64,000 nt of DNA from an uncultured Acidimicrobiales bacterium (GTDB lineage Bacteria; Actinomycetota; Acidimicrobiia; Acidimicrobiales; CAWCAL01): positions 1,312,925 to 1,376,924 of the forward strand of contig CAVOFR010000007.1 of assembly GCA_963695075.1 (NCBI GenBank), in the 5' to 3' direction. How positions within the stretch are numbered: position 1 is the stretch's first letter; each line of letters opens with the position of its first letter. Positions 1-64,000 of this stretch are shown here, one piece after another. The notes beneath the pieces were generated by a model. That model made no database searches and was not told the DNA's origin. It saw nothing but the letters and a program-made list of their open reading frames with translations. The position numbers were made by a program, and so were the translations under genes.

Positions 1-52
1 TCATGGCGAAGGCCGAACCGACGCCCCCGGCTCCGACCACGAGGATGTCCAT
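1..52 (-). CDS. 5' end (17 codons) of a Rossmann-fold NAD(P)-dependent oxidoreductase, possibly saccharopine-dehydrogenase-like; runs off the left edge
   Basis: Reverse complement of 52..1 reads [17 protein letters not shown] (GxGxxG dinucleotide-binding motif). SD-like GGAGGGAG lies about 9 nt upstream. Absent from the ORF track. Confidence 0.75.
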
Positions 53-183
53 CTGTGTCCGCTCCCTCCGGAGTTCGCACCATCCGGCGCCAACCGTGGT
101 ATAGCCGCGGCTCGACGACCCATTCCACTATCGTCTCGCTCCAAGACAGGCGATCGGATTGCGGCTGGGGGGAACGGCTGACC

Positions 184-1338
184 TTGACCGACCAGGCTGA
201 ATCACCGGAAGACGTCATCGTCATCGACGCCGTGACCAAACGGTTCGACCGCTTCGTCGCGGTCGAGCGGGCCGACTTCGCCATCGCCCGGGGTGAGTTC
301 TTCTCCATGCTCGGTCCGTCCGGATGCGGCAAGACGACCACCCTTCGCATGCTGGCCGGGTTCGAGTCGCCGACCGAAGGACGGATCCTGCTCGATGGAG
401 CCGACGTTTCGAAGACTCCGCCGTTCAAACGCAACGTGAACACGGTGTTCCAGCAGTATGCGCTGTTCCCTCACATGAACGTCTTCGACAACATCGCGTT
501 CGGTCTTCGCAGCCGCAAGGTACCCAAGGCGGAGATCGGTCCTGCGGTGGACGAAATTCTAGCCACCGTCCGCATGGAGAAGTTCGCCGACCGTCGGCCC
601 AACCAGCTCTCGGGGGGCCAGCAGCAGCGGGTGGCGTTGGCCCGGGCGCTGGTCAACCGTCCATCGGCGCTCCTTCTCGACGAACCCCTCGCCGCCCTGG
701 ACCTGAAGCTGCGCCAGGCCATGCAGCTCGAGTTGAAGCGGATCCAGCGCGAGACGAAGGTGACCTTCGTGTTCGTGACGCACGACCAGCAGGAAGCGTT
801 GACGATGTCCGATCGCATCTGCGTCATGAGCGACGGGCGCACCGAGCAGATCGGGACACCCGACGAGATCTACCACCGCCCGGCCTCCGCGTTCGTGGCG
901 GGCTTCATCGGCGAGGCGAATCTGCTCGCCGGGACCGTCGTCGATCATCAGGGCCGGACGGCGACGGTCCGGGTGGATGAACAGGACCTCTCGGTACCGG
1001 CACCGAGCTCCTCGTTCGGTACGGGTGACGAGGTGAGCGTCATGATCAGACCTGAGCGCATCCGGGTGCGCGTCGATGCCGGTGAACCCGGGACCTCGGT
1101 TCGGGTGACCGTGACTGAACTGATCTTCCGCGGGCCGAGCACCCGTGTGCATCTGGCCACTGCCGCCGGCAGCGGGATGGTGGCCCACCTCGTCGACGGC
1201 GACGACGGCCGCACCGAGCTCCGTCCCGGCGATTCCGCCTTCGCCTCCTGGGATCACGACGCCGCCTACGTCGTTCCCCGAGCCGACGCCACGATCGAAG
1301 ACGACGAGACTCTCGAAACCCAAGGAGCCGAACCATGA
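184..1338 (+). CDS. potA: Polyamine (spermidine/putrescine-type) ABC transporter ATP-binding subunit
   Basis: Walker A GPSGCGKT, signature LSGGQQQ, Walker B LLLDEP, C-terminal TOBE-like region. TTG at 184 preferred over GTG at 55, which would overlap the SD of the divergent gene. Confidence 0.85.
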
Positions 1339-2522
1339 ACAAGAAGTCCATGCCACACACGCCGCGCCGGGCGATGGACCGGCGACAGTTCCTGATCCGG
1401 TCCGGCGCGCTGGGCGGCGCGGTGGTCCTCGGTCCGACCGTCCTCGCCGCCTGCGGCGATGACGACGATGACGGTGGCGGCAGCGGCAACGGCAGCGGTG
1501 GCGGTGGTGGTGGCGGCGCCAAGGCGCTCACCGTCGCCAACTGGCCGGCTTACATCGACGAGGAGACGGTCGACCTCTTCATCGCCGAGACCGGGATCGA
1601 CTTGACCTACACCGAGGACTTCAACGACAACAACGAGTACTTCGCCAAGATCCAACCCGACCTGTCAGCCGGGCGGAAGATCGACGCCGACATCATCGTG
1701 CCCACCAACTGGTTGGCTGTCCGTCTCATCGACCTCGGATGGGTCGACGAGCTCCCCCTGGACCAGATCCCCAACAAGGCGAACCTGGTCCCCGAACTGG
1801 CCAACCCGACCTGGGATCCCGAGGGCAGCTATTCGCTGCCGTGGCAGTCGGGCATGACCGGCATCGCCTACAACGCCTCGGCCGCCGGTCGTGACCTCTC
1901 CAGTATGGAAGACCTCTTCGACCCGGAGTTCAAGGGCAAGATCGGCATGCTCACCGAGATGCGGGATACCGTCGGCCTGGTGATGCTGTCCACCGGGGCT
2001 GACCCCGCCGAAGCCACCATGGACACCGCCAGTGCCGCCTTCGACCGGATCGAGCAGGCCAAGAACGACGGACAGATCCGACAGTTCACCGGTAACGACT
2101 ACATGGACGATCTGGCCGCCGGCAACTTCGTGGCCTGCATCGGTTGGTCGGGCGACATCGGTCAGTTGGCCCTGGACAACCCGGACCTGAAGTTCGCGAT
2201 CCCGGAGGAGGGCGGCATGCAGTGGTCCGACACCATGGTGATGCCGGCCGGCACCGAGAACGTGGACGCGGTGGCAGCGTGGATGAACTACGTGTACGAC
2301 CCGGTCAACGCGGCCCGGATCGCCGCATGGGTCGGGTACAACTCGCCAGTTGTCGGGGTCGCCGACGAACTGCGCAAGGACCCTGAGACCGCACCCCTGG
2401 CCGACAGCCCGCTGCTGTTCCCCGACGAGGAGACCCTCAGCGCGCTCAACGTCTTCGCCAAACTCGACGAGGAAGCCGAAGCCGAGTTCGACGAGCGGTT
2501 CTCGGAGATCATCGGGGCCTGA
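1335..2522 (+). CDS. potD: Polyamine ABC transporter substrate-binding lipoprotein (Tat-exported)
   Basis: Twin-Arg DRRQFL, lipobox LAAC, Asp/Gly linker, [32 protein letters not shown] overlap with potA. Confidence 0.85.
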
Positions 2523-2556
2523 CCCGACGGTCCGGACCAGGCAACGAGGGCGCCGT

Positions 2557-3459
2557 ATGGCCGGGGGAGACGACGGAGACCGCAGCAAGCGGAGGGCGCG
2601 CTTCGTGCCCTACGGGTTGCTGACCCCCGGCATGCTGTGGCTGATCCTGTTCTTCCTGGTCCCGTTGGCCACCTTGGCCCGCATGTCGCTGTCGACCAAG
2701 CAGAGCCGGTTCGACTTCGATCCCGCTTTCGACTGGAACTTCGCCAACTTCAGCGATTCGATCAGCCAGTATTCGGACCAGTTCGTGCGCAGCTTCGTGT
2801 ATGCCGGAGTGGCGACCGTGTTGTGCATCCTCATCGGGTACCCGGTGGCCTACGTCATAGCCTTCCGCGGCGGGAAGTACCGCAACGCTCTGCTCGGCTT
2901 GGTCGTCGTGCCGTTCTTCACATCGTTCCTGATCCGCACGCTGGCCTGGACGACGATCCTCTCCGATGGTGGGCCCGTGCTCTCGATCGCCGAGACGCTA
3001 CGGCTGACCGGACCGCTCGATGATCTCGGCATCCTGGAGAACGGCGGGCTGCTCTCCACGGCCGTCGCGGTGGTCGGCGGGCTCACCTACAACTTCCTCC
3101 CGTTCATGATCCTGCCGATCTACGTCAGTCTGGAGAAGATCGACCTCCGGCTCGCCGAGGCGGCCAAGGACCTCTACGCCAACGGGTTCCAGGCCTTCCG
3201 CCGAGTCATCCTCCCGCTGTCGCTCCCCGGCGTGTTCGCGGGAAGTCTCCTGACGTTCATCCCGGCCTCGGGCGATTTCATCAACGCCAAGTTCCTGGGT
3301 GGGCCGAACAACTCGATGATCGGGACCGTCGTGCAGGATCGCTTCCTGGTCCAACTCGACTATCCGACCGCCGCCGCCCTCAGCTTCGTGTTGATGGTGA
3401 TAATCACGATCGCGGTACTGGTCTACGCCCGGCTGCTCGGCACGGACGACCTGGTATGA
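2557..3459 (+). CDS. potB: Polyamine ABC permease (PotB-like)
   Basis: Multiple TM segments, PFFTSFLIRT, EAAKDLYA (EAA loop). ATG at 2557. Confidence 0.85.
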   Translation: MAGGDDGDRSKRRARFVPYGLLTPGMLWLILFFLVPLATLARMSLSTKQSRFDFDPAFDWNFANFSDSISQYSDQFVRSFVYAGVATVLCILIGYPVAYVIAFRGGKYRNALLGLVVVPFFTSFLIRTLAWTTILSDGGPVLSIAETLRLTGPLDDLGILENGGLLSTAVAVVGGLTYNFLPFMILPIYVSLEKIDLRLAEAAKDLYANGFQAFRRVILPLSLPGVFAGSLLTFIPASGDFINAKFLGGPNNSMIGTVVQDRFLVQLDYPTAAALSFVLMVIITIAVLVYARLLGTDDLV

Positions 3460-4262
3460 GCGATCGTCCCCCCGAGACCGGTCGGGGTCGCCTCGGCCGA
3501 TGGGCTTTGAGCGGCGTGGCCACCCTCGGGTTCATCTACCTGTTCGTGCCCATCGCCGTCATCGTGGCCTACAGCTTCAACAAACCCAAGGGCAAGTTCA
3601 ACATCATCTGGCAGGAGTTCACGTTCGACAACTGGGCCCACCCGCTGTCGAACGAGGCGCTCACCGACGCCATGGTGCTCAGCTTGAAGGTCGCCCTGGT
3701 CAGCGCCGGCGTTGCCACCGTCCTGGGTGGGCTCGTCGCCATCGCACTCGTGCGCTATCGCTTCAAGGGCGGGGCACTGGTCAACCTCTTCCTCGTGCTC
3801 CCCCTGACCACCCCGGAGATCGTGCTCGGAGCGTCCCTGGCGGCCCTCTTCATCGACCGTGGTGTCGAGCGAGGCTTCGTCACGATCCTCATCGCCCACA
3901 TCATGTTCTGCACCAGCTTCGTCGCCCTCACGGTGAAGGCCCGCATCCGCGGGTTCGACTGGACGCTCGAGGACGCAGCGATGGATCTGGGCGCCAACCC
4001 GCGTCGGGTGTTCACCAAGGTCACGTTGCCGCTCATCACGCCGGGACTGATCGCGGCAGCCCTGTTGTCGTTCGCTCTCTCGATCGATGATTTCATCATC
4101 ACCTTCTTCAATGCCGGTTCCGAGGAGACGTTCCCGTTGCGGATCTTCGGGGCGTCGCGAGTCGAGATCTCGCCGCAGATCAATGTCCTCGCCACCGCCG
4201 TCCTCCTCGTCAGCGTGATGATCATGGTGGCGGGAGTCACGGTGAGCAGACGCCGCGGTTGA
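3456..4262 (+). CDS. potC: Polyamine ABC permease (PotC-like)
   Basis: YSFN, AHIMF, LEDAAMDLGA EAA loop, FALSIDDF. ATGA overlap. Confidence 0.85.
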   Translation: MSDRPPETGRGRLGRWALSGVATLGFIYLFVPIAVIVAYSFNKPKGKFNIIWQEFTFDNWAHPLSNEALTDAMVLSLKVALVSAGVATVLGGLVAIALVRYRFKGGALVNLFLVLPLTTPEIVLGASLAALFIDRGVERGFVTILIAHIMFCTSFVALTVKARIRGFDWTLEDAAMDLGANPRRVFTKVTLPLITPGLIAAALLSFALSIDDFIITFFNAGSEETFPLRIFGASRVEISPQINVLATAVLLVSVMIMVAGVTVSRRRG

Positions 4263-4273
4263 CCTGCCCGGCC

Positions 4274-5461
4274 TCAGTCCCTCGGGTCGGGGTCGGGGTG
4301 GCGGAAAGACCCGCGCAGGATGTCGGCGATCTCGGGGTAGGTGATCCACTCCGGGATCTCGTCGCCCTCTCGCAGGCGCCGGCGCAGCTCGGTACCCGAG
4401 ATGCTCAGCGTGGTGGCACCCTCGGGGACCTCGTCGACCGGTTCGTAGCGGCCGTGCTCCTCGACGTAGACGATGACGCGTGAGGGCCAGATCTCGATGT
4501 CGAGCTCATCGGCGTAGCGGGCCACGAGCTCCTGGGCCTCGTAGGTGCCGTAGAACGGCTCGCCCGACAGGCTCTGGCCGGGGCCGGCGTGGTCGCGGCC
4601 GATGATGAAATGGGTGAGGCCGAAGTTACGCCTGATCAGCGCGTGCCACAACGCTTCGCGGGGTCCGCCCATGCGCATGGCGAGGGGCAGTATCGCCAGC
4701 ATGACCCGATCGGCCGGGTACCGCTGGAGCAGCGCCCGATAGCAGGCGATCCGGGTGTGGTAGTCGACATCGCCGGGTCGCGTGATACCGACGATGGGGT
4801 GGATGAGCAGGTGGGCGTCGAGCTCCTCGGTCGCCCGGAGCGTGAGCTCCTGGTGCGCCCGATGCATCGGATTGCGGGTGTTGAACGCCACCACCCGGTC
4901 CCAGCCGAGGCGTTCGAATTCGGCTCGGAGTGCGGCCGGCGTGTAGCGGAGCTCGCCGAACTCGGCATGGGGCGGCATCCGCACACCCCGTACCGCTCCG
5001 CCGATGTAGACCGGGTGTGACCGCTGGAGGTGGGCCACGCCGGCATGACCGTCCTCGTTGGTTCCGAAGACGGAATGGGCCTCGTGCTCCTGGTCGGGTT
5101 CGTGCAGTTCACCGACGGTGATCACGGCGAGCAGTTCGTCGGATCGGCCCCGGAGAGCGACCTCGTTGCCCACCTCGAGTCCGTCGGCGAAGGACGCGTC
5201 GACGTCGAGGGTGATCGGCATCGGCCAGAGGGTGCCGTCGGCCAGTCGACAATGATCCCGTACGCCCACGTAGTCGGCGTGGTCCAGAAAGCCCCGCAAG
5301 GGCGAGAAGCCGCCACACAGCAGCAGCTCGAGGTCGCATCGCTGCCGGCGGGTCAGCTGGAGCGACGGCCAGCCGGGCGCTGCCGCCTCGATCTCGGCCG
5401 TCGTGTCGGCGTCCGCCATGAGATCGACGAGAGGGCCGCCGTGCGCTTCGTTCGCGGTCAT
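4274..5461 (-). CDS. sat: Sulfate adenylyltransferase (Sat-type ATP sulfurylase), no fused APS-kinase domain
   Basis: GFSPLRGFL, WPMPITL, TRNPMHRAH (HxxH), GRDHAG, ISGTELR. ATG at 5461 overlaps the upstream stop (TGATG). Confidence 0.88.
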   Translation of the reverse strand: MTANEAHGGPLVDLMADADTTAEIEAAAPGWPSLQLTRRQRCDLELLLCGGFSPLRGFLDHADYVGVRDHCRLADGTLWPMPITLDVDASFADGLEVGNEVALRGRSDELLAVITVGELHEPDQEHEAHSVFGTNEDGHAGVAHLQRSHPVYIGGAVRGVRMPPHAEFGELRYTPAALRAEFERLGWDRVVAFNTRNPMHRAHQELTLRATEELDAHLLIHPIVGITRPGDVDYHTRIACYRALLQRYPADRVMLAILPLAMRMGGPREALWHALIRRNFGLTHFIIGRDHAGPGQSLSGEPFYGTYEAQELVARYADELDIEIWPSRVIVYVEEHGRYEPVDEVPEGATTLSISGTELRRRLREGDEIPEWITYPEIADILRGSFRHPDPDPRD

Positions 5462-6726
5462 CAGGAGACCTTCACGTCGAATCGTTCGATATAGGTGGCG
5501 AACCGCTCTCGAAGGGCGTCGGGATCGATCCCGAACCACTCGGGTTCGTAAGTGTGCCGCCGGCCCTTTCTCCCCGCCTCGACCCGTTGCCGCACGACTT
5601 CGGGGTCGGGACGGGTGGCGTCCGGTGCCACCTCGTCGAGGATCCGGTTGACCACGTCGTCCGGGCCGGCGATCAGATGCTCGTAGTTCACGTCGATGAT
5701 GGTCGCCGTCCCGGGCATGGAGTCACGTGCCGCCATCGCACGGTCGCATCCGTCGGCCCAGTGCTCGGACCACCGGGGCCCGATCTCGGTCGCGTCCACG
5801 TGGGTCGAGTTCCCACGCCGGACCGTCGCCGCCAGGCTGCAGAACGAAGAGATCGTCGCCACCGGATCCCGATGAACCTGGACGACGCAGACGTCGGGGA
5901 AGATCTCGAAGATGACATCCAGAGCGAACAGATGGGCCGGGGTGCGAAGGACCCAAGGCCGCGGAACCCGGTCACCCTGCATGAGCTGGATCTGGGCCTT
6001 GACGTCGCGGTACGCCGGTCGGAGGTCGCTCCGGACCCACCGGTCCACGTAGGACGGGATTCTGAAGATGGCGGCGGTGTCGAGCGCAGCGGACTGACGC
6101 GAGAGCAGCGAGTTGCATTCGTCGGGCTCCTCGGCCTCCATCGGATGGAGCTCCTTGTAGGCCGGCAGGAGCCGCTCGAGAAACCGATATCGGCGCTTGG
6201 CCTGGGCCCGCTGGGGTTCCTCCTCCCCGTTGGCGATGCGCTCGGCGCGCACCGGATCGAGGAGCTGATGCGGATAGAGCGAATTGAGCTCGGGTACGCG
6301 GGCCAGGAGGAATTGCAGCAGGGTGGCGCCCGACCGGGGAAGATTGATGACCATCAGGGGCCGGGCGAGGGGTCGCTCGAGAATCTCGGGACGAGACCGG
6401 TACTGCTCGACGAGCCGGAGCCGCAGCGCCATGTTCTGGACCACGTACTGGCGGGCGAACTGCCGGCCGATCGTGGTCAGCGCCGCCTCTTCCTCCAGAG
6501 CGGTCAACAGGCTCCGCGCCGCGTCGATGTCCCAGTCGCCACCCCAGTCGGAGAGCCCGGTGCGGGCCTCGGCCCGGTTCTTGAGGTGGCCCAGGTCGAG
6601 GCGGGGCAGGGGACCGACGACCCGACCGGCGAGGCCACCCACCGTGTTGGCGAGGCGGGCCGGCAACCACAGAGGGTCTTCGTCGAACGCGACGGATCCG
6701 CCCGACGGGCTGGCATTGTCTGTCAT
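5461..6726 (-). CDS. Sulfotransferase family protein (actinobacterial Stf/Sulfotransfer_3-like)
   Basis: LPRSGATLL 5'-PSB-like loop, PDEC, WVLRTPAHL, QVHRDP, SFCSL. -10-like TACCAT 7 nt before ATG 6726. Confidence 0.8.
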   Translation of the reverse strand: MTDNASPSGGSVAFDEDPLWLPARLANTVGGLAGRVVGPLPRLDLGHLKNRAEARTGLSDWGGDWDIDAARSLLTALEEEAALTTIGRQFARQYVVQNMALRLRLVEQYRSRPEILERPLARPLMVINLPRSGATLLQFLLARVPELNSLYPHQLLDPVRAERIANGEEEPQRAQAKRRYRFLERLLPAYKELHPMEAEEPDECNSLLSRQSAALDTAAIFRIPSYVDRWVRSDLRPAYRDVKAQIQLMQGDRVPRPWVLRTPAHLFALDVIFEIFPDVCVVQVHRDPVATISSFCSLAATVRRGNSTHVDATEIGPRWSEHWADGCDRAMAARDSMPGTATIIDVNYEHLIAGPDDVVNRILDEVAPDATRPDPEVVRQRVEAGRKGRRHTYEPEWFGIDPDALRERFATYIERFDVKVS

Positions 6727-6853
6727 GCAAGGGATGGTACGTGACGCCTCTGGCCGGGCCACCGTCGATCAGGAGGGTCGGTCGGCCGGAATCACGCGGG
6801 GGAGGTCGCATACCGCCGCCCAGGCTGGACTTCGGGCTCGGCTGGGGGTGACA

Positions 6854-6867
6854 ATGGAGATCTCCAT
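6854..6867. promoter_or_regulatory. Perfect 14-bp palindrome ATGGAGATCTCCAT in a divergent intergenic region
   Basis: Read directly. Overlaps -10-like GACAAT (6850-6855). Single copy, so the function is unproven. Confidence 0.4.
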
Positions 6868-6873
6868 AAACGT

Positions 6874-7560
6874 ATGGCGTCAGCGGGGGAAGTACACGTG
6901 ACTGCGGACAGCGGCCGGAAGGCCACCGGAAACGGTGAATCGAAGACGACGAACGCCGCCACGCGGCTGTACCTCGTGCGACACGGCACCACGATGCTGA
7001 ATCGCCAGAACCGTTATCGCGGCCGTCGCGACGTCCCCCTGGACGAGGGCGGTTGGAGCGACGCATGGAGTGCCGCCAACGAGCTCGAGGGCAAGGGGAT
7101 CTCGGCGGTCTACGCCAGTCCGTTGCGACGGGCCCGCGACACTGCTCGCGTCGTCGCCGACGGCGTCGGGGTCGATCACGTGCAGGACCATCCGGGCCTG
7201 GTCAACCTCGACTACGGCGAATGGGATGCGTTCACCGCCGATGAGGCGAAGGCGCACGATCCCGTCGCCTTCGAGGGCTACCAGAACTTCTCTCCGGGCG
7301 CGGCGTGCCCCGGCGCCGAGACGCTCGACGACGCGGCGCAGCGCATCCTGCTCACCCTCCGGGTCATGGCACTCATGCATCCGGGCGAGTCCATCGCCGC
7401 GGTGTCCCACGCCGCCATGGTGCGCCTCGTCATCACCGTCGGTGGCAACCGTCCCCGCAACGAGTGGCGCTACGCGCTGCCCAACGGCTCGGTGACGGTG
7501 CTCGATCTCATGCCGGACCGCCTCGAGATCCTGCGTATCCCGGTCGCCACCGCCGGCTGA
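6874..7560 (+). CDS. Histidine phosphatase (phosphoglycerate-mutase-like) family protein
   Basis: LYLVRHG, YASPLRRARDTA, DYGEWD, VSHAA. Alternative GTG start at 6898. Confidence 0.85.
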   Translation: MASAGEVHVTADSGRKATGNGESKTTNAATRLYLVRHGTTMLNRQNRYRGRRDVPLDEGGWSDAWSAANELEGKGISAVYASPLRRARDTARVVADGVGVDHVQDHPGLVNLDYGEWDAFTADEAKAHDPVAFEGYQNFSPGAACPGAETLDDAAQRILLTLRVMALMHPGESIAAVSHAAMVRLVITVGGNRPRNEWRYALPNGSVTVLDLMPDRLEILRIPVATAG

Positions 7561-7593
7561 TAGCAGCCGGTCTCGGGAGGACGACACGTACAC

Positions 7594-9510
7594 GTGCAGT
7601 CACTCGCAACCGACGACGTCACACTGCTCGCGGCCCAGGTCGCGCTGCTCCTGGCGGCAGCGATCGTGTTCGGCGCGATCGCCCGTCGGCTCGGGCAACC
7701 GTCCGTACTCGGCCACATCGCGGCCGGCGTGCTCATCGGGCCCTCGGGCCTGAGCCAGCTCGACTGGGTCGCCGAGAACATCTTCCCGCCGGAACGGTCG
7801 GCACCGCTCGCAGGGCTCGCCGCGATCGCGGCGCTGATGGTTCTGGCGGTCACCGGATTCCACACCGATCCGAAGTTGGTGCGTCGATGGAGCCGTCGCG
7901 TACCTGCGCTGTCGGTTGCGAGCCTTCTCATCCCGCTCGCGGCCGGGGCCGGGCTCGGCGTCGTTCTGCCGGCGGAATACCGCGGACCCGAGGCGACGGC
8001 GGGTGTGTTCGTTCTCTTCATGGCGATCGCCCTGGCGATCTCGTCGCCTCCGGTGATCTCGCGGGTCCTGGCCGATGCCGGACTGATCCGGCGCGACTTC
8101 GCCCAGATCGTCCTCGCGGTCGCCATGAGCAACGACGTGGCAGGCTGGGTCCTCCTCGGGGTGGTCATATCCCTGACCGGTACCGGTGCGTTCCCCGTCG
8201 GCGATCTCGTCCTGGCAGTCGCTTCGCTCGTAGCGCTCGGCGTGGTGGCGGTGAAATGGGGCCCGAGGGTCGTGAGCGCCATGCTCGAGCGATCCCGCCG
8301 AATCGGCATGACGCACGGGCCGGTCGCGGTTGCGCTCGTGATCATCTTCGCCGTGTCGGCGTTCACGAACCTGACCGGTATCGAGGCGGTGCTCGGGGCG
8401 TTCGTCGCGGCCCTCGTGATACGGAGCAGCAAGGGGGCGACCCGCGACGTCGAGCCGGCGGTGAGCGCCATGACCGAGAGCTTCTTCGCCCCGATCTTCT
8501 TCACGGTGGCCGGACTCCGGGTCGATCTCGGAGCGCTCTTCGAGCCCGACGTGGCCTTTTGGTGCCTGGTCGCCGTCGCGATCGCGAGCGTGACCAAGCT
8601 CATCGGGGCGGGCGGGGTGGCGCGGTTGACCGGGTCGAGCCGTCGGGAGGCCGCCGCGATCGGAGTCGGGCTCAACATCCGGGGGTCGCTCGAGGTCGTC
8701 CTCGCCAGCGTCGGTCTTGCCATCGGTGTGCTCAACTCCACCTCGTACACGATCGTCGTCGTCGTCGCCGTGGCCACCTCGGCGATCGCACCGCCGTTGC
8801 TCCGTCGCATCACCGACGGCTGGTATGGCGACGACAACGAGAAGCAGCGGCTCCTGCGTGAACGTCTCCAGGCCGCGACCGAGAGCCTGCCGGACGACGC
8901 ACCGTTCGTGCTGGGCTCGACCGGCGCGTCGGTCATCGCCGACGCGGTCTGGGTCGGGCTCGAGCCGGTCGCCCGCCATACCGACGGAGCGGCCGTGGTC
9001 ATCGAGGTCGAAACCGACCTGGAACCTGCTTCTGCATGGCTCGAGCCCGGTGATGGCCCGGTCCTGCTGGTCTCCGGGGTGCGTCGGCTCCCGCCGTCGG
9101 AGGGGTCCGTGCTGGTTCCGGTCGTCTCGTCGGAGACTTCGGCCACGGCCATCGAGGTGGCGGCGCGAATAGCCCTGGCGTCGCGGGCCGACCTCACGCT
9201 CGTCCATCTCCGCCGTCCGGGCGGATCGGTCGCTTCGGTCGAACGAGCGGCCGGGTGGGCGTCGACGATGGGGCTCACCGCCCAGATCGCGATCCACGAC
9301 GTGCCGTCGGTCAGCGACGATGCCCTGGCCGGCGTTCTCCAGGAGATGATCCGACCCGGCGATGTGGTCGTGGCCGGTACCACGGCGCACCTCGGCGACG
9401 GCGGTATCGAACTGGGCGGCTGCGCCGATCGGCTCTTTCGCGCTGCGGCGCCGCTGATCGCGGTCGTGCCGGCCGCGTCGGGACCGTTCTCCCCGCCGGA
9501 CTGGGCCTGA
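7594..9510 (+). CDS. Cation:proton antiporter (CPA2-like) with C-terminal soluble, USP-like region
   Basis: About 12 TM segments, LGQPSVLGHIAAGVLIGP, AMSNDVAGW, FAPIFF, GLNIRG. C-terminal SVLVPV...LTLVHL resembles USP folds. Confidence 0.8.
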   Translation: MQSLATDDVTLLAAQVALLLAAAIVFGAIARRLGQPSVLGHIAAGVLIGPSGLSQLDWVAENIFPPERSAPLAGLAAIAALMVLAVTGFHTDPKLVRRWSRRVPALSVASLLIPLAAGAGLGVVLPAEYRGPEATAGVFVLFMAIALAISSPPVISRVLADAGLIRRDFAQIVLAVAMSNDVAGWVLLGVVISLTGTGAFPVGDLVLAVASLVALGVVAVKWGPRVVSAMLERSRRIGMTHGPVAVALVIIFAVSAFTNLTGIEAVLGAFVAALVIRSSKGATRDVEPAVSAMTESFFAPIFFTVAGLRVDLGALFEPDVAFWCLVAVAIASVTKLIGAGGVARLTGSSRREAAAIGVGLNIRGSLEVVLASVGLAIGVLNSTSYTIVVVVAVATSAIAPPLLRRITDGWYGDDNEKQRLLRERLQAATESLPDDAPFVLGSTGASVIADAVWVGLEPVARHTDGAAVVIEVETDLEPASAWLEPGDGPVLLVSGVRRLPPSEGSVLVPVVSSETSATAIEVAARIALASRADLTLVHLRRPGGSVASVERAAGWASTMGLTAQIAIHDVPSVSDDALAGVLQEMIRPGDVVVAGTTAHLGDGGIELGGCADRLFRAAAPLIAVVPAASGPFSPPDWA

Positions 9511-9559
9511 CCGGACCACACGCCCTCGGGTCGGGAGGACGCCCGCTATCGTCGCCGGC

Positions 9560-10132
9560 ATGGATCATTTCGGACCCCTTGCACAGCTCGCCGGCGAATG
9601 GGAAGGCTCCAGAGGCCTCGACGTCTCCTATCACCATGCCGATGACCAGGTGGGCGACACGCCCTACCGGGAGGCCGTCAGCTTCAAGCCGTTCGGTCCC
9701 GTCGACAACGGCAGCCAGAAGCTCTACGGGCTCGACTACCGCATGGCTGCCTGGCGGGAGGGTGAAGAGGATCCGTTCCACACCGAGGTGGGGTACTGGA
9801 CCTGGTGCGCCGGCCTCGGCCATGTCATGCGGGGCTTCGTGATCCCGCGCGCGTCGGTCATCCTGGCCGGGGGAGAGGCGGCCCCCGACGCCACCGAGTT
9901 CACCCTCAGAGCCACCGCCGGCGACGAGGTCTACGGGATCTCCAGCAATCCCTATCTTGCTGATAAGGCCCGTTGCATCAGCTACGAGGTGACGATCACC
10001 GTCGAGGGTGACGAGTTCACCTACGAGGAGGACTCGGTCCTCGAGATGGCCGAACTGGACGAGGTGCTGCACCACACGGATCGCAACACGCTGAAGCGGG
10101 TCCAGACCTACGATCTCCCCCCGCCCGAATAG
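9560..10132 (+). CDS. Nitrobindin/FABP-like heme-binding beta-barrel protein
   Basis: GPLAQLAGEWEG, YGLDY, FHTEVGYW, C-terminal HHTDRNTL with the putative heme His. -10-like TATCGT 7 nt before ATG. Confidence 0.75.
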   Translation: MDHFGPLAQLAGEWEGSRGLDVSYHHADDQVGDTPYREAVSFKPFGPVDNGSQKLYGLDYRMAAWREGEEDPFHTEVGYWTWCAGLGHVMRGFVIPRASVILAGGEAAPDATEFTLRATAGDEVYGISSNPYLADKARCISYEVTITVEGDEFTYEEDSVLEMAELDEVLHHTDRNTLKRVQTYDLPPPE

Positions 10133-10182
10133 GAACTTTGGGCATCGACCTCTCACATGTCCGGAAGGATGCCCAAAGTTCG
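10132..10182. repeat. 51-nt palindromic intergenic element, copy A (REP/MITE-like; may act as a bidirectional terminator)
   Basis: Perfect 14-bp arms GAACTTTGGGCATC (10133-10146) and GATGCCCAAAGTTC (10168-10181) between convergent genes. 8/14 left-arm identity to the 30878 copy in the same register. Confidence 0.65.
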
Positions 10183-10205
10183 GCTCGGGGAGACGGGTCG
10201 GACGG

Positions 10206-12509
10206 TTACTCGTACTTGACGCCCATCTCCCGGAGGACGTCGATCAGCTCGGTCGGCGCATCGGGAGCGAAGGCTCCGGGCTCGTAGCTCACCTCCCGGA
10301 GGGTGCCTGTCCAGGGGAACGGTCCGTGCCGACGGTAGATGGCCCAGTCGACGGGTGAGCGACGATCGATGCCCACGTCGATCCCCTCGAACGGCGCCAT
10401 GGTCAGGAAGAGCGGAAAGCCGGCGCCCGAGGCTCGTTCCTCGTCATCGACCGACAGGGCGAAGTCCCACAGGTTCGAGCCCGGAGCGGTGGCGACCAGC
10501 GTGATGGTCGCGGCCCCCGCGGCGAGCGTTCCACCGTCGAGTCGTCTCAGGCGGTGGCCGTCGTTGTGCGTGAAGGTCAGGACGTCGTCCTCGACCGACA
10601 GGAGGTAGCCGCCGCCCTGATCTCCGTGGGCGACCAGGACGCCCCGGTCGCCCGAAGCGAAGTCCAACCGGACGGTGCAGGTGAACCCGCGCCCCCAGAT
10701 CAGCCGCTGGCTGCGCCACCGTTCGAGCGTCGGCGTGCCGGGGGCGATCGTCACCGGCTGCTCGTACTGTTCGACCCACCCCGGGCGGTAGATGTGCTTG
10801 AGGTTCGTCCCCTCCTCGAGGGGGTAGACCTGGTTCTCCCACGCCGCCCGTTCCCAGGCCGCGGCGAGCTCGGTCACCTTGTCGGGGTGCTCCCGGGCCA
10901 GGTCGTGGCACTCGGTCGGATCGTTGACCAGGTCGTACAGCTCCCACTCGTGGTCACCGAACTCGGTGAGGGGCTGGTGCACCGTGACGATCACCCAACC
11001 GTCGCGGTAATAGCCGCGGTGTCCCCACATCTCGTAGTACTGCTCGGGGTGGACCGACGCAGCGTCGGGGTCGCCGATGGTCGGAGTGAAGCTCGATCCG
11101 GCCAGTGGCTGGAGCGGCAGTCCCTGGCGTTCGGTGGGGGCATCGATCCCGCAGAGCTCCAGCAGGGTGGGGTAGAGGTCGGTGACGTAGGTGTATTGCG
11201 AGCGCAACGCGCCCGCATCGGTGATCCGGTCGGGCCAGGAGACGATCAGCGGCACCTGGTGGCCGCCGGCGTGGGTGTTGATCTTGTAGAGCCGGAACGG
11301 CGTGTTGCATGCCATGGCCCAGCCGCGGGGGAAGTGCGGGATGGTCTGCGGTCCGCCGATCTGGTCGAGCCGATCGTGATCGGCCTCCCACTCGGGTTCG
11401 CCCAGGAGGTGGGTGTAGTAGCTGGAGGTGCCCCACTCCTCGCCTTCGCGTGACGCGCCGTTGTCGGAGGTGAAGACGATGATCGTGTTGTCCAGCTCAC
11501 CGAGCTGGTCCAGCGCATCGACCAGGCGGCCGAAGTTCCAGTCGACGTTGTCGACCATCGCGGCGTAGACCGCCATGTAGCGGGCGAACAGCTCCTGCTG
11601 CCGGGGTGCGAGATCCTCCCAGGGGCTCACGTCGTGGGCCTGCTCGCTGTTGCGCGGGGGGAGTTCGGTGCCATCGGCGATGATCCCGTTCGCCACCATG
11701 CGTCGATAGCGCTCGAGCCTCAGCTGGTCCCAGCCCTCTCGGTAGCGGTCGGCGTGGCGTTCGATGTCGCCCGACTTGGCCTGGAGCGGGGCGTGCACGG
11801 CGCCGTGGGCGAAGTAGCAGAAGAAGGGTTTGGTCGGATTGGACGCCTTCAGCGCTCGGATCCGTGTGATCGCTTCGTCCGTGATGTCGTCGGTGAAGTA
11901 GTAGTCGTCCGGGTAGCGGTCGGTCTCGACCTGGGTGTTGTCACGAACGAGCCGGTGCGGTTGATGGAAGTTCGTGAAGCCGTCGAGAATGCCGTAGAAC
12001 GAGTCGAACCCGCGCTGGATCGGCCACGAGCTCCGGTCGCCGGCATGGGCCAGCTCGCTGTCCTTGGACAGGTGCCACTTGCCGACCATGAACGTGGCGT
12101 AGCCGTTGGAGCGGAAGGTCTCGGCCAGCGTCGAGGTGTGCTCGGACAACTCCATGGCATAGCCGGGGAAACCGGGGTCGGAGTGGGCGACGTGGCCCAC
12201 CCCCGCCGCATGGGCGTTGATGCCGGTGAGGAGTGCGGCCCTCGTGGGTGAGCACATCGGCGTGACGTGGAAGTCGGTGTAGCGGAGTCCGCGCTCGGCG
12301 AGTCGGTCGAGGTGCGGGGTGGGGATCTCTCCCCCGTAGCAGCCGAGGTCGGAGTAGCCGAGGTCGTCGGCCAGCATCACGATGACGTTGGGTGCGCCCT
12401 CCGGAGCGTCGGAGCGGTCGGGCCACCAGGACTCCGAACCAGCGAAAGTGCGACCCACCCGTCCACCGAAGTCGGCGTAGGCGGCCAGATCGTCCGCAGC
12501 TTCGGGCAT
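10206..12509 (-). CDS. Arylsulfatase (Cys-type formylglycine sulfatase)
   Basis: MLADDLG, CSPTRAALLTG (CxPxR), GKWHL, GAVHAPLQ, SDNG. SD GGAG before ATG 12509. No signal peptide seen. Confidence 0.92.
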   Translation of the reverse strand: MPEAADDLAAYADFGGRVGRTFAGSESWWPDRSDAPEGAPNVIVMLADDLGYSDLGCYGGEIPTPHLDRLAERGLRYTDFHVTPMCSPTRAALLTGINAHAAGVGHVAHSDPGFPGYAMELSEHTSTLAETFRSNGYATFMVGKWHLSKDSELAHAGDRSSWPIQRGFDSFYGILDGFTNFHQPHRLVRDNTQVETDRYPDDYYFTDDITDEAITRIRALKASNPTKPFFCYFAHGAVHAPLQAKSGDIERHADRYREGWDQLRLERYRRMVANGIIADGTELPPRNSEQAHDVSPWEDLAPRQQELFARYMAVYAAMVDNVDWNFGRLVDALDQLGELDNTIIVFTSDNGASREGEEWGTSSYYTHLLGEPEWEADHDRLDQIGGPQTIPHFPRGWAMACNTPFRLYKINTHAGGHQVPLIVSWPDRITDAGALRSQYTYVTDLYPTLLELCGIDAPTERQGLPLQPLAGSSFTPTIGDPDAASVHPEQYYEMWGHRGYYRDGWVIVTVHQPLTEFGDHEWELYDLVNDPTECHDLAREHPDKVTELAAAWERAAWENQVYPLEEGTNLKHIYRPGWVEQYEQPVTIAPGTPTLERWRSQRLIWGRGFTCTVRLDFASGDRGVLVAHGDQGGGYLLSVEDDVLTFTHNDGHRLRRLDGGTLAAGAATITLVATAPGSNLWDFALSVDDEERASGAGFPLFLTMAPFEGIDVGIDRRSPVDWAIYRRHGPFPWTGTLREVSYEPGAFAPDAPTELIDVLREMGVKYE

Positions 12510-12585
12510 TGAGCACTCCAATGACAGGGTCGGGGGCCGATGGGTGATGGCCATACTCGCGCGCAGTCGACCCCCGGAGCGGTCC

Positions 12586-13701
12586 TTGTCAACCGAGCGC
12601 CGCCGCGACGTCCTGATCGTCTACGGGACGCGGCCCGAACTCATCAAGCTGGCCGAGATCACCCGCCTTCTGGGCGATCGCGCCCGCACGGTGCACACCG
12701 GTCAGCACTACGACGCCGGACTGCACGACGACATCGTCGCTTCCCTGGGAATGCGTGACCCCGATGCCGTCCTCGACGTCGGCGGTCGGTCGCGGGCCGG
12801 CCAGATCGCAGGTGTGCTCGAAGGCCTCGATGCCCTGCTCGAGGAGGCCCGGCCGGCAGCCATCGTCGTCCAGGGCGATACGAATTCGGCCCTGGCCGGT
12901 GGACTCGCCGGCAACGCCCGTGAAGTACCGGTCGTGCACGTCGAGGCCGGTTTGCGATCCCACGACCGCCGAATGCCCGAGGAGCACAACCGGGTCCTGC
13001 TCGATCATCTGGCCGACCTCTGCCTGGCCCCGACCGAGGTGAGCAGAGCCAACCTCCTGGCCGAGGGGATCGAGCACCATCGCATCGTCGTCAGCGGCAA
13101 CACGGTCGTGGAGGCGGTCCAGTCGCGTCTCCCCTGTCCCGATACCCGGCGAGACCTCCTGGATCGCCTGGGGCTGAAGGCCGACGGGTACGTGCTGGTG
13201 ACCCTGCACCGGCCGGAGAACGTCGATGACCCCGCGGTGTACCGGCGCATTCTCGACGAGCTGGTCGCCCTGGATCTGCCCGTCGTGTTGCCCCTCCATC
13301 CACGGTCGCGTGAGCGCTTCGATCGATTCGGGCTCTGCGAGTCGGCCGGTTCGATCCGCCTGATCGAGCCACTGGACTACGCCGACTTCCTGGCGGCGGC
13401 GAAGGAAGCCGCTCTCCTGGTCTCCGATTCGGGCGGCGTGCAGGAAGAGGCGAGCGTGCTGAAACGACCGGTGGTGGTGGTGCGCCGTTCGACCGAGCGA
13501 CCCGAGGTGCTCGGGTCCTTCGCCGACCTCGTCGCCCCTGGCCCTGGGATCGGTGAGGCGGCGCGGTACCGGCTCGCCGGCGACCGTGCCGCCCTGGCGG
13601 AGGTGCCCTCGCCCTACGGGGACGGTACCGCGTCGGCGCTGTCGGTGTCGGCCATCGAGCGGCTGATCGACCGACCGGCGGATTCCTCATTACCGCGGTA
13701 G
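12586..13701 (+). CDS. wecB: Non-hydrolysing UDP-GlcNAc 2-epimerase family (WecB/WbpI-like)
   Basis: YGTRPELIK, QGDT, HVEAGLRS, PEEHNR, TLHRPEN, DSGGVQEEA, PYGDG. Start TTG 12586 (alternative 12544). Confidence 0.9.
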   Translation: MSTERRRDVLIVYGTRPELIKLAEITRLLGDRARTVHTGQHYDAGLHDDIVASLGMRDPDAVLDVGGRSRAGQIAGVLEGLDALLEEARPAAIVVQGDTNSALAGGLAGNAREVPVVHVEAGLRSHDRRMPEEHNRVLLDHLADLCLAPTEVSRANLLAEGIEHHRIVVSGNTVVEAVQSRLPCPDTRRDLLDRLGLKADGYVLVTLHRPENVDDPAVYRRILDELVALDLPVVLPLHPRSRERFDRFGLCESAGSIRLIEPLDYADFLAAAKEAALLVSDSGGVQEEASVLKRPVVVVRRSTERPEVLGSFADLVAPGPGIGEAARYRLAGDRAALAEVPSPYGDGTASALSVSAIERLIDRPADSSLPR

Positions 13702-13804
13702 GCGCGGTCGATGGTGAGGGATCGAGATGCGACTTCACACCGACGACCTCACTGCTTCGCGGGCGACCCCTTCGTCGGCCGCCCGCTCGATCGAGGAGGG
13801 CACA

Positions 13805-15031
13805 GTGACAAGATCCGAGACTCCCGTTCCGGTCTTTCCGAGCGATCAGGACGCAAGCGGTCGCTGGTTGGGCGATGAGGAGCTCGATCGTCTGGGTCAG
13901 GTCATCGCTTCCGGCACGCTGACCGCGACGAAGGGCAGACAGACCAGGGCCCTCGAAGCCGAATTCGCCGACCGGATCGGTGTGAGCCACGCCATCGCCT
14001 GTTCGTCGGGAACCGCGGCGCTGCACACGGCGGTAGCCGCTCTCGATCCCGAGCCGGGCGACGAGATAGTCACGACACCGATCACCGACATGGGAGCGAT
14101 CACTCCGATTCTCTATCAGGGTGCCATCCCGGTGTTCGCCGACGTCGACTCCGACACCGGCAACGTGACGGCGGCCACGATCGAGGATCGGCTCACCGAG
14201 CGCACTCGGGCGGTGATGGTGACCCACCTGTTCGGGAACCCCTGCGAGATGGACGCCATCGTCGACCTGTTGGCCGAGCGGGACATCCCGGTGATCGAGG
14301 ACTGCGCCCAGGCCTATGGGGCCCACGTCGGAAAGCGTCCGGTCGGAGCGATCGGCAACATCGGGTGTTTCAGTCTCCAACAGGGCAAGCACATCACGAC
14401 CGGCGAGGGGGGCCTCGTCGTGACCGATGACGAGGCGCTCGGTCGCCGAGCTCGCGTCTTCGTCAACAAGGGGTGGCCCTATGGTGAGGCCGGGCCCGAC
14501 CACGAGTTCCTCGCCCTCAACTATCGGCTCACCGAGCTCCAGGCCTGCGTGGCCCGAGCCCAGCTCGTGAAGCTCGACGACATGCTCGGTGCCCGAACCC
14601 GGTCCACGGCGCGTTTCGCCGAGCTGATCTCGGGGATCCCCGGGATGGCGGCCCCGATCGTGGCCGACGACAGCACCCACTCGTACTGGCGCTACTGCCT
14701 TCTGATCGACGATGCCGTGATCCCCGGAGGTCCGGAAGCTCTCGCCGAGCAGCTTTCCGCCCACGGGGTTGCCTCGGCCCCGAGGTACATCAAGAAGCCC
14801 GCCTTCGAATGCCGGGTCCTGGCCGAACAACGCACCTTCGGCGATTCGCGCTGGCCCTTCACGCTGGCCAAGCCCGAAGCGGTCGACTACGACCCCCACC
14901 GCTTCCCGGGTGTCTATGCCGCCCTGGACCAGATGCTGGTCCTCGGTTGGAACGAGGGCATGACCGAACAGCATGCCGAAGCTCTCGCCACCGCGCTCCG
15001 CGCCGCGGCGACGGAGGTGTCTCCCCGATGA
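13805..15031 (+). CDS. DegT/DnrJ/EryC1/StrS PLP sugar aminotransferase
   Basis: SSGTAALH, EDCAQA, FSLQQGKHITTGEGG (PLP Lys), NYRLTELQA. SD GAGGAGG before GTG 13805. Confidence 0.92.
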   Translation: MTRSETPVPVFPSDQDASGRWLGDEELDRLGQVIASGTLTATKGRQTRALEAEFADRIGVSHAIACSSGTAALHTAVAALDPEPGDEIVTTPITDMGAITPILYQGAIPVFADVDSDTGNVTAATIEDRLTERTRAVMVTHLFGNPCEMDAIVDLLAERDIPVIEDCAQAYGAHVGKRPVGAIGNIGCFSLQQGKHITTGEGGLVVTDDEALGRRARVFVNKGWPYGEAGPDHEFLALNYRLTELQACVARAQLVKLDDMLGARTRSTARFAELISGIPGMAAPIVADDSTHSYWRYCLLIDDAVIPGGPEALAEQLSAHGVASAPRYIKKPAFECRVLAEQRTFGDSRWPFTLAKPEAVDYDPHRFPGVYAALDQMLVLGWNEGMTEQHAEALATALRAAATEVSPR

Positions 15032-16032
15032 GTCCCATCGAGATCGGGCTCGTCGGCGTCGGCCGCATCGCCCAGACCTATCTGGAGGTGCTGGACACGC
15101 TCGACGACTTCCAGCTGGTCGGTGTCTCCGACGTGAGCCCCGACGCGGTCCACGCGGTCTCGCAGGCCCACGACGTTCCGGGATTCGACGCCGTCGAGCG
15201 CATGATGAAAGAGGCCCGTCCCGAGGCGGTGCTCCTCTGCACGCCCCCGTCGACCCACGCCCACCTCGCGTGCTCTGCGCTCCGGATGGGGGCGGCGGTG
15301 CTGTGCGAGAAGCCGTTGGCCATCGACCTCCCCGCGGCCCGGAGCATGATCGAGACGGCGGTCGAAGCCGGTGGGCTGCTGTCGATGGCGTCGAAGTTCA
15401 GGTTCGTCGAGGATGTCCAGGTCGCTCGTCAGATGGTGGAGCGCGGCGATCTCGGCGAGATCCTGCTGTTCAACAACTCCTTCACCGGATTCGTCGACAT
15501 GGCCGGCCGGTGGAACAGCGACCCCAGTCGCAGCGGTGGAGGCGTCATCATCGACAACGGCACCCACTCGGTGGACATCGTCCGCTGGCTCTTCGGGCCG
15601 ATCACCGAGGTGCTCGCGGTCGAAGGACGCCGGGCCCAACCGATTCCCGTGGAGGACACGGCTCAACTGTTCGTACGGACCGGGACCGGGGTGCTGGGCA
15701 GCATCGACCTGTCGTGGTCGCTCGACAAGTCCGCCCCGCACTACATCGAGATCTTCGGAACACGAGGAACCGTGACCCTGGGTTTCGAGCAGTCCCGCTA
15801 CACGCTCGGAGGCGGCGAGTGGATCGACTTCGGATCCGGGTACAGGAAGGCGGCGGCCTTCACCGGCCAGCTCGAGAACTTCGCGGCCGCTATCCGCGGT
15901 GAGGCCGCGACCTTGGTGACGGCAGAAGACGCGGTCGCCAGCGTCCGCGTCGTCGAGTCGGCCTATTCGTCGCTCCGCGAGTCGCGCTGGGTTCCGGTCG
16001 CCGGCCAGCGGTTCGCCCTGGCCGGAGTCTGA
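15028..16032 (+). CDS. Gfo/Idh/MocA NAD-dependent oxidoreductase (WbpB-like sugar 3-dehydrogenase candidate)
   Basis: GLVGVGRIA, LCEKPL, GGGVIIDNGTHSVD. ATGA overlap. Confidence 0.88.
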   Translation: MSPIEIGLVGVGRIAQTYLEVLDTLDDFQLVGVSDVSPDAVHAVSQAHDVPGFDAVERMMKEARPEAVLLCTPPSTHAHLACSALRMGAAVLCEKPLAIDLPAARSMIETAVEAGGLLSMASKFRFVEDVQVARQMVERGDLGEILLFNNSFTGFVDMAGRWNSDPSRSGGGVIIDNGTHSVDIVRWLFGPITEVLAVEGRRAQPIPVEDTAQLFVRTGTGVLGSIDLSWSLDKSAPHYIEIFGTRGTVTLGFEQSRYTLGGGEWIDFGSGYRKAAAFTGQLENFAAAIRGEAATLVTAEDAVASVRVVESAYSSLRESRWVPVAGQRFALAGV

Positions 16033-16041
16033 TCCGAGAAC

Positions 16042-16662
16042 GTGGTGGCACCCCGTATCCACCCGACGGCTCTCGTCGAGGACGGGGTCGAGCTCGGCGA
16101 TGGAACGAGCGTGTGGGATCACGCGCATCTGCGAGGTCCGAGTCGCATCGGACGCAACTGCATCATCGGAGGCAAGACATACGTGGCCTATGACGTCGAG
16201 CTCGGCGACATGGTCAAGCTCAACGCCTTCGTATACGTGTGCGCGGCGGTGACGATCGAGGAGGGCGTGATGGTGGGCGCGCACACGGCCTTCACGAACG
16301 ACAGGTTTCCGCGCGCAAGCGACGCCGAACTGACCGAGCTCCGGAGCTCGGAGCCCGACGGGCACACGAGACCCACTTTCGTACGTCGAGGTGCGACGCT
16401 CGGGGCGCGGGTGGTCGTGGGTTCCGAGCTCGAGATCGGCGCCTGGTCGATGGTGGGAATGGGATCGGTCGTGACCGCTTCGGTGCCGGCTCATCACCTC
16501 GTGGTGGGGAATCCGGCGCGCACGATCGCGTACGTGTGTCGTTGCGGAGAGCCGTTCCGCCGCCGAAGCGATCCCGACGTCGAGTCCGCGGTCTGCCGGT
16601 CGTGCGGACGCGGCTACCGGGTCGAGCGGGGCCGCGTCGACGAACTGGGGGTCCCGGCATGA
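16042..16662 (+). CDS. Hexapeptide-repeat N-acetyltransferase (WbpD/WlbB-like) with C-terminal Cys cluster
   Basis: IHPTALVE, hexapeptide repeats, FTNDRFPRA, VVGNPAR, CRC...CRSC. Confidence 0.88.
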   Translation: MVAPRIHPTALVEDGVELGDGTSVWDHAHLRGPSRIGRNCIIGGKTYVAYDVELGDMVKLNAFVYVCAAVTIEEGVMVGAHTAFTNDRFPRASDAELTELRSSEPDGHTRPTFVRRGATLGARVVVGSELEIGAWSMVGMGSVVTASVPAHHLVVGNPARTIAYVCRCGEPFRRRSDPDVESAVCRSCGRGYRVERGRVDELGVPA

Positions 16663-17981
16663 GCAGCTGGGCCGTGGTGGGCGGTGGCCTGTTGGGGATG
16701 GAGATGGCTCGACAAGCGGCAACCGACGGCCATGAGATCACGCTGTTCGAAGCATCCGACGAGCTGGGCGGGCTGGCCTCGTCCTGGGAGCTCGGCGGGG
16801 TGCGGTGGGATCGGCACTACCACGTCGTGACACCCACCGATGATCGGACCGAGGACCTCCTCGCCGAGCTGGATCTGACGTTGCGGTGGGCCACCACTCG
16901 CACCGGGTGCTACGGCAACGGCCGCCACCACTCGGTTTCGAACGTCGGCGAGTTCCTGAGATTCCCGCTGTTGAACCCGCTCGACAAGGTGCGTCTCGCC
17001 GCGACGATGGTGTACGCCTCGCGCCTCACCGACGGCACGAAGCTCAGCTCCATCCCGGTCGAGGACTGGGTGGTGCGACTGAGTGGACGGCGCGTGACCG
17101 ATCGGTTCTGGCTCCCGTTGCTCCGAGCCAAGCTCGGGGACCGGTACCGGGACACGTCGGCCACCTTCCTGTGGACCATCATCCGGCGGCTCTATGCCGC
17201 TCGGACCTCGGGCCGGCGGACCGAGCAGCTCGGTTACGTACCGGGCGGCTACGCCACGATCATCGACGCGATGGCCGCCGACCTCGCCGGTGAGGACATC
17301 GATGTGAGACTCGGTGCTCCCGTTCTGACCGTGCGCTCGACCGCCGGGCCGGTGATCGTCGAAACGCCGTCCTCCTCGGAGCGATTCGATCAGGTCGTGG
17401 TGACGGCCGCCGCCCCGCAGGCGGCTCGGATGATAGACGGGCTGAGCGACGCCGAGACCGGAGCGCTCGAGCAGGTGCCGTACATGGGTGTCGTCTGCGC
17501 GTCGGTCGTGCTGACCCGCCCGCTCACGGACTTCTACGTGACGAACCTCATCGACGAGACCCCCTTCACCGGCGTGATCGAGATGACCGCCCTGATCGAC
17601 CCGGCGGAAGTCGGCGGGTACCACCTGGTGTATCTACCTCGCTACGTGGCCTCGGATGATCCGCTCCTGGACGCGACCGACGAAGAGATCGAGCGGTCCT
17701 TCCTCGCCGGCCTGAAGCGACTGCACCCTGATCTGGAGGCCGAGCACGTCGTCGCGTTCGCGGTGTCGCGACCGAGGTACGTGCTGCCGGTGCCCGTCAT
17801 CGGGTACGCCGATCGCGTTCCGCCCATGGACACGTCGGTCCCGGGTGTCTGGACCGTCAATTCGTCGCAGATCATCGACGGCACGCTCAACGTCGACGAA
17901 ACCCTGCTGCTGGCCGATCGGGCCATGGACCGGATCCGGGCGGTCGTATCGAGAACGAACCCACAGGAGGCTGTGTCGTGA
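16659..17981 (+). CDS. FAD-dependent oxidoreductase (protoporphyrinogen/amine-oxidase-like fold)
   Basis: VVGGGLLG, EASDELGGL, DRHYH. ATGA overlap at 16659. Confidence 0.8.
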   Translation: MSSWAVVGGGLLGMEMARQAATDGHEITLFEASDELGGLASSWELGGVRWDRHYHVVTPTDDRTEDLLAELDLTLRWATTRTGCYGNGRHHSVSNVGEFLRFPLLNPLDKVRLAATMVYASRLTDGTKLSSIPVEDWVVRLSGRRVTDRFWLPLLRAKLGDRYRDTSATFLWTIIRRLYAARTSGRRTEQLGYVPGGYATIIDAMAADLAGEDIDVRLGAPVLTVRSTAGPVIVETPSSSERFDQVVVTAAAPQAARMIDGLSDAETGALEQVPYMGVVCASVVLTRPLTDFYVTNLIDETPFTGVIEMTALIDPAEVGGYHLVYLPRYVASDDPLLDATDEEIERSFLAGLKRLHPDLEAEHVVAFAVSRPRYVLPVPVIGYADRVPPMDTSVPGVWTVNSSQIIDGTLNVDETLLLADRAMDRIRAVVSRTNPQEAVS

Positions 17982-18976
17982 ACGGATCGGTGGCCAGTCT
18001 CTCTCTGGATCTCGACAACGAATGGGCCTATCTGAAGGTGCACGGCGACCGCGGGTGGGAATCGTTGCCGTCGTACCTCGACGTCGTCGTTCCCCGAGCC
18101 CTGGGCGTGCTCGACGATCTCGGCTTGAGCGCGACGTGGTTCGTCGTCGGGCTCGACGCAGCGCAGGATCGCAACCGGGAGGCTCTCGCATCGATCAGTA
18201 CTGCAGGCCACGAGATCGGCAACCACAGCCACCGACACGAGCCCTGGCTGCACCTCTACGGTCCGGCCGAGCTCCGGTCCGAGCTGGATCAGGCCGAGGA
18301 GGCCATCGAGTCGGCCACCGGTGAACGGCCCGTCGGCTTCCGGGGCCCCGGCTACAGCCTCTCGCCCACCACGCTCCGGGAGCTCCAGCGGCGCGGCTAC
18401 CGCTACGACGCTTCGACCCTCCCCACCGTGATCGGGCCGCTCGCCCGGGCCTACTACCTGCGTTCAGCAGGGATGGACGACGACGAACGACAGCAACGCT
18501 CGGCGCTGTTCGGTTCGGTCTCCGACGGCTTCCGCTCCCTTCGGCCCTATCGGTGGGCTCTCCCGGACGGAACACTGTTGGAGATACCGGTCAGCACGGT
18601 ACCGATGGCGAGGGTCCCGTTCCATCTCAGCTACGTGTTGTACCTCGCCGAACGGTCGACCCGACTGGCGCTGCGGTACTTCCGCACCGCGCTGCGGCTC
18701 TGCCGCGCTCGGAACGTGGAGCCGTCGTTGCTGCTCCACCCGCTCGACTTCCTCGGCCCGAAGGACGTGGACTCGCTGGCCTTCTTCCCCGGCATGGCCA
18801 TGCCGGCCCGGCTCAAGGTCGAGGTGGTCACCGCTGCACTGCAGCAATTCGCCGCCTGGTACGAGGTCGGCACGATGAGTCAGCACGCCGACGCCCAGGA
18901 GGGGCGCCCGGTACCCCTGCGCGCCCCCCGGTTCGACTGCGCTCGGCGTGAGATCCGACGGGTTGTCGCGACATGA
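17978..18976 (+). CDS. Polysaccharide deacetylase (CE4/NodB-like) family protein
   Basis: SLSLDLD, ATWFVVG, EIGNHSHRH, GFRGPG, YDAS, LHPLDF. GTGA overlap. Confidence 0.85.
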   Translation: MNGSVASLSLDLDNEWAYLKVHGDRGWESLPSYLDVVVPRALGVLDDLGLSATWFVVGLDAAQDRNREALASISTAGHEIGNHSHRHEPWLHLYGPAELRSELDQAEEAIESATGERPVGFRGPGYSLSPTTLRELQRRGYRYDASTLPTVIGPLARAYYLRSAGMDDDERQQRSALFGSVSDGFRSLRPYRWALPDGTLLEIPVSTVPMARVPFHLSYVLYLAERSTRLALRYFRTALRLCRARNVEPSLLLHPLDFLGPKDVDSLAFFPGMAMPARLKVEVVTAALQQFAAWYEVGTMSQHADAQEGRPVPLRAPRFDCARREIRRVVAT

Positions 18977-20064
18977 CGACGGCCGCAGCCGTCGACCTGC
19001 CGGACCTGACCGAGGTTCGGGACCGGCCGATGGTGTCCGTCGTCATTCCGGCGTTCAACGAGGAACTCATCATCGAGGAGACCCTCGCCGCGATCTCCGA
19101 CGAGCTGGGTCGGCTGGAGGCGGGCTTCCGCTGGGAGATACTGATCGTCGACGACGGTTCGACCGACCAGACCCCGGCCCTGGTCGCCGCTGCCGCGGTG
19201 GAGGAGCCACGTATCCGGCTTCTACGGCACAAGGTCAACTTCAACATCGGACAGGCGCTGCAGTACGCGTTCCGCAACTGCCGGGGCGACTTCATCGTCA
19301 CGATGGACGCCGACCTCAGCTACGACACCGGGCACATCCCGAGGCTGCTCCACGCGCTGCTCGTCGAGCGGGCGAAGGTCGTGGTCGCGTCGCCCTACGC
19401 GAAGGGTGGCGACGTCACCGGCGTGCCCTGGCGCCGGCGGGTGTTGAGCCGGGCGGCCAATCGGTTCCTCTCCCGTGTCGCACCGGTCGACGTCACGACG
19501 ATGACCGGTCTGGTCCGCGCCTACGACCGACGGTTCCTCGACAACCTGGATCTCCGGCTGATGGACGGATCGATCAACACCGAGATCGTCTACAAAGCGA
19601 ATCTCCTGGGAGCCCGAATCGTCGAGATCCCCGCCCACCTCGACTGGACGGGCCAGGAAGAGCGCAACGCGTCGAGAGAAAGGCCCAGCGTGACCGGGCT
19701 CTCGAGGGCACTCCTGTTGGCGGGGATCCAGTTCCGGCCGGTGCCATGGTTCCTCGGATTCGGCCTCTTCCTACTCCTCGTTTCGGCCGCGCTCGGAACC
19801 GTCGCCGCGGTAGCCGCGTTCGATGAGCTCGGCGGCGCAGGATTCAGCTTCTCCAACATCAACCACGCGATCTCACACGCCTATGAGCGGCTCCCGCACG
19901 TGTTCCTCTTCGGAGTGATCACCATGTTGTTCGGGGCCGTCGTGCTGTCGCTCGGCGTGATCGCCGCGGTGACCCGCCGCTACTTCCACGAGCTGTTCCA
20001 TGCCTCGACCACCCTGCTCCGTCGGATGGAAGCTCTGGAGCAGCAGCTGCGCGCCAGGTCGTGA
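18973..20064 (+). CDS. GT2 glycosyltransferase with C-terminal TM helices (polyprenyl-phosphate GT, ArnC/GtrB/Ppm-like)
   Basis: VVIPAFNEE, IVDDGSTD, TMDAD (DxD), two C-terminal hydrophobic helices. Confidence 0.88.
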   Translation: MTTAAAVDLPDLTEVRDRPMVSVVIPAFNEELIIEETLAAISDELGRLEAGFRWEILIVDDGSTDQTPALVAAAAVEEPRIRLLRHKVNFNIGQALQYAFRNCRGDFIVTMDADLSYDTGHIPRLLHALLVERAKVVVASPYAKGGDVTGVPWRRRVLSRAANRFLSRVAPVDVTTMTGLVRAYDRRFLDNLDLRLMDGSINTEIVYKANLLGARIVEIPAHLDWTGQEERNASRERPSVTGLSRALLLAGIQFRPVPWFLGFGLFLLLVSAALGTVAAVAAFDELGGAGFSFSNINHAISHAYERLPHVFLFGVITMLFGAVVLSLGVIAAVTRRYFHELFHASTTLLRRMEALEQQLRARS

Positions 20065-21560
20065 GCCCGACCCGCGACCCGAGCGAGCCGGCAACGGTCG
20101 GCCCGCTGGATCGGACCGAACGTCGGGTCCTCGTCGGCCTCGGCACCGTCGCACTTCTGACCGCCGCGGTCGGAATCGGGGCCAAGAGCTTCTGGTTCGA
20201 CGAGGGCTACAGCGCGGAGTTGGCCCGCCGACCGGGCGGGGAATGGTGGGGACTGGTCTGGTCCCAGGAAGGCGGGGCGGTCCTCCACGCGCTCGTTCTG
20301 AAGCCCTGGTCGATGGTGTCCGACAGCGATGCGTGGCTCCGGTTCCTTTCGGTCCCCTTCTCGGTGGGGCTGGTGGTGTTGACCTACTTCGTCGGGCGGA
20401 GGGTGATCGGCCGGTCCGCCTGGGCCGCAGCCCTGGCGTTGGCCGTCAACGGCGCGTTCGTGCAGTACGCGCAGGAGGCACGGTCGTACGCTCTCGCGTC
20501 GTGTCTGGTGCTCGGTTCGACACTCGCGTTCCTGAGAGCGGTCGAGGAACCGAGCCGACGACGTCTCGTCGCCTATGCGCTGCTCGCCGCCGCCTGCCCA
20601 CTCGGGCACCTGTACACGGCTCCGTTCGTGGTGGCGCAGGGCCTCACGCTCCTCGTGTTCGGCGGTCGATCACGACCCTGGGGCCGCTGGATCGCGACCG
20701 GAGTCTCGATCGGCCTGGCATGGATGAGCCTCCTCGTGGCGGTGTTGCTCGCCGGCTCGGGCGATGCCCAGCCGGTCGACGAACCGGGAGACGGTGTGAG
20801 CACTCTGGCCTTCGTGCCGCGTCAGTTCCTGGCCCCGTCCCGGATACTCGGATGGATCCTCCTCGTCCTGGTCGGGCTGTGGGTGGCCCGGGTCGTGGGA
20901 ATGCTCGTTCGTAGGGGTGGATCGGACTCGGGGATCGTCCAGGTCCTCCCGCCGGCCATGGTGGCCGTGCCACTCCTGACAGGGCTGGTGATGCCGCAGA
21001 TCGACCTGGACACGAGCCGGTACTTCCTTCCGGTTCTGCCGTTCCTCCTGATCATGGCGGTGGGCACCGTGGCGTCGGTCTCGGATCGACGCCTGGCAAT
21101 CGCCGGAATGGTGGCGGTCGTGGCGATCTCGATGACCGGCTTGGTGCACTGGCACGCCCGGGTCGAGAAGATGGACGCGCGCACGTGGACAGACCTGCTG
21201 GCGGATGGAGTCGAGACCGGTGATCGGGTCCTGTTCGACGACACGTACGGCCGGATAGTCACCGAGCACTACCTCCACCAGGGTGACACGGACCTGAGCC
21301 GGGCCGAGCCCCTTCGTCCCTCCGAACCGTTCGGGAGCTACTTCTGGGATCCATCCCGCGACGGGATCGGCGACTGCATCCTCGACGAGCTGGATCTGGA
21401 CCGGGCCGTCTCGGTTCCGGGGAGGACCTGGATCGTCCTCGCCGTTCCCGAAGACTGCTGGTCGACGGAACGGGTGTTGGACACGATAGACAGCACGGGA
21501 AGGGCAGTCCTGGGCCGGACCGATCTCGACGGACCGGCCACTCTGCTCCTCGTTGGATGA
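20061..21560 (+). CDS. GT-C fold membrane glycosyltransferase (GT39/GT83, PMT/ArnT-like)
   Basis: SFWFDEGYS, YAQEARSYAL, about 11-12 TM segments, C-terminal extracytoplasmic domain. Confidence 0.8.
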   Translation: MSPTRDPSEPATVGPLDRTERRVLVGLGTVALLTAAVGIGAKSFWFDEGYSAELARRPGGEWWGLVWSQEGGAVLHALVLKPWSMVSDSDAWLRFLSVPFSVGLVVLTYFVGRRVIGRSAWAAALALAVNGAFVQYAQEARSYALASCLVLGSTLAFLRAVEEPSRRRLVAYALLAAACPLGHLYTAPFVVAQGLTLLVFGGRSRPWGRWIATGVSIGLAWMSLLVAVLLAGSGDAQPVDEPGDGVSTLAFVPRQFLAPSRILGWILLVLVGLWVARVVGMLVRRGGSDSGIVQVLPPAMVAVPLLTGLVMPQIDLDTSRYFLPVLPFLLIMAVGTVASVSDRRLAIAGMVAVVAISMTGLVHWHARVEKMDARTWTDLLADGVETGDRVLFDDTYGRIVTEHYLHQGDTDLSRAEPLRPSEPFGSYFWDPSRDGIGDCILDELDLDRAVSVPGRTWIVLAVPEDCWSTERVLDTIDSTGRAVLGRTDLDGPATLLLVG

Positions 21561-21585
21561 CCCGAGCGCACAGGGGACGAGCGCC

Positions 21586-22608
21586 GTGCAGTACACCAGG
21601 TTGGGCTCGACCGGTATGGAGGTCTCGCGGCTGTGCCTCGGGTGCATGAGCTACGGCTCGCCCGAGTGGCGGCCCTGGGTGCTCGACCGCGATGGGGCCG
21701 AGCCCTTCTTCCGCCGTGCCGTAGAGGCCGGCATCAACTTCTTCGACACCGCCGACATGTACTCGAACGGCATCAGCGAGGAGGTGACCGGACACTGGCT
21801 GCGCGAGCTCACCGCCCGGGACGAGATCGTCGTCGCCACCAAGGTGTTCTTCCCGATGTCGGATCGCCCCAATTCGGGCGGCCTGTCCCGCAAGCACATC
21901 CAGCAGGCGTGCGAGGCCAGCCTGCGCAGGCTCGACGTGGACGTGATCGACCTCTATCAGTTGCACCGGCTCGATCCGAACACGCCCCTCGAGGAGACCC
22001 TGGCGGCGCTGGACCAACTGGTTCAGTCCGGGAAGGTGCGCCACATCGGCGTGAGCTCCTCGTTCGCATGGGAGGTGATGCGGGCGCTGGCGATCTCGGA
22101 TCGCAACGGGTGGGCCCGCTTCGTCTCGATGCAGAACCACTACAACCTGATCTATCGCGAGGAGGAGCGCGAGATGATCCCGCTGTGCGAGACCGAAGGC
22201 CTGTCCTGCATCCCGTGGTCACCGTTGGCGCGCGGCATGCTGGCCGCCACCAGGTCCGAGCTCGGTGACGAATCCACGACCCGATCGGCGACCGACGGAC
22301 TCGACCAGATCCTCTATGACGAGCCGTCCGACTGGGACGTCGTCGAGGCGGTGAAGGCCGTGGCCGCCGAGCGGGGCGACAAGCCGGCCCAGGTCGCGCT
22401 GGCGTGGCTGATGAACCGCCCGACGGTGGCTGCGCCGATCGTCGGCGCCACGAAGCCGACCCACCTCGACGACGCCATCGCCGCGGTCGACATCGACCTG
22501 TCCGCCGAGGAGATCGTGCTCCTCGAGGCGCCCTATAGGCCCCACGGGGTCAAGGGAATCTGGGGGTCGGCCGTGCACGAGCAGGTCACGGGGCACACGC
22601 CGTCGTGA
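21586..22608 (+). CDS. Aldo/keto reductase
   Basis: SRLCLGCM, FFDTADMY, VATK, DLYQLH, PWSPLARG, PIVGATK (D/Y/K/H tetrad). Alternative start 21553. Confidence 0.92.
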   Translation: MQYTRLGSTGMEVSRLCLGCMSYGSPEWRPWVLDRDGAEPFFRRAVEAGINFFDTADMYSNGISEEVTGHWLRELTARDEIVVATKVFFPMSDRPNSGGLSRKHIQQACEASLRRLDVDVIDLYQLHRLDPNTPLEETLAALDQLVQSGKVRHIGVSSSFAWEVMRALAISDRNGWARFVSMQNHYNLIYREEEREMIPLCETEGLSCIPWSPLARGMLAATRSELGDESTTRSATDGLDQILYDEPSDWDVVEAVKAVAAERGDKPAQVALAWLMNRPTVAAPIVGATKPTHLDDAIAAVDIDLSAEEIVLLEAPYRPHGVKGIWGSAVHEQVTGHTPS

Positions 22609-22838
22609 GGGTGTGGATCGACCAGGATCTGTGCACCGGTGACGGGATATGCACCGACCACAGCCCCGAGGTGTTCGTGATGCTCGAGGACGGGATCGCC
22701 TATGTCCAGCAGGACGGTCGGGTTCTCAACGACCCGGGCGGCGCTCGCGGGATGGCCGAGGTCTCCCCGGAACACCAGCGCGAGGTCGTCCGCTCCTCCT
22801 CGGACTGCCCCGGCGAGTGCATCTTCGTCGAGGAGTGA
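22605..22838 (+). CDS. Single-cluster ferredoxin (CxxDxxC...CP)
   Basis: DLCTGDGIC...PEVF...DCPGECI. GTGA overlap with the AKR gene. Confidence 0.88.
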   Translation: MRVWIDQDLCTGDGICTDHSPEVFVMLEDGIAYVQQDGRVLNDPGGARGMAEVSPEHQREVVRSSSDCPGECIFVEE

Positions 22839-22969
22839 GCAGACGAGCGGACGGGGTGACTGCCGTCGCACCGTGTTCCCCGGCACGGACGGACCACACC
22901 TGGTGGGTCATGGTCACGGCGTTGGGCTCGGTGCACTGTGCGCCGGGACGGGATGGAGGAGTGACCATC

Positions 22970-23581
22970 ATGGGTGGAAAGACCAGAATGTTGAGCTTGG
23001 CGGCGATCGTGCTGTTCGCCGGGGCGTTGGTGGCGTGTACACCTTCGCCCCCGGTCGGGTGCTACGACTCCGACACGTGGGTGGACCTGAGGTTCGACGG
23101 GCCTCCCAACACGGCAGGCAATGCGACCGTGTTCAGCAGCCAGGACGGCAGCTGTACCGGGGCTTCGGTGGCGCAGACGGTCGTGACCGGCAACCTCAAC
23201 GCCGCCTATGCGACGTGCCAGGGGTTGGGCGGCGTGCTCTCGCCGGTGGAGATGTCGACGTTCTGGCCGACCATGCCGGCCGGGAACTACCCCTGCGACG
23301 CACCGATCGGCGTGACCTTCCCGGCGGTGGGATGCCACCAGGGCACGGGTGGAGTGTATGACGCGAGCTATGAGGGTCCGCCCAACGCCGTGGACAACGT
23401 GACGGCGTACTTCTCCGCGGATGGGACCTGCCAGGGCGTAGTGGTCCAAGGCACGCTCGTGACCGGGTCGGATGCGTTCGACGCCGATACTCGCTGCCAG
23501 AACCTTGGTGGGACGCTCGGCCTCGAGGTGAATACGGCATACCCCACGATCCCACTCGGCACCTACGCCTGCTACATGTAG
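22970..23581 (+). CDS. Lipoprotein of unknown function with two tandem ~85-aa four-Cys domains
   Basis: SD GGAGGAG, signal peptide with lipobox LVAC, internal duplication (VGC, GPPN, SxDGxCxG, VTG, CQxLGG, PTxPxGxYxC). Confidence 0.75.
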   Translation: MGGKTRMLSLAAIVLFAGALVACTPSPPVGCYDSDTWVDLRFDGPPNTAGNATVFSSQDGSCTGASVAQTVVTGNLNAAYATCQGLGGVLSPVEMSTFWPTMPAGNYPCDAPIGVTFPAVGCHQGTGGVYDASYEGPPNAVDNVTAYFSADGTCQGVVVQGTLVTGSDAFDADTRCQNLGGTLGLEVNTAYPTIPLGTYACYM

Positions 23582-23614
23582 CGGGGCGGGGGTCGCGCCT
23601 GACCCTCAAGTGAT

Positions 23615-23656
23615 CCTGCGGCCTCAGAGCCCACATCCGGGTTCTGAGGCCGCAGG
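23615..23656. terminator. 18-bp hairpin between convergent genes (bidirectional terminator/REP-like)
   Basis: CCTGCGGCCTCAGAGCCC-acatcc-GGGTTCTGAGGCCGCAGG (one G-T pair). Confidence 0.7.
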
Positions 23657-23663
23657 TCCGCCG

Positions 23664-24746
23664 CTACAGGACGTCGGTGGCCTTGTGGCGGAGCCAGTGG
23701 TCGGCCAGGACGAGTAGCACCATGGCCTCGACCATCGGGACGGCGCGGGGCAGGACGCACGGGTCGTGGCGGCCCTTGGCGGCGAGCTCCACCGGATTGC
23801 CGTCCCGGTCGACGGTCTTCTGGGCCTGCGCCAGCGTGGCGGTCGGTTTGAAGGCGACGCGTACCACGACGTCGCTGCCGTTGCTGATCCCGCCCTGCAC
23901 GCCGCCCGAGTGGTTCGTGGTGGTCGTGGGGTTCGGGTCACCAGGGACGAACGGGTCGTTGTGTTCCATGCCGGTCATGCGGGTGCCGGCGAACCCACTG
24001 CCCACCTCGACGCCCTTCGCGGCGGGAAGGGACACCAGAGCACCGGCCAGCGACGCGTCGAGCTTGTCGAAGACCGGTTCGCCCAGCCCCGCCGGCACGC
24101 CGCGAGCGACACAGGTGACCACGCCGCCGAGCGAGTCCCCGTCCCGGCGAGCCTGATCGATCGCCGCCTCGATCCGCCCCGCCGCCTCGCGGTCGGGGCA
24201 GCGGGTCGGGCCGGCTTCGACGTCGGCCAGGGTGACCGAGGCGGCGTCGACCGCGGCGTCGATGTCGTGGACCGACGACACCCAGCCCAGGACCTCGATT
24301 CCTTCGGTGGCCGCGAGCAGCTTGCGAGCGACCGCGGCAGCGGCGACCCGACCGACGGTCTCGCGGGCACTGGCCCGTCCGCCGCCCTGCCAGTTGCGGA
24401 TGCCGTACTTGGCCTCGGTGGTGAAGTCGGCATGGCTGGGTCGGTAGACGTCGCGCAGGTCGTCGTAGGCCCCGGACCGGGCGTCCTGGTTGCGCACCAG
24501 CATGGCGATGGGGGTGCCGAGCGTGCGTCCCTCGAACACGCCGGAGAGGATCTCGACCCGGTCGTCCTCGTCCCGCTGGGTGACCAGCCGCGACTGGCCG
24601 GGCCGGCGCCGGTCGAGGTCGGCCTGGATCTCGTCGGTCGAGATCTCGAGCCGGGGTGGACACCCGTCGAGCACGACGCCGATACCCCCGCCGTGCGATT
24701 CGCCGAACGTGGCGATGCGGAATCGCTCTCCGAAGCTGCTGGTCAC
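23664..24746 (-). CDS. aroC: Chorismate synthase
   Basis: [56 protein letters not shown]. -10-like TACCGT 7 nt before GTG 24746. Confidence 0.96.
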
Positions 24747-24833
24747 GTCAGCCACGGTAGCGAGCATGGTGGCCTCGACCCGCGTTCTTCGCGCCGGTTC
24801 AGGTCCGGTCCGGGTCGCGGCCAGACTGGGACC

Positions 24834-26081
24834 ATGCGAGTCGGCGAGACCATCCCCCCTTCCGAACCCGACGCCGGCCGGCCACTGGAGGGCATACGGG
24901 TGCTCGCCGCCGAGCAGATGGCGGCGCTGCCGTTCGCCACCCAGCTGCTGGCCCGCCTGGGTGCCGAGGTCGTCAAGATCGAGCACCCGACCCACGGCGA
25001 GAGCGGTCGAGGCGCCACACCCGGCGTGATCGACCCAGAGGGCCGTCACGTCGGAGCGACGTTCCTCCGGAACAATCTGAACAAGCGCAGCGTCGGGCTG
25101 GACCTGAAGTCGCCTCGGGGCCGTGATCTCTTCCTGCAGCTCGCCGCCCGGTTCGACGTCGTGTGCGAGAACTTCCGGGCCGGTACCGCCGATCGGCTCG
25201 GCATCGGCTACCAGCATGTGAAGGCGGTGCATCCGGAGGTGGTGTACCTCTCGGTGTCGGGCTTCGGGAACGACCCCGCATCGCCGTACATGGACTGGGC
25301 GGCCTACGCCGCCATCGTCGAGGCCATGTCGGGCATCTACGAGTACAAGCGGGCGCCGGGTCGCCCCCCGGCCGCCAATCCCGTCGGTGCGCTGGGTGAC
25401 ATCAGCTCGGCCCTGTTCGGCGTGATCGGTGTGCTGTCGGCGCTGCGTCAGCGCGATCGCACCGGCCGAGGCCAGTACGTGGACGTCGCGATGCTCGACG
25501 CCACGGTGGCCATGACCGACATCGTCACCAACTTCTACTCGATGGGCATTCCGAGCGAGGTCCAGGCCGGCGTGGGCATCGTCGAGACCTTCGCGGCCAA
25601 GGACGGTCACTTCGTGCTGCAAGTCGTGCGCGAGCACCACTTCGCAGCCATGGCCGAGGTGGTCGGTCACGCCGAGTGGCTCGAGGACGAGCGGCTGGCG
25701 AGCCGAGCGGGGTGGCTCGCACATCTGGAGGACGTTCTCCGTCCCGGCATCGAGGGGTGGGCGAGGGACCGCACACCCCTCCAGGCGGTCGAGGCATTCG
25801 CGGCGCGGGGTGTGGCTGCGGGCCCCTCCCAGACGAGTGAGCAGATCGTCGAGGACGAACACCTCGCCGTCCGCCACATGCTGGTGGAGCTCCCGCGACC
25901 CGACGGTGTGGACGAACCCGTGCTGATCCCCGGCAACCCCATCAAGCTGTCGGCGACGGCCGAAGGACCCGAGACCCGTCCACCGTGGCTGGGGGAGCAC
26001 ACCGAGGCCGTGCTCTCCGACGAACTGGCTCTCGATTCCGATGCTCTCGCGCAGCTCCGCGGCGACGGGGTGATCGGCTGA
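24834..26081 (+). CDS. CaiB/BaiF family III CoA-transferase
   Basis: [49 protein letters not shown]. Confidence 0.9.
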
Positions 26082-26086
26082 GACGG

Positions 26087-26103
26087 CCGACGCCTTGCGT
26101 CGG
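26087..26103 (+). terminator. Short GC hairpin after the CoA-transferase gene
   Basis: CCGACGC-ctt-GCGTCGG, 5 nt after the stop codon. Confidence 0.4.
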
Positions 26104-26144
26104 TTCGGGCCACGAATGGGGCGACCTGGCGAGACCGTCCTAGG

Positions 26145-26163
26145 ATCTGACGACCCGTCAGAT
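26145..26163. promoter_or_regulatory. Palindromic operator, copy 1 (ATCTGACG-ACC-CGTCAGAT)
   Basis: Perfect 8-bp arms. Overlaps -10-like TAGGAT (26141-26146). Ends 23 nt before ATG 26187. Confidence 0.85.
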
Positions 26164-26186
26164 TCAGCGCCACCCGGAGCAGGTCC

Positions 26187-27410
26187 ATGGATTTCGAGTT
26201 CTCACCAGAGCAGAAGGCGTTCGAGGCGGAGGTCATCGAGTTCCTCGACGCGAACGACGATCCGGACGTCTTCGACGTCACCAGGGAGAACATGGCCCAG
26301 ATCGTCGACACGCCCAAACGGCGCGCGTTCATGAAGAGCCTCGGCCACAAGGGTTGGCTCGGGATGACATGGCCGAAGGAGTACGGCGGGAGCGAGGGCG
26401 AGGGCGTCTACGAGTACATCCTCAACGAGAACCTCGCCGGCCGGGGCGGACCCCAGATCGGCAAGGGCGTGGGCATCATCGGCAAGACGCTGATCGCGCA
26501 CGGTCCCGAGAACCTGCGGCAGGAGTTCCTGCCCAAGATCCTGGAGAACGACGTCGAGTTCGCCGTGGGCTACAGCGAGCCCGACGCCGGGTCCGACGCC
26601 GCCGCCATGCGGCTGAAGGCGGTCCGCCACACCGACGACGACGGCACGGAGGGCTGGATGCTCAACGGGCAGAAGACCTGGACCACCTCGGCCCACTTCG
26701 CCGAGTGGTACTGGGTGGGAGCCAGGACCGACCCCGACAACAAGCACGTGGGGATCACCCTGATGCTCGTGCCCCTCGATCACCCCGGCATCACCATCAA
26801 CGGCATCTGGACGATGGGCGACGAGCGCACCAACGACGTGTTCTTCGACGACGTGTTCGTCCCCGACGCCTACGTGGTGGGCGAGGTCAACCACGGGTTC
26901 CGCTACATCAGCCAGGCGCTCGACCTCGAGCGGTTCACCATGTTCACCTATGCGCCCATCAAGCAGCGCCTGGATCTGTTGACCGAGTACGTCCGGACCA
27001 CCGAACGGGACGGCAAGCCGCTGGCCGACGACCCGGTGATCCGCCGGCGGATGGCCCACCTCCACACCGATGCCGAGGTGGCCCGCGTGATGGGGCTGAA
27101 GTTCGTGGCCGAAGCGGTCAAGGTCGAGGCGGCCGTTCGGGAGGGCAGGGAGGGATTCCAGCCACCGACCGTACCGGCCTCGGAGTACAAGCTCTTCGCC
27201 ACCGAGCTGTCGAAGCGCCTGGCCGATGCGGCCATGGACATCGGCGGTCCGGGCAGCCAGCTGCGGGTCAAGACCCCCGATGCTCCGATGGAGGGCCGTT
27301 CCGAATCCACCTACCGCTACACGGTGATCGACACGATCGGCGGCGGCGCGTCGGAGATCCAGAAGAACATCATCGCCCGTCGCGGCCTGGGTCTACCGAA
27401 GAACTTCTAG
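26187..27410 (+). CDS. Acyl-CoA dehydrogenase (catalytic alpha-type subunit)
   Basis: [48 protein letters not shown]. Confidence 0.92.
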
Positions 27411-27414
27411 TCCC

Positions 27415-28602
27415 ATGGCTCCCGGACCGGTTCCGACATCCGTACCTGCTCTCGACGGTGTTCGCGTCCTCGACTTCGCGTCGGTGGGACCCGCCGCCCG
27501 GGCCTCGCGCATGCTGGCCGACTACGGCGCGACGGTGGTCAAGATCGGTCCCACCCCCAAGGACGGTGGTGTCCAGATCGTCCCGCCGTTCTATGCGTAC
27601 TCGGGTCACCGGGGAATGCAGCGAGCGTTGATAGATCTCAAAGCCACCGAGGGCAGGGAGGCGTTCCTGCGCATGGCGACGTCGGCGGACGTGATCATCG
27701 AGAGCTTCCGGCCCGGGGTCGTCGACCGGCTGGGCGTCGGTTTCGGGAATGTGAAGGCGGTCAACCCTCGCATCGTCTACTGCAGCACGAGCGGCTACGG
27801 GCAGACCGGCCCCTACCGGGACTGGGCGGCCCACGACGTCAACTACCTCGCCCTCGGCGGGTTCCTCGACTGCACCGGGCGGCGACCGGACGGCAGCCCA
27901 CCGCTTCCGGGTGCGACCGTGGCGGACATCGCGGCGGGTGGCATGCAGGCCACGCTCGCCATCATGGCCGCGCTCCTCCGCCGCGGAAAGACCGGGGAGG
28001 GCGAACATCTCGACGTGTCGATCGCCGACGGTGTCATGGCGATGATGTCGCTCTTCGTGGACGAGTACCTGGCGACGGGCACCGAACCCGGTCCTGGCCA
28101 CTACATCCTCACCGGGCGGTACGCGTGCTACGACGTGTATCGCTGTCGCGACGATCGCTACCTGTCGGTCGGTGCCATCGAGCCGCAGTTCTGGCGAAAC
28201 CTCTGCCTCGCCCTCGACCTCGAGCAGTACGCCGGTCACCAGATGGACGACGATCGCCAGGACGAGATCCGCAGTGCGTTCGCCGACCGTTTCTCCACCC
28301 GCGATCGCGATGCGTGGGCGGCGGAGCTCGGTCCGGCCGACTGTTGTGTGGCGCCTGTTCTCACCGTCGCCGAGGCGGTCGTCGACCCGCACTACGCGGC
28401 GCGAGGGGTGATCGCCGACGCCGTCCACGAGACCGAGGGAGCGTTTCGTCAGGCCGCGCCCATCTGGGCCGGGACCACGCGGCCGCACGGGCCGTACGCG
28501 GTCCGTGACGCCACCGTCACCGACACCGACGAGTTGCTCCGCGACGCCGGGTACGAACCCGCCGCGATCGCGGGGCTGAGGAAGGCAGGAGTGATCGCAT
28601 GA
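27415..28602 (+). CDS. CaiB/BaiF family CoA-transferase / alpha-methylacyl-CoA racemase-like
   Basis: LDGVRVLDFAS, ESFRPGVVDRLG, SGYGQTGP, HDVNYLA, ADIAAG. Confidence 0.9.
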   Translation: MAPGPVPTSVPALDGVRVLDFASVGPAARASRMLADYGATVVKIGPTPKDGGVQIVPPFYAYSGHRGMQRALIDLKATEGREAFLRMATSADVIIESFRPGVVDRLGVGFGNVKAVNPRIVYCSTSGYGQTGPYRDWAAHDVNYLALGGFLDCTGRRPDGSPPLPGATVADIAAGGMQATLAIMAALLRRGKTGEGEHLDVSIADGVMAMMSLFVDEYLATGTEPGPGHYILTGRYACYDVYRCRDDRYLSVGAIEPQFWRNLCLALDLEQYAGHQMDDDRQDEIRSAFADRFSTRDRDAWAAELGPADCCVAPVLTVAEAVVDPHYAARGVIADAVHETEGAFRQAAPIWAGTTRPHGPYAVRDATVTDTDELLRDAGYEPAAIAGLRKAGVIA

Positions 28603-29201
28603 CCGACGTCATCATCGGCGACGGAGTCCCCGACGACATCGCCGCGCTGATCGACCAACCGCAGTACGAGGTCACGGCGACCTTCCCGGTCGAGCTGGGC
28701 TACGGCTTCAACACGCTGGCCGCCACCCGGAACGGGAATCCGTTGTTCTGGGACGAGGCGGTCGCCAGCGACCTCACCGACGGGCTCACCCTTCCGCCTT
28801 CGACCCTTTCCCTGTGGATGCGACCGCACTACTGGGAACCCGGTGCCGAGGGCGAGCAGGTCGCCCTGAAGGTCCACTTCGATCTGAAGGAACGGTTCGA
28901 CCTGCCCGAGGCGGTGATGACCGACAACACGCTGATCTTCCACGAACCGGTCCGCCCCGGCGACGTCATCAGCCATCACCAGGTCCTGCGTTCGGTGAGC
29001 GGCCCGAAGACCACCAAGCTGGGCGCCGGGCGCTTCTGGGTGATCGACATCGAGTACCAGAACCAGGACGGTGCGCTGGTGGGTGTCGAGTCGTACACCG
29101 GATTCGGCTATCGCCGCACCGAGGCCGAAGCGGCGGAGGCCGACCAGGACGGGACCGAGGCCGAAGCGGCGGAGGCCGACCAGGAGAGGACCGAGGCATG
29201 A
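28599..29201 (+). CDS. MaoC/hot-dog dehydratase-like subunit (probably the non-catalytic partner) with a repetitive acidic tail
   Basis: NPLFWDE, FHEPVRPGD. No D-x4-H motif seen. ATGA coupling to the next MaoC gene. Confidence 0.78.
   Translation: MTDVIIGDGVPDDIAALIDQPQYEVTATFPVELGYGFNTLAATRNGNPLFWDEAVASDLTDGLTLPPSTLSLWMRPHYWEPGAEGEQVALKVHFDLKERFDLPEAVMTDNTLIFHEPVRPGDVISHHQVLRSVSGPKTTKLGAGRFWVIDIEYQNQDGALVGVESYTGFGYRRTEAEAAEADQDGTEAEAAEADQERTEA
29118..29197 (+). repeat. In-frame 36-bp tandem repeat, about 2.2 copies (TEAEAAEADQDG / TEAEAAEADQER / TEA)
   Basis: accgaggccgaagcggcggaggccgaccaggacggg at 29118, near-identical copy at 29154, partial copy at 29190. Confidence 0.9.
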
Positions 29202-29674
29202 GCGGACCGCTCACCATCGACCAGGTCGAAGCGGGCGACGAGCTTCCCGAGCTGGCGGTCGACGTGACCGCCACCACGGTTGTGCTCGGCGCGTTGGCCA
29301 GCCGGGACTGGCGTCCGATGCACCACGACTACGAGTTCGCCACCGATCGCAACGGGCTGCAGGACATCTTCCTCAACACGCCGAACCAGGCGGCCTGGAT
29401 CGAGCGGTACCTCACCGACTGGTCCGGACCGACCGGCCGGATCGGGCGCTTGACCTTCCGCATGCGCACCTCGGTGTATCCCGGCGATCGGATGGTGTTC
29501 CGGGCCACCGTGACCGAAGTCTCGACCGATGCCGCTGGGTGTGGCTGGGCCGATCTTGACGTGACCCTGTCGGTGGGCGAGACGGTGGCTACCGGTTGTT
29601 CCGCCCGGATCGCCCTGCCGACCTCTGCCGAAGACCAGCCATGGGCCCGCAAGGGCGACCGATGGACACCCTGA
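29198..29674 (+). CDS. MaoC-family (R)-specific hydratase subunit
   Basis: ASRDWRPMHHD (D-x4-H catalytic dyad), IFLNTP, VYPGD. Confidence 0.85.
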   Translation: MSGPLTIDQVEAGDELPELAVDVTATTVVLGALASRDWRPMHHDYEFATDRNGLQDIFLNTPNQAAWIERYLTDWSGPTGRIGRLTFRMRTSVYPGDRMVFRATVTEVSTDAAGCGWADLDVTLSVGETVATGCSARIALPTSAEDQPWARKGDRWTP

Positions 29675-29690
29675 CCAACGCACCAACCGG

Positions 29691-29741
29691 GAATCTGGGC
29701 AGGCCTGACCACCTCAGCGGTGGAGAATCCTTCACAGATCC
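29691..29741. repeat. 51-nt palindromic intergenic element, copy B (degenerate)
   Basis: GAATCTGGGCAGGC-N23-TCCTTCACAGATCC. 10/14 arm pairs. Inner CCACC-tcagc-GGTGG stem in the same register as copies C and D. Confidence 0.55.
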
Positions 29742-29762
29742 CGAGACGAGAGAGAGATAGCA

Positions 29763-30875
29763 ATGCTCGACCTGGATTTCAGTGAAGAACAGGACATGCT
29801 CCGCGAGATGGTGCGGGGGGTGTGCTCGCAGTACGCACCGCTCGAGAAGGTGCGCGAGATGGAGGACGACGCCGCCGGCTATCCGACCGACCTCTGGGCC
29901 CAGCTCGGCGAGCTCGGGATCTGCGGCCTGTTGCTCCCCGAGGAGTACGGCGGATCGGGTATGACCATGGTCGAGGGGGTCATCGTGTACGAGGAGCTCG
30001 GCCGCGCCCTCGCGCCGGTCCCGCACTTCGTGAGCTGTGTGTTGTCGGCCACCGCCCTTCTCTCCGGCGGCACCGACGAGCAGAAGACGCAGTGGCTGCC
30101 CCGACTGGCCTCGGGCGAGTCGGTCATCACCCCGGCCTGGATCGAGCCGGGTGGCGGATTCGCTGCGGCAAGTGTGCAAGCCCGGGCGACCGCGGCCGGG
30201 GACGGCTTTTCCATCACCGGCTCGAAGGAGCACGTGTACTTCGCATCGTCGGCCGACCGGCTCCTGGTCGTGGCCCGCACCGGTGACGGTGCCATCGACC
30301 TGTTCCTCGTCGACCCCGAGGCCGGCGGCGTGACCCTCACCCAGAAGATGTCGATCTCCTCCGACACGCAGTACCACGTCGACTTCGACGGAGCCCCCGC
30401 CGAACGCGTCGGCTCGACGGAGGGTGCGGGATGGAGCACCTGGGACGCGGTCATGACCGACGCCATCATCCTGGCCGCAGCCCAGGCGATCGGTGGTGCC
30501 GACTACGCGCTCGAGATCACCGTTCAGTACTCGAAGGACCGCGAGCAGTTCGGCAAGCCGCTCGGCGCGTTCCAGGCGCTGGGCCACGACATGGCCGATG
30601 CGGTCACCGTGGTCGACGGGGGCAAGATCCTCGTCTACGAGGCGGCGTGGGCCCATTCGGTCGGTCAACCCGTCGACCGGTTGGCCCCCATGGCCAAGCT
30701 CCATGCGGCCAAGACGTACCGGGACGTCACCGCGATGGCCCAGCAGATCTTCGGCGGCGTCGGATTCACGCTGGAGTACGACGTCCAGCTGTACTTCCGG
30801 CGGGCCAAGCAGCTCCAGCTGTCGTGGTGGGACGATCGGGTTCTCGAAGAGCGGGTGGCCGCCGCCGTGCTCTGA
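29763..30875 (+). CDS. Acyl-CoA dehydrogenase (beta-type partner subunit)
   Basis: LLLPEEYGG, EELGRAL, YSKDREQFGKPLGAFQA, QIFGGVGFT. Confidence 0.9.
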   Translation: MLDLDFSEEQDMLREMVRGVCSQYAPLEKVREMEDDAAGYPTDLWAQLGELGICGLLLPEEYGGSGMTMVEGVIVYEELGRALAPVPHFVSCVLSATALLSGGTDEQKTQWLPRLASGESVITPAWIEPGGGFAAASVQARATAAGDGFSITGSKEHVYFASSADRLLVVARTGDGAIDLFLVDPEAGGVTLTQKMSISSDTQYHVDFDGAPAERVGSTEGAGWSTWDAVMTDAIILAAAQAIGGADYALEITVQYSKDREQFGKPLGAFQALGHDMADAVTVVDGGKILVYEAAWAHSVGQPVDRLAPMAKLHAAKTYRDVTAMAQQIFGGVGFTLEYDVQLYFRRAKQLQLSWWDDRVLEERVAAAVL

Positions 30876-30877
30876 CA

Positions 30878-30928
30878 GGATCTGGAGTCACGCAGCTACA
30901 TCAGATGTAGTCAGGTGACTCCAGATTC
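30878..30928. repeat. 51-nt palindromic element, copy C (bidirectional terminator position; overlaps the 3' end of the GT2 gene)
   Basis: GGATCTGGAGTCAC-gcagCTACATcagATGTAGtcag-GTGACTCCAGATTC. 14/14 arm pairs including one G-T. Confidence 0.8.
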
Positions 30929-31699
30929 GGTCTCGACGGCCTTCGAGGTCGCATCGGTGAGCGTGATCGCACCCCGATCGGATCGTCGCCCCTGGGCGAG
31001 CGGCGAGTACTTCGCGATGCAGTACACGGCTCGGACGCCATCCTTCCAGCCGATCTTCTTTCCCTCTTCGTAGGTGCGGCCGCTGTACGAGACACCGACC
31101 TCATAGACCCGCCAGCGGCCCGCGGCGATCTTGCCGGTGATTTCGGGCTCGATGCCGAACCTGGTCTCCTCGAGATCGAACGAGTCGAGGACCTCTCGAC
31201 GGAACGCCTTGAAACACGTCTCCATGTCGGTGAGGTTCAGGTTGGTGAACATGTTGGACAACAGGGTCAGGAATTTGTTTCCGATCATGTGCCAGAAATA
31301 GAGGACGCGATGCGGTCGACCGCCGAGGAATCGTGACCCGTAGACGACGTCTGCCCGCCCGTCGAGGAGCGGGGTCATCATCTCGCCGTAGTCGGCGGGG
31401 TCGTACTCCAGATCGGCGTCCTGCACGATCACGAATGGCGCAACCGCTTGCTCGAAGCCAAGGCGTAACGCCGCACCCTTCCCCCGGTTGCGGGGCTGGC
31501 GGAACGAGCGAACCCGGTGGTCGTCCAGCCCGGCGATGATCTCGTCGCTGCCGTCGGTCGAGGCGTCGTCGATGATGAGCACCTCCTGGCAGAACGGCGA
31601 GTCGAGCACGCGGTCGACGACCTCGGACAGGGTGGCCCGTTCGTTGTACACGGGCATGATCACCGACAGGCAGGGTGCAGGTTGGGTGGGGGAAGCCAT
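30911..31699 (-). CDS. GT2 glycosyltransferase (DPM1/polyprenol-phosphate-mannose-synthase-like)
   Basis: SVIMPVYNE, IDDASTDG, NRGKGAAL, VQDADLEYDP, YGSRF, TDMETCFK, EGKKIGWKDG. Confidence 0.92.
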   Translation of the reverse strand: MASPTQPAPCLSVIMPVYNERATLSEVVDRVLDSPFCQEVLIIDDASTDGSDEIIAGLDDHRVRSFRQPRNRGKGAALRLGFEQAVAPFVIVQDADLEYDPADYGEMMTPLLDGRADVVYGSRFLGGRPHRVLYFWHMIGNKFLTLLSNMFTNLNLTDMETCFKAFRREVLDSFDLEETRFGIEPEITGKIAAGRWRVYEVGVSYSGRTYEEGKKIGWKDGVRAVYCIAKYSPLAQGRRSDRGAITLTDATSKAVETESGVT

Positions 31700-31802
31700 G
31701 GGACCTTCTTCTGTCCGGCGAAACGCTAGCCGTGCTGATCGATTCTCGGGTGGTCGAGGCGTCGGTTCCCGCCGGTGGCGGACCAGATTACGGCCACGGG
31801 GA

Positions 31803-33395
31803 TCAGGCCACGGACACCCGGATGGTGTGCCAGCCGGTCGCGCCGTCGGGATCCGGTCTCGCCTGCGACTCGGTCTGGGTCTCGCCGTCGCCGTCGGTGG
31901 CCCGGCACCGGATGACGTGCGTGCCCGGTGGAGCATCCCAGGTGTGGACCCACTGGCGCCAGGAGTTGTCGCTCATGTTCTCGCCCAGCTCGGCGGGGGT
32001 CCATTCGCCGTCGTCGATCTGGACCTCGACGGTGTCGATGCCCCGGTCGGGAGCCCACGCGACACCGGCCACCGCTGTCGACCCCGCCGTGACGGAGCCA
32101 CCGTGGGAGGGAACGTCGATACGCGACTGGGTCTTGACCGGGCCTTTCTTCGACCAGCCTCGGGGAATCCAGTAGCCGTCGAAGTCCTCCCAGGTCGTGA
32201 GGGTGATCGATTCGAGCCACTTCGTGGCCGACACGTAGCCGTAGAGACCGGCGACCACCAGCCGGGCCGGGAAGCCGTGGTCTATGGGCAGCGGTTCGCC
32301 GTTCATGGTGAGCGCCACCATCGCGTCTCGGCCGTCATAGGCGACCTCGGTCGGGAACCCGCAGTCCCAACCATCCACCGATCGCCCGACGATCTGGGTG
32401 GCGCCGTCTTTCACCCCGGCCTCGTCGAGCAGCACGGTGAGCGGAATGCCCTGCCAGACCGCGTTGCCGACGAGGTCACCGCCGACCTCGTTGGAAACGC
32501 ACGACAGGGTCACCGGCCGGTCGACCAGGTCCCGGTCGTACAGCTGGTCGAGGGTGAACTCGAGCGGTCGCTCGACCATGCCCTCGACGTGCAGGGTCCA
32601 TCCGTCCGGATCGACCCTGGGAGAGATGAGAGTGGTGTCGATCTTGTAGAACTCGTTGTTTGGTTGGATGAGGGGCGTGAGGCCGTCGATCTCGGATTCG
32701 AGTCCGACCGCGTCGGTCGAGCCACCCTCGGTTGCACCGAGCCGGGCGGCGAGCTCCTCCCGGGCCTCGGAGGCTCGTGAACGGCCCCGGATGGACTGCG
32801 ATCCCGAAGCCACGATGGCTGCCGCGGCGGCCATGCCGCCCGACCAGCCGAGAAAGGCTCGCCGATCGGGGGCGGGGCGGCGAGGGTCCCGGTCGCTGGT
32901 GGGCCGCTCGTTCCTCGCCCGCCGGCTCGACCGGTCCCACTCGGTCAGGAGGACGTGAAGCGAGACGGAGCCGGCCACCGCGGCCAGCCCGGCGGCGGTG
33001 AACCCCTGGGCCGCGCTGCCTCCTTCCGCCCCCGCCTGGGCCCAGACCCCGACACCGGCGAACACGGCGAAGCCGATGGGACCAGCGACGCGCCGCCGGT
33101 GGGCGACGACGCCCAGGGCGGCGCCGAGCAGGAGGCACGCGACGACGATCGAGAAGACGAGGGTGGGCTTGTTCCTCCCTCCGAGGGTGTCGATCGCCTC
33201 GCGGGCCACCGAGCCGGGTGCCAGCTGGATTATCGAGTCACCGACGGCAACGACGAGCGACTTCGTGCCGACCAGCGCCGCTACCACTTCACCGACAGCG
33301 AGAGCCACCGCCGCGGCGATCGCTCCGGCAAGAGCGGGGCCCCAACGCGAGTCTCGTTCGGTGGTTTCCGCGGGTCGGGACGCGATCGTCGTCAT
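31803..33395 (-). CDS. Membrane-anchored sulfite-oxidase-family molybdopterin oxidoreductase
   Basis: N-terminal TM segments, DRRAFL twin-Arg-like motif, FYKID, LSCVSNEVGG (Mo-Cys), MNGEPLPIDHGFPARL, YGYVSATKW, C-terminal Ig-like domain. Confidence 0.9.
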   Translation of the reverse strand: MTTIASRPAETTERDSRWGPALAGAIAAAVALAVGEVVAALVGTKSLVVAVGDSIIQLAPGSVAREAIDTLGGRNKPTLVFSIVVACLLLGAALGVVAHRRRVAGPIGFAVFAGVGVWAQAGAEGGSAAQGFTAAGLAAVAGSVSLHVLLTEWDRSSRRARNERPTSDRDPRRPAPDRRAFLGWSGGMAAAAAIVASGSQSIRGRSRASEAREELAARLGATEGGSTDAVGLESEIDGLTPLIQPNNEFYKIDTTLISPRVDPDGWTLHVEGMVERPLEFTLDQLYDRDLVDRPVTLSCVSNEVGGDLVGNAVWQGIPLTVLLDEAGVKDGATQIVGRSVDGWDCGFPTEVAYDGRDAMVALTMNGEPLPIDHGFPARLVVAGLYGYVSATKWLESITLTTWEDFDGYWIPRGWSKKGPVKTQSRIDVPSHGGSVTAGSTAVAGVAWAPDRGIDTVEVQIDDGEWTPAELGENMSDNSWRQWVHTWDAPPGTHVIRCRATDGDGETQTESQARPDPDGATGWHTIRVSVA

Positions 33396-33464
33396 CGTGA
33401 TGTAAGCGTCGCGCGCGGCCCATCGAGTTCCCGGGACCGACGGGTTGGACCGGGCCGACCCCGA

Positions 33465-33483
33465 ATCTGACGGTCCGTCAGAT
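33465..33483. promoter_or_regulatory. Palindromic operator, copy 2 (ATCTGACGG-T-CCGTCAGAT)
   Basis: Perfect 9-bp arms. Ends 20 nt before GTG 33504. -10-like TACTGT at 33490-33495. Lies in a divergent region. Confidence 0.85.
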
Positions 33484-33503
33484 CTCCGGTACTGTCGCTC
33501 CTC

Positions 33504-34691
33504 GTGGATCTGCGCTACACGCCCGAAGAGCAGGCCTTTCGCCAGGAGCTTCGCACCTGGCTCGGCGAGGTCCTGCCCGACATCGCCCCGCCTCCGGATC
33601 GGCGGGAAATCGAAGCCCGCCGGGTCTACGACACCGCTTGGCAGCGGATGCTGTACGACGCCGGCTATGCCGGAATCAACTGGCCCGCCGAGTTCGGCGG
33701 CCGGGGCTCCACGCCGGCTGAACACCTCATCTTCCTCGAGGAGACCGAGCGAGCTCACGCCCCCTACGTGGGCAGCAACTTCGTCGGTCTGCTGCACGCG
33801 GGCCCCACCCTGATCGCCGAGGCTTCGCCCGACCAGCAGGCGGCGCACCTGCCGGCCATCCTCAAGGGCGAGCACATCTGGTGCCAGGGATTCTCCGAAC
33901 CGGCGGCCGGTTCCGACCTGGCCTCGCTGCAGTGCCGGGCGGTGCGCGACGGCGACGAGTACGTGATCACCGGTCAGAAGATCTGGACGTCCTTCGCTCA
34001 GATCGGCGACTTCTGCGAGATGCTCGTGCGTACCGATCCCGACGCTTCGAAGCACACCGGGATCACCTGGCTGATCATGCCGATGGACGCACCCGGGATC
34101 GACGTTCGTCCGCTCGACACCGCGTTGGGGACCAGCGAGTTCAGCGAGATGTTCCTGGACGAGGTCCGGGTCCCGGTCGCCAATCGGGTCGGTGAGGAGA
34201 ACGACGGCTGGCGGGTGGCGATGGTCACCTTCAGCTTCGAACGGGGTACCGCTTTCGTCAGTGAGCTCCTGGCCAGTATGGAGCTCGTCGCCGACCTGGC
34301 GGCCACCGCGAAGACCGTGACCCGCGGCGCGGCGACGGCCTGGGACGACATCGGCATCAGGCGGGAGATCGGCAGCATCTCGGCCGAGCTCGAAGCTCTG
34401 TGGTCGCTAACCAAGCGCAACGTGTCGCAGGCTGCCCGCACCGGGGTTCCCGGCCCGGGCGGCAACGTGTTCAAGCTCCACTACGCCGGTGTCCGGGAGC
34501 GACTGGGTGACGTGGCGTTCCGCGTGCTCGAGCGCGCCTCGCTCAGCCTGGACCCGCTCGAGGGGCTCGGATCGGCCAACCAGGTGGAGGAACGGATCTA
34601 CGCGCTGACGCTGCGCATCGCGGCCGGCACCTCCCAGATCAACAAGAACATCGTGGGCGAGCGAGTCCTCGGTCTTCCGAAGGAGCGCTGA
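33504..34691 (+). CDS. Acyl-CoA dehydrogenase (alpha-type subunit)
   Basis: WPAEFGGRG, WCQGFSEPAAGSDLASL, TGQKIWTS, FSFERG, IAAGTSQINKNIVGERVLGLP. Confidence 0.92.
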   Translation: MDLRYTPEEQAFRQELRTWLGEVLPDIAPPPDRREIEARRVYDTAWQRMLYDAGYAGINWPAEFGGRGSTPAEHLIFLEETERAHAPYVGSNFVGLLHAGPTLIAEASPDQQAAHLPAILKGEHIWCQGFSEPAAGSDLASLQCRAVRDGDEYVITGQKIWTSFAQIGDFCEMLVRTDPDASKHTGITWLIMPMDAPGIDVRPLDTALGTSEFSEMFLDEVRVPVANRVGEENDGWRVAMVTFSFERGTAFVSELLASMELVADLAATAKTVTRGAATAWDDIGIRREIGSISAELEALWSLTKRNVSQAARTGVPGPGGNVFKLHYAGVRERLGDVAFRVLERASLSLDPLEGLGSANQVEERIYALTLRIAAGTSQINKNIVGERVLGLPKER

Positions 34692-34694
34692 ACC

Positions 34695-35654
34695 GTGGAC
34701 TTCGAGCTCTCGGCCGATCAGGCGGCGCTGCAGGAGGGCATCCGCAATCTCTGTGAGGGGCGGTTCCCCATGGAGTCGGTGCGCGGCCTCACCGAGACCG
34801 GTGGTGTCGACCGTGGTCTATGGACCGAACTGGCCGAAACCGGCGTGTTCTCGCTGGTTCTGCCCGAGCCCGCCGGTGTGGGCCTCGGCTGGGCCGACGC
34901 CGTGTTGGTGTTCGAGGAACTGGGCCGGGCCGCGGTGCCGGGGCCGCTCGTCGCGAGTCTTCTGGCCGCGGGGACGATCGACGGAGTGGCGACGGGCGAG
35001 GCCCTGGCCGGAGTCGTCGAGCGCACCGAGGGTGCCGTGCTGGTCGAGTACAACGATGCTCTCGATCACCTGTGCGTTCTGGACGACGCGGGCATCTGGC
35101 GACTCGAACCGGCCGAGCTCGAGGCGTCCTCGACCGGCGAACCCCTCGACCCCCTCACGCCGGTCCACGTTCTCCCCGTCCTCCCGCAGGGCGAGCGGAT
35201 CGGAGGTGCCGACGAGGCCGCTGACTGGCGAACCCGCGGTGCGGCGCTGACCGCCGCCCTCCAGCTCGGCCTGGCCGAGGCATCCCTCGATCTGGCCGTC
35301 GCCTACGCGAAGGAGCGGGAGCAGTTCGGCAAGCCCATCGGATCGTTCCAGGCCGTCAAGCACATCTGCGCCGAGATGCTCACCCTGGTCGAGGTGGCGC
35401 GCGCAGCGGTCTACGCCGCGGGAGTCGTGGCCGACGCCCCCGACATCGACGATCCGGCCAAGTTGGCCTCGGTGGCCAAGATCACGGGTGACCACGCTGC
35501 GACACAGTGCGGCAAACACTGCATCCAGGTCCACGGCGGGATGGGGTACACGTGGGAGGTCGACGCCCACCTCTACCTGAAGCGGGCGTGGGTGCTCGAG
35601 CAGGCCTTCGGTGACTCCGATCACCATGCCCTGGCCCTGGCCGACCGCATCTGA
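34695..35654 (+). CDS. Acyl-CoA dehydrogenase (short beta-type subunit)
   Basis: EELGRA, YAKEREQFGKPIGSFQAVKH, QVHGGMGYTWE. Confidence 0.9.
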   Translation: MDFELSADQAALQEGIRNLCEGRFPMESVRGLTETGGVDRGLWTELAETGVFSLVLPEPAGVGLGWADAVLVFEELGRAAVPGPLVASLLAAGTIDGVATGEALAGVVERTEGAVLVEYNDALDHLCVLDDAGIWRLEPAELEASSTGEPLDPLTPVHVLPVLPQGERIGGADEAADWRTRGAALTAALQLGLAEASLDLAVAYAKEREQFGKPIGSFQAVKHICAEMLTLVEVARAAVYAAGVVADAPDIDDPAKLASVAKITGDHAATQCGKHCIQVHGGMGYTWEVDAHLYLKRAWVLEQAFGDSDHHALALADRI

Positions 35655-35692
35655 GTGCGTTCTCCGGGGACAGACCCCGAGGAACGCACTCA
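35652..35692. terminator. Bidirectional terminator hairpin whose arms contain both convergent stop codons
   Basis: TGAGTGCGTTC...GAACGCACTCA (11 bp) plus inner CGGGG-acaga-CCCCG. Confidence 0.75.
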
Positions 35693-37180
35693 CTTCACGG
35701 CTTCGATCAGTGCTCGGCGGTCGATCTTGCCCATGGCGGTGAGCGGGAGGACGTCCACGATGCGGATCGCCTCGGGGATCTTGTAGGACGCGAGCCGATC
35801 CCGGGCGAAGGTCTGGAGCGCCTCCAGCGTGGGCGCCCGTCCGGGGTCGCGCGGGACCACGACGGCGACGCCGATCTCGCCCATCACGTCGTCGGCCCGC
35901 GGCACGACGGCGACCGAGGCGACGTCGGGGTGGGTGCCGATCAGCGCCTCGACCTGAAGCGGGTACACGTTGTATCCGCCGCGGATGAACATCTCCTTCT
36001 TGCGGCCGGCGAGGCGGACAAGGCCTCGCTCGTCGATCAGCGCGAGGTCGCCGGTGCGGAGCCAACCACCGATCAGGGTTTCCGCCGTCGCCTGCGGGGC
36101 CTGCCAGTAGCCCTCCATCATCGTCGGTGACCGGAGGACCAGCTCACCGATCTCTCCGTCGGACACCGACCGGCGGTCGTCATCCCAGACCTGCACCTCG
36201 ACCCCGGCTCGTGGTCGGCCCACGGTGAACAGCGCCTCTTCGTCGTCGGCGTCGAAGGCGGTGGCCAGACCGACACCGCCGCTCTCGGTAGAGGAGTAGC
36301 GGATGGAATAGTCCGCCCCGAACCGGTCCTTGGCTTCGGCCACGAGCGCCGGCGAGGACGGTCCGGCCCCGACGATCAGCCGGTCGACACAGCGGAGGTC
36401 GAGTGCATCCATCTCGGGGGACCGCAGCATCAGCGCCACCTGGGGTGCGACGGCGCCGAGGGTGGAGATGCGCTCGCGGGCTACGAGGCGCAGCACGTCG
36501 CCGGCCCGCCACCGATCCAGGAGGAACGTCGTGGTACCGGTGCGGAGATACCAGGGCAGCTTCGTCATGAACCCGATGTGCGCGAACTGCGTCGATGCGA
36601 TGATCGGGCCGCCCCCATCGGTCGCAGCGCCGACGTCGGCATCGGCGATGGCGGCGAGCTGACGTTCGGCGAACAATGCCCCCTTGGGTTCTCCCGTGGT
36701 CCCCGACGTGAAGACGATCACCGCCGGGCGATCGGGGTCGGCCTCGAGCAGGTCTGGCGGCGAGCCGCCGTGCCGCAGCCCCGACAGCAACGCCTCGGCG
36801 TCGGGAGCGGGTTGGATCCGGACCGCTCGCCGATCGGGGTCCAGCCCGTCGGCCAGATCTTCGGTGCTGATCACCAGATCGGGACCAGCCTGCTCGACGA
36901 CGGCGGCCCGCTCGCTCGGCGCGAGTCGGGGGTTGATCCCGGTGGTGATCGCCCCGAGCTTGGACGCGGCGACGTAGCAGACGGCGTAGTCGATGCAGGA
37001 AGGCAACACGAGGGCCACCACCGACCCCTCGATGATGCCGAGGTCGGCGAGCCCGCCCGCGACGCGGTCCGACACGGTGTGGAGCTGCCGGTACGAGAGC
37101 TGCCACCCATCTCCCGAGGCCACGAACGCGGCCTTGTCGCCGTACCGCTCGGCCGCCTCGGTGACGATGGAACCCAGCAT
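35690..37180 (-). CDS. Acyl-CoA synthetase / class I adenylate-forming enzyme
   Basis: FTSGTTGEPKG, YSSTE, WLRTGD, GRKKEMFIRGGYNVYP, GKIDR. Confidence 0.92.
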   Translation of the reverse strand: MLGSIVTEAAERYGDKAAFVASGDGWQLSYRQLHTVSDRVAGGLADLGIIEGSVVALVLPSCIDYAVCYVAASKLGAITTGINPRLAPSERAAVVEQAGPDLVISTEDLADGLDPDRRAVRIQPAPDAEALLSGLRHGGSPPDLLEADPDRPAVIVFTSGTTGEPKGALFAERQLAAIADADVGAATDGGGPIIASTQFAHIGFMTKLPWYLRTGTTTFLLDRWRAGDVLRLVARERISTLGAVAPQVALMLRSPEMDALDLRCVDRLIVGAGPSSPALVAEAKDRFGADYSIRYSSTESGGVGLATAFDADDEEALFTVGRPRAGVEVQVWDDDRRSVSDGEIGELVLRSPTMMEGYWQAPQATAETLIGGWLRTGDLALIDERGLVRLAGRKKEMFIRGGYNVYPLQVEALIGTHPDVASVAVVPRADDVMGEIGVAVVVPRDPGRAPTLEALQTFARDRLASYKIPEAIRIVDVLPLTAMGKIDRRALIEAVK

Positions 37181-37361
37181 GGCGCGTCGCGGTCCCGTGT
37201 GTCAGCGGCCGGCGGCCACGTCGCAGAGCAGTGTTTCCGAGCTGGACACGAACCGAGTCTGGCGGATGTCGACCCTCGGGGGCGAGATCGGGGTGTGGGG
37301 CCGCCCGGGATCGGGATCCAGTGGGTATGGCGGTGTTGTCCGGTGCGGTACGGTGCGCGCC

Positions 37362-37976
37362 ATGGCCATGGACCTGACCGCGTTGGTGGAGCCCGCCCAC
37401 ACGGTTGTGGTCACCCAGGAATGCCAGAAGGGTGTGATCGGCCCGGATGCGGCGCTACCCCAGCTGGCCGATGCGGCCCGGCCCACTGTCATCGCCAACG
37501 GAGCGAGGCTCCTCTCGGCCGCTCGATCCCGCGCCGTCCCCGTGGTGCACTGCGTGGCCGAGCGACGGGCCGACGGGCTCGGCTCGAACCACAACGCCAG
37601 GCTCTTCATGGGCATGCTGAATACCGGAGTCCGACTGACCCCCGGCACCGATGCGGTCGAGGTGATCGACGAGTTCGGCCCGGAGCCTTCCGATCTGGTG
37701 CGCTCGCGGCTTCACGGCCTCGGCCCGATGGGTGGAACCGATCTCGACGCGGTCCTGCGCAACCTGGGGGTGAGGACGATCGTGGGAATCGGCGTGAGTG
37801 TCAACGTCGGCATGCTCGACCTGGCGATGGGCGCGGTCAACGCCGGCTACCAGATGGTCATGCCCCGCGACGCGGTAGCGGGCGTTCCGGCCCCCTACGC
37901 CGAGGCCGTCCTGGACAACACGCTCGCCCTGCTCTGCACGCTTCCGTCCACCTCCGAGGTCCTCGCCGCCTGGTGA
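37362..37976 (+). CDS. Isochorismatase-like (cysteine hydrolase fold) protein lacking the canonical catalytic Cys
   Basis: VVVTQECQKG, TDLDAVLRNLGVRTIVGIGVSVNVG, NAGYQMVMPRDAVAG. -10-like TACGGT 7 nt before ATG. Confidence 0.8.
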   Translation: MAMDLTALVEPAHTVVVTQECQKGVIGPDAALPQLADAARPTVIANGARLLSAARSRAVPVVHCVAERRADGLGSNHNARLFMGMLNTGVRLTPGTDAVEVIDEFGPEPSDLVRSRLHGLGPMGGTDLDAVLRNLGVRTIVGIGVSVNVGMLDLAMGAVNAGYQMVMPRDAVAGVPAPYAEAVLDNTLALLCTLPSTSEVLAAW

Positions 37977-37978
37977 GG

Positions 37979-38000
37979 GGATCCCTCGATCGGGGGATCC
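37979..38000 (+). terminator. Hairpin after the isochorismatase-like gene
   Basis: GGATCCC-tcgatcgg-GGGATCC. Confidence 0.5.
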
Positions 38001-38056
38001 GGTGGGCTAGAAAGACCCTCGGTACACGAGGTCACGGTCGAGGAGGGAGTCATCTC

Positions 38057-38326
38057 ATGAGCGTCATCAGCTCGGAGGCGGAGACCCGGAGCAACCGGGT
38101 GTTCTCCAGAGGTCCGGACGGCAGTGCGCAGAGCGAGCCGCGTGCCGAAGCGGCGGCGGCCGAGACCGACCGCCGGCTGCGAGGGTTGATCAACCGGGCG
38201 ATCCGGGTGATCGAGCTGCAGAATGCCCGGCTCCGCGATCACGGGCTCGAACCCGTGTCACCCGACGATCTCGATGACCTCGACGAGGGTGTCACCATCG
38301 ACCTGACCCACGCTGCTTCGGGCTAG
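38057..38326 (+). CDS. Small (89 aa) protein of unknown function with a helical core and acidic C-terminus
   Basis: Strong SD GAGGAGGGAG. Fills the intergenic gap with GC3-biased codons. No family recognised. Confidence 0.6.
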   Translation: MSVISSEAETRSNRVFSRGPDGSAQSEPRAEAAAAETDRRLRGLINRAIRVIELQNARLRDHGLEPVSPDDLDDLDEGVTIDLTHAASG

Positions 38327-38398
38327 CCGGCTGCTCCGGACCGGTCGGAGTCCGGCCCCCGACCGATGGGCCGCGCCGATGATCGGAGCGTCTACCGT

Positions 38399-38417
38399 AT
38401 GTGACGACCCGTCAGAT
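38399..38417. promoter_or_regulatory. Palindromic operator, copy 3 (ATGTGACG-ACC-CGTCAGAT)
   Basis: One mismatch to consensus. -10-like TACCGT at 38393-38398. Ends 22 nt before GTG 38440 of the LLM-TetR operon. Confidence 0.8.
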
Positions 38418-38439
38418 CCCGCATCGGGTCGGGAGGACC

Positions 38440-39321
38440 GTGAAGTTCACGAATGCACTCATCGGCGCGCGGCCGGAGCACTATCTCGAGCTCGCTCGGG
38501 CGTCGGAGGCTGCAGGCTTCGACTCGGTGACGCTCTCGGACCACGTCTTTTCGCCCGGGACGGTCGAGTCGGCCTACCCGTACACGCCGGACGGCAAGCC
38601 GAGGTTGCTGGCTGAGGAGGACTGGCTCGATCCGTGGGTCACCATCGGAGCGATGGCCGCGGTCACGACGACCCTGCGGTTCATGACCAACGTGTACATC
38701 CTGCCGTTGCGCAACCCCTTCGTGGTGGCCAAGGCCGTCTCGACCGCGGCGGTGCTGTCGAACGACCGGTTGTCGCTCGGTGTCGGGGCCGGATGGATGC
38801 GCGAGGAGTTCGATCAGCTCGAGCAGCCGTTCTCGGGCCGCGGCAAGCGCATGAACGAGATGATCGATGTGCTCAGGACGCTGTGGTCCGGTGGCATGGT
38901 CGAGTACCACGGTGAGATCTACGACTTCGATCCCCTCGAGATGCGACCAGTCCCATCGCGGCCCGTTCCCATCATCATCGGCGGCCATTCGGACGCTGCG
39001 CTGGCACGGGCGGCACGGAGGGGCGACGGTTGGATCGGCGTCGAGTACTCGGTCGATGATCTCCTCGCTCACTGCGGGCGGCTGGGCGAGATGAGAGCCG
39101 ACGCCGGTCGAGCCGATGAGCCCTTCGAGATCTACGCTTCGCCGCTGGCCGCTCCGACGTCGGATCTTCTCGGAACCCTGGCCGACGCCGGCGTCACGTC
39201 GGTCCTCACATCGCCCACCATGGCGATGGCGCCCGATCTGGACCCCGCCGACCTGGACGGGACGAAGGAGGTCATCGCCAAGTACGGCGAGCTCGTGATC
39301 CAGCCGGGTGGCTTCGGGTGA
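38440..39321 (+). CDS. LLM-class (probably F420-dependent) oxidoreductase
   Basis: AEAAGFDS-like SEAAGFDSVTLSDHV, WLDPW, LPLRNPF, LGVGAGWMREEF, PIIIGG, RRGDGW. SD GGGAGG. Confidence 0.88.
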   Translation: MKFTNALIGARPEHYLELARASEAAGFDSVTLSDHVFSPGTVESAYPYTPDGKPRLLAEEDWLDPWVTIGAMAAVTTTLRFMTNVYILPLRNPFVVAKAVSTAAVLSNDRLSLGVGAGWMREEFDQLEQPFSGRGKRMNEMIDVLRTLWSGGMVEYHGEIYDFDPLEMRPVPSRPVPIIIGGHSDAALARAARRGDGWIGVEYSVDDLLAHCGRLGEMRADAGRADEPFEIYASPLAAPTSDLLGTLADAGVTSVLTSPTMAMAPDLDPADLDGTKEVIAKYGELVIQPGGFG

Positions 39322-39989
39322 CCGACGCGGTCGAGGCCGAGGCGGGGCCCCGGGCAGCCGACGGTCGGGTGCCCGGTCGTCGGGGCCGGGCCACGCGCAC
39401 CAAGCTGCTCGAACAGACCAGAGCGATGCTCCGGACGACCTCGTACCGCGACCTCAAGGTTGTGGACATCGCACGAGAGGCGGGGACCTCACCCGCCACC
39501 TTCTACCAGTACTTCCCCGATATCGAGGCCGCCATTCTCGTCCTGGCCGAGGACATGGCCACCGACGGCGTCCGGCGCTTCAGTGATCTCGTCCTCGAGC
39601 AGCCCTGGCGGGGTCGGAACGGATACGAGACCGCACAGAACCTGGTCACCGGCTTCGTCGAGTTCTGGTCCGATCACGCCGATGTACTGCGGGTCGTCGA
39701 GCTGGTCACCGAGGAAGGCGACGGCCGTTTCCGTCAGATCAGGACGCGCATGCTCAACGGTCTCACGGTCGCTCTGGCCGACGTGATCGAGATCGAGCAG
39801 CGAGCCGGTCGTCACCCCGAGCGCCTCGACCCCGCGGCGACGGCCGGAGTACTCGTGGCCATGCTGGCCAACGTCTCGGCCCGTCGCTACGGCTTCGAGT
39901 TCTGGGGCATCCGGACCGAGGACATGGAGTTCTCCATGGCCCGGGTGGTGTTCTCGGCGGTGACCGGTCAGCGCCCGCCCAAGGACTGA
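39318..39989 (+). CDS. TetR/AcrR family transcriptional regulator (candidate binder of the TGACG-N3-CGTCA operator)
   Basis: RGRATRTKLL...LKVVDIAREAGTSPATFYQYF HTH. GTGA overlap with the LLM gene. Confidence 0.9.
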   Translation: MTDAVEAEAGPRAADGRVPGRRGRATRTKLLEQTRAMLRTTSYRDLKVVDIAREAGTSPATFYQYFPDIEAAILVLAEDMATDGVRRFSDLVLEQPWRGRNGYETAQNLVTGFVEFWSDHADVLRVVELVTEEGDGRFRQIRTRMLNGLTVALADVIEIEQRAGRHPERLDPAATAGVLVAMLANVSARRYGFEFWGIRTEDMEFSMARVVFSAVTGQRPPKD

Positions 39990-40005
39990 CGGCTACGGTC
40001 CGCTC

Positions 40006-40314
40006 GTGCCCGACGAGCCCGATCCGCAGCTCTGGATGCCATATGGGCCGCCCCTCCCGGCCGCCAACACCAAGGCCACCGCCGCGCTGGTGTGCGGGAT
40101 CATCGGGATGCCGCTCGGTACCCTCTGCATGCTCGGCGTGGGTCTACCCATCGCCGCCATCGTCCTCGGCCATCAGGCCCGAGCCCAGATCAGCGTCACC
40201 GGGCAGCAGGGATGGTCCACAGCGACCGCGGGGATGGTCATGGGATACGTCGGTACGTCACTCATGATCCTGGCGCAGCTCCTGTCCATCGGCGTTGGCC
40301 TGTGGGGAGCCTGA
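40006..40314 (+). CDS. Small 2-TM DUF4190-like membrane protein
   Basis: TNTKA-like ANTKATAALVCGIIG, AIVLGHQARAQI, GQQGWSTATAGMVMGY. -10-like TACGGT 6 nt before GTG. Confidence 0.75.
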   Translation: MPDEPDPQLWMPYGPPLPAANTKATAALVCGIIGMPLGTLCMLGVGLPIAAIVLGHQARAQISVTGQQGWSTATAGMVMGYVGTSLMILAQLLSIGVGLWGA

Positions 40315-40386
40315 ACGGTCACCCTCGACGGACCGTCGGCGACCTACGGTGGACGGGGCCGAGCAGACGAGGACGGAGACGACACG

Positions 40387-40830
40387 ATGAGCGACTACCC
40401 CGAGGGACCCGATTGGTGGCAGGCCAGCGACCACAAGTGGTACCCGCCCGAGTCGGCACCCGGCCGGGTGACGCAACCCGCGATGCCGGCCCCGGGGCAG
40501 GTGCCGCCGACGCCCGGCGTGCCGCCGGCGCCGCAGATGCCGGGCTACCCGACGATGCAGGCCGGTCCCAAGAACAACGGTCTGGCCATAGCGTCGATGG
40601 TGACGAGCATCGTTTCCGTGTTCTGCCTGGGAGTGTTCGGCATCGTCGGCGCGATCATGGGCCATGTGGCGCTCGGCCAGGTCAACAAGTCGGGCGGCAC
40701 GCAGACCGGCAAGGGCATGGCCATCGCGGGCATCGTGATCGGTTGGCTCACCTTTGCGCTGTTCCTGGTCTACATAGTGCTCGTCGTTGCGGTCGCCGAC
40801 GACAGCTCGTGGACCTTCGAGACCTACTGA
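40387..40830 (+). CDS. DUF4190-like membrane protein with N-terminal WWQASDHKWYPP (DUF2510-like) motif and Pro-rich linker
   Basis: NNGLAIASMV, GAIMGHVALGQV, GKGMAIAGIVIGW. Confidence 0.78.
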   Translation: MSDYPEGPDWWQASDHKWYPPESAPGRVTQPAMPAPGQVPPTPGVPPAPQMPGYPTMQAGPKNNGLAIASMVTSIVSVFCLGVFGIVGAIMGHVALGQVNKSGGTQTGKGMAIAGIVIGWLTFALFLVYIVLVVAVADDSSWTFETY

Positions 40831-40840
40831 CCCCGGACCC

Positions 40841-41581
40841 GTGAGCCTCGACCGATTCACCGGCCGGGTCGCGCTGGTCACCGGAGCCGCGTCCGGGATC
40901 GGCCGGGCCACCGCCGAGCGCCTGTCGGCCGAAGGGGCCGCGGTGTGGTGCACCGACGTGGCGCCGGCGGTCGAGGTGGTAGCGGGGTCGCTCGACGACG
41001 GGGCCTGGTCGTGCTGCGACGTCGCCGATCCCGATCAGGTCCGGGACACCATCGCCGCGGTCGTGGAACGTCACGGGCGTTTGGACGTCCTCGTCAACAG
41101 CGCCGGGATCCTCCTGTTCGAAAACGCTCACGACACGACCTTCGAACAGTGGAATCGGGTCCTCGCCGTCAATCTCACCGGCACGTTCCTCTGCTCGATG
41201 GCGGCGCTGCCCCATCTCCTCGCCGGGGGCGGGGCGATCGTCAACATCTCGTCGTCAGCTGCACTCACCGGCCATCCGTGGGCGGCCGCCTACGGGGCAT
41301 CGAAGGGTGGTGTCCTGGCGCTCACCCGATCACTGGCGATCGAATACGGCCGACAGGGGCTCCGCGTGAATGCACTGTGCCCGAGCAACATCGCCACCCC
41401 GATCCGCGAAGAGTTCCGGTTTCCGGACGGCGCCGACCGCTCGCTGCTCGACCGGATCCTGCCGTACCACCTCGAAGGCAAGCCGGCCGACGTCGCCGCC
41501 GCCGTGGCGTTCCTGGCGTCGGACGAAGCGCGGCACGTCAACGGCGCCGAGCTGCGAGTCGACGGGGGCGACCTCTCGTGA
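40841..41581 (+). CDS. SDR family oxidoreductase
   Basis: TGAASGIG, NSAG, YGASK, RVDGG. Confidence 0.92.
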   Translation: MSLDRFTGRVALVTGAASGIGRATAERLSAEGAAVWCTDVAPAVEVVAGSLDDGAWSCCDVADPDQVRDTIAAVVERHGRLDVLVNSAGILLFENAHDTTFEQWNRVLAVNLTGTFLCSMAALPHLLAGGGAIVNISSSAALTGHPWAAAYGASKGGVLALTRSLAIEYGRQGLRVNALCPSNIATPIREEFRFPDGADRSLLDRILPYHLEGKPADVAAAVAFLASDEARHVNGAELRVDGGDLS

Positions 41582-42444
41582 AGTTCGGCATCCTGCCGCC
41601 CTATCGCACCGGGGTGACCGCGGATGCCCGCTGGATGACCGCGTTCGTGCAACACGCCGAGGAGCTGGGATTCGAGTCGGTGTACGTGGTCGAGCACGTC
41701 GTCGTGGTCTCGGGCTACGCCGAGCGGTACCCCTACTCCACGACGGGACGCATGCCTCTGCCCGACGACTGCGACATCCCCGATCCCCTCGAGCTGTTGG
41801 CCTATCTCGCCGCGGTGACCGAGCGGATCGTGTTGGCTACCGGCATCCTGGTGATGCCGCATCACCATCCACTCGTCCTCGCCAAGCGTCTCGCCACGCT
41901 CGACGTCCTCTCGGGAGGTCGAGTTCGTCTGGGCATCGGCGTCGGGTGGATGGAGGAGGAGCTCCAGGCCACGGGAATCGACTTCGCCACCCGCGGTCGA
42001 CGGACCGACGAGATCATCGACGCGATGCGGGTCACCTGGCGCGAGGAGGAGTCCACATTCATCGGGCGATTCTTCGAGTTCTCCCGAGCCCGCTCGTACC
42101 CCAAACCGCTGCAGGTCGGTGGCGTGCCCATACACATCGGCGGCCACAGCGAGACCGCTGCCCGTAGGGCAGGACGGCTCGGAGACGGCTTCCACCCCCT
42201 CGGACTCGACCCCGAGACGCTGTCGGAGCGCATGGCGATCCTCCGCCACACCGCTGACGAATACGGTCGGGATCCCGATGTGATCGAGCTGTCCCTGGGC
42301 GGTCATCTCACGACGGTCGACCGAGCTGCGGTCGATGCGATGGCCGAGCTGGGAGCCCACCGCATGGTGATCAGCACGGCGACGGCCGACCTCGACACAC
42401 TCCGTCGCGAGATGGACGAGTTCGCCCGCCGCGTGATCGGATAG
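41578..42444 (+). CDS. LLM-class (probably F420-dependent) oxidoreductase
   Basis: AEELGFES, EHVV, PDPL, ATLDVLSGGR, GVGWMEEE, IHIGG, GDGF. GTGA overlap. Confidence 0.88.
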   Translation: MKFGILPPYRTGVTADARWMTAFVQHAEELGFESVYVVEHVVVVSGYAERYPYSTTGRMPLPDDCDIPDPLELLAYLAAVTERIVLATGILVMPHHHPLVLAKRLATLDVLSGGRVRLGIGVGWMEEELQATGIDFATRGRRTDEIIDAMRVTWREEESTFIGRFFEFSRARSYPKPLQVGGVPIHIGGHSETAARRAGRLGDGFHPLGLDPETLSERMAILRHTADEYGRDPDVIELSLGGHLTTVDRAAVDAMAELGAHRMVISTATADLDTLRREMDEFARRVIG

Positions 42445-42449
42445 CCGCC

Positions 42450-43211
42450 ATGGAAGACTCGGAGTTCACGGCGCGGGTCGCTCTGGTGACCGGTGGCGGC
42501 TCGGGCATCGGAGCGGCCACGGCACGTCGATTCGCCTCGGCCGGGGCCGCCGTGGTGGTGGCGGACATCGACGAGGCGGGCGCCGCCGCCGTGGCCGGCC
42601 AGATCGTGACGGCCGGCGGGTCAGCCCGATCCGTCGGAGTCGACGTCACCGACGGTGGGCAGGTCGACGAAATGATCGCGGTCGCGGTCGACACCTTCGG
42701 CGGATTGGACCTCGCTTTCAACAACGCCGGGATCTCGGGCACGTTCGGTCCATTGGCCGATCTCTCGGTCGACGACTGGCAGCACACGATCGACGTCAAC
42801 CTGACGGGGGTGTTCCGGTGCCTGAAGGCCGAGGTCCCGCTGATGCTCGAGCGCGGAGGTGGATCGATCGTCAACACCAGCTCTGCTGCCGGCCAGATGG
42901 GATTCGCCATGCTCCCGGCCTACGTCGCGGCCAAGCATGGAGTGATCGGGCTCACCCGCAGCGCCGCCCTCGAGTATGCCCGGATCGGTATCAGGGTCAA
43001 CGCCGTGTTGCCGGGGACCGTGCACACACCGATGCTCGAGGCCTTCGCCGGTGGGGCCGATCGGGTCGCTGCCATGGCGGCACCTTCGCCGGCCGGCCGT
43101 GCGGGTACCCCCGAAGAGGTCGCCGAGGCGGCGGTCTGGCTGTGTTCCGATGCCGCCCGGTTCGTCAACGGACACTGCCTCGCAGTGGACGGGGGAGTGC
43201 TGGCCAGCTGA
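42450..43211 (+). CDS. SDR family oxidoreductase
   Basis: TGGGSGIG, NNAG, YVAAKHG, VDGG. Confidence 0.92.
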   Translation: MEDSEFTARVALVTGGGSGIGAATARRFASAGAAVVVADIDEAGAAAVAGQIVTAGGSARSVGVDVTDGGQVDEMIAVAVDTFGGLDLAFNNAGISGTFGPLADLSVDDWQHTIDVNLTGVFRCLKAEVPLMLERGGGSIVNTSSAAGQMGFAMLPAYVAAKHGVIGLTRSAALEYARIGIRVNAVLPGTVHTPMLEAFAGGADRVAAMAAPSPAGRAGTPEEVAEAAVWLCSDAARFVNGHCLAVDGGVLAS

Positions 43212-43281
43212 GGCGGGCACCGGCGGGAGGGGGACTGTTCTGGCACGGATTCGGCTCGCTCGGTACCTTCGATGGTTGGCG

Positions 43282-43653
43282 ATGAACACTCGAGGGATCC
43301 AGTTCCCGGGGGAGCACCTCGGGACCAAAGGCACGGACGAGCTCACCTCGGCTGACGCGCGTCGACGTTGGCATTTCGTCGTCGCTCTCGTCGTGCTGAA
43401 CGGAGCCGATCTCCTCACCACGCACTTCGTCCTGGCGAACGGCGGCCAGGAGACCAACCCGCTCATGGCTCCGATCATCGACGGATGGTTGGTCCCGGTG
43501 GTGGCGAAGTGCCTGGCCTTGATGGCCGTGGCGCTCTGCGTGGCCGCGAGACCGGCCAAGTCTCGGTTGGTCGACTGGGCTCTGGTGATCACCACCGGGT
43601 GGTATGGCGGAGTCGTCGCCTGGAACACCGTCGTCATCGTCCTGCTCCGCTGA
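43282..43653 (+). CDS. Small membrane protein (DUF5658-like)
   Basis: LNGADLLTT, GGQETNPLM, three hydrophobic helices. Confidence 0.65.
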   Translation: MNTRGIQFPGEHLGTKGTDELTSADARRRWHFVVALVVLNGADLLTTHFVLANGGQETNPLMAPIIDGWLVPVVAKCLALMAVALCVAARPAKSRLVDWALVITTGWYGGVVAWNTVVIVLLR

Positions 43654-43654
43654 C

Positions 43655-44170
43655 ATGGCATTCACCATGCGTCGGCACGCGGCCCGCGTGATACTGCTGG
43701 ATCGCTCCCTCGAACACGTATTCATGATCCACGCGTCCGATCCTGCCGATCGGACCAAGCGCGACTGGTGGGAGACCCCCGGGGGAGGCATCCACCACGG
43801 TGAGGGTTCGGCCGAGACCGCCATGCGGGAGCTCTACGAGGAAGCGGGGATCACCGAAGGCGAGGTGGGTCCCTGCGTCGCGGTCCAACAGGTCGAATTC
43901 GATTTCGGCGGCCTGCACTTCGATCAGGACGAACGGGTGCACGTGGCGTGGATCGACGAGATACCGAGCGATGCGCGGCCCCGGGGACTCGAGGCGCTGG
44001 AGGTCGCGGCGTTCATGGGGAGCCGGTGGTGGCCGGTCGGCGAATTGATGACGGCAGAGGTGGCCGTCCTCCCGGTGCGCCTGCGCGAGCTTCTACCGAT
44101 CCTGGTGAACGGTGATCTGCCGGCCGAGCCCATCGACATCACGCCACCCGAGGATCTCGTCTGGCCCTGA
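43655..44170 (+). CDS. NUDIX hydrolase
   Basis: AARVILLD, WETPGGG, Nudix box GGGIHHGEGSAETAMRELYEEAG. Confidence 0.9.
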   Translation: MAFTMRRHAARVILLDRSLEHVFMIHASDPADRTKRDWWETPGGGIHHGEGSAETAMRELYEEAGITEGEVGPCVAVQQVEFDFGGLHFDQDERVHVAWIDEIPSDARPRGLEALEVAAFMGSRWWPVGELMTAEVAVLPVRLRELLPILVNGDLPAEPIDITPPEDLVWP

Positions 44171-44238
44171 GCCGGATTGCCGGCGATGATCCGCCGGAGC
44201 CCCAAACCGCCGGTCTCCGCCGGTCGGCGGAGCCCCTA

Positions 44239-44257
44239 GGCTGACGGTCCGTCAGGA
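44239..44257. promoter_or_regulatory. Palindromic operator, copy 4 (ggCTGACGG-T-CCGTCAGga)
   Basis: Perfect 15-bp core at 44241-44255. Overlaps -10-like TAGGCT (44237-44242). Ends 23 nt before ATG 44281. Confidence 0.82.
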
Positions 44258-44280
44258 ATCGTGGACCGAGGGGATTCGTC

Positions 44281-45816
44281 ATGCCGACCAGCCGATCACT
44301 CTGGGGGCTCGTCACCGAGCGCGCGACCGAGACGCCCGACGCGCTGATGATGGTCGACGAGCACGACCGTACGATGACCTTCGCCGAATACCTCCTTGCA
44401 GCCGAGCGGGCCGCCGCCGGGCTGGCCGACCTGGGCCTCGGACCCGGAGACGTCGTGGCCTGGCAGCTGCCGACGTGGATCGAGTCGGCCGTCCTGGTCG
44501 CCGCCCTGTCCCGTCTCGGTGTGACCCAGAACCCCATCCTCCCGATCTATCGCGAGCGAGAGGTCGGCTTCTGCACCAAGCAGGCCGGTGCCAAGATGCT
44601 GATCGTTCCCTCCGTCTGGAACAACGTGGATTTCCGGGCCATCGGTGAGACGGTCGCCGCCGAGAACGGCATGGGCATGTCGGTCCTGGTCGCCGACAAC
44701 GTCCTGCCCGAGGGCGACGCGTCGACCCTGCCACCGGCGCCGACCGAAGAGGACGCCGACGCGGTTCGCTGGCTTTTCTACACCTCCGGCACGACCGCTG
44801 ATCCGAAGGGCGCCCAACACACCGACGCGTCCATCGCTGCGATCGGCTCGGCCATGGGCGAGCGCCTCCGCTGCGGCCCCGACAGCCGCAACGGGATGGT
44901 CTTCCCCTTCACGCACATCGGTGGGATCACGTGGCTGTTCACGAGTCTCCAGACCCGGTGCGCCAACATCTTCATCGAAGCGTTCGTGCCCGATCTGATC
45001 GTGAGAACGCTCGGCAGGAACCGGGTCACGCACGCCGGCGCCGGAACGGTCTTCCACCAGGCGTATCTCGCGGCGCAGAAGGAATCCGAGGAGCCGATCT
45101 TCCCCGACGTCACCTGCTTTCCGGGCGGTGGTGCCCCCAAGCCACCACAGCTCCACGCCGCCCTGCTCGAGGCCTTCCCCATGTCGGCGGGCGTTCTGTC
45201 CGGCTACGGGCTCACCGAAGCGCCGATCCTCACGATGTGCGACTTCGAGATGGATGACGAGGCACTGGCGACGACCGAGGGGTACGCGATGCCCGGAGTC
45301 GATCTGAAGCTGGTGACCGTCGACGGCGAGGTGGCCGGCACCGGTGAGGAGGGGGAAGTGCGGGCGAAAGCTCCGCAGCTCATGAAGGGATACCTGGACT
45401 CGACGCTCGATGCCGCCGGCTTCGACGACGAGGGCTACTTCCGGACCGGCGACCTCGGCCGACTCGACGAGAAGGGGAATCTGGTGATCACCGGCCGGTT
45501 GAAGGACGTGATCATCCGCAAGGGCGAGAACGTCTCGGCCAAGGAGGTCGAGGACGTGCTCCACGCCAACGAAAAGGTGGGCGACGTCGCCGTGATCGGT
45601 CTGCCGGACGAGCGCAGCGGCGAGCGGGTGTGCGCGGTTGTCCAGACCGCCGGCGGGCAGGATGACCTGACGATGGAAGAGATGGTCGAGTTCTGCAAGG
45701 GCAGCGGGCTGATGATCCAGCGCGTGCCCGAGCAGCTCGAGATCATCGACACCATTCCCCGCAACCCGGCCGGCAAGGTCATGAAACACGTCCTCAAGGA
45801 CCAATACACCGCCTGA
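44281..45816 (+). CDS. Acyl-CoA synthetase (AMP-binding enzyme)
   Basis: YTSGTTADPKG, GYGLTE, YFRTGDLG, RLKDVIIRKGEN, PAGKV. Confidence 0.93.
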   Translation: MPTSRSLWGLVTERATETPDALMMVDEHDRTMTFAEYLLAAERAAAGLADLGLGPGDVVAWQLPTWIESAVLVAALSRLGVTQNPILPIYREREVGFCTKQAGAKMLIVPSVWNNVDFRAIGETVAAENGMGMSVLVADNVLPEGDASTLPPAPTEEDADAVRWLFYTSGTTADPKGAQHTDASIAAIGSAMGERLRCGPDSRNGMVFPFTHIGGITWLFTSLQTRCANIFIEAFVPDLIVRTLGRNRVTHAGAGTVFHQAYLAAQKESEEPIFPDVTCFPGGGAPKPPQLHAALLEAFPMSAGVLSGYGLTEAPILTMCDFEMDDEALATTEGYAMPGVDLKLVTVDGEVAGTGEEGEVRAKAPQLMKGYLDSTLDAAGFDDEGYFRTGDLGRLDEKGNLVITGRLKDVIIRKGENVSAKEVEDVLHANEKVGDVAVIGLPDERSGERVCAVVQTAGGQDDLTMEEMVEFCKGSGLMIQRVPEQLEIIDTIPRNPAGKVMKHVLKDQYTA

Positions 45817-45823
45817 CCAAGCC

Positions 45824-45874
45824 GGATATGGAGTCGCTGGCCTACCGTCATTGTGGGTAGGTGGCTCCATATTC
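45824..45874. repeat. 51-nt palindromic intergenic element, copy D
   Basis: GGATATGGAGTCGC-N23-GTGGCTCCATATTC. 34/51 ungapped identity to copy C, with all arm differences retaining pairing. Confidence 0.8.
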
Positions 45875-45913
45875 CGTTGGTGACTTCGCGTTCGGACGGA
45901 CGCCACGGTTAGC

Positions 45914-45932
45914 ATCTGACGGTCCGTCAGAA
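45914..45932. promoter_or_regulatory. Palindromic operator, copy 5 (ATCTGACGG-T-CCGTCAGAA)
   Basis: One terminal mismatch. Overlaps -10-like TAGCAT (45910-45915). Ends 46 nt before ATG 45979. Confidence 0.82.
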
Positions 45933-45978
45933 GTGGTTCGTCGCACGCACGGATCGCCACATCGGTAGGGAGTTGTGC

Positions 45979-46890
45979 ATGGGAATGCTCGATGGCAAGG
46001 TCGCGATCGTGACGGGAGCGGGCCACGGCATCGGCCGGGGCCACGCCATGGAGTTGGCCGAACACGGCGCGAAGGTCATCGTCAACGACCTCGGTGGGTC
46101 GGTCCAGGGCGAGGGGGAGGGTCGCGACGCCGATCTGACCGTCGACATCATCGCCGGGCGCGGCGGAGAGGCATCGGCCAACTACGGCAACGTGGCCAGT
46201 TTCTCCGATGCCGGTGAGATGGTCCAGCAGGCGGTCGACATCTACGGGCGCCTCGACATCCTGGTCAACAACGCCGGCATCGTGCGCGACTCGGCCATCT
46301 GGAACATGTCGGAGCAGGACTTCGACGCCGTGATCGCCGTGCACCTCAAGGGGACCTGGGCCCCTTCGCATCACGCCGCGGTTCACTGGCGCGGCGAGGC
46401 GAAGGCGGGCAACCCCGTGGCCGGCCGGATCATCAACACCACGTCGGGTGCCGGGCTGGTCGGGAACTTCGGCCAGACCAACTACGCCAGCGCCAAAGCC
46501 GCCATCGCCAGCATGACCCAGACCCTCAGCCTCGAGTTGGCCCGGAGCGGTGTCACCGTCAACTGCGTCGGGCCCGCTGCGGCCACCCGCATCACCGGGA
46601 CGATGCCGGGCGCTCCCGAGGTGATAGAGGCCGACGAGGTCCCCGACGACGAGTTCAATCCCATGGACCCCGCCGGCGCGTCGCCGCTGGTCGCGTGGCT
46701 TGCCAGTGACGAAGCCGACCACGTGACGGGTCAGATCATCCGCTGCGTCGGTGGCACGATCGTCCTCATGGAGGGCTGGACCGACGGCCCGAGCATCGAC
46801 TGCGGCGGTAAGCGATGGGATGCCACCAAGCTCGGCACGCAACTGGCAACCGACGTCTTCAAGACCCGAGCGCCCGGCCTGCGGTTCTAG
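45979..46890 (+). CDS. SDR family oxidoreductase (long, hydroxyacyl-CoA-dehydrogenase-like)
   Basis: TGAGHGIG, VNDLGGS, NNAGIVRD, GNFGQTNYASAKA. Confidence 0.9.
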   Translation: MGMLDGKVAIVTGAGHGIGRGHAMELAEHGAKVIVNDLGGSVQGEGEGRDADLTVDIIAGRGGEASANYGNVASFSDAGEMVQQAVDIYGRLDILVNNAGIVRDSAIWNMSEQDFDAVIAVHLKGTWAPSHHAAVHWRGEAKAGNPVAGRIINTTSGAGLVGNFGQTNYASAKAAIASMTQTLSLELARSGVTVNCVGPAAATRITGTMPGAPEVIEADEVPDDEFNPMDPAGASPLVAWLASDEADHVTGQIIRCVGGTIVLMEGWTDGPSIDCGGKRWDATKLGTQLATDVFKTRAPGLRF

Positions 46891-48183
46891 TTGACCGAGC
46901 TCAGAGAGCGTTCGGTCGCTGCGCTCCTGAGCGAGTGCCTGATCGACCTCGGCGTCATCGGTGTCTGGGGTGGGACCCTTCCCGGCCTGGTGCACCGGGG
47001 CCGTCACGCCGACGACCTCGATCGGCTCTTCGCGGATGCCGAGGGTCGGCTCGGCCCCGGTCCCGGAGCGGCGCTGGTGGCCGACGGCCGCACGCTGCAC
47101 ATCTCGACCAAACCCGGCGGTGACCGGTATCGCTTCACCGTGCTCGAGGTCGGCGAGCTACCCGAGGCCGTCGCCCTCTGGCACATGCACGGGTTTCCGG
47201 CCACCTACGAGATCGAGCTGGGTCTGGATCTGGAGGCGCCGGCACCCGCTGAACTGGGCCCGGTGCCCATGGGGGCGGACCGCACGGTCCCCGTGTTGGA
47301 TACCAGCCTGGCCGACGAGGACGTCGTGATCGTGGCCGGGCCCGGCGTGGTCCGTTCGAACGCGATCGCGTCCCTCGAGACCACAGCGGCTCGCGCCGCG
47401 GCCGGCGTGCTCAACACCTGGGGAGCAAAGGGGGTGTTCCGCTGGGACGATCCCCGCCACCACGGCACGTTCGGACTCCAGGCTCGCGACCTCGAGCTCA
47501 GCGGAGTGACCGAGGCCGGCATGGTCATCGCCACCGGCATCGACCCACTGGAGCTGCCACCCGGGGGACTCGGTGACGCTCTGGTGCTCGAGGTTCCGCC
47601 CCGACAGCTCACCGCCCTGGTGCACCATTGGCCGGATCCCACCCGGGCCATCCCCTCGCCGCCGCCGCTCCATCAGAACCTGTCGTTGGCCTTGGCACCG
47701 CTCTACGGCTCCGAAGCGGTGCCGCTGACTCCGCCGAGGGCAGCGGCCGACCTGGCCGAGACCTGTCCTGTCGGTGGCGTCGTCGTTGCCGATCCGGGAG
47801 AAGCGGGTCTCTGGGTGGCCCGCACCTTCCCGACCCGTGCACCCGAGTCCGTCCTGGTACCGGCCACCGTCGCGCACGGCTTCGCCGCCGCAGCGTCCTA
47901 CGTCGGCCACCGGCTGGGGCGCAAGGCCCTGGGTGTGACGAGTGCGCCGGTCGACGACGTCACGCCCCGGGTGCTCGAGCTGGCCCGAGCCGAGCGAGCG
48001 GACCTGGCCCTCGTCGTCTGGGACGAGGCGGCGGAGCCACTCGCGACCGCCGGCGATCATCCGGTCGCACTCGACGAGCTCTGGCGGACAACCGGGGTCC
48101 GGGTGCTTTCGGTTCCGGTCGATCTGGATCAGCTCACCGTGCTGATCGACGTCGCCGGACCTATCACGGCCTTTGCCGGCTAG
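46891..48183 (+). CDS. Degenerate thiamine-diphosphate-enzyme-like protein
   Basis: Central region VIVAGPGV...VLNTWGAKGVFRWDDPRHHGTFG...VIATGID resembles the TPP-enzyme middle domain. No GDG-x24-27-NN motif seen. TTG directly follows the SDR stop. Confidence 0.55.
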   Translation: MTELRERSVAALLSECLIDLGVIGVWGGTLPGLVHRGRHADDLDRLFADAEGRLGPGPGAALVADGRTLHISTKPGGDRYRFTVLEVGELPEAVALWHMHGFPATYEIELGLDLEAPAPAELGPVPMGADRTVPVLDTSLADEDVVIVAGPGVVRSNAIASLETTAARAAAGVLNTWGAKGVFRWDDPRHHGTFGLQARDLELSGVTEAGMVIATGIDPLELPPGGLGDALVLEVPPRQLTALVHHWPDPTRAIPSPPPLHQNLSLALAPLYGSEAVPLTPPRAAADLAETCPVGGVVVADPGEAGLWVARTFPTRAPESVLVPATVAHGFAAAASYVGHRLGRKALGVTSAPVDDVTPRVLELARAERADLALVVWDEAAEPLATAGDHPVALDELWRTTGVRVLSVPVDLDQLTVLIDVAGPITAFAG

Positions 48184-48205
48184 AAACTAGAACCTGTTAT
48201 AGTTT
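48184..48205. promoter_or_regulatory. KstR-type operator (TnnAACnnGTTnnA)
   Basis: AAAC-TAGAACCTGTTATA-GTTT. The core at 48188-48201 matches the published KstR consensus. Lies upstream of an operon encoding a KstR-like TetR. Confidence 0.8.
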
Positions 48206-48274
48206 TCTGGTCGGCGCCACCTGACGCCGACTCGTCCACCAGAACTTCACCCCCGACCTCACCCAGGGAGTCCG

Positions 48275-49408
48275 ATGGAATTCGGCATCTTCGCCCAGCT
48301 GTTCGTCCCCGACCGCGAACGTGAGGCCGATCCACTGGCCGAGCACAAGCGGATAATGGCCAATGTCGAGATCTCGAGGGTGGCCGACCGGGCCGGTTTC
48401 AAGTACGTCTGGATCCCCGAGCACCACTTCCTCGATCAGTACAGCCACATGCCGGGGCCCGAGGTCTTCGGTAGCTACGTGGCGGCTCAGACCGAGCAGA
48501 TCCACGTCGGTGCTGCGATCCTCAACGTGAACCCCAAGGTCAACCATCCCGCTCGAATCGCGGAGAAGGTGGCCCTGATGGACCATCTCTTCGAAGGCCG
48601 ATTCGAGTTCGGGACCGGACGCGGCTCGTCGACCACGGAGGTCTTCGGGTTCGGCATCGAGAACCTCGAGATCACCAAGGAGATGTACGACGAGGCCATC
48701 GCTGAGATCCCCAAGATGTGGGAGCCCGGCGAGTACCCCGGGTTCGAGGGTCGGTTCTTCACGATGCCGCCCCGCATCGTGTTGCCGAAGCCCTACAGCG
48801 ATCCCCACCCGCCCATCTGGGTGGCAGCCGGCTCGCCTCCGACGTTCACCAAGGCGGCGAAGCTGGGCATGGGGACGTTCTGCTTCACCCACGGCAAGCC
48901 CGGATCGATCGAGCCGCTGGTCAAGGCCTACAAGGACAGCATCGGCGACGCCCAGCCGGTCGGCAAGTACATCAACGACAACATCGCCTGCGTGACGAAC
49001 ATGGTCTGCTGCGAAGACCGCAACGAGGCATTCGAGCTCGCGTCAGGCTCGGGGATGAACTACTACAGCGGCCTGCAGATGCACTGGCTCGACAACATCC
49101 CGAAGCCCGATGGCGTTCCCGAGTGGCCCGATCACTGGCCCGAGCCCGATCCCGAGGCGGTCGAGAAGGCCTCCGAGCTCGGCCTCATCGCGGTCGGTGA
49201 TCCCGACGACTGCGCCAACGCCATCCGAAAGTGGGAATCGATCGGTGCGGATCAGCTGATCTTCTCGCCCACCACCAACTTCCTGCCGGTCGACGTCATC
49301 GCCCGGTCGATGGAGCTCTTCGGCAGAGAGGTCATCCCGCGGTTCGACACCGATCCGGTGCATCGAACCACGCGCCAGCGCGAGGCGGCGGCCACGGCCG
49401 CCGGGTGA
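48275..49408 (+). CDS. LLM-class flavin-dependent oxidoreductase/monooxygenase
   Basis: EFGIF, WIPEHHF, HPARIAEKVALMDHL, FGTGRG, PKPYSDPHPPIWVAA. Confidence 0.9.
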   Translation: MEFGIFAQLFVPDREREADPLAEHKRIMANVEISRVADRAGFKYVWIPEHHFLDQYSHMPGPEVFGSYVAAQTEQIHVGAAILNVNPKVNHPARIAEKVALMDHLFEGRFEFGTGRGSSTTEVFGFGIENLEITKEMYDEAIAEIPKMWEPGEYPGFEGRFFTMPPRIVLPKPYSDPHPPIWVAAGSPPTFTKAAKLGMGTFCFTHGKPGSIEPLVKAYKDSIGDAQPVGKYINDNIACVTNMVCCEDRNEAFELASGSGMNYYSGLQMHWLDNIPKPDGVPEWPDHWPEPDPEAVEKASELGLIAVGDPDDCANAIRKWESIGADQLIFSPTTNFLPVDVIARSMELFGREVIPRFDTDPVHRTTRQREAAATAAG

Positions 49409-49427
49409 TCTCCGGCGTGGAGTCGGT

Positions 49428-50009
49428 ATGACCGTCACCGCACTGACCGAGAGCCAGGAGGACCGTCGTCAACGCATTCTGCGCGCCGCCCGGAGACTCG
49501 CGGCGGAGGGAGGGTACGAGGCGGTCCAGATGCGCCGGGTGGCGGCCGATGCCGACGTGGCCCTGGGCACGCTCTACCGGTACTTCCCGTCGAAGGAGCA
49601 GCTCCTGGTCTCGGTCAATCTACGTACGATGCGGGCCATGGCCGATCGTGTGGCCGAGGATCGCCCGGCCGGGGACTCATCGGCCGCTCGCGTGCTGGCC
49701 GTGTTGAGCGACGCCACGCAGAGGCTCCAGGAGGAACCGCTGCTCGCGGCAGCGACCGTGAGCGCTCTGGTCTCGGGCCATCCCGAGGTTGCTCCCGTCG
49801 TGGCCGACGTCCGTGAGTTCAGCGGCGACGTGCTGCGCACAGCCATCGACGACGATGACGTCGGCGACGAGATCGTGGCCCTCCTCGAGCACATCTGGCT
49901 TTCCGCTCAGGTCGGCTGGATCGGTGGTATCACTGGACCGGAGGGCGTGATGCAGACCATGGAGCAGGCCGTGCTCCACTTGCTTCCATCAAAGGGCGGG
50001 AAACCATGA
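49428..50009 (+). CDS. kstR: KstR-like TetR regulator
   Basis: GGYEAVQMRRVAADADVALGTLYRYFPSK closely matches the recalled mycobacterial KstR HTH, with similarity also in the ligand domain (PLL, IWLS, AVxxLL). A cognate box lies upstream of the operon. Confidence 0.65.
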   Translation: MTVTALTESQEDRRQRILRAARRLAAEGGYEAVQMRRVAADADVALGTLYRYFPSKEQLLVSVNLRTMRAMADRVAEDRPAGDSSAARVLAVLSDATQRLQEEPLLAAATVSALVSGHPEVAPVVADVREFSGDVLRTAIDDDDVGDEIVALLEHIWLSAQVGWIGGITGPEGVMQTMEQAVLHLLPSKGGKP

Positions 50010-50902
50010 CGACGACATTGAGGGGCGTTCCCACGCCCGATACCGAGGTCACCCCCGAGTTGCCCATGGGTCGCAGGATCGAGTTGCTCGGACGAGGCGA
50101 GTCCTTCGTGCGCGAGATACCCGGCCCCGAGGGGGCCCCGACCGTGATCCTCCTCCACGGCTGGATAGCCAGCGGCGGCCTCAACTGGTTCCGGGTGTTC
50201 GAACCCCTGTCGAAGCACTTCCACGTCGTCGCCCCCGACATGAGGGGCCACGGCCGCGGACTCCGTGACCGGCATCGGTTCACCCTCAACGACTGCGCCG
50301 ACGACGTGGCAGCCCTCTGTGATCAACTGGGCATCGAGTCCGCCATCCTGTGCGGCTATTCGATGGGTGGCCCGGTCGCGCTGCTGACCTGGAAGCGGCA
50401 CCGCCACCTCGTCGACGGAATGATGCTGATGGCGACGTCGTACAACGTCGTTCCCGGCATCCGGGATCAGCTCATCTTCGTCGGTCTCATGGCCGCGTTG
50501 GCCGGATCGACAAGGGTCGGTCAGAAGCTCACCCATCTCCCGTTCCGGACTCTGCAACGGCTCCAGGCCCCGTCCGAGGGTCCGATCCGGCCCGACTCGT
50601 TTCGGCGCTGGGCTGCCGCCGAAGCCGCTCGTCATGACATCAGGCTCCTGATCGAGGCCGGCCAGGCCCTCGGCACGTTCAACGCCAAGAAGTGGGTGGG
50701 CCAGGTCGACGTGCCCACGACGGTGTTGATCACCACCAGGGACCGGGGCATCCACCCCACGGCCCAGTTCCATCTCGCCGTCGAGATCCCCGACGCCCAG
50801 ATCGAGATGATCGACGAGGGCCATTCGGCGCCGGCTCTGAGCACGTTCGCCCAGCCGGTCGTCGACGCGTGCCTCGGGGTGGCTGCCCGCATCGACACCT
50901 GA
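50006..50902 (+). CDS. Alpha/beta-fold hydrolase
   Basis: LLHGW, DMRGHG, nucleophile elbow GYSMGG, C-terminal EGH. Confidence 0.88.
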   Translation: MTTTLRGVPTPDTEVTPELPMGRRIELLGRGESFVREIPGPEGAPTVILLHGWIASGGLNWFRVFEPLSKHFHVVAPDMRGHGRGLRDRHRFTLNDCADDVAALCDQLGIESAILCGYSMGGPVALLTWKRHRHLVDGMMLMATSYNVVPGIRDQLIFVGLMAALAGSTRVGQKLTHLPFRTLQRLQAPSEGPIRPDSFRRWAAAEAARHDIRLLIEAGQALGTFNAKKWVGQVDVPTTVLITTRDRGIHPTAQFHLAVEIPDAQIEMIDEGHSAPALSTFAQPVVDACLGVAARIDT

Positions 50903-50944
50903 CGGCTTGCCCGCTCCGGCGCGAAGCGCCCCTCGCCGGTTGCC

Positions 50945-51820
50945 TCAGTCGCCGAGTCCGAGGACGGTGCGGGCGTTGTCCCGGAGGAACTTGGGCCAGA
51001 CCTCGTCCTTCAGCGGAACCTCGGGCAGCTCGGTCATGATGCGCTCGTAGGTCAGCCCGGCCGGGAAGTACCCCGCGTAGAGGACCTTGTCGGCACCGCG
51101 ACTGTTGGCGTAGTCGAGGATGTGCCGGTCGTAGTGCCTCGGGGCGAACGCGCTGGTCGAATAGAACAGGTTGGGCCACTTGATCATGAGCTTGACGGCG
51201 AGCTCGGTTTCGGGCTGCGCGCCATGGCGCATTACGAAACGCAGTTCGGGGAAGAACCAGCACACGTCGTCGATGTAGGCGACGGTCTGCGGCTCCATCG
51301 GCACTCGCGGCCCCGGGACACCGGCGCACACGAAGATCGGGATGTCGAGCTCGACGCACTTCGCGTAGATGGGGTAGTACGCCGCGTCGTTGATCGCCGT
51401 GCGGTAGCCGGCCGGGAACGTGGTGACGGCCTTGAGATCGTGGGCGTCGTGCATCCGGGAGATCTTGCGGACCGACTCCATGCCGTCGCGGGGGTCGACC
51501 TCGGTGGCCGGGATGAAGCGGTCGGCATGGTCGGTCACCGCCCGGACGGTGTGGGCCCGCTCGGGTGCTTCGGACACGCTGATCATCGCCTGGGAGACGT
51601 TGTAGGTGTCCATGTTGTGCAGTGTGACGGCGACGGGATCGATCTCGGGGTCGATGTCGGCCGGCACTTCCTTGAACATGTACTCGGCCGGCATGCGGAA
51701 CTGCTCGAGACTCTCGGCGTCGCGCAGCTCGGGGGCCAGGAACTCGTAGATCTGCTTGCGATCAGCGGTGGGAAACCCGACCATCGTGTCGATGATGGGA
51801 ACGTCGGTGGGCATCGGCAT
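50945..51820 (-). CDS. Amidohydrolase_2-like TIM-barrel protein with atypical metal ligands
   Basis: YPIYAKCVELDIPI, FPELRFVMRHG, KWPNLFYSTSAFAP, LKDEVWPKFLRDNA. -10-like TACGCT 6 nt before ATG. Confidence 0.8.
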   Translation of the reverse strand: MPMPTDVPIIDTMVGFPTADRKQIYEFLAPELRDAESLEQFRMPAEYMFKEVPADIDPEIDPVAVTLHNMDTYNVSQAMISVSEAPERAHTVRAVTDHADRFIPATEVDPRDGMESVRKISRMHDAHDLKAVTTFPAGYRTAINDAAYYPIYAKCVELDIPIFVCAGVPGPRVPMEPQTVAYIDDVCWFFPELRFVMRHGAQPETELAVKLMIKWPNLFYSTSAFAPRHYDRHILDYANSRGADKVLYAGYFPAGLTYERIMTELPEVPLKDEVWPKFLRDNARTVLGLGD

Positions 51821-51838
51821 GCCAGCAGCGTAGGCGCG

Positions 51839-52096
51839 GTCTCTGCGTTCCCCGGCCACGCAGGCCGCCCGACTCACGAGGGTGGTTCGCTCCCGTCGGT
51901 GGGTTGTCTCTGCGTTCCCCGGCCACGCAGGCCGCCCGACTCACGAGGGTGGTTCGCTCCCGTCGGTGGGTTGTCTCTGCGTTCCCCGGCCACGCAGGCC
52001 GCCCGACTCACGAGGGTGGTTCGCTCTCGTCGGTGGGTTGTCTCTGCGTTCCCCGGCCACGCAGGCCGCCCGACTCACGAGGGTGGTTCGCTCCCG
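51839..52096. repeat. 67-bp tandem direct repeat, about 3.9 copies, no spacers
   Basis: Units start at 51839, 51906, 51973 and 52040 (last is 57 bp). Only difference among full units is C>T at 52027. The last unit contains the final codons and stop of the gene at 52075-52755. Confidence 0.95.
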
Positions 52097-52755
52097 CCGG
52101 ATGCCATGTCCTGGACGTGTCGGGGCACGGTGATGTCGGACGCCAGGTCCGGGGCGGGGATCGGTTCGCCGTAGCGGGTCGTCCACGGGATGACCCCGGC
52201 CCAGGTGGGGGAGTCGAGATCGTTCTCGTCGTCGATGGGCGGGCCGGTGCGGATCTTGGCCGACGCCTCGGCCAGCGGCACCCTGACCACGCGGGTGGCC
52301 CGCATCTCCTTTTCGTTCGGGAGGCGGGAAGCTACCCAGCGGCCGGGGGCGATGCGTTCGGTGATGGCTTCCAGGCCGGCCAGGCGCTCGTTCGGGTCAT
52401 CCACGGCGCTGCCCTGGCCCACCACTACGACGGAGCGGTAGTTCATCGAATGGTGGAAGACCGATCGGGCCAGGACCAGACCGTCCACGATCGTCGCTGT
52501 GACACAGACCGGAGCGTCGGTGATGGCTCGCAGCATGGCGTTGCCCGCTGCCCCGTGCAGGTAGAGCATGTCGTCGATGCGGCCGTGGATCGTCGGGATC
52601 ACGACCGGATGGCCTGCGTCGGTCACGAACCCGACATGGCAGATCGCGGCAGCATCGAGGATCGCGAGAACGGTGGCCGCGTCATAGCGGGCCCGGGCCG
52701 GGTCGCGTTTCACGCGCGTGCGCTCGGACGGTGCGGAGCCCAGGGGGTCTGTCAT
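52075..52755 (-). CDS. Pyridoxamine-5'-phosphate-oxidase-like (NimA-type) flavin-binding split-barrel protein
   Basis: RARYD, CHVGF, PVVIPT, LYLHG, DGLVLARSVFHHSMNYRSVVV, SAKIRTGPP, WAGVIP. Confidence 0.9.
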   Translation of the reverse strand: MTDPLGSAPSERTRVKRDPARARYDAATVLAILDAAAICHVGFVTDAGHPVVIPTIHGRIDDMLYLHGAAGNAMLRAITDAPVCVTATIVDGLVLARSVFHHSMNYRSVVVVGQGSAVDDPNERLAGLEAITERIAPGRWVASRLPNEKEMRATRVVRVPLAEASAKIRTGPPIDDENDLDSPTWAGVIPWTTRYGEPIPAPDLASDITVPRHVQDMASGGSEPPS

Positions 52756-52883
52756 CCCGCCATTCTCATCTTCCTCCCGGGCCGGTGCGAACGGAATCCC
52801 TGGGCAAGGTCACCCACTAAGGGCGGCCCGACTCCTGCCGATGGTCGAGGGACCCTCCATACCCGGACGAGTTGGAGCCGACC

Positions 52884-54071
52884 ATGACCCTGACCCTCCC
52901 CGCCGCAACCGAGGTCCGACACCGCTGGGTCGGGGTCGGGAGCTCGATCCATGCCGATGCCCGCTCCGCCGGCGCAGCCGCGGCCATCGAGGCTCGACAG
53001 GGTACCGAGGCGAGGCTCGCCGTCGTCTTCGCCACCCGGCACTACGACCTCGAGGCCTTGCTCGCCGGTATCACCACCGAGCTTCCCGATGTGCCGCTCG
53101 TCGGATGCTCCACCGCCGGCGAGATCGCGACGGATGGCCCCGGTGATGCGAGCGTGGTCGTCCTCGCCCTCGGTGGCGACGGATTCTCGATCGCGACGGG
53201 ACGTGCGCTGACGGGCGAACACGGGCTGCGTGGGGCGGGAGCAATCGCGGCGCGCTGCGTCGACGATGTCGAGCAGCGCGCCCACACGGTGCTACTCCTC
53301 CTCACCGACGGCCTTGCCGGTGACCAGCAGGAGATCGTGCGGGGTGCGTACGGCGAAGTCGGCGCCGCGGTGCCACTCGTCGGCGGCTGCGCCGGCGATG
53401 ACCAGCAGATGGTCCGGACGTTCCAGTTCCACGACGGCGAGGTGTTCACCGAGGCAGTCGTGGCTGCGGCGATCTCGTCGGACGCCCCGATCGGGATCGG
53501 CATGCGCCACGGGTGGTGCCCCGTGGGTGATGCCATGCTCGTGACGAGCAGCGACGGCACCGTCGTCCATACGATCGGCGACCGTCCGGCTCTCGACGCG
53601 TATCTCGACCACCTCGATGCTCCCGAAGAGGTGCGAATTGATCCAGTGGCCTTCACCCACTTCGCCGCGACCCGTCCGCTCGGCCTGAAGCGCCGCGACC
53701 GCGAGGAGGTGCGCTACATCGCCGGTGCCGATTTCGAGGCACGCAGCCTCAGCTGTATCGCCGAGGTCCCACAGGGTGGGCTCGTGTGGATCATGGAGGG
53801 TGACGATGCTTCGGTGCTCGCGGCGACCGACGGCGCGTGCGCCGACGCGGTGGAGCCGCTCGCCGGGGAGGCACCACTCGCGCTGCTCGCCTTCGATTGC
53901 ATCGCCCGCAAGGGCGTACTGGGCCCCGGCGTCGAGGATGAGGTGCGCCGTATCGCGGCGGTCGCCGACGGTGCGCCGGTAGCGGGCTTCTACACCTATG
54001 GCGAGATCGCCCGGACCCGCGGCTCGGGTGGCTTCCACAATCAGACCCTCGTGGTGCTTGCGCTCGGCTGA
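52884..54071 (+). CDS. Stand-alone FIST-domain protein (FIST_N + FIST_C; NosP-like)
   Basis: VGCSTAGEI, LLLTDGL, PLVGGCAGDD, HGWCPVG, FDCIARK, GFYTYGEIA, FHNQT. Alternative start 52872. Confidence 0.88.
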   Translation: MTLTLPAATEVRHRWVGVGSSIHADARSAGAAAAIEARQGTEARLAVVFATRHYDLEALLAGITTELPDVPLVGCSTAGEIATDGPGDASVVVLALGGDGFSIATGRALTGEHGLRGAGAIAARCVDDVEQRAHTVLLLLTDGLAGDQQEIVRGAYGEVGAAVPLVGGCAGDDQQMVRTFQFHDGEVFTEAVVAAAISSDAPIGIGMRHGWCPVGDAMLVTSSDGTVVHTIGDRPALDAYLDHLDAPEEVRIDPVAFTHFAATRPLGLKRRDREEVRYIAGADFEARSLSCIAEVPQGGLVWIMEGDDASVLAATDGACADAVEPLAGEAPLALLAFDCIARKGVLGPGVEDEVRRIAAVADGAPVAGFYTYGEIARTRGSGGFHNQTLVVLALG

Positions 54072-56353
54072 TGACCGCGCCGTGGACTGTCCACCAGCTG
54101 GCCGAGTTCCTCACCCTCTTCGACTCGGGGGACGGTGCATCCTTCGCGGAGGCTTCCGTCGATCGCGTCGCAGAGGCGCTCGACGCGGAGTTCGCGGCGT
54201 TCGTGCTCGACGGCTCGGTCGAGCACTGCATCGGGGTCCGGCGTGCCGACGTTGCGGGGGCCGTCCGAGGTGCTCTGGCTCCGGGCCGCATCGAGGTCGA
54301 TCTGCCGGGGATCGGACGCTGCGAGACGCTCACCGTCCCGGTCGACGAGTCCGACCGGCTCATCGTCGCAAGGGCGCAGGACCCGATTTCCCCCGAGGAG
54401 GAATCGTACGTGCGAGCGTGCGGCCGGGCGCTCACGCTGACGCTGCGTATGACGCGTGCGCTCGACTCCGAACGCGCCGCGCGCAACGCGGCGGAGGCCC
54501 ATGCCGCCGAGAACACGGCACTGCTCACTTCGCTTCGCGAGCGACAATCGCTGAACGACCGCCTCTTCAAGATCCAGCAGTCGATCTCCCACCGGGCGAA
54601 GACGGGAGACGTGCTGGATGCCATCACCGCCGGCGCCGGCGAGCTGCTGGACGCCTCGATATCAGCGCTGCGCCTCGTCGGCGACGGTCCGACGAGCACC
54701 CTGCTCGTCTCCTCGGTCGGCATCGAGGCTCTTGTGGTCGAGGGTGAGGACGGAGAGGACCCCACGAGGGAGATCGGTGAGGCGGCACTCATCCAGGGAA
54801 CGCTCGTGATCCGGTCCGTCGTCGTCGATGACCGCAGCGGCGAGACGGCCGCGATGGCGGCACCGGTCCACCGGGGCGGTGAGATCGTCGGCAGTCTCGT
54901 GGTGGCGGCAGGAAACCCGGACCGCTCGTTCAGTGCCGTCGAGGAGGAGGTCCTGCTCACCTTCGCCGAGCACGCATCTCTGGCGCTCAACGACGCGAGC
55001 GCGGTGGATGCCATCCGTTCCGAGCTCGTCTCCGCGAAGCACGACGCGACGCACGACGACCTCACCGGGCTCCCGAACCGGCCCGCGGCGATCCGGCTCC
55101 TCGGACGACTGCTCGATCCGTCGCGGGACTCCCCCGACTCGGTCACCGTGTTCTTCCTCGATCTCGACCGCTTCAAGGCGGTGAATGACGTGCTCGGTCA
55201 TGCATTCGGAGATGAGGTGCTTCGTGAGGTCGCGGCTCGACTGCGGCGGGTCGTTCGCGATGACGACCTCGTGGCTCGTCTGGCGGGTGACGAGTTCGTC
55301 GTCATCTCGGAGGGCATCGACGGCGATCAGGCCGAGATCCTCGCCGATCGGCTCAGCGTCGCGGTGGCGGAACCGCTCTCGCACGCCACACGGGAGACGG
55401 TGCTCACCGCGAGCATCGGCCTTGCCAGCGCTCGTTCGGGGGACGACCCGGAGACAGTGCTCTCGAACGCGGATGTCGCCATGTACCGTGCCAAGCAGCA
55501 GGGTCGGGACCGGGTGGAGACGTTCGACCAGGAGATGCGGCGCCAGATCCTGGACCGCATCAACGGCGAGCGCGAGCTGCGCGCGGCGCTCGAGCAGGGG
55601 CAGTTGTGCGTCTACTACCAGCCCTCGGTGAGGGTGCGCGGAGGGCGCACCGATGGTCTGGAGGCGCTCGTCCGCTGGCAGCATCCTGGGCGTGGCCTGC
55701 TCGGGCCGGACGCCTTCATCGCTCTCGCCGAGGACTCCGGCCACATCCGGGCCGTGGACACCTTCGTGCTCACCGAAGCATGCCGTCAGGTGGCCGAATG
55801 GCGGGACGCTCACCCGACACTGCGGGACCTCTACGTGACGGTCAACGTGTCGGCTCGCCAGTTCACCGACCCGAACCTGGTCGACACCGTGAGGCGTGTG
55901 CTCGAGGCGACGGGCCTTCCGGCGCGCTGCCTGTGGCTCGAGATCACCGAGACGGTCGTGATGGGGGAGACCGAGACCACCCTCGAGATACTGCGGGACC
56001 TGCGGGACCTCGGTGTGCATCTCATGGTCGATGACTTCGGGACGGGCTACTCGTCGCTCTCCTACCTCAAGCGGTTTCCGGTGGATGCCCTCAAGATCGA
56101 TCGGTCGTTCGTCGACGGCCTCGGAGTCGACCCCGACGACGAGGCGATCGTGACGGCAATCGTCGGCCTCGCCCAGGCACTCGATCTCGGACTGGTCGGA
56201 GAGGGGGTCGAGACGGAGCTTCAGCAGGCGGAGCTGCTGCGGCTCGGAGTCGACCATGCCCAGGGCTATCTCTACGCCCGTCCCATGTCGGCGCCCGATG
56301 TGCTCGCCCACATGCTCGCCGGCGATGGGTCCCTCGTCTCCCGTTCGTCCTAG
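54071..56353 (+). CDS. GAF-GGDEF-EAL diguanylate cyclase/phosphodiesterase
   Basis: HDDLTGLPNR, DLDRFKAVND, I-site RDDD, AGDEF, EAL, DDFGTGYSSLSYL, EGVE, QGY. TGATG overlap with the FIST gene. Confidence 0.93.
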   Translation: MTAPWTVHQLAEFLTLFDSGDGASFAEASVDRVAEALDAEFAAFVLDGSVEHCIGVRRADVAGAVRGALAPGRIEVDLPGIGRCETLTVPVDESDRLIVARAQDPISPEEESYVRACGRALTLTLRMTRALDSERAARNAAEAHAAENTALLTSLRERQSLNDRLFKIQQSISHRAKTGDVLDAITAGAGELLDASISALRLVGDGPTSTLLVSSVGIEALVVEGEDGEDPTREIGEAALIQGTLVIRSVVVDDRSGETAAMAAPVHRGGEIVGSLVVAAGNPDRSFSAVEEEVLLTFAEHASLALNDASAVDAIRSELVSAKHDATHDDLTGLPNRPAAIRLLGRLLDPSRDSPDSVTVFFLDLDRFKAVNDVLGHAFGDEVLREVAARLRRVVRDDDLVARLAGDEFVVISEGIDGDQAEILADRLSVAVAEPLSHATRETVLTASIGLASARSGDDPETVLSNADVAMYRAKQQGRDRVETFDQEMRRQILDRINGERELRAALEQGQLCVYYQPSVRVRGGRTDGLEALVRWQHPGRGLLGPDAFIALAEDSGHIRAVDTFVLTEACRQVAEWRDAHPTLRDLYVTVNVSARQFTDPNLVDTVRRVLEATGLPARCLWLEITETVVMGETETTLEILRDLRDLGVHLMVDDFGTGYSSLSYLKRFPVDALKIDRSFVDGLGVDPDDEAIVTAIVGLAQALDLGLVGEGVETELQQAELLRLGVDHAQGYLYARPMSAPDVLAHMLAGDGSLVSRSS

Positions 56354-56359
56354 ATTCCA

Positions 56360-56386
56360 CCGGACGCCGGCGCTGCTGCCGTCCGG
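56360..56386 (+). terminator. GC hairpin after the GGDEF-EAL gene
   Basis: CCGGACG...CGTCCGG, 7-bp stem. Confidence 0.4.
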
Positions 56387-56452
56387 CCGGCTCTGGCCGT
56401 TCTGCTATTTTCGACTACAGTGCAGCGACTTAATTCTCCGGGGGGACATCGA

Positions 56453-57898
56453 ATGACCAAGCGGCTCATCACGCTTAGCGCGGCGCTGGCTCTGCTCGCG
56501 GCGGCATGCGGCAGCCAGATAGACACGGTGGCCGACGTTGGAACCGACGCCGGCGCCACGGATACGGCTGGCCCCACCTCCGCCGGGACCGGTACATCCG
56601 ATACCGCTGGCACCGGAACGGGTGCCGAGACCGATGGCGACGGACCCCCGGCCGAAGTCGACCTGATGGACGGCTGGTTCGGCGACATGGAGGTCCCCTG
56701 CGGACCCACCCCGGAGGGGATGACCCTGACCGGCGGCCAAGATCTCGGCGTCACCGCCGACGCGGTCGAACTCGCCATCATCGCCGACGTCGAGGGTCCC
56801 CGACCCGGCGTCAACAAGGAGGCCCTCGACGGTACCAACGCGTTCACGGATTGGTGCAACAGCCTGGGTGGCGTCAACGGCCGCCAGCTCAAGCTGACCC
56901 ACCTCGACTCGAAGATCCTGGAGTTCGCTCCCCGCGCCGAGGAGGCCTGCTCGTTCGCCTTCGCCACCGTCGGTACCGCGGTGGTAATCGACGACGTCGG
57001 CGCCCAGACCCTGGTCGACTGCGACATGGTCAGCGTTCCGGCCTACACGGTCAGCGACAAGTTCGCGCTGTCGGACCGGATGGTGCAGTCCAACCCCAAT
57101 CCACCCGACACGTACCTGGTGCTGTCGCTGCGCAGGGTGGCCGAGGAGAACCCCGAGGCGGTCAAGCACGCGGCGATCCTCACGGCGGGTCTCCCCTCGC
57201 TCCAAATGCAGCGGGACCGGCAGCAGGCGGGCGCCGAGGCCCTGGGTTGGGAGTTCGTCTACACGGCCGAGCATGCGATCACCGAGCAGAACTGGGGCGC
57301 GTTCGTGGCCGACATGAAGGCGAAAGGGGTCGAGGCCGTCATACACGTGGCCGAGCCGTCCGAGACCAACAACATGCTCCGCGAGATGGTGAAGCAGGGG
57401 ATCGACCTCCAGGAGATGATCTTCGTCTTCAACCCGAACTATTACGACGCCGAATACCTCGAGCTGGCCGGCGATCTGGCGGCCGGCCAGATCCTCGACA
57501 TGAGCTACGTGCCCTTCGAGGAGGCCGAGGAGAATCCGGCCGCGGACGAGTTCGTCGAGATCCTCCAGGAATTCGGCGGGTTCGAGCCCTCGCTCATCGC
57601 CGTCCAGGCGTTCTCGTCTGCGCTCCTCTTCGCCGATGCCCTCCAGGCCATCGGTGACGACGTCACCCGGGAGGCCCTGCTCACGCAGCTCGAGACGGAG
57701 GACGACTGGACCGCGGGTGGCATCACCGGTTCGCAGGACCCCGGCGCCAACACCCGGTCGCCATGTGCAATCAGCCTCCGGATCAACGACACTGGTACCG
57801 GCTACGAGCGGGCGTTCCCCGACGAGGGGTTCGACTGCGATCCGGCCAACGTCGTCGCCGTCCCGGGCGACTTCAGCGGGGCATCAGCAGGGGGCTGA
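56453..57898 (+). CDS. Liv-type (HAAT family) ABC substrate-binding lipoprotein
   Basis: Lipobox LAAAC, Thr/Gly linker, GVTADAVEL, WCNSLGGVNGRQLKL, FADALQAIG. Confidence 0.85.
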   Translation: MTKRLITLSAALALLAAACGSQIDTVADVGTDAGATDTAGPTSAGTGTSDTAGTGTGAETDGDGPPAEVDLMDGWFGDMEVPCGPTPEGMTLTGGQDLGVTADAVELAIIADVEGPRPGVNKEALDGTNAFTDWCNSLGGVNGRQLKLTHLDSKILEFAPRAEEACSFAFATVGTAVVIDDVGAQTLVDCDMVSVPAYTVSDKFALSDRMVQSNPNPPDTYLVLSLRRVAEENPEAVKHAAILTAGLPSLQMQRDRQQAGAEALGWEFVYTAEHAITEQNWGAFVADMKAKGVEAVIHVAEPSETNNMLREMVKQGIDLQEMIFVFNPNYYDAEYLELAGDLAAGQILDMSYVPFEEAEENPAADEFVEILQEFGGFEPSLIAVQAFSSALLFADALQAIGDDVTREALLTQLETEDDWTAGGITGSQDPGANTRSPCAISLRINDTGTGYERAFPDEGFDCDPANVVAVPGDFSGASAGG

Positions 57899-57928
57899 CC
57901 CGCACGACGAGGGGGAACGACAGAGCGA

Positions 57929-59975
57929 ATGGACACCGTGGCCCAGTTCCTGGTCTCGGGCATCGTGCTCGGCGCCATCTATGCCGTTGCCGCCTCGGGC
58001 CTGGTCGTGACATACACGACCTCGGGCATCTTCAACTTCGCCCACGGCGCGTTCGGCATGCTGGGCGCCTACCTCTACTGGCAGATGGTGAAGGGCTGGG
58101 GCTGGCCGGTTCCGGTGGCCCTCGTCGTGCTGCTCGGCGTCCTGGCTCCGCTGTTCGGAGCGGTCGTCGAGCGGACGATCATGCGCGGCCTCCAGGGTGT
58201 GTCGGAGGTCACGCGACTGGTGGTCTCCATCAGCTTGCTCGTCGGTCTGCTCTCGCTGGCCCAGGTGATCTGGACCAACGCGGTGGGTCGTACCGGAGCG
58301 CAGTTCTTCCAGGGCGAACGGTTCACGGTGGTCGGCTATGGCGTCAGCTACCACGAGGCCGTCACGATCGTCGTCGCCCTGCTGATCGCCCTCGGGCTCC
58401 GGTTGCTGCTCTATCGCGTCAGGCTGGGCATCGCCATGCGCTCGGTGGTCGATGATCGCGGGCTGGCCAGCCTCAACGGCGTCCGGCCCGACCGCACGGC
58501 CATGGCCAGCTGGGCCCTGGGCACGATGCTGGCCGCCGTGGCCGGCATCCTCGTCGCCGGGGGATCGACGCTCGACCACCTCCCGCTCACCCTTCTCGTC
58601 ATCAACGCGTACGCCGCCGCGATCTTCGGGCGGCTGAAGAGCCTGCCACTCACGTTCGTCGGCGCTCTGGTTCTGGGCCTCCTCGACTCGTTCATCCTCG
58701 TGTACTCCGACGACATCCTCGACGCGTTCGGTTGGGATGCACCCTGGCTCGCCACGACGTTCCGATCGGTCGTGCCGGTCCTCGTGCTGTTCGCCGTGCT
58801 GATGGTGATCCGCCCCTCCCCGGTCAAGACCCTCGGTGTGACGCAGCTGCGGGAGATGATCCCCAAGCCCAGCATCCAGAAGGTCCTCCAGTGGGGGGCG
58901 GTCATGATCCTCACGGCGACCGCCGTCGGGCTGTGGCTCGACGGGCTCGACTCGCGCTGGGCACCTCAGGACCTCGACGACCTGATCAAGGGCGTCGGGT
59001 TCGCCATCATCATGCTGTCGTTGGTCCCGCTCACCGGCTACGGGGGACAGATCTCTCTCGCCCAGTGGACCTTCGCGGGGATCGGCGGTGTGAGCATGGC
59101 CTACTGGGGCGGTGACAACCAGATCCTCGCCGTCCTCGCCGGCGTCGGTATCAGCACGTTGGTTGGGGCACTGGTGGCCCTGCCCGCCATCCGCCTCCGC
59201 GGGATCTACCTCGCACTGGCCACGATGGCCTTCGCCACGTTCATGGAGCTGTTCGTGTTCCAGGAGCTGGAGCTGCTCGCCTCGGGCAGCGCCCGGGTCG
59301 AAGGCCTGGCCATACCGCTCGTTTCATTGGAGAGCAGGTCGGCCACGCTGGTCTTCCTCTCGATCGTGTTCGTCCTGATGGCTCTGTTCGTGGTCCGTCC
59401 TGCGCCGTAGCCGTTTCGGACGCCGTCTCCAGGCCATGAAGGACAGCGAAGCGGCATCGGCCACGATCGGCATGAGCCTGGTGAAGACCAAGCTCGTGGT
59501 GTTCTCGCTCTCGGCCGGCATGGCCGGGCTGGGCGGCGCACTCTACTTCTCGAGCATCAAGACCGTCAGTCTCGGCGACGTATCCATGGTCAACAGCCTG
59601 GTGCTGACCCTCATGGCGGTGGTCGGCGGCATCGCGTCGGTCGCGGGTGTCCTGTTCGGCGGGATGATGCTCGGCGTGTTCGACATCATCAGCACCCATG
59701 TCCCGGCGCTCACCAACCTGCTCCTGGTCGCCCCGGGTCTGGTCGGTATCAGTATCGGCCGCAACCCCAACGGGGCCGTGGCCGAGATCGCCCGCAGCAT
59801 CGGTGAGGTCGGGGACGATCCGGACTCGGCCGGCGACAGGGTCGAGGATCTGGATCTCACGATGGTGGGAGTCGACCGCCCGATCACCACCGAGGACGTC
59901 GAGACCCTGGATCGGACCCTCGACCTGGCCGCCGAGGCCGATCGCGCGGTCTCGGGAGCGGGAGTGGGCCCATGA
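57929..59975 (+). pseudogene. Fused LivH-LivM permease interrupted by a +1 insertion near 59396 (frameshifted gene or sequencing error)
   Basis: The 57929 frame stops at 59410. Removing one C from gtg gtc C gtc ctg restores ...LFVVVLRRSRFGRRLQAMKDSEAAS..., the LivM motif, giving one 681-aa ORF ending at 59975. Confidence 0.85.
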
Positions 59976-60742
59976 CCGTCGCCGACGCCGGTCTCGAGCC
60001 GCTGCTGCCCGACGTGGTCGAGGGCCTCGAACTGCGGGGGATCACCGTGCGCTTCGGAGGTCACACCGCGGTCGACTCGGTCGATCTCGAAGCCCCGACC
60101 GGTCGGCTGACCGGGCTGATCGGTCCCAACGGGGCGGGTAAGACGACCATCTTCAACGCCATCTGCGGGATGCAGCCGGTGGTGGCCGGGTCCGTGTACT
60201 TCAACGGTGCGGAGATCACCGGACTGCCGACGCACCGGCGGGCCCGGACGGGGATCTCGAGGACCTTCCAGCGGCTCGAGGTGTTCGGTTCGCTCACGGC
60301 GGCCGAGAACGTCCAGGTCGCGGTCGAGATGCGGATGGCATGGCACCGGGACAAGGCCGATCCCCAGCAGGAGGTGGCGAAACTGCTCGAGCGGGTCGGA
60401 GCCGCGGATCTGGCCGATGACCGCGCCGACGCGCTCCCCACCGGTCAGGCCCGGCTGATCGAGCTGGCGCGCGCGCTCGCCGGTCGACCGCAGCTGCTCC
60501 TTCTCGACGAACCGGCGTCGGGCCTCACCGAGGCCGAGACCGAGACCTTCGGCCGCCTCCTGGTCGACCTGGTCGACGAGGGCATCGGCGTCCTGCTCGT
60601 CGAGCATGATGTGTCCCTGGTGATGGAGGTGTGCCAGTACCTGTACGTCCTCGACTTCGGTGCGGTGCTCGCACAGGGATCGGTCGACGAGATCCAGCGC
60701 AACGCGGCCGTGCAGCAGGCCTACCTCGGGGCGAGCACATGA
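59972..60742 (+). CDS. livG: Liv-type ABC ATP-binding subunit (LivG-like)
   Basis: GPNGAGKTT, SRTFQRL, LLLDEPASGL, LVEHD, AVQQAYLG. Confidence 0.88.
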   Translation: MTVADAGLEPLLPDVVEGLELRGITVRFGGHTAVDSVDLEAPTGRLTGLIGPNGAGKTTIFNAICGMQPVVAGSVYFNGAEITGLPTHRRARTGISRTFQRLEVFGSLTAAENVQVAVEMRMAWHRDKADPQQEVAKLLERVGAADLADDRADALPTGQARLIELARALAGRPQLLLLDEPASGLTEAETETFGRLLVDLVDEGIGVLLVEHDVSLVMEVCQYLYVLDFGAVLAQGSVDEIQRNAAVQQAYLGAST

Positions 60743-61476
60743 CCGCCGTCCCGGAACCTCCGCTCCTCGAGCTCCGCCATGTGACGGCCGCTTATGGGCG
60801 GATCCAGGTGCTGCACGGGGTCGACATAACCCTCGAACGCGGCACGGTGTTCGCCCTGCTCGGTCCGAACGGGGCGGGGAAGAGCACCACGCTCAAGGTG
60901 GTCGGGATGCAGATGCAGCCGACCGGTGGTCAGGTGAGGATGGCGGGTCATCTGGTCAACGGACAGAGCCCCGATCAACTGGCCCGACTCGGGGTGTGCA
61001 CCATCCCCGAGGGGCGTGGGGTCTTCCCGAGCCTGACCGTGCGGGAGAACCTCCGCATGGCGACCTACGCCGGTACGTCGCTGTCGGAGATCGAGGCGAA
61101 AGCCTACGAGCAGTTCCCCCGCTTGGGGGAGCGCCGCTCCCAGGAGGCCGGTTCGATGTCGGGCGGCGAGCAGCAGATGCTGGCCATGGCCAGAGGTCTC
61201 GCCACCGATCCTGCTCTGCTCCTGCTCGACGAGCTCTCGATGGGCCTCGCTCCCATCATCGTCGAGGACCTCTACGGCATCGTCGCCGAGATAGCGAAGC
61301 AGGGAACGCCGATCATGGTCGTGGAACAATTCGCCCGCACCGTCTTGGGTTGTGCCGACGTGGCGGCCATCATGTTGCACGGACGCGTCGTCAAGACCGG
61401 TCGACCGGAAGACATCGAGTCGGAACTGTCCGACGCCTACCTCGGCGGGTCGGGCGCCGTGGCCACGAAAGGGTAG
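60739..61476 (+). CDS. livF: Liv-type ABC ATP-binding subunit (LivF-like)
   Basis: GPNGAGKST, PEGRGVF, MSGGEQQMLA, LLDELSMGLAP, VEQF, AYLGG. Confidence 0.9.
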   Translation: MTAVPEPPLLELRHVTAAYGRIQVLHGVDITLERGTVFALLGPNGAGKSTTLKVVGMQMQPTGGQVRMAGHLVNGQSPDQLARLGVCTIPEGRGVFPSLTVRENLRMATYAGTSLSEIEAKAYEQFPRLGERRSQEAGSMSGGEQQMLAMARGLATDPALLLLDELSMGLAPIIVEDLYGIVAEIAKQGTPIMVVEQFARTVLGCADVAAIMLHGRVVKTGRPEDIESELSDAYLGGSGAVATKG

Positions 61477-61480
61477 ACCC

Positions 61481-62059
61481 ATGTATGACAACCAGCAGCG
61501 GATCGACGAGTTCAAGACCGAGCTCGCCGCCCTGAGGACCAAGAGCACGTCCAGCGCCACCGGCGACCGTCGCCTGCTCGCTCTCGGGGTCCTCTTCATG
61601 ATCGGCGGCGTCGTAGCGATCGTGGCCGGATACTGGGGGGCGGCGAACACGTTGTCGACGCCCGAGGCGATCTCCTATCTCCTCTCCGGCGGCATGGTGG
61701 GGATGGCGCTCGTCATCATCGGCATCGCCCTGTTCCTCCGGTACTCGATGGCGGCCTTCCTCAAGTTCTGGCTCGTCCGTTGGGTCTACGAGCAGCAGGC
61801 GCAGACCGATCGCGTGATCGAAGCGATGGGCGGAGAGCCGGTCACGCCCCTGGGGATGGACACCACCGAGTCGTCGTACCACACCGTGGTCGACGGACCG
61901 GGCACCCCTGCGCCCCCCGAGGTCGGACACCCGGGCGTGGAGAGCGTCGTCGACCCCGGGACCAGCCATGCTCCGCCGGCCACATCCGTGTCAAGTCCCT
62001 GGGGTGACACGGCTCCGGGTGGTATGCGCCCGCCCCGGCCTCCCGTGGAGCCCGCTTGA
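61481..62059 (+). CDS. Two-TM membrane protein of unknown function with a Pro-rich tail
   Basis: Starts 4 nt after the livF stop. Two hydrophobic helices, then FLRYSMAAFLKFWLVRWVYEQQ. Confidence 0.7.
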   Translation: MYDNQQRIDEFKTELAALRTKSTSSATGDRRLLALGVLFMIGGVVAIVAGYWGAANTLSTPEAISYLLSGGMVGMALVIIGIALFLRYSMAAFLKFWLVRWVYEQQAQTDRVIEAMGGEPVTPLGMDTTESSYHTVVDGPGTPAPPEVGHPGVESVVDPGTSHAPPATSVSSPWGDTAPGGMRPPRPPVEPA

Positions 62060-62823
62060 CGACCGACCGCGTCATCGCGGTCACCGGGTCGGCCTCCGGA
62101 CTCGGTGCCGCCCTTCGCTCCCGGCTCGAGGCTACCGGAGCCCGTGTGATCGGTGTGGATCTGCACGATCAGGAGGTGATCGCCGATCTGTCCACCGTGG
62201 ACGGTAGGGCCGACGCGGTCGCCGCCGTGCTCCAGGCGAGCGGAGGTTCGCTGGGCGGTGCGGTTGCCTGTGCCGGGCTCGGACCGCAGGTCAGTCCCAC
62301 CCGGTTGATCGCCGCCGTCAACTACTTCGGAGCAGTGGCCTTCCTCGACGGCGTGGCTGCCGCGATCGAACGAGGCGGTGCCGCGGTCGCGGTGGCGTCC
62401 AACTCGGCGACCATCACGCCGCCGGACGACCAGGGCCTGGTCGATCTTCTCCTGGCCGGCGACGAGCCGGCGGCGCTCGACACCGCCGACCAGGTGCACG
62501 GCGCCATCGTGTACGGCATGACGAAGCTCGCGCTGGCACGTGCGGTGCGGTCCCGCGCCGTCGGGTGGGGAGCGCGAGGCGTGAGGCTCAACGCGGTCGC
62601 GCCCGGCCCGATCGACACGCCACTCCTCCAGGGAGGCCTCGACGATCCCGAGATCGGCCCCCTGATCGATGTACTGCCAGTCCCGCTCGATCGGCGGGCG
62701 TCGGCCGACGAGATCGCAGCGGTGATCCAGTTCCTGCTGTCCGCCGAGGCCGCCTACGTGCATGGGAGCGTCCTCTTCTGCGACGGTGGCACCGACGCGC
62801 AACTCCGGCCCACCGACTTCTAG
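62056..62823 (+). CDS. SDR oxidoreductase (3-alpha-hydroxysteroid-dehydrogenase-like)
   Basis: TGSASGLG, AVNYFG, YGMTK, NAVAPG, DTPLL, CDGGTDA. TTG start overlapping the upstream stop. Confidence 0.88.
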   Translation: MTTDRVIAVTGSASGLGAALRSRLEATGARVIGVDLHDQEVIADLSTVDGRADAVAAVLQASGGSLGGAVACAGLGPQVSPTRLIAAVNYFGAVAFLDGVAAAIERGGAAVAVASNSATITPPDDQGLVDLLLAGDEPAALDTADQVHGAIVYGMTKLALARAVRSRAVGWGARGVRLNAVAPGPIDTPLLQGGLDDPEIGPLIDVLPVPLDRRASADEIAAVIQFLLSAEAAYVHGSVLFCDGGTDAQLRPTDF

Positions 62824-62834
62824 GGCCGGAGGTG

Positions 62835-64000
62835 GTGGACGCTCTCGACACCGCCATCGCCGAGGCCCGTCGGCGCTACGTCGCGACGCGTCCCGAGAGC
62901 GCCAGGCTCGACGGACTGGCCCGAACGGTCATGCCCGGAGGCAACACGCGGTCGGTGCTCGACTTCGCCCCGTTCCCATTCCGGGTCGCGTCGGCTTCCG
63001 GTGCCGAACTGACCGACGTCGATGGCCATCGCTACGTCGACTTCTGCGGCAACTACACCGCCGGTCTCCTGGGCTTCCACCCGGATCTCGTCCGCGACGC
63101 GGTGGTCGCCGCACTCGACGAGGGATTCGCCATCGGAGCCACCCATCCGCGGGAGATCGAGCTGGCCCGACTCGTGGTCGATCGATTCGCCTCGATCGAG
63201 CAGGTGCGCTTCACCAATTCGGGGACCGAGGCGAACCTCATGGCGATCGGCACCGCCCTCCATCACACGGGTCGGACCGGCGTCGGCGTGTTCGAGGGCG
63301 CCTATCACGGCGGAGTCCTCTCGTTCGGCGGCGATGGGCGCCTCAACGTCCCCCATCGCTTTCGGATCGCACCCTTCGACGACGTCGGCGCTCTCGATGG
63401 CCTGTTCGACGCTCGTGATCTGGGCTGTGTAATCGTCGAGGCCGTTCAAGGTGCAGGCGGATGCCGCCCGGCCGGCGCAGACTTCATCGGCGAACTGCGG
63501 CGGCGCTGCACCGACGCCGGCTCTCTCCTGATCCTCGACGAGGTGATGACCTCGCGACTGGCACCCGGCGGAGCCCAGGAGCTCTACGGGATCACGCCCG
63601 ACCTGACCACGCTCGGGAAGTACCTGGGCGGAGGTATGTCGTTCGGAGCGTTCGGCGGTAGGACCGATGTGATGGCGGCGTTCGACCCTGCGCGGGGAGG
63701 TGAGCTCACGCAGGCCGGGACGTTCAACAACAACGTCGTGTCCATGGCCGCCGCCATCGCCACGCTGCACCACGGCCTCGACCCCGATCGCCTGGCTGCC
63801 ACCAACTCACGCGGTGAGGAGCTCCGCGCCCGGCTGGCCGCGATCTTCGCAGACGCCGGCCTCGACATGTGGGCGACGGGCCGAGGATCGATGCTCAACG
63901 TCCATGCCCGTGACGACCGATGGCTGGAGCTGTACTTCCACGACATGCTGGAGTGCGGCCACTACCTGGCCCGCCGTGGTTTCATCGCCCTCTCGATGGA
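62835..64000 (+). CDS. Class-III PLP aminotransferase (GSA-aminomutase-like), truncated by the window end
   Basis: MPGGNTR, DVDGHRYVD, VRFTNSGTEA, YHGG, LILDEVMT, DLTTLGKYLGGG, GTFNNN. Open to 64000 and missing from the ORF track. Confidence 0.88.
   Translation, partial: MDALDTAIAEARRRYVATRPESARLDGLARTVMPGGNTRSVLDFAPFPFRVASASGAELTDVDGHRYVDFCGNYTAGLLGFHPDLVRDAVVAALDEGFAIGATHPREIELARLVVDRFASIEQVRFTNSGTEANLMAIGTALHHTGRTGVGVFEGAYHGGVLSFGGDGRLNVPHRFRIAPFDDVGALDGLFDARDLGCVIVEAVQGAGGCRPAGADFIGELRRRCTDAGSLLILDEVMTSRLAPGGAQELYGITPDLTTLGKYLGGGMSFGAFGGRTDVMAAFDPARGGELTQAGTFNNNVVSMAAAIATLHHGLDPDRLAATNSRGEELRARLAAIFADAGLDMWATGRGSMLNVHARDDRWLELYFHDMLECGHYLARRGFIALSM

Follow-up and report, generated by a model that had tools for sequence, protein, structure and literature searches.

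Analysis of the short hairpins dispersed behind stop codons in the genome of an uncultured actinobacterium (4.65 Mb, 68% GC) suggests, with a probability of roughly 70%, that they form a DNA-level REP-like system of five 51-bp families, each with its own gene for an AbiEi-type winged-helix (wHTH)/EDxHD nuclease located between two copies of that family. This pairing of family and nuclease is previously unreported, and a REP/RAYT-like system built on a different enzyme class is the best reading of it, in which we infer that the nuclease binds its elements, cuts them and drives their propagation. The observations behind this reading concern the families, their geometry, placement and covariation, the one-to-one pairing, its recurrence in the phylum and the presence or absence of elements between species.

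BLAST clustering and nhmmer revealed 255 dispersed element loci genome-wide, belonging to the families F1 (59 loci), F2 (30), F3 (28), F4 (12) and F5 (126); the nhmmer figure is preferred for F5 because the count of its arm 13-mer (248) includes approximately 100 matches expected by chance, and many F5 copies retain one arm only. The first-pass annotation of the window (the whole 64,000-nt stretch of DNA that was analysed) had described dispersed, REP/MITE-like small palindromes at the 3' ends of genes, which agrees with this census, but had treated them as a single family, which does not. The five families have their length and related termini in common: the length is exactly 51 nt in 125 of the 128 full-length F1-F4 copies, the elements end in GGAT, CGAA or GAAT, and the conserved terminal motifs of the families are GGWTNTGG, CGAACTTTG, GAATCTG and CGAAATCTGG, the F3 consensus being CGAACTTTGGGCAT-23 nt-ATGCCCAAAGTTCG. 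Hairpin abundance in this genome far exceeds chance, and a scan of the whole genome for hairpins with 13-nt arms gave approximately 100 at each odd spacer length up to 25-27 nt, followed by a steep drop. Arms of 13 nt with a spacer of 25-27 nt correspond to a total length of approximately 51 nt. A covariance-model search had been put forward as the check that could refute the hairpin family; with a model built from F1 it returned 118 full-length matches in this genome (both strands counted) and 55 and 41 in two sister species, and F1 has real covariation, so the check did not refute the family. No Rfam matches at the gathering score were detected in the window, and permissive Rfam searches of related loci produced only spurious sub-threshold miRNA-hairpin noise, while a search for the F2/F3 sequence pattern found it only in the host's own genus. 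A three-frame stop 'cassette' was considered as a design; it is found in F1 only (TAG, TGA and TGA, on both strands) and is no general design feature, since F2-F5 lack it.

Regarding the window, the four elements reported earlier were recovered at the same positions and in the same ungapped alignment of 14-nt arm, 23-nt interior and 14-nt arm, each 0-16 nt behind a stop codon; no strand is assigned to any of the four. Copy A (10132-10182) is a member of F3 (nhmmer 54.9 bits; 45/51 identity to the F3 consensus) and lies between convergent genes, with a TAG stop that overlaps it by 1 nt, sharing its first base, and the opposing stop 23 nt off. Copy B (29691-29741), located within a same-strand gene run 16 nt past a TGA, is degenerate and weakly F4-like, with 29/51 identity to the F4 consensus, arms that pair at 10 of 14 positions and F4-like ends (GAATCTG..CACAGATCC); at its orthologous site the sister species G002 has a different 51-nt element with the same ends and another interior, and the site is empty in G001. 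The first-pass annotation had proposed that copy B could tune mRNA stability within its operon. Copy C (30878-30928) belongs to F1 and is of the near-perfect 24-bp hairpin type (covariance-model E 4.7e-15; 41/51 identity to the F1 consensus); it starts 2 nt past a TGA, the converging minus-strand gene at 30911-31699 has its stop codon inside it, and it is missing at the orthologous site of both sister species. Copy D (45824-45874), 7 nt past a TGA and with the next start codon 98 nt on, is a diverged F1 element (covariance-model E 9e-12; 35/51 to the F1 consensus). Copies C and D are identical at 34/51 positions, as had been noted, and A and C at 22/51 and B and C at 25/51, barely over chance. 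A further element, overlooked in the first reading, is present on the minus strand at 31742-31792 between two minus-strand genes, with a stop codon 10 nt away; it matches positions 1-34 of the F5 model (nhmmer 26 bits) and consists of the conserved arm GGACCAGATTACG and an inner CCGNCGG..CCGGCGG-type hairpin.

The same placement is seen across the genome, with gene positions taken from our own GC3-based caller. Copies are located in convergent (97), tandem (107) and divergent (28) spacers, although only 17% of the intergenic sequence is in convergent spacers and 31% in divergent ones. Among 112 F1-F4 copies, 21 overlap a stop codon, 67 lie 0-15 nt after one and 11 are more than 30 nt away, so that 79% overlap a stop codon or are within 15 nt of it.

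Searches with tblastn and HMMs detected exactly five paralogues of a fusion of an AbiEi-type winged helix and a Vsr/EDxHD-type nuclease in the genome, and each has one distinct family of F1-F5 on both sides, such that all five families are paired (5/5). These are the only genes bracketed by elements; they are free-standing in intergenic spacers, between two palindromes and not in a group I intron or intein, and an element is present upstream of all five. Whole palindromes, not half sites, border the F1, F2 and F4 genes, and the conserved F5 arms point outward on either side of their gene in the manner of terminal inverted repeats. The protein has the domains AbiEi_4 and MTES_1575/DUF559, and E260, D262, H267 and D276, which constitute the EDxHD motif, are invariant in the five paralogues; in an alignment of 40 homologues conservation is complete at E, H and the second D and no lower than 90% at the first D. 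The best PDB sequence match is I-Bth0305I (3r3p, E 4.6e-4). In an AF2 model (pLDDT 89) the N-terminal part matches AbiEi (6y8q, E 6e-7) and Rv2827c (1zel), and the C-terminal part matches 3r3p with a target-normalised TM-score of 0.77-0.78. By catalytic residues and modelled fold the partner protein is thus a predicted EDxHD/Vsr-like nuclease. The literature on DUF559/AbiEi together with palindromes, repeats or Mycobacterium yielded nothing relevant.

Homologues of the nuclease were detected in 96 of 151 genomes of the order and 138 of 401 genomes of the phylum. At 39 of 56 homologue loci of Actinomycetota the sequences to the left and right of the gene are related, vs. 1 of 400 mismatched pairs, as determined by a left-right similarity test with a mismatched-pair null, which replaced a strict automatic hairpin classifier that undercounted flanking repeats (17/56); approximately 30% of the sampled homologues have no flanking repeats. 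Genome G101 contains 32 dispersed copies of the 51-nt palindrome that flanks its nuclease gene. Genome G386, which we infer to be a Mycobacterium, has two nuclease paralogues, each flanked by one subtype of a 56-nt palindrome (102 copies), so that both element subtypes are paired with a nuclease (2/2). This palindrome, GAGCAGACG...CGTCTGCTC, spans the genomes tentatively assigned to Mycobacterium, flanks homologues of the same nuclease and, judged by its fit to the published description, may be the TRIT (Tuberculosis Rho-independent terminator) motif of Mycobacterium (Gardner et al., 2011; PMC3152330). In the sister species of the host the orthologous nucleases (56-73% identity) carry elements with related termini, and at orthologous sites an element is variously present, absent or exchanged for one of another family; in G002 the corresponding spacer lacks the whole F2 element-nuclease-element cassette of 1,094 bp. 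At several sister-species loci the orthologous flanks are separated by additional DNA, which consisted of ordinary genes and no nuclease cassettes. Neither a target-site duplication nor a clean insertion junction could be made out, either around the flanked genes or between filled and empty sites, where sister-species spacers are too diverged for duplications to be read from the comparison.

Regarding the level at which the symmetry is maintained, 89.4% of F1 stem cells are paired vs. 79.7% in shuffles (0 of 500 shuffles as high), and double-change cells number 148 vs. 66; pair 9/43 is AU in 34 copies, GC in 22 and unpaired in none. The compensatory covariation claimed in the first-pass annotation therefore holds within F1, where double changes keep the stem paired, but the changes listed between copies B and C compare unrelated families, since identities of this kind are barely over chance. 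The terminal F1 pairs 3/49 and 5/47 have no pairing constraint and the ends are therefore read as sequence. An alternative explanation takes the elements as RNA, that is as selected 3'-end structures of transcripts (factor-assisted terminators, RNase III sites or stabilisers), as proposed for TRIT, with nuclease genes that just carry two of them. Their position directly behind stop codons and their long, stable and covarying stems agree with it, as does the resemblance of TRIT 3' ends in M. tuberculosis to RNase III cuts (PMC13714241), although few Term-seq ends coincide with TRIT (10.1101/2022.06.01.494293). In tandem contexts, however, mismatches oriented by transcription comprise 51 of the G:U type vs. 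42 of the A:C type, which is no excess on the sense strand, the asymmetric families F2, F3 and F5 have both orientations about equally frequently, and a U-tract after the elements is absent (mean of 1.7 T in the next 10 nt; three or fewer T in 60 of 62 copies), so that they have the hairpin of a canonical intrinsic terminator but not its U-tract. Because there is no G:U excess, no orientation bias and no U-tract, the symmetry of the palindromes looks DNA-level and not RNA-level, and the selection on RNA structure suggested previously is not borne out. The RNA reading also conflicts with termini conserved as unpaired sequence and leaves unexplained both why five families flank their own nuclease paralogues and why one family replaces another at the same site; it is considered unlikely.

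Other explanations keep the symmetry in DNA and differ in the agent. Autoregulation by binding of inverted repeats is a property of AbiEi-type wHTH proteins, so that the copies on either side of a nuclease gene could act as its operators or terminators instead of being transposon ends. The proteins would then be regulators, nucleoid proteins or anti-phage nucleases and the palindromes immobile self-marks or operators, in keeping with the fold match to AbiEi and Rv2827c and the element upstream of each nuclease gene. Such a regulon or defence system is nevertheless improbable: a set of over 250 nearly identical units of 51 bp, spread over the ends of unrelated genes, cannot originate in situ, sites are filled, empty or hold different families between species, and no AbiEii toxin gene (PF08843) adjoins any of the five nuclease genes, the two matches in the genome (C7:636991 and C7:529583) being far off. 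The elements might also be MITEs of a conventional insertion sequence, with fused terminal inverted repeats as 51-bp units and a DDE transposase elsewhere, and here the outward-facing F5 arms and the numerous single-arm F5 copies would fit; this is very improbable given that no genes but the nucleases are bracketed, that whole palindromes surround the F1, F2 and F4 genes and that no target-site duplication was seen in the diverged spacers. Least credible of all is mobilisation as classical REPs by a Y1 (HUH) transposase. The link to a RAYT made in the first-pass annotation was accompanied by the statement that none is encoded, which is correct for the window, but the sole PF01797 (Y1_Tnp) gene of the genome (C7:1389572-1389901) lies 12.6 kb past the window end, and REPs too are found after genes (PMC3733652). 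This RAYT was rejected as the mobiliser because a different, 41-nt palindrome (GTGCGTTATCGGGGTCTGTCCCCGATAACGCAC, approximately 11 copies) flanks it on both sides, and the link is not supported; a single RAYT stands against five families, and the elements have neither the GTAG or CGTC tag nor the 20-40 nt of a REP.

In the nuclease-based REP-like system favoured here, a nuclease dimer would read the conserved terminal motifs of its own family, either on the duplex or on an extruded hairpin or cruciform, with a stem that must pair and may have any sequence, and the fixed length of 51 bp would reflect how far the protein complex reaches along the DNA. Once an element is cleaved, host repair or copying could spread or replace elements, and copies would survive where they are least harmful, right behind stop codons, sometimes providing the stop. 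In transcripts, the long hairpins probably have a further influence on mRNA 3' ends as RNase III substrates or exonuclease blocks, an effect that would be a by-product and not the cause of the symmetry. Counting against propagation by the nuclease, a plain nuclease has no strand-transfer activity. Simple binding of a dimer to duplex DNA does not predict strict stem covariation, and hairpin or cruciform recognition, or a copying process that regenerates symmetry, must therefore be assumed. A broader proposal, to which slightly less than even odds are given, is that AbiEi-wHTH/EDxHD nucleases are the missing trans partner of the palindromes behind stop codons in Actinomycetota, TRIT among them, each paralogue recognising, cutting and thereby propagating or homogenising its own family through a terminal code and a sequence-free stem of fixed length, as a second, independently evolved and nuclease-based symbiosis of the REP/RAYT kind.

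High-GC actinobacteria commonly have short palindromes close behind their stop codons, and the mycobacterial TRIT has been known since 2011; its sequence conservation implied 'further cellular machinery', a question that the one-to-one pairing with a nuclease makes experimentally approachable. If the proposal is true, a large family of 'DUF559 / AbiEi-like hypothetical proteins' would acquire a function, the REP/RAYT paradigm would gain a second enzyme class, and the origin and turnover of gene-end hairpins that shape mRNA 3' ends would be explained. The families could also be used as markers in strain typing and in annotation, the latter because they mark true stop codons.

Compared with known systems, the elements resemble the Correia elements (CREE) of Neisseria as dispersed inverted repeats at gene ends for which no classical transposase is known, but CREE are 100-160 bp long, have terminal inverted repeats of 26 bp and duplicate a TA, belong to another phylum and have no known cognate gene; their transcripts are cleaved by RNase III (PMC13714241). 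With the AbiEi antitoxins (6y8q of S. agalactiae and 1zel, Rv2827c of M. tuberculosis), a protein type that binds inverted repeats, the partner protein shares the N-terminal winged helix and the middle domain, while it differs in having no AbiEii partner and a nuclease as its C-terminal third. I-Bth0305I, a dimer, makes contacts over as much as 60 bp and favours a pseudopalindromic site (Taylor et al., 2011; PMC3239194), and this and other EDxHD homing endonucleases have the same catalytic fold and the same E-D-x-H-D residues, the 60-bp span being close to 51 bp; in contrast, the genes described here are free-standing, without intron or intein, have an AbiEi-like N-terminal module and are associated with hundreds of short palindromes instead of one homing site. 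TRIT is likewise a palindrome of approximately 50 nt whose sequence is conserved; it is mostly bidirectional, exceeds 100 copies per genome and keeps a very narrow distance to the stop codon, and a motif-binding factor was guessed for it (PMC3152330). It shares with the present elements the size, the many copies and the narrow distance. The mycobacterial palindrome that may correspond to it, GAGCAGACG...CGTCTGCTC over 56 nt, differs in sequence from the five 51-nt families; TRIT was reported as restricted to Mycobacterium whereas the present host belongs to another class of the phylum, and it has been interpreted as a terminator or processing site in RNA without a reported gene, in contrast to the nuclease gene paired here. 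REPs, defined as imperfect palindromes of 20-40 nt that carry GTAG or CGTC as a tag at one end and associated with the RAYT (Y1 HUH transposase) (Nunvar et al., 2010, PMC2817692; Di Nocera et al., 2013, PMC3733652), differ in the tag, in the fixed 51 nt and in the enzyme, which is an HUH tyrosine transposase vs. a wHTH and Vsr/EDxHD PD-(D/E)XK-type nuclease, and the true RAYT of this genome has its own REP. The two systems are alike in their high-copy extragenic palindromes after genes (204 convergent and tandem copies vs. 28 divergent ones here) and in having multiple families per genome, each tied to a single-copy gene that is flanked by its repeats.

Comparative analysis of the assembly (4.65 Mb, 68% GC) containing the window (contig C7:1312925-1376924) revealed five families of palindromic elements (F1–F5) that have a fixed length, lie at gene ends, are symmetric at the DNA level, are each associated with one gene and recur across the phylum. 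The arm sequences, searched with mismatches allowed, matched at dozens of sites, the second arm always following the first at 37 nt. A scan for 13-nt inverted repeats gave about 100 matches at each odd spacer up to 25–27 nt and about half as many at even spacers, with a drop to background beyond 25–27 nt, a profile indicating many hairpins with a total length of about 51 nt. Clustering followed by nhmmer defined F1 (59 loci; GGATATGGAGTCACTCAGCTACATCTCGTGTAGCTGAGTGACTCCATATCC, 24-bp stem), F2 (30 loci; CGAACTTTGTGCTCTGGC-15 nt-GCCAGAGCACAAAGTTCG), F3 (28 loci; CGAACTTTGGGCAT-23 nt-ATGCCCAAAGTTCG), F4 (12 loci; GAATCTGTGCAAGG...CCTTGCACAGATTC) and F5 (126 loci), the last combining a single conserved arm (CGAAATCTGGTCC) with a CCGTCGG-N4-CCGACGG hairpin in the interior and a far end that is only weakly conserved. 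The length is exactly 51 nt in 125 of 128 full-length F1–F4 copies. The further copies anticipated from a covariance-model search exist, the F1 model yielding 118 full-length matches in this genome (both strands counted) and 55 and 41 in the other two species of the genus. At C3:758634-758722, where there is no nuclease locus, two to three F5 arms stand in direct tandem (GGGACCAGATTTCGG recurring about 38 nt apart).

Regarding the window itself, the first-pass annotation described four hairpins, A (10132-10182), B (29691-29741), C (30878-30928) and D (45824-45874), as one family. All four are in place, copy A has perfect 13-bp arms (GGAACTTTGGGCAT-23-ATGCCCAAAGTTCG), and C and D are identical at 34/51 positions with arms that pair in full when G:T is allowed, but a single family holds for C and D (F1) only, A being a member of F3 and B, whose arms pair at just 10/14 positions, at best a decayed relative of F4. 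The reported position 0–16 nt after a stop codon also stands, with a TAG stop overlapping A by one base and stops preceding B, C and D by 16, 2 and 7 nt; neighboring genes are convergent around A and C and on the same strand around B and D. Genes were called with a custom GC3-based method (4,025 genes, 88.7% coding). A further element, at 31742-31792, belongs to F5. The minus-strand gene 30911-31699 has its TGA stop inside element C and about 25 additional C-terminal codons relative to orthologs in both sister species, which lack element C and about 60 nt adjoining it; the end of this gene appears to have been remodeled through the insertion of element C.

Among element pairs less than 3 kb apart, several are about 1.03 kb apart and each encloses a single gene. 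Five of the enclosed genes are paralogs (23–58% identical), exactly five were detected in the genome by tblastn and HMM search, and each lies between copies of a single family, F1 at C3:762597-763496, F2 at C7:1245003-1246028, F3 at C3:497294-498301, F4 at C1:328935-329888 and F5 at C2:37186-38229 (C numbers denoting contigs). They encode AbiEi_4 (winged helix) and MTES_1575/DUF559 domains with an invariant EDxHD motif (E260, D262, H267, D276), and by sequence the top PDB match is to the homing endonuclease I-Bth0305I (3r3p, E 4.6e-4), with Vsr next. In an AlphaFold model (pLDDT 89) the first two thirds match AbiEi (6y8q, E 6e-7) and Rv2827c (1zel), while the last third matches 3r3p with a target-normalized TM-score of 0.77–0.78. 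An AbiEii toxin gene was not detected adjacent to any of the nuclease genes. At five loci in other genomes of the order (L059, L060, L061, L070, L071), two to three palindromes in tandem flank the nuclease gene on one or both sides.

The sole RAYT, a Y1 transposase with HHH...YIHRNP motifs and a C-terminal extension, lies 12.6 kb past the window end (C7:1389020-1390030, 12.1–13.1 kb beyond it). It is disfavored as partner of F1–F5 because the palindrome on either side of it is a different one, 41 nt long (GTGCGTTATCGGGGTCTGTCCCCGATAACGCAC), with about 11 dispersed copies. It represents a further REP/RAYT-like system, of the classical type, in this genome.

In the sister species, the F1, F3, F4 and F5 nucleases have counterparts (56–73% identity) whose flanking elements end in related sequences (GGATTTGGGGTC for F1, CGAACTTTGGGC or CGAAACTTGGGC for F3, GAATCTCGGCC for F4 and CCGAAATTCCGTCC for F5). 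Clear F2 copies were not detected there and the F2 nuclease has no ortholog in these species; one element of sister species G002 has a mixed F2/F3 arm. Of 151 genomes from the order, 96 encode nuclease homologs, as do 138 of 401 from the phylum, typically with several copies per genome. A repeat common to both flanks (score at least 20) is present at 39 of 56 sampled loci from 27 genomes, vs. 1/400 mismatched flank pairs, and the shared repeats are mostly palindromes of 45–65 nt, many of them 51 nt exactly. Genome G101, which belongs to a different family of the order, has 32 dispersed copies of the palindrome around one nuclease gene, each of them 51 nt long.

Nearly all elements are intergenic. 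Convergent spacers, which make up 17% of intergenic bases, contain 97 copies and divergent spacers, at 31%, contain 28; a further 107 are in tandem spacers. The stop codon is overlapped by 21 of the 112 F1–F4 copies that adjoin a gene end; 67 begin 0–15 nt downstream of it, and just 11 are separated from it by more than 30 nt. Copies in tandem spacers lie at a median of 11 nt from the stop and 51.5 nt from the following start. All five families start with xGA and end with TCx, so that a single base change yields TGA on either strand, and a TGA made from the terminus was seen in several copies. At C7:1158499, C3:648763, C8:9059 and C3:486074 the interval between the shared flanking genes contains 0.65–2.9 kb of additional genes in sister species; elements thus often lie at gene-content breakpoints.

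Elements have been gained, lost or replaced between species. The orthologous spacer of copy C has no element in either sister species, C7:783602 is likewise empty in both, and at the site of copy B G002 has a 51-nt element with the same ends and another interior while G001 is empty. C7:2070971 has F1 here and another F1 subtype in G001, and C7:971434 has F2 here and an F1-like element in G001, both sites being empty in G002. The complete F2 element-nuclease-element cassette (1,094 bp) is absent from the same spacer in G002, and some other element copies are common to all three species. No target-site duplication was readable at filled vs. empty sites across the diverged sister-species spacers.

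The proposed stem covariation is strong within F1, where 89.4% of cells pair vs. 79.7% in shuffles (0/500 as high; about 37% in slid controls) and double-change cells number 148 vs. 66. Pair 9/43 is GC in 22 copies and AU in 34 and never broken, while the terminal pairs 3/49 and 5/47 are unconstrained in pairing even though their bases are conserved (W and N); the termini thus resemble a sequence motif, and the part between them resembles a stem of free sequence. Such pairing could reflect selection on RNA, as was suggested previously, but three tests argue against an RNA-specific constraint: no G:U excess was detected on the transcribed strand in tandem contexts (51 G:U-type vs. 42 A:C-type mismatches), both orientations of the asymmetric families F2, F3 and F5 are about equally frequent, and no U-tract follows the elements. 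The symmetry therefore looks like a property of the DNA. A secondary influence on mRNA 3' ends is likely.

In two genomes of another class, nuclease homologs lie between GAGCAGACG-N38-CGTCTGCTC palindromes, a pattern found in named records almost only in Mycobacterium, Mycolicibacterium and Mycolicibacter, from which we infer that the carrier genomes are Mycobacterium. Of 124 copies in the named records, 107 are exactly 56 nt long. Copies lie a few bases after stop codons, most commonly 7 nt. In one genome the 102 copies fall into two inner-arm subtypes, each flanking one nuclease paralog; among 120 loci picked by the element alone, the nuclease is directly adjacent in 3. Many copies (L098-L217 and G386) have a conserved asymmetric central CGACACGCCG motif in either orientation, resembling the conserved asymmetric centers of F2, F3 and the G101 family. 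The family fits TRIT, the palindromic gene-end motif of Mycobacterium, by its published description rather than by a TRIT model: 147 copies in M. tuberculosis, about 50 nt, genus-restricted, at a narrow distance from stop codons (PMC3152330).

Regarding mechanism, a dimer of the nuclease protein may bind the terminal motifs via its AbiEi-like module, the nuclease domain would then cut the element, and repair or copying would let it spread or overwrite resident copies. The related I-Bth0305I is a dimer whose contacts extend over as much as 60 bp of pseudopalindromic DNA (PMC3239194), so the 51-bp length could reasonably derive from a protein ruler. The stem-pairing requirement may stem from hairpin or cruciform recognition or from a copying step regenerating symmetry. 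No Rfam family was found for the elements, nor did the literature searched connect DUF559/AbiEi-type proteins with palindromic repeats or with TRIT. Systems in which a repeat family has its own gene, enclosed by its copies, are already known from REP/RAYT, but not with this enzyme class or this element design.

What the first reader, a model, noticed from the sequence alone, without database searches (positions are those of the whole stretch)
12586..21560. Wbp-like diamino-sugar synthesis joined to an Arn-like lipid-carrier relay in an organism inferred to lack lipid A
Seen: one tightly coupled run (five ATGA/GTGA overlaps) of 2-epimerase, DegT aminotransferase, Gfo/Idh/MocA dehydrogenase, hexapeptide acetyltransferase, FAD oxidoreductase, CE4 deacetylase, TM-anchored GT2 and a GT-C transferase. 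No Wzx, Wzy or ABC exporter is present. Known: WbpB/WbpE/WbpD/WbpI (Pseudomonas/Bordetella) oxidise, aminate, acetylate and epimerise UDP-GlcNAcA to 2,3-diacetamido sugars. In the Arn pathway ArnC (GT2) loads an N-acylated amino sugar on undecaprenyl-P, ArnD (deacetylase fold) unmasks the amine, and ArnT (GT-C) transfers it. Inference: a protect-load-deprotect-transfer route adding a single cationic amino sugar to an actinobacterial envelope acceptor (glycolipid, cell-wall polymer or protein).
Basis: inference. Interest (0 to 1): 0.75.

Follow-up and report, generated by a model that had tools for sequence, protein, structure and literature searches.

The report
Lipid-carrier amino-sugar decoration operon
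An uncultured actinobacterium (order Acidimicrobiales) carries an eight-gene operon that most likely builds a doubly N-acetylated diamino sugar, loads it on a membrane lipid carrier, removes an acetyl group and attaches it outside the cell; this follows the logic of the polymyxin-resistance (Arn) pathway, but it is a widespread, unstudied version with an unexplained flavoenzyme.

Summary
Eight co-directional genes lie at 12586-21560: a 2-epimerase, a DegT aminotransferase, a Gfo/Idh/MocA dehydrogenase, a hexapeptide acetyltransferase, a flavoprotein, a CE4 deacetylase, a GT2 with two C-terminal TM helices, and a GT-C. They share five 4-nt start/stop overlaps. The operon has no Wzx, Wzy or ABC exporter gene.

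The GT2 is most similar to ArnC and DPMS. The GT-C model matches ArnT best. The CE4 has intact catalytic motifs and no signal peptide. The acetyltransferase, dehydrogenase and epimerase match WlbB, WlbA and the UDP-diNAc-GlcA 2-epimerase best.

It usually sits next to a GT2, often fused to a second CE4, and a PMT_2-type GT-C. Wzx and Wzy are rare nearby.

No curated Arn, PpgS or Wbp equivalog model is reached, so this works like Arn but is not a member. There is no WbpA-type dehydrogenase in the operon, so the sugar is probably neutral GlcNAc3NAc/ManNAc3NAc.

Three things remain open: the role of the flavoprotein (PRK07233 family, protoporphyrinogen-oxidase/phytoene-desaturase fold), the substrate of the deacetylase, and the acceptor. 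The host is an Acidimicrobiales bacterium without LpxC.

The parts
12586..13701 (+). Non-hydrolysing UDP-sugar 2-epimerase (WecB/WbpI type). The ORF is open from GTG 12544; the likely start is TTG 12586.
   Evidence: TIGR00236 scores 280 bits against a cut-off of 210. The best solved relative is the T. thermophilus UDP-2,3-diacetamido-2,3-dideoxy-glucuronic acid 2-epimerase 8SXV at 250 bits (PMC10622841). It is found in only about 31 of 83 related loci, so it is accessory.
13727..15031 (+). PLP-dependent sugar aminotransferase (DegT family).
   Evidence: PF01041 E 2e-84. It is 34% identical to E. coli ArnB, E 6e-46. Its best PDB hits are C4 aminotransferases (7L7X = Pcryo_0638, perosamine synthases), and WbpE scores only 112 bits. 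It is 55-63% identical to the cassette copies in other phyla.
15028..16032 (+). Gfo/Idh/MocA NAD-dependent sugar dehydrogenase, a probable UDP-GlcNAc(A) 3-dehydrogenase.
   Evidence: Three GFO_IDH_MocA domains. The best PDB hit is WlbA 3Q2K at 99 bits, with 3Q2I also among the top hits. The archaeal UDP-GlcNAc 3-dehydrogenase model gives 119 bits, below its cut-off.
16042..16662 (+). Left-handed beta-helix N-acetyltransferase of the 3-amino-sugar class.
   Evidence: The best PDB hits are WlbB 3MQG (98 bits), a WxcM-like protein and QdtC, which from my own knowledge are 3-N-acetyltransferases. The C4-type VioB scores 37 bits.
16659..17981 (+). FAD flavoprotein of family NF005560/PRK07233, function unknown. 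It is the most conserved partner of the CE4.
   Evidence: 431 bits against a cut-off of 252. The AF2 model has pLDDT 89. Its best folds are protoporphyrinogen oxidase 2IVD (TM 0.79), phytoene desaturase 5MOG (0.80) and amine oxidases; no UDP-galactopyranose mutase is among the top 50. More than 4000 homologues at about 50-55% identity. At least 583 genome loci.
17978..18976 (+). Cytoplasmic CE4 (NodB-fold) de-N-acetylase.
   Evidence: PF01522 E 2e-19. D11/D13, H83-S-x-x-H87, R122-G-P-G and H254 are conserved in at least 72 of 74 orthologues, and there is no N-terminal hydrophobic segment. A profile of the orthologues matches E. coli ArnD only remotely (E 2e-7 in a 7-sequence database).
18973..20064 (+). 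GT2 of the polyprenyl-phosphate glycosyltransferase type (DPM1/ArnC/GtrB-like) with two C-terminal TM helices.
   Evidence: The best PDB hits are ArnC 9HWJ and Pyrococcus DPMS 5MLZ at 66 bits each, with GtrB at 40. It is 31% identical to E. coli ArnC over 217 aa, E 7e-22. The top NCBIfam hits, PpgS (70 bits) and ArnC (70 bits), are far below their cut-offs. I saw no QxxRW motif in the translation.
20061..21560 (+). GT-C fold membrane glycosyltransferase (distant PMT_2/ArnT-like) with a D47-E48 motif after TM1.
   Evidence: The AF2 model has pLDDT 85. Its best Foldseek hit is ArnT 5F15 (E 2.5e-6, TM 0.55), and ranks 1-35 are all GT-C enzymes. Residue 47 is acidic in 47 of 56 homologues. An iterated HMM finds homologues beside the cassette in 31 of 50 loci with full flanks.
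21553..22608 (+). Aldo-keto reductase. It is a lineage-specific neighbour and may or may not belong to the pathway.
   Evidence: PF00248 E 2e-78. It is kept directly after the GT-C in the two close relatives L001 and L002, and is absent from the cassette in other phyla. The relatives' proteins are 340 aa, so the true start may be about 11 codons further in, without an overlap.
10206..12554 (-). Sulfatase transcribed divergently from the epimerase. Context only.
   Evidence: PF00884 E 2e-62. The same position is kept in L001 and L002. Membership in the pathway was not shown.

Best explanation
The operon encodes an Arn-like lipid-carrier glycosylation route for a 2,3-diamino sugar.

Inferred steps:
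1. In the cytoplasm the Gfo/Idh/MocA enzyme oxidises C3 of UDP-GlcNAc (less likely UDP-GlcNAcA).
2. The DegT enzyme transaminates the 3-keto group.
3. The WlbB-like acetyltransferase caps the new amine, giving UDP-GlcNAc3NAc.
4. The WecB-type enzyme may epimerise C2, giving the manno form.
5. The membrane-anchored GT2 transfers the fully N-acetylated sugar to a polyprenyl phosphate.
6. The cytoplasmic CE4 removes one acetyl group, exposing an amine.
7. The lipid-linked sugar is flipped by a protein not encoded in the operon.
8. The GT-C transfers the sugar to an extracytoplasmic acceptor. In this LpxC-less Acidimicrobiales bacterium that acceptor cannot be lipid A; it must be a wall polymer, glycolipid or protein.

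The PRK07233 flavoprotein is always paired with the CE4. It probably acts at the membrane on the lipid-linked sugar or on the carrier lipid, but its reaction is unknown.

What is shown: gene content, operon coupling, fold and family assignments, intact catalytic motifs, and conserved synteny. What is inferred: every chemical step, the order of steps 5 and 6, the carrier and the acceptor.
For: Family and fold assignments for all eight genes.

The GT2 is closest to enzymes that glycosylate polyprenyl phosphates: ArnC, DPMS, PpgS and AglJ. It has the two C-terminal TM helices of ArnC/GtrB.

The GT-C model matches ArnT best, and its 35 best matches are all GT-C enzymes. An acidic motif follows TM1.

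The CE4 keeps its metal and catalytic residues and has no export signal. It therefore works on the cytoplasmic side, as ArnD does.

Synteny: of 83 flavoprotein loci from more than 10 phyla, 74 have the CE4, 69 the acetyltransferase, 68 the dehydrogenase, 66 a GT2 and 62 the DegT. The order is the same and identity is 45-63%.

In most loci the GT2 is fused to a second CE4 domain. This fusion links deacetylation to the GT2 step.

Minimal loci hold only the CE4-GT2 fusion, the flavoprotein and the CE4, with no nucleotide-sugar genes (L004, L008, L023, L035, L057, L085).

A GT-C homologue lies beside the cassette in 31 of 50 loci with full flanks. In 42 of 50 there is either that or another polytopic protein of 430-720 aa.

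Of 87 other membrane proteins near the cassette in 82 loci, only 5 are Wzy_C, 4 Polysacc_synt and 3 Bac_transf.

The acetyltransferase's best solved relatives are 3-N-acetyltransferases.

Precedents for GT2 + GT-C relays in Gram-positive bacteria are GacI/GacJ/GacL and PpgS/Rv3632 (bioRxiv 10.1101/180810).
Against: No biochemical data exist for any member.

All curated equivalog models for ArnB, ArnC and PpgS are missed by wide margins. ArnD and ArnT are matched only by profiles or by fold.

No flippase gene (GtrA, ArnE/F, Wzx) is in the operon. The two GtrA genes of the genome lie on other contigs.

The DegT's closest solved relatives are C4, not C3, aminotransferases.

In some loci the flavoprotein and CE4 sit between nucleotide-sugar genes (L006, L042, L062: Gfo-AcT-FAD-CE4-DegT) or occur without a nearby GT2 (L005, L071, L073). 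Action on the UDP-sugar would fit that layout.

The scheme gives the flavoprotein no role.

A second flavoprotein/GT-C/GT2/DUF2304 cluster in this genome looked like support, but the adjacency is absent in 4 of 4 other genomes checked.
Confidence: 0.6

Rival explanations
1. Nucleotide-level tailoring. The CE4 and the flavoprotein act on the soluble UDP-sugar. For example, the CE4 removes the 2-N-acetyl group of UDP-GlcNAc3NAc and the flavoprotein then oxidises the freed amine or a hydroxyl. The GT2 and GT-C only carry the finished sugar. On this reading there is no Arn-style deprotection on the lipid, and the final sugar need not be cationic.
For: Neither the flavoprotein nor the CE4 has a TM segment. 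In L006, L042 and L062 the pair lies between the acetyltransferase and the DegT gene. The pair occurs without a nearby GT2 in L005, L071 and L073. The flavoprotein has an amine-oxidase-type fold, so oxidation of an amine freed by the CE4 is chemically plausible.
Against: CE4-GT2 fusion proteins in most loci tie a deacetylase to the lipid-loading enzyme. Minimal loci keep GT2, flavoprotein and CE4 but drop all nucleotide-sugar genes. The closest folds, protoporphyrinogen oxidase and phytoene desaturase, are, from my own knowledge, monotopic membrane enzymes acting on lipophilic substrates.
Confidence: 0.2
2. Synthase-type polysaccharide locus. The GT2 is a processive synthase making a PNAG/chitin-like polymer of the diacetamido sugar. 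The CE4 partly deacetylates the polymer, as PgaB, IcaB and NodB do. The polytopic protein is a polymerase, ligase or exporter rather than a transferase of single sugars.
For: GT2 + CE4 pairs are typical of PNAG and Nod-factor systems. The GT2 gives weak NCBIfam hits to PgaC and NodC at 53 and 35 bits, far below cut-off. One minimal locus (L004) lies beside Wzy_C and Bac_transf genes.
Against: The GT2's best relatives are ArnC and DPMS. It has the two C-terminal TM helices of that group, and I saw no QxxRW motif in the translation. The CE4 has no signal peptide or anchor. The polytopic protein folds like ArnT and other GT-C enzymes. Wzy, Wzx and Bac_transf are rare near the cassette.
Confidence: 0.05
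3. The flavoprotein, GT2 and CE4 modify a non-carrier lipid rather than using a carrier for transfer. The target would be, for example, a hopanoid, carotenoid or other isoprenoid glycolipid. The flavoprotein prepares the lipid (HpnE/CrtI-like), and the amino sugar stays on that lipid as the end product.
For: After its own family, the flavoprotein's best named NCBIfam hit is HpnE at 82 bits. There are weak GT2 hits to CruG and HpnB. From my own knowledge, glycosylation followed by deacetylation of a hopanoid is known (HpnI/HpnK).
Against: All those hits are far below cut-off. A GT-C, which uses lipid-phosphate donors, recurs beside the cassette. I saw no squalene, hopene or carotenoid genes in this window's operon or among the recurrent neighbours.
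Confidence: 0.07

Closest known systems
Arn (PmrHFIJKLM) pathway for L-Ara4N on lipid A (E. coli arnBCADTEF)
   Same: The logic is the same: oxidise and transaminate a UDP-sugar, mask the amine with an acyl group, load the sugar on polyprenyl phosphate with a GT2, unmask it with a CE4-fold enzyme, and transfer it with a GT-C. DegT matches ArnB at 34% identity and the GT2 matches ArnC at 31%. The GT-C model matches the ArnT structure best.
   Different: The mask is acetyl (LbH transferase), not formyl. The oxidation uses a Gfo/Idh/MocA dehydrogenase, not ArnA's SDR decarboxylase. The sugar is a hexose with amines at C2 and C3, not a 4-aminopentose. There is no ArnE/F. A conserved flavoprotein is added. 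The host has no lipid A. All Arn equivalog cut-offs are missed.
Wbp/Wlb pathway to UDP-ManNAc3NAcA (P. aeruginosa WbpABEDI, Bordetella WlbABCD; Streptomyces teichuronic acid utr genes)
   Same: The dehydrogenase, acetyltransferase and 2-epimerase have WlbA, WlbB and the T. thermophilus UDP-diNAc-GlcA 2-epimerase as their best solved relatives. A Wbp-like route is reported in Actinobacteria (bioRxiv 10.1101/2025.04.24.650519).
   Different: No WbpA-type C6 dehydrogenase is in the operon, and one lies near the cassette in only 6 of 86 loci. The two UDP-ManNAc/GlcNAc-dehydrogenase-like genes of this genome are on other contigs. WbpE is not the closest aminotransferase. The product goes to a GT2/GT-C relay, not to a Wzy-dependent O-antigen or a TarS-like transferase.
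M. tuberculosis PpgS (Rv3631)/Rv3632/Rv3779, and S. pyogenes GacI/GacJ/GacL
   Same: In monoderm bacteria a GT2 makes polyprenyl-P-HexNAc, and a GT-C moves the single sugar onto a wall polysaccharide. PpgS is the top NCBIfam hit of the GT2.
   Different: The PpgS score is 70 bits against a cut-off of 370. The operon has no DUF2304 partner, although one is in the genome's second module (L100). Those systems have no nucleotide-sugar tailoring genes, no co-encoded CE4 and no flavoprotein.
Bordetella LgmABCD and Francisella FlmF2/NaxD/FlmK (GlcN or GalN on lipid A)
   Same: From my own knowledge, not tested here: an N-acetylhexosamine is loaded on undecaprenyl phosphate, deacetylated on the lipid, then transferred by an ArnT-like GT-C. 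The protecting group is acetyl, as proposed here.
   Different: The acceptor is lipid A. The sugar is plain GlcNAc or GalNAc. NaxD is a YdjC-family deacetylase, not a CE4. There is no flavoprotein.

Membership tests
Arn pathway | ArnC: undecaprenyl-phosphate Ara4FN transferase (NCBIfam NF007986, cut-off 529 bits) | tested here: not met
   69.6 bits. 31% identity to E. coli ArnC over 217 aa, E 7e-22. A homologue, not an equivalog.
Arn pathway | ArnB: UDP-Ara4N aminotransferase (NF008658, cut-off 631 bits) | tested here: not met
   176 bits. 34% identity to E. coli ArnB.
Arn pathway | ArnD: CE4-fold deformylase acting on the lipid-linked sugar | tested here: inconclusive
   Pairwise BLAST to E. 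coli ArnD is not significant. A profile of 74 orthologues gives E 2e-7 and 18.8 bits in a 7-sequence database. The shared NodB fold and the cytoplasmic location are met. The substrate cannot be tested here.
Arn pathway | ArnT: GT-C (GT83) transferring from undecaprenyl-P-sugar to lipid A | tested here: inconclusive
   The fold is met: ArnT 5F15 is the best Foldseek hit, E 2.5e-6, TM 0.55. The profile match is E 5e-10.
Arn pathway | ArnA (formyltransferase + UDP-GlcA decarboxylase) and the ArnE/F flippase | tested here: not met
   Neither domain type is in the operon. There are no significant BLAST hits to E. coli ArnA, ArnE or ArnF.
Wbp/Wlb UDP-ManNAc3NAcA pathway | WbpA-type UDP-GlcNAc 6-dehydrogenase supplying the uronic acid | tested here: not met
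   Absent from the operon and the window. Three NDP-sugar dehydrogenase genes lie elsewhere in the genome. One lies near the cassette in 6 of 86 loci.
Wbp/Wlb UDP-ManNAc3NAcA pathway | WlbA/WbpB 3-dehydrogenase, WlbB/WbpD 3-N-acetyltransferase, WbpI/WlbD 2-epimerase | tested here: met
   These are the best solved relatives: 3Q2K (99 bits), 3MQG (98 bits), 8SXV (250 bits). This shows homology only; substrate specificity was not tested.
Wbp/Wlb UDP-ManNAc3NAcA pathway | WbpE/WlbC C3 aminotransferase | tested here: inconclusive
   WbpE scores 112 bits, while C4 aminotransferases score 175-180 bits. Sequence does not predict regiochemistry reliably in this family (PMC8040287).
PpgS/Rv3779 (mycobacterial GalN on arabinogalactan) | PpgS equivalog (NF058614, cut-off 370 bits) with a DUF2304 partner | tested here: not met
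   70 bits. No DUF2304 gene is in the operon. Rv3779 was not compared directly.
GT-C superfamily | Polytopic fold with an acidic catalytic motif in the first extracytoplasmic loop, and a lipid-phosphate sugar donor | tested here: met
   The model has pLDDT 85, and Foldseek ranks 1-35 are all GT-C enzymes. D47-E48 follows TM1, and that position is acidic in 47 of 56 homologues. The donor cannot be tested here.
NF005560 / PRK07233 flavoprotein family | Score above the curated cut-off (252 bits) | tested here: met
   431.5 bits. NCBI names the family only 'hypothetical protein', and no paper in the library mentions it.

The most novel reading that the evidence does not exclude
The PRK07233 flavoprotein and its constant CE4 partner carry out an undescribed step on polyprenyl-phosphate-linked amino sugars. 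Candidate reactions are oxidation of the freshly unmasked amine or of a ring hydroxyl (DprE1-like logic), or a change to the carrier lipid itself. If so, this cassette, present in at least 583 species genomes of more than 10 phyla, would be a distinct and widespread envelope-decoration pathway. In Acidimicrobiales it would place a modified diamino sugar on a monoderm wall polymer or protein rather than on lipid A.
Probability: 0.35. Interest if true: 0.8.

Novelty: new variant of a known kind. Interest (0 to 1): 0.62.

Why it matters
Adding single cationic sugars to the envelope is a main route to resistance against cationic peptides and polymyxins. It also shapes phage and toxin receptors. 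This cassette is common in soil and freshwater phyla (Acidobacteriota, Planctomycetota, Cyanobacteriota, Myxococcota, Acidimicrobiia), yet it has no characterised member. It offers a new acetyl-protected diamino-sugar donor. It offers a flavoenzyme family with more than 4000 members and no assigned reaction. It also offers a test case for what an Arn-type relay decorates in a bacterium without lipid A. The operon is compact, so the question can be tested directly by heterologous expression.

Tried and rejected
- **UDP-galactopyranose-mutase-like role for the flavoprotein.** Rejected: no mutase is among the 50 best folds.
- **A second flavoprotein (PRK07208)/GT-C/GT2/DUF2304 cluster in the same genome as general evidence for a link between such flavoproteins and lipid-carrier relays.** The adjacency is absent in 4 of 4 other Actinomycetota genomes checked, so it was dropped as support.
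- **The aldo-keto reductase as the reductase half of a DprE1/DprE2-like epimerase pair.** It is kept only in the two closest relatives. This stays speculation.
- **Literature searches.** Searches for PRK07233, for the gene combination, and for GlcNAc3NAc with undecaprenyl found no description of the cassette.
- **Public sequencing runs.** None could be listed for the stretch, so there is no expression evidence.
- **Cluster look-up of the close relatives.** It gave no organism names. Taxonomy came from SecY instead.
- **Promoter and terminator scan of 12-24 kb.** Not informative.
- **Telling UDP-GlcNAc from UDP-GlcNAcA by active-site residues.** Not attempted. The one residue read about (Lys17 of the Thermus epimerase) is also conserved in E. 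coli WecB.

Full report
**1. Observation**

The region holds eight co-directional genes.
- WecB-type 2-epimerase, 12544/12586-13701.
- DegT aminotransferase, 13727-15031.
- Gfo/Idh/MocA dehydrogenase, 15028-16032.
- Hexapeptide acetyltransferase, 16042-16662.
- Amine-oxidase-fold flavoprotein, 16659-17981.
- CE4 deacetylase, 17978-18976.
- GT2 with two C-terminal TM segments, 18973-20064.
- A 499-aa polytopic protein, 20061-21560.

Five junctions are 4-nt overlaps: three ATGA and two GTGA. The other gaps are 25 and 9 nt.

The last gene gives only a sub-threshold PMT_2 hit (E 0.005). Its AlphaFold2 model (pLDDT 85) matches ArnT best (5F15, E 2.5e-6, TM 0.55), and the 35 best hits are all GT-C enzymes. 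A D47-E48 pair follows TM1, and that position is acidic in 47 of 56 homologues.

The operon contains no Wzx, Wzy or ABC exporter gene. The ABC genes at the left end of the window belong to a binding-protein-dependent importer.

**2. Host**

The genome is 4.65 Mb and 96% complete. It has no LpxC, while the same search finds LpxC in the four LPS-making control genomes. The nearest named relatives of its SecY, at 73-76% identity, are all Acidimicrobiales or Acidimicrobiia MAGs. In a tree, the flavoprotein groups with an Acidimicrobiaceae sequence (SH-like support 97). So 'an actinobacterium without lipid A' is confirmed.

**3. Nearest characterised relatives, gene by gene**

- The dehydrogenase matches WlbA best (3Q2K, 99 bits).
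- The acetyltransferase matches WlbB best (3MQG, 98 bits), then a WxcM-like protein and QdtC. From my own knowledge these are 3-N-acetyltransferases. The C4-type VioB scores 37 bits.
- The epimerase matches the Thermus UDP-2,3-diacetamido-2,3-dideoxy-glucuronic acid 2-epimerase best (8SXV, 250 bits; PMC10622841).
- The aminotransferase is the exception. Its best solved relatives are C4 enzymes: 7L7X (Pcryo_0638), perosamine synthases and ArnB. WbpE scores only 112 bits. The paper describing 7L7X itself warns that sequence is a poor guide in this family.
- The GT2 matches ArnC (9HWJ) and archaeal DPMS (5MLZ) best. Its top NCBIfam hits are PpgS and ArnC, both about 70 bits and far below the cut-offs of 370 and 529.
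- Against E. coli K-12 Arn proteins: DegT is 34% identical to ArnB (E 6e-46) and the GT2 is 31% identical to ArnC (E 7e-22). The CE4 and GT-C match ArnD and ArnT only as profiles (E 2e-7 and 5e-10, in a 7-sequence database).
- The CE4 keeps the NodB metal and catalytic residues in at least 72 of 74 orthologues (D11/D13, H83-S-x-x-H87, R122, H254). It has no N-terminal hydrophobic segment, so it is an active cytoplasmic enzyme.

**4. The cassette is widespread**

The GT-C itself is rare. Only a handful of proteins are 57-66% identical to it, and the next hits fall to 26-28% identity. The two long contigs that carry close relatives keep the whole operon plus the aldo-keto reductase (L001, L002).

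The flavoprotein is different. It meets NCBIfam NF005560/PRK07233 at 431 bits (cut-off 252), has more than 4000 homologues at about 50-55% identity, and marks at least 583 loci in species-representative genomes. The phyla include Acidobacteriota, Cyanobacteriota, Planctomycetota, Myxococcota, Pseudomonadota, Verrucomicrobiota, Eremiobacterota and Actinomycetota.

I ran tblastn of the window's proteins against 86 loci and clustered all ORFs. This shows a collinear cassette: DegT at about -2.9 kb, Gfo at -1.7 kb, AcT at -0.65 kb, the flavoprotein at 0 and the CE4 at +1.35 kb. Of 83 loci, the CE4 is present in 74, AcT in 69, Gfo in 68, a GT2 in 66 and DegT in 62. Identity is 45-63%.

In most diderm loci the GT2 lies upstream and is fused to a second CE4/DUF3473 domain. 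These fusions are about 560-600 aa and lack TM helices. In Actinomycetota loci the GT2 is the 350-390-aa type with two TM helices, as here, and lies right after the CE4 at 42-48% identity.

Minimal loci hold only the CE4-GT2 fusion, the flavoprotein and the CE4. A few hold only the flavoprotein and the CE4. The epimerase is present in only about 31 loci.

An HMM iterated from the window's GT-C finds PMT_2-type homologues within 10 kb in 47 loci. They are mostly directly downstream on the same strand, and sometimes in two copies (Pfam check). Among the 50 loci with full flanks, 31 have such a homologue and 42 have either that or another polytopic protein of 430-720 aa.

I also scanned 87 other membrane proteins near the cassette in 82 loci. 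Only 5 are Wzy_C, 4 are Polysacc_synt and 3 are Bac_transf.

Within the host's phylum the family is patchy. It exceeds the cut-off in 14 of 301 genomes and in none of the 14 sampled from the same order.

**5. Mechanism**

The best reading is an Arn-like relay:
1. 3-oxidation, 3-transamination and 3-N-acetylation of UDP-GlcNAc, with optional 2-epimerisation.
2. Transfer of the masked sugar to polyprenyl phosphate by the GT2.
3. De-N-acetylation by the cytoplasmic CE4.
4. Flipping across the membrane.
5. Transfer to an extracytoplasmic acceptor by the GT-C.

All of the chemistry is inferred. The evidence that goes beyond homology is the CE4-GT2 fusions, the survival of the GT2/flavoprotein/CE4 trio without nucleotide-sugar genes, the recurring GT-C, and the cytoplasmic location of the CE4.

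A uronic acid is less likely. No C6 dehydrogenase is in the operon, and one lies near the cassette in only 6 of 86 loci. It is not excluded, because two UDP-ManNAc/GlcNAc-dehydrogenase-like genes lie elsewhere in the genome.

No flippase is encoded in the operon. The genome's two GtrA genes are on other contigs.

The acceptor is unknown. It cannot be lipid A.

**6. The flavoprotein**

Its model (pLDDT 89) resembles protoporphyrinogen oxidase (TM 0.79), phytoene desaturase (0.80) and amine oxidases. No UDP-galactopyranose mutase is among the 50 best hits. No paper in the library mentions the family.

It is the tightest partner of the CE4, and it persists in the minimal loci. That argues for a role at the lipid-linked stage, either on the sugar or on the carrier. 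A role on the UDP-sugar is the main rival: in L006, L042 and L062 the pair sits between AcT and DegT.

A second flavoprotein (PRK07208)/GT-C/PpgS-like GT2/DUF2304 cluster in this genome at first looked like independent support. The adjacency is missing in four other genomes, so I do not count it.

**7. Comparison with known systems**

The operon works like Arn, Lgm, Flm-NaxD, PpgS-Rv3779 and GacI/J/L. For the last two see bioRxiv 10.1101/180810. Its sugar-nucleotide part resembles the Wbp/Wlb route, which Streptomyces also uses for teichuronic acid (bioRxiv 10.1101/2025.04.24.650519).

It is not a member of any of these. Every curated equivalog cut-off that could be tested is missed, except WecB and the unnamed PRK07233 family.

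**8. Earlier notes of this scan**

I read these only after my own synteny analysis. They describe the same cassette in other genomes and reach the same reading. They are not independent evidence.

**9. Verdict**

This is a new variant of a known kind of system. Its main open question is the conserved flavoprotein, and its main unknown is the acceptor in a monoderm host.

Noticed in passing
G000:C8:340.9-345 kb = L100:7892-11839: A second module lies elsewhere in the same genome. It holds an Amino_oxidase flavoprotein of family NF005548/PRK07208 (784 bits), a PMT_2 GT-C, a TM-less GT2 whose best hit is PpgS (86 bits), and a DUF2304 (GacJ/Rv3632-type) small membrane protein. The adjacency was not found in four other Actinomycetota genomes that have the flavoprotein.
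   Followed up: partly
window 4274-6762 (-) and 10206-12554 (-); loci L009, L041, L043, L053, L054, L055, L056: Sulfur genes recur around the cassette. Sulfotransfer_3 genes are embedded in or next to it in 7 loci from 4 phyla. Sulfatases lie nearby in L006, L041, L042 and L056. The window and its close relatives L001 and L002 have a sulfatase divergent from the epimerase, and the window also has a sulfotransferase + ATP sulfurylase pair 6 kb upstream. The sugar or its acceptor may be sulfated in some lineages.
   Followed up: partly
L002:6595-7916 and 8908-10004: In one close relative the flavoprotein gene is called as 44 + 384 aa and the GT2 gene as 319 + 45 aa. These are frameshifts, either from assembly errors or from decay of the genes.
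   Followed up: no
L046:1744-3417 (representative of about 40 fusion proteins): In this representative of the CE4(DUF3473)-GT2 fusions, the fused CE4 domain reads H-E-I-A-T-K-G-Y-Q-H where the standalone CE4 has H-E-I-G-N-H-S-H-R-H. The first metal-binding His is therefore Lys. The fused domain may be inactive or use a different mechanism.
   Followed up: no
loci L044, L061, L063, L069; 26 loci for the methyltransferase: Actinomycetota versions of the cassette often carry a second Amino_oxidase paralogue. Twenty-six loci carry a SAM methyltransferase (Methyltransf_23) just after the CE4 or GT-C. Neither is present in this window.
   Followed up: no
G000:C3:151382-153254 (L106): The RecA match is split into pieces about 1 kb apart within one 691-aa open frame. 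This looks like a RecA intein.
   Followed up: no
L012 and L053 (Acidimicrobiia): These two loci carry a different, more divergent Gfo/DegT/AcT set (23-40% identity) together with an NDP-sugar 6-dehydrogenase placed between Gfo and the epimerase. This is a true Wbp-like uronic-acid variant of the cassette.
   Followed up: partly
5 of 82 related loci: LPG_synthase_TM (flippase-like) membrane proteins are, with Wzy_C and GT2, the most frequent family among the remaining membrane neighbours. EamA proteins occur in 3 loci. These are possible flippase candidates in those lineages; none is in this window.
   Followed up: no

What the first reader, a model, noticed from the sequence alone, without database searches (positions are those of the whole stretch)
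48184..50902. KstR homolog with a canonical KstR box heading its own operon
Seen: TAGAACCTGTTATA inside a 22-bp near-palindrome, 69 nt before the LLM oxidoreductase - TetR - alpha/beta hydrolase run. Known: mycobacterial and rhodococcal KstR binds TnnAACnnGTTnnA and controls cholesterol catabolism. The TetR here closely resembles KstR as I recall its sequence. Inference: KstR-type regulation extends to this lineage with different local targets, an LLM enzyme and a hydrolase not known to me as steroid genes. These are candidate steroid/lipid enzymes.
Basis: partly seen in the sequence, partly recalled or inferred. Interest (0 to 1): 0.62.

Follow-up and report, generated by a model that had tools for sequence, protein, structure and literature searches.

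The report
KstR-family repressor operon in Acidimicrobiia
An uncultured Acidimicrobiia bacterium carries the phylum-wide relative of the mycobacterial cholesterol repressor KstR together with its typical DNA box, but here it appears to switch a small set of oxidoreductase and hydrolase genes in a genome that lacks the classical steroid ring-opening enzymes, so it is a sound but fairly ordinary regulon prediction.

Summary
TAGAACCTGTTATA (48188-48201) lies in a 22-bp near-palindrome, 69 nt before the ATG of an LLM oxidoreductase - TetR - alpha/beta-hydrolase operon.

The TetR is this genome's only KstR-like protein:
- Mtb KstR is its best match by sequence and by predicted fold (TM 0.82-0.93).
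- The DNA-binding domain is 64% identical, but the ligand domain only 18%.
- It scores 138 bits against the 280-bit KstR cut-off and branches outside the Mycobacteriales/Nocardioides clade.

The box is invariant in three species of the genus, while its flanks have diverged. A matrix built from other genomes' boxes ranks it fourth in the 4.6-Mb genome. The other top sites are also at promoters:
- a KshA-like Rieske oxygenase
- CrtO/CrtI-like flavoproteins
- an SDR-ACAD operon
- a second hydrolase

Orthologues of the LLM, the KshA-like gene and the CrtO-like gene carry the box in other Acidimicrobiales families. HsaC and HsaD are absent, and KstD is only distantly represented.

Verdict: a KstR-family autorepressor with a small, conserved regulon that is not canonical cholesterol catabolism. 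The effector is unknown. It is a new member of a known kind, of moderate interest.

The parts
48184..48205 (.). KstR-type operator. It is a 22-bp near-palindrome AAACTAGAACC|TGTTATAGTTT with the 14-bp core TAGAACCTGTTATA at 48188-48201.
   Evidence: PWM score 22.5 bits, rank 4 in the genome. Invariant block in three congeneric genomes.
48198..48203 (+). Putative -10 hexamer TATAGT, formed by the right arm of the operator (inference).
   Evidence: Read. TATAGT is conserved in G002 and G001 and would explain the C-to-A departure from the GTTCTA consensus arm. The consensus promoter scan found no full -35/-10 pair, so this is inferred only.
48275..49408 (+). Luciferase-like (LLM class) flavin- or F420-dependent oxidoreductase, 377 aa, first gene of the operon.
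   Evidence: Pfam Bac_luciferase 156.6 bits. It passes no NCBIfam cut-off, and PDB gives only generic LLM hits. Orthologues in G010, G004, G020 and G003 carry a box upstream.
49428..50009 (+). KstR-family TetR repressor, 193 aa (TetR_N + TetR_C_20).
50006..50902 (+). Alpha/beta-fold hydrolase, 298 aa, with a G-Y-S-M-G nucleophile elbow. Its start overlaps the TetR stop (ATGA).
   Evidence: Pfam Abhydrolase_1 96 bits. No specific NCBIfam or PDB relative. A homologue (54-55% identity) follows the TetR in L011 and L014 as well.
46891..48183 (+). Context only. An upstream ORF of 430 aa in which only a TPP_enzyme_M central domain is recognisable. It is conserved directly upstream of the KstR-like gene in Microthrixaceae-like relatives.
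   Evidence: no NCBIfam family.
45904..45932 (.). Context only. An operator of a different TetR regulon (ATCTGACGGTCCGTCAGA type), 41 nt before the SDR gene at 45973. The SDR and TPP_M-like genes just upstream therefore seem to belong to another regulon.
   Evidence: family D6 (4 copies: 26135, 33455, 38389, 45904). The TetR_C_38 regulator lies at 39318-39989.

Best explanation
The gene at 49428-50009 encodes the Acidimicrobiia orthologue of the actinobacterial KstR family of TetR repressors. As a dimer it binds the palindrome at 48184-48205, which overlaps the likely -10 element of the promoter of its own three-gene operon (LLM oxidoreductase, repressor, alpha/beta hydrolase). It keeps this operon off until a small-molecule effector releases it; by analogy the effector is probably a lipid-derived acyl-CoA thioester. 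The same protein controls a small dispersed regulon of about five to eight promoters. The members are a KshA-like Rieske oxygenase, CrtO/CrtI-like flavoproteins, an SDR-acyl-CoA-dehydrogenase operon, an ACAD pair and a second hydrolase. Shown here: family membership, operator conservation, the genome-wide site pattern, and conservation of the box before orthologous LLM, KshA-like and CrtO-like genes in other Acidimicrobiales. Inferred only: actual binding, repression rather than activation, the position of the promoter, and the identity of the effector and of the substrate. The substrate is not the canonical 9,10-seco steroid route, because HsaC and HsaD are missing.
For: Regulator. KstR is the only close family (137.8 bits v 52.8 for the next), and this is the only such protein in the genome. 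The helix-turn-helix is almost identical to that of Mtb KstR (GGYEAVQMR-VA--ADVA-GTLYRYFPSK; 64% identity in the DNA-binding domain). The AF2 model (pLDDT 93) superposes on KstR-DNA and KstR-ligand structures at TM 0.82-0.93, and the next fold matches are acyl-CoA-binding FadR proteins. In the tree, the KstR-like family is separated from the genome's other TetRs. Operator. The extended consensus derived from other genomes (ACTAGAACGCGTTCTAGT) nearly equals the mycobacterial sites listed in PMC1995591. 57 of 83 homologous loci have a near-perfect box within 300 nt upstream of the TetR. Regulon. The top five PWM hits are all at promoters, and there is an excess over controls. KshA-like orthologues in G001, G002, G019 and G010 carry 25-31-bit boxes about 25-35 nt upstream, whereas the 39% paralogues carry none. 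LLM orthologues in G010, G004, G020 and G003 have boxes at loci away from the regulator. CrtO-like orthologues in G011 have boxes. The box before the ACAD pair scores 28 bits in G001. Operon structure: 19-nt and -4-nt gene spacings.
Against: The protein is below the curated KstR cut-off, and its ligand domain is only 18% identical to Mtb KstR. The effector therefore cannot be transferred, and even a CoA-thioester effector is only an analogy. No consensus -35/-10 pair was detected. The box lies only 1-5 nt after the stop of the upstream gene, so read-through from the SDR/TPP_M promoter could also feed the operon. Regulon membership is not stable: two boxes present in G002 have no counterpart here, and the CrtO-like target is absent from the two congeners. 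My gene calls are a rough GC3-based approximation, so promoter assignments for the weaker sites are uncertain.
Confidence: 0.78

Rival explanations
1. It is a true functional KstR. It senses 3-oxo-cholestenoyl-CoA-type metabolites and controls cholesterol or steroid catabolism in this organism, and the LLM and hydrolase are steroid enzymes of that pathway.
For: The best sequence and fold matches are Mtb KstR, including ligand-bound forms. The operator is the same. A KshA-family Rieske oxygenase (PDB KshA E 1e-39, Pfam KshA_C 112 bits) is a conserved boxed target, as kshA is in M. tuberculosis. JGI names some homologues 'cholesterol catabolism regulator'. The window and genome are rich in ACAD pairs, MaoC hydratases, CoA transferases and FadD ligases.
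Against: The protein scores 138 bits against a 280-bit equivalog cut-off. The ligand domain is 18% identical. No HsaC homologue was found at E<=1e-8, although the same search finds HsaC at 522 bits in a Nocardioides genome. HsaD scores 69 v 400 bits and KstD 254 v 789 bits. There is no fadE34 synteny. The protein lies outside the Mycobacteriales + Nocardioides clade. Homologues with the box also exist in Streptomyces, which has no steroid-ring pathway (the absence of that pathway is my own knowledge).
Confidence: 0.08
2. The box is the operator of a different regulator. The KstR-like TetR binds some other sequence, and the co-location is coincidental.
For: The genome has many TetR genes, at least 12 with weak KstR-model hits. 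A MarR gene flanks the C7:1669152 site. A second TetR operator family operates only 2.3 kb upstream.
Against: Box and KstR-like gene co-occur in cis across classes of Actinomycetota (57 of 83 loci). The recognition helix is nearly identical to that of the protein shown by EMSA and crystallography to bind this sequence. No other TetR in the genome resembles KstR.
Confidence: 0.05
3. The palindrome is a chance match or a structural element, such as the terminator of the upstream gene, rather than a protein-binding site.
For: The degenerate motif alone appears in 11% of shuffled windows. The site lies directly after a stop codon.
Against: It is AT-rich, has no G+C stem or T tract, and was not called as a terminator. 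It is invariant across three species with diverged flanks. It has a high PWM rank and shares its sequence with other promoters.
Confidence: 0.01

Closest known systems
KstR (Rv3574 / MSMEG_6042 / Ro04482), TetR repressor of the cholesterol and lipid catabolic regulon of Mycobacterium and Rhodococcus
   Same: The domain architecture is the same (TetR_N + TetR_C_20). The helix-turn-helix is nearly identical. The operator is the same, both the core TnnAACnnGTTnnA and the extended ACTAGAAC..GTTCTAGT consensus. Both are autoregulated, both have a dispersed multi-promoter regulon, and both have a KshA-family oxygenase and LLM oxidoreductases among the boxed genes. The predicted fold superposes at TM 0.82-0.93.
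   Different: Overall identity is 34-35%, and the ligand-binding domain is 18% identical. The protein is below the NCBIfam equivalog cut-off. There is no divergent fadE34; the regulator sits inside an LLM-TetR-hydrolase operon. The regulon is far smaller (about 5-8 sites v 16-31). The genome has no hsaC or hsaD and only a remote kstD relative. The effector is unknown.
KstR-like homologues of Streptomyces and Kitasatospora (the 'possible orthologue' SCO2319 of Kendall et al. 2007)
   Same: They belong to the same family and are about 44-47% identical to the window protein. A TAGAACAAGTTTCA-type box lies upstream. They occur in organisms without a classical steroid-ring pathway.
   Different: They group with the Mycobacteriales/Nocardioides proteins in the class Actinomycetes clade (98/95 support), not with the window protein. 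They share no synteny with the window locus. Their function is also uncharacterised, as far as the papers I read show.
Acyl-CoA-responsive TetR repressors FadR (Thermus thermophilus 3ANG/3ANP, Bacillus subtilis 3WHC)
   Same: They are the next-best fold matches after KstR and 3BJB. They repress lipid beta-oxidation genes and are released by acyl-CoA.
   Different: Identity is 17-20%, TM is 0.6-0.77, and the operators are different.
KstR2 (Rv3557c) and the TetR_C_38 / TCTGACG-N3-CGTCAGA regulon present in the same window
   Same: This is a second TetR regulon of CoA-dependent catabolic genes lying next to the KstR-type unit, as KstR and KstR2 regulons lie side by side in mycobacteria.
   Different: It has a different C-terminal domain family and a different operator (D6). 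It does not share sites with the unit studied here.

Membership tests
KstR (NCBIfam NF033703 equivalog; Rv3574 orthologues) | TetR_N DNA-binding domain plus a TetR_C_20 ligand domain | tested here: met
   Pfam TetR_N 64.6 bits and TetR_C_20 32.5 bits, both over their cut-offs.
KstR (NCBIfam NF033703 equivalog; Rv3574 orthologues) | Score over the curated equivalog cut-off (280 bits) | tested here: not met
   137.8 bits over the full model length 3-184/185. No protein in the genome passes the cut-off.
KstR (NCBIfam NF033703 equivalog; Rv3574 orthologues) | Palindromic operator TnnAACnnGTTnnA in its own promoter | tested here: met
   The box lies at 48188-48201 ahead of the operon that contains the regulator. 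It is conserved in congeners and lies directly upstream of the TetR in relatives that lack the LLM gene. Binding itself was not tested.
KstR (NCBIfam NF033703 equivalog; Rv3574 orthologues) | Divergent transcription from a fadE34-type acyl-CoA dehydrogenase (the synteny used by Kendall 2007 to define orthologues) | tested here: not met
   The neighbours are co-directional TPP_M-like, LLM and hydrolase genes. The synteny criterion is quoted.
KstR (NCBIfam NF033703 equivalog; Rv3574 orthologues) | Placement inside the clade of experimentally studied KstR proteins | tested here: not met
   Mycobacteriaceae + Nocardioides + Mycobacteriales MAGs + Streptomycetaceae form a clade (98/95) that excludes the window protein. 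The window protein lies in an unresolved basal Acidimicrobiia grade, but inside the family relative to the genome's other TetRs (85/95).
KstR (NCBIfam NF033703 equivalog; Rv3574 orthologues) | Regulon includes steroid-nucleus genes (kshA, kstD, hsaA-D) | tested here: inconclusive
   A KshA-like gene with a box is present and conserved. HsaC is absent. HsaD is absent. KstD is represented only by a remote relative without a promoter box.
KstR (NCBIfam NF033703 equivalog; Rv3574 orthologues) | Release from DNA by 3-oxo-4-cholestenoyl-CoA-type thioesters | not testable with these tools
   Only indirect data are available. The ligand domain is 18% identical, although the overall fold matches ligand-bound KstR structures.
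KstR-like family in the wide sense (phylum-wide TetR_C_20 orthogroup with the TAGAAC..GTTCTA operator) | A single-copy homologue whose best named relative is KstR, with the operator in cis | tested here: met

The most novel reading that the evidence does not exclude
The conserved Acidimicrobiales core of this regulon is the KshA-family Rieske oxygenase, the LLM oxidoreductase, the CrtO-like flavoprotein and the alpha/beta hydrolases. These may together form a so far undescribed oxygen-dependent route for attacking a sterol-, hopanoid- or carotenoid-like polycyclic or isoprenoid lipid. This route would not pass through the 9,10-seco meta-cleavage steps (HsaC and HsaD are absent). It would be controlled by a KstR-family sensor whose diverged ligand domain recognises a different CoA thioester. 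Earlier notes of this scan claim oxygen-independent steroid-type gene sets elsewhere on the same contig. I did not check those claims. If they are right, this regulon could be the aerobic front end of a mixed pathway.
Probability: 0.2. Interest if true: 0.6.

Novelty: new member of a known kind. Interest (0 to 1): 0.36.

Why it matters
KstR is the master switch of cholesterol use in M. tuberculosis and of sterol bioconversion strains. Three things follow from finding its family, with an unchanged operator, in Acidimicrobiia genomes that lack the classical ring-opening genes. First, it dates the repressor-operator pair to the base of Actinomycetota. Second, it shows that DNA recognition stayed fixed while the ligand domain and the target genes were exchanged. 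Third, it names a short list of uncharacterised enzymes (this LLM family, a KshA-like oxygenase clade, CrtO-like flavoproteins, two hydrolases) that are co-regulated in abundant uncultured soil, water and activated-sludge bacteria. They are therefore reasonable candidates for lipid or sterol transformation. The result is useful for annotation and for choosing enzymes to test. It is not a new principle.

Tried and rejected
- Counting the degenerate motif genome-wide gave 34 hits, mostly inside genes, so it was uninformative. I replaced it with a matrix built from other genomes' boxes.
- My first GC3-based gene caller covered only 77% of the genome and mislabelled many coding hits as intergenic. 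I re-ran it with looser thresholds. It is still approximate.
- A loose pattern search with one mismatch in the congeners G001 and G002 showed no enrichment over the control (59/65 v 68/44). Only the individual high-quality sites were used.
- The consensus promoter and terminator scan of the locus found nothing usable.
- PDB sequence searches gave only generic relatives for the LLM and the hydrolase, and none for the CrtO-like protein.
- The JBC 2016 KstR-ligand paper could not be read. PMC13176608 turned out to deal with KstR2. Ligand-contact residues were therefore not compared.
- I considered whether the second hydrolase with a box (C8:483523-484497) is a paralogue of the operon's hydrolase. 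It is not; similarity is confined to the nucleophile elbow.
- I considered whether the missing HsaC is an assembly gap. In G002 the HsaC-like gene (244 bits, below the cut-off) lies where synteny with this genome ends, and it has no box. A real gene-content difference is more likely than a gap.
Full report
**1. What is at the coordinates**

The window is G000:C7:1312925-1376924 of a 4.65-Mb, 68% G+C assembly. The closest named relatives of its proteins are Microthrixaceae and other Acidimicrobiales.

- TAGAACCTGTTATA occurs once, at 48188-48201.
- It sits inside the near-palindrome AAACTAGAACC|TGTTATAGTTT (48184-48205).
- The palindrome begins 1 nt after the stop of a 430-aa ORF (46891-48183) and ends 69 nt before the ATG at 48275.
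- Three co-directional genes follow: a luciferase-like (LLM) oxidoreductase (48275-49408), a TetR with TetR_N and TetR_C_20 domains (49428-50009), and an alpha/beta hydrolase (50006-50902). The gaps are 19 nt and -4 nt, which fits one operon.

**2. Is the box more than chance?**

The 8-position degenerate motif is weak on its own. It matches once in the window, but 11 of 100 shuffles also give a match. Most of the 34 genome-wide matches lie inside genes. Three independent lines show the site is real.

- *Conservation.* The orthologous locus of a 79%-identical TetR (L009 = G002) has the same gene order and the box GAAACTAGAACGTGTTATAGTTTTG. An alignment of three congeneric species shows a 24-nt block that is invariant except for one spacer base. 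Its flanks are full of substitutions and indels. The only other conserved block is the ribosome-binding site and start codon.
- *Matrix score.* I built an 18-nt weight matrix only from boxes upstream of homologous TetR genes in other genomes. Its consensus is ACTAGAACGCGTTCTAGT. This is almost the extended consensus of the mycobacterial sites tabulated by Kendall et al. 2007, for example ACTAGAACGTGTTCTAATAG before Rv3574 (PMC1995591).
- *Excess over controls.* The window site scores 22.5 bits, fourth in the genome. The genome holds 4 sites at or above 22 bits and 7 at or above 20. The reversed sequence gives 0 and 1, and triplet shuffles give means of 0.2 and 1.1.

**3. The regulator**

- NCBIfam's KstR model is by far the best hit: 137.8 bits at full length, against 52.8 for the next family. 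It is still below the 280-bit equivalog cut-off.
- Mtb KstR chains are the best PDB hits, at E 2e-23.
- The genome has no second KstR-like gene; the next TetR scores 43.5 bits.
- Identity to Mtb KstR is 64% in residues 1-66 and 18% in the rest. The recognition helix differs by one conservative change.
- An AlphaFold2 model (pLDDT 93.1) matches the 17 KstR chains best: TM 0.82-0.93, rmsd 1.6-2.3 Å. These include DNA-bound and CoA-thioester-bound forms. Next come 3BJB and then the acyl-CoA-binding FadR proteins.
- In a maximum-likelihood tree the KstR-like family separates from the genome's other TetRs (85/95).
  - Mycobacterial KstR, Nocardioides, Mycobacteriales MAGs and Streptomycetaceae form one clade (98/95).
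  - The Acidimicrobiia sequences form an unresolved basal grade.
  - The window protein and its congener sit on a long branch.
- My reading is a vertically inherited, phylum-wide orthogroup. The protein is a member of the KstR family in the wide sense. It is not a member of the experimentally defined KstR group.

**4. Locus evolution**

In more distant Microthrixaceae-like relatives (L011, L013, L014, L019) the order is SDR - TPP_M-like - TetR (- hydrolase), without the LLM. There the box lies directly before the TetR. In the window's genus the LLM gene sits between box and TetR.

LLM orthologues elsewhere are boxed at loci away from the regulator:

| Genome | Identity to window LLM | Box score (bits) |
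|---|---|---|
| G010 | 54% | 29.6 |
| G004 | 44% | 22.2 |
| G020 | 40% | 22.1 |
| G003 | 53% | 16.6 |
| G003 | 42% | 18.8 |

. The LLM is therefore an old regulon member that was brought next to the regulator in this genus.

**5. The regulon in this genome**

The top matrix hits are listed below.

| Site | Score (bits) | Flanking genes |
|---|---|---|
| C3:395682 | 26.6 | Between a CrtO-like FAD oxidoreductase (532 aa) and an unknown gene |
| C7:1669152 | 23.9 | Between MarR plus a CrtI-like flavoprotein, and an SDR plus a pimC-like acyl-CoA dehydrogenase |
| C7:1399106 | 23.5 | 34 nt before a Rieske oxygenase (best PDB hits KshA, E 1e-39; Pfam KshA_C 112 bits) |
| Window site | 22.5 | LLM - TetR - hydrolase operon |
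| C8:484430 | 21.0 | Before a second, unrelated alpha/beta hydrolase |
| C7:1568916 | 19.8 | Before a small ORF and a third CrtI-like flavoprotein |
| C1:305515 | 16.0 | Before an ACAD pair; its orthologous site in G001 scores 28.2 |

Conservation supports membership for several targets.

- KshA-like orthologues in G001, G002, G019 and G010 (52-86% identity, three different families) carry 25-31-bit boxes about 25-35 nt upstream. The 34-39% paralogues carry none.
- The CrtO-like orthologues in G011 are boxed (20.5 and 23.8 bits). This gene is missing from both congeners.
- Membership also turns over. Two good boxes in G002 have no counterpart here.

**6. Is this steroid catabolism?**

- HsaD is absent: best match 68.6 bits against a 400-bit cut-off.
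- No HsaC-type extradiol dioxygenase is found at E<=1e-8. The same search finds 522 bits in a Nocardioides genome and 340-357 bits in Mycobacteriales-like MAGs, so the search works.
- The congeners have a sub-threshold HsaC-like gene (244-259 bits). In G002 it lies beyond a synteny break with this genome and carries no box.
- The best KstD relative scores 254 bits against 789 and has no promoter box.
- The classical 9,10-seco route is thus not encoded.
- What remains steroid-like is the conserved KshA-family target, together with the general richness of the region in ACADs, a MaoC-type hydratase, a family III CoA-transferase and FadD ligases.
- In M. tuberculosis, kshA (Rv3526) and the genes Rv0940c, Rv0953c and Rv3520c are boxed too. 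That these three genes are LLM-class is from my own knowledge. The LLM is therefore not an odd target for this family.

**7. Mechanism proposed**

The model is a homodimeric TetR repressor that occludes the promoter.

- The right arm of the operator reads GTTATAGT instead of the consensus GTTCTAGT. This creates TATAGT (48198-48203), a good actinobacterial -10, and it is conserved in all three congeners. The promoter position is an inference; the consensus scan found no -35/-10 pair.
- Release by an acyl-CoA-type ligand is inferred from the family and from the fold neighbours. The diverged ligand domain forbids naming the ligand.
- The SDR and TPP_M-like genes just upstream are preceded by a different palindrome (ATCTGACGGTCCGTCAGA, 45904-45932). 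This is one of four copies in the window. It belongs to the TetR_C_38 regulator at 39318-39989. Two TetR regulons therefore abut here, and read-through into the KstR-type operon is possible.

**8. Comparison and novelty**

The repressor-operator pair is the known KstR kind. The following points are new.

- The lineage is Acidimicrobiia. No paper in the library holds both 'KstR' and 'Acidimicrobiia'.
- The regulon is small and differently composed.
- A conserved LLM / KshA-like / CrtO-like core is documented.
- The pair occurs in a genome without hsaC or hsaD.

Kendall et al. already noted a 'possible orthologue' in Streptomyces. Earlier notes of this scan report KstR-type operators in another Microthrix-like genome. 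I did not check that note. I classify this as a new member of a known kind, of moderate interest.

**9. Limits**

- There are no binding, expression or ligand data.
- Gene calls outside the window are approximate.
- The assembly is 96% complete.
- Ligand-contact residues were not compared.

Noticed in passing
window 26135-26163, 33455-33483, 38389-38417, 45904-45932: Four copies of a different palindrome (ATCTGACG-N3-CGTCAGAT type) lie ahead of ACAD, LLM and SDR genes. It is probably the operator of the TetR_C_38 regulator at 39318-39989. The last copy is 41 nt before the SDR gene, directly upstream of the KstR-type unit.
   Followed up: partly
window 38401-39989: There is a second LLM oxidoreductase - TetR gene pair (306 aa Bac_luciferase followed by a TetR_C_38 regulator). 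It has the same LLM-then-TetR order as in the finding.
   Followed up: no
window 46891-48183: In this 430-aa protein only a TPP_enzyme_M central domain (residues 143-218) is recognisable, and no NCBIfam family matches. It is nevertheless conserved immediately upstream of the KstR-like gene in several Microthrixaceae-like genomes at 41-80% identity.
   Followed up: partly
window 29118-29189: A 36-nt unit (ACCGAGGCCGAAGCGGCGGAGGCCGACCAGGACGGG) is tandemly duplicated at 94% identity. It lies near the 3' end of the FAS1_DH/MaoC-like gene 28599-29201 (D13).
   Followed up: no
window 52872-56353: A FIST-domain protein is followed by a GAF-GGDEF-EAL protein. This looks like a c-di-GMP signalling pair, set between the lipid genes and a branched-chain-type ABC transporter at 56420-60742.
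   Followed up: no
L029-L093 (Streptomyces and Kitasatospora loci), about 150-275 nt upstream of the TetR match: Almost every Streptomyces homologue of the TetR has the same box, cTAATCTAGAACAAGTTTCAGACTTG, upstream. The KstR-type operator is therefore conserved in a genus without a classical steroid-ring pathway. I did not examine the target genes there.
   Followed up: no
G002:C4:347279-348112 (L142 9280-10113): The congeneric genome has an HsaC-like extradiol dioxygenase (244 bits, below the 450-bit cut-off). It lies in a stretch of about 10 kb that has no counterpart in this genome. Synteny ends at own C3:474919, next to a tRNA-like sequence. No KstR-type box is present there.
   Followed up: partly
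G000 C8:555226-556819: A paralogue of the CrtO-like flavoprotein (74-75% identity) is split into two frames with an in-frame TGA. It is probably a pseudogene, or else a sequencing error.
   Followed up: no
G001:C9:75406-76535 (L125, L135): In one congener the orthologous LLM gene is matched in two overlapping pieces (residues 1-196 and 184-377). This indicates a frameshift or an assembly error.
   Followed up: no
G010:C86:5978-7989 (L105, L134): A KshA-family paralogue is immediately followed, with overlapping coordinates on the same strand, by a paralogue of the LLM (52% identity). This hints that the two enzyme families work together. No box is present there.
   Followed up: no
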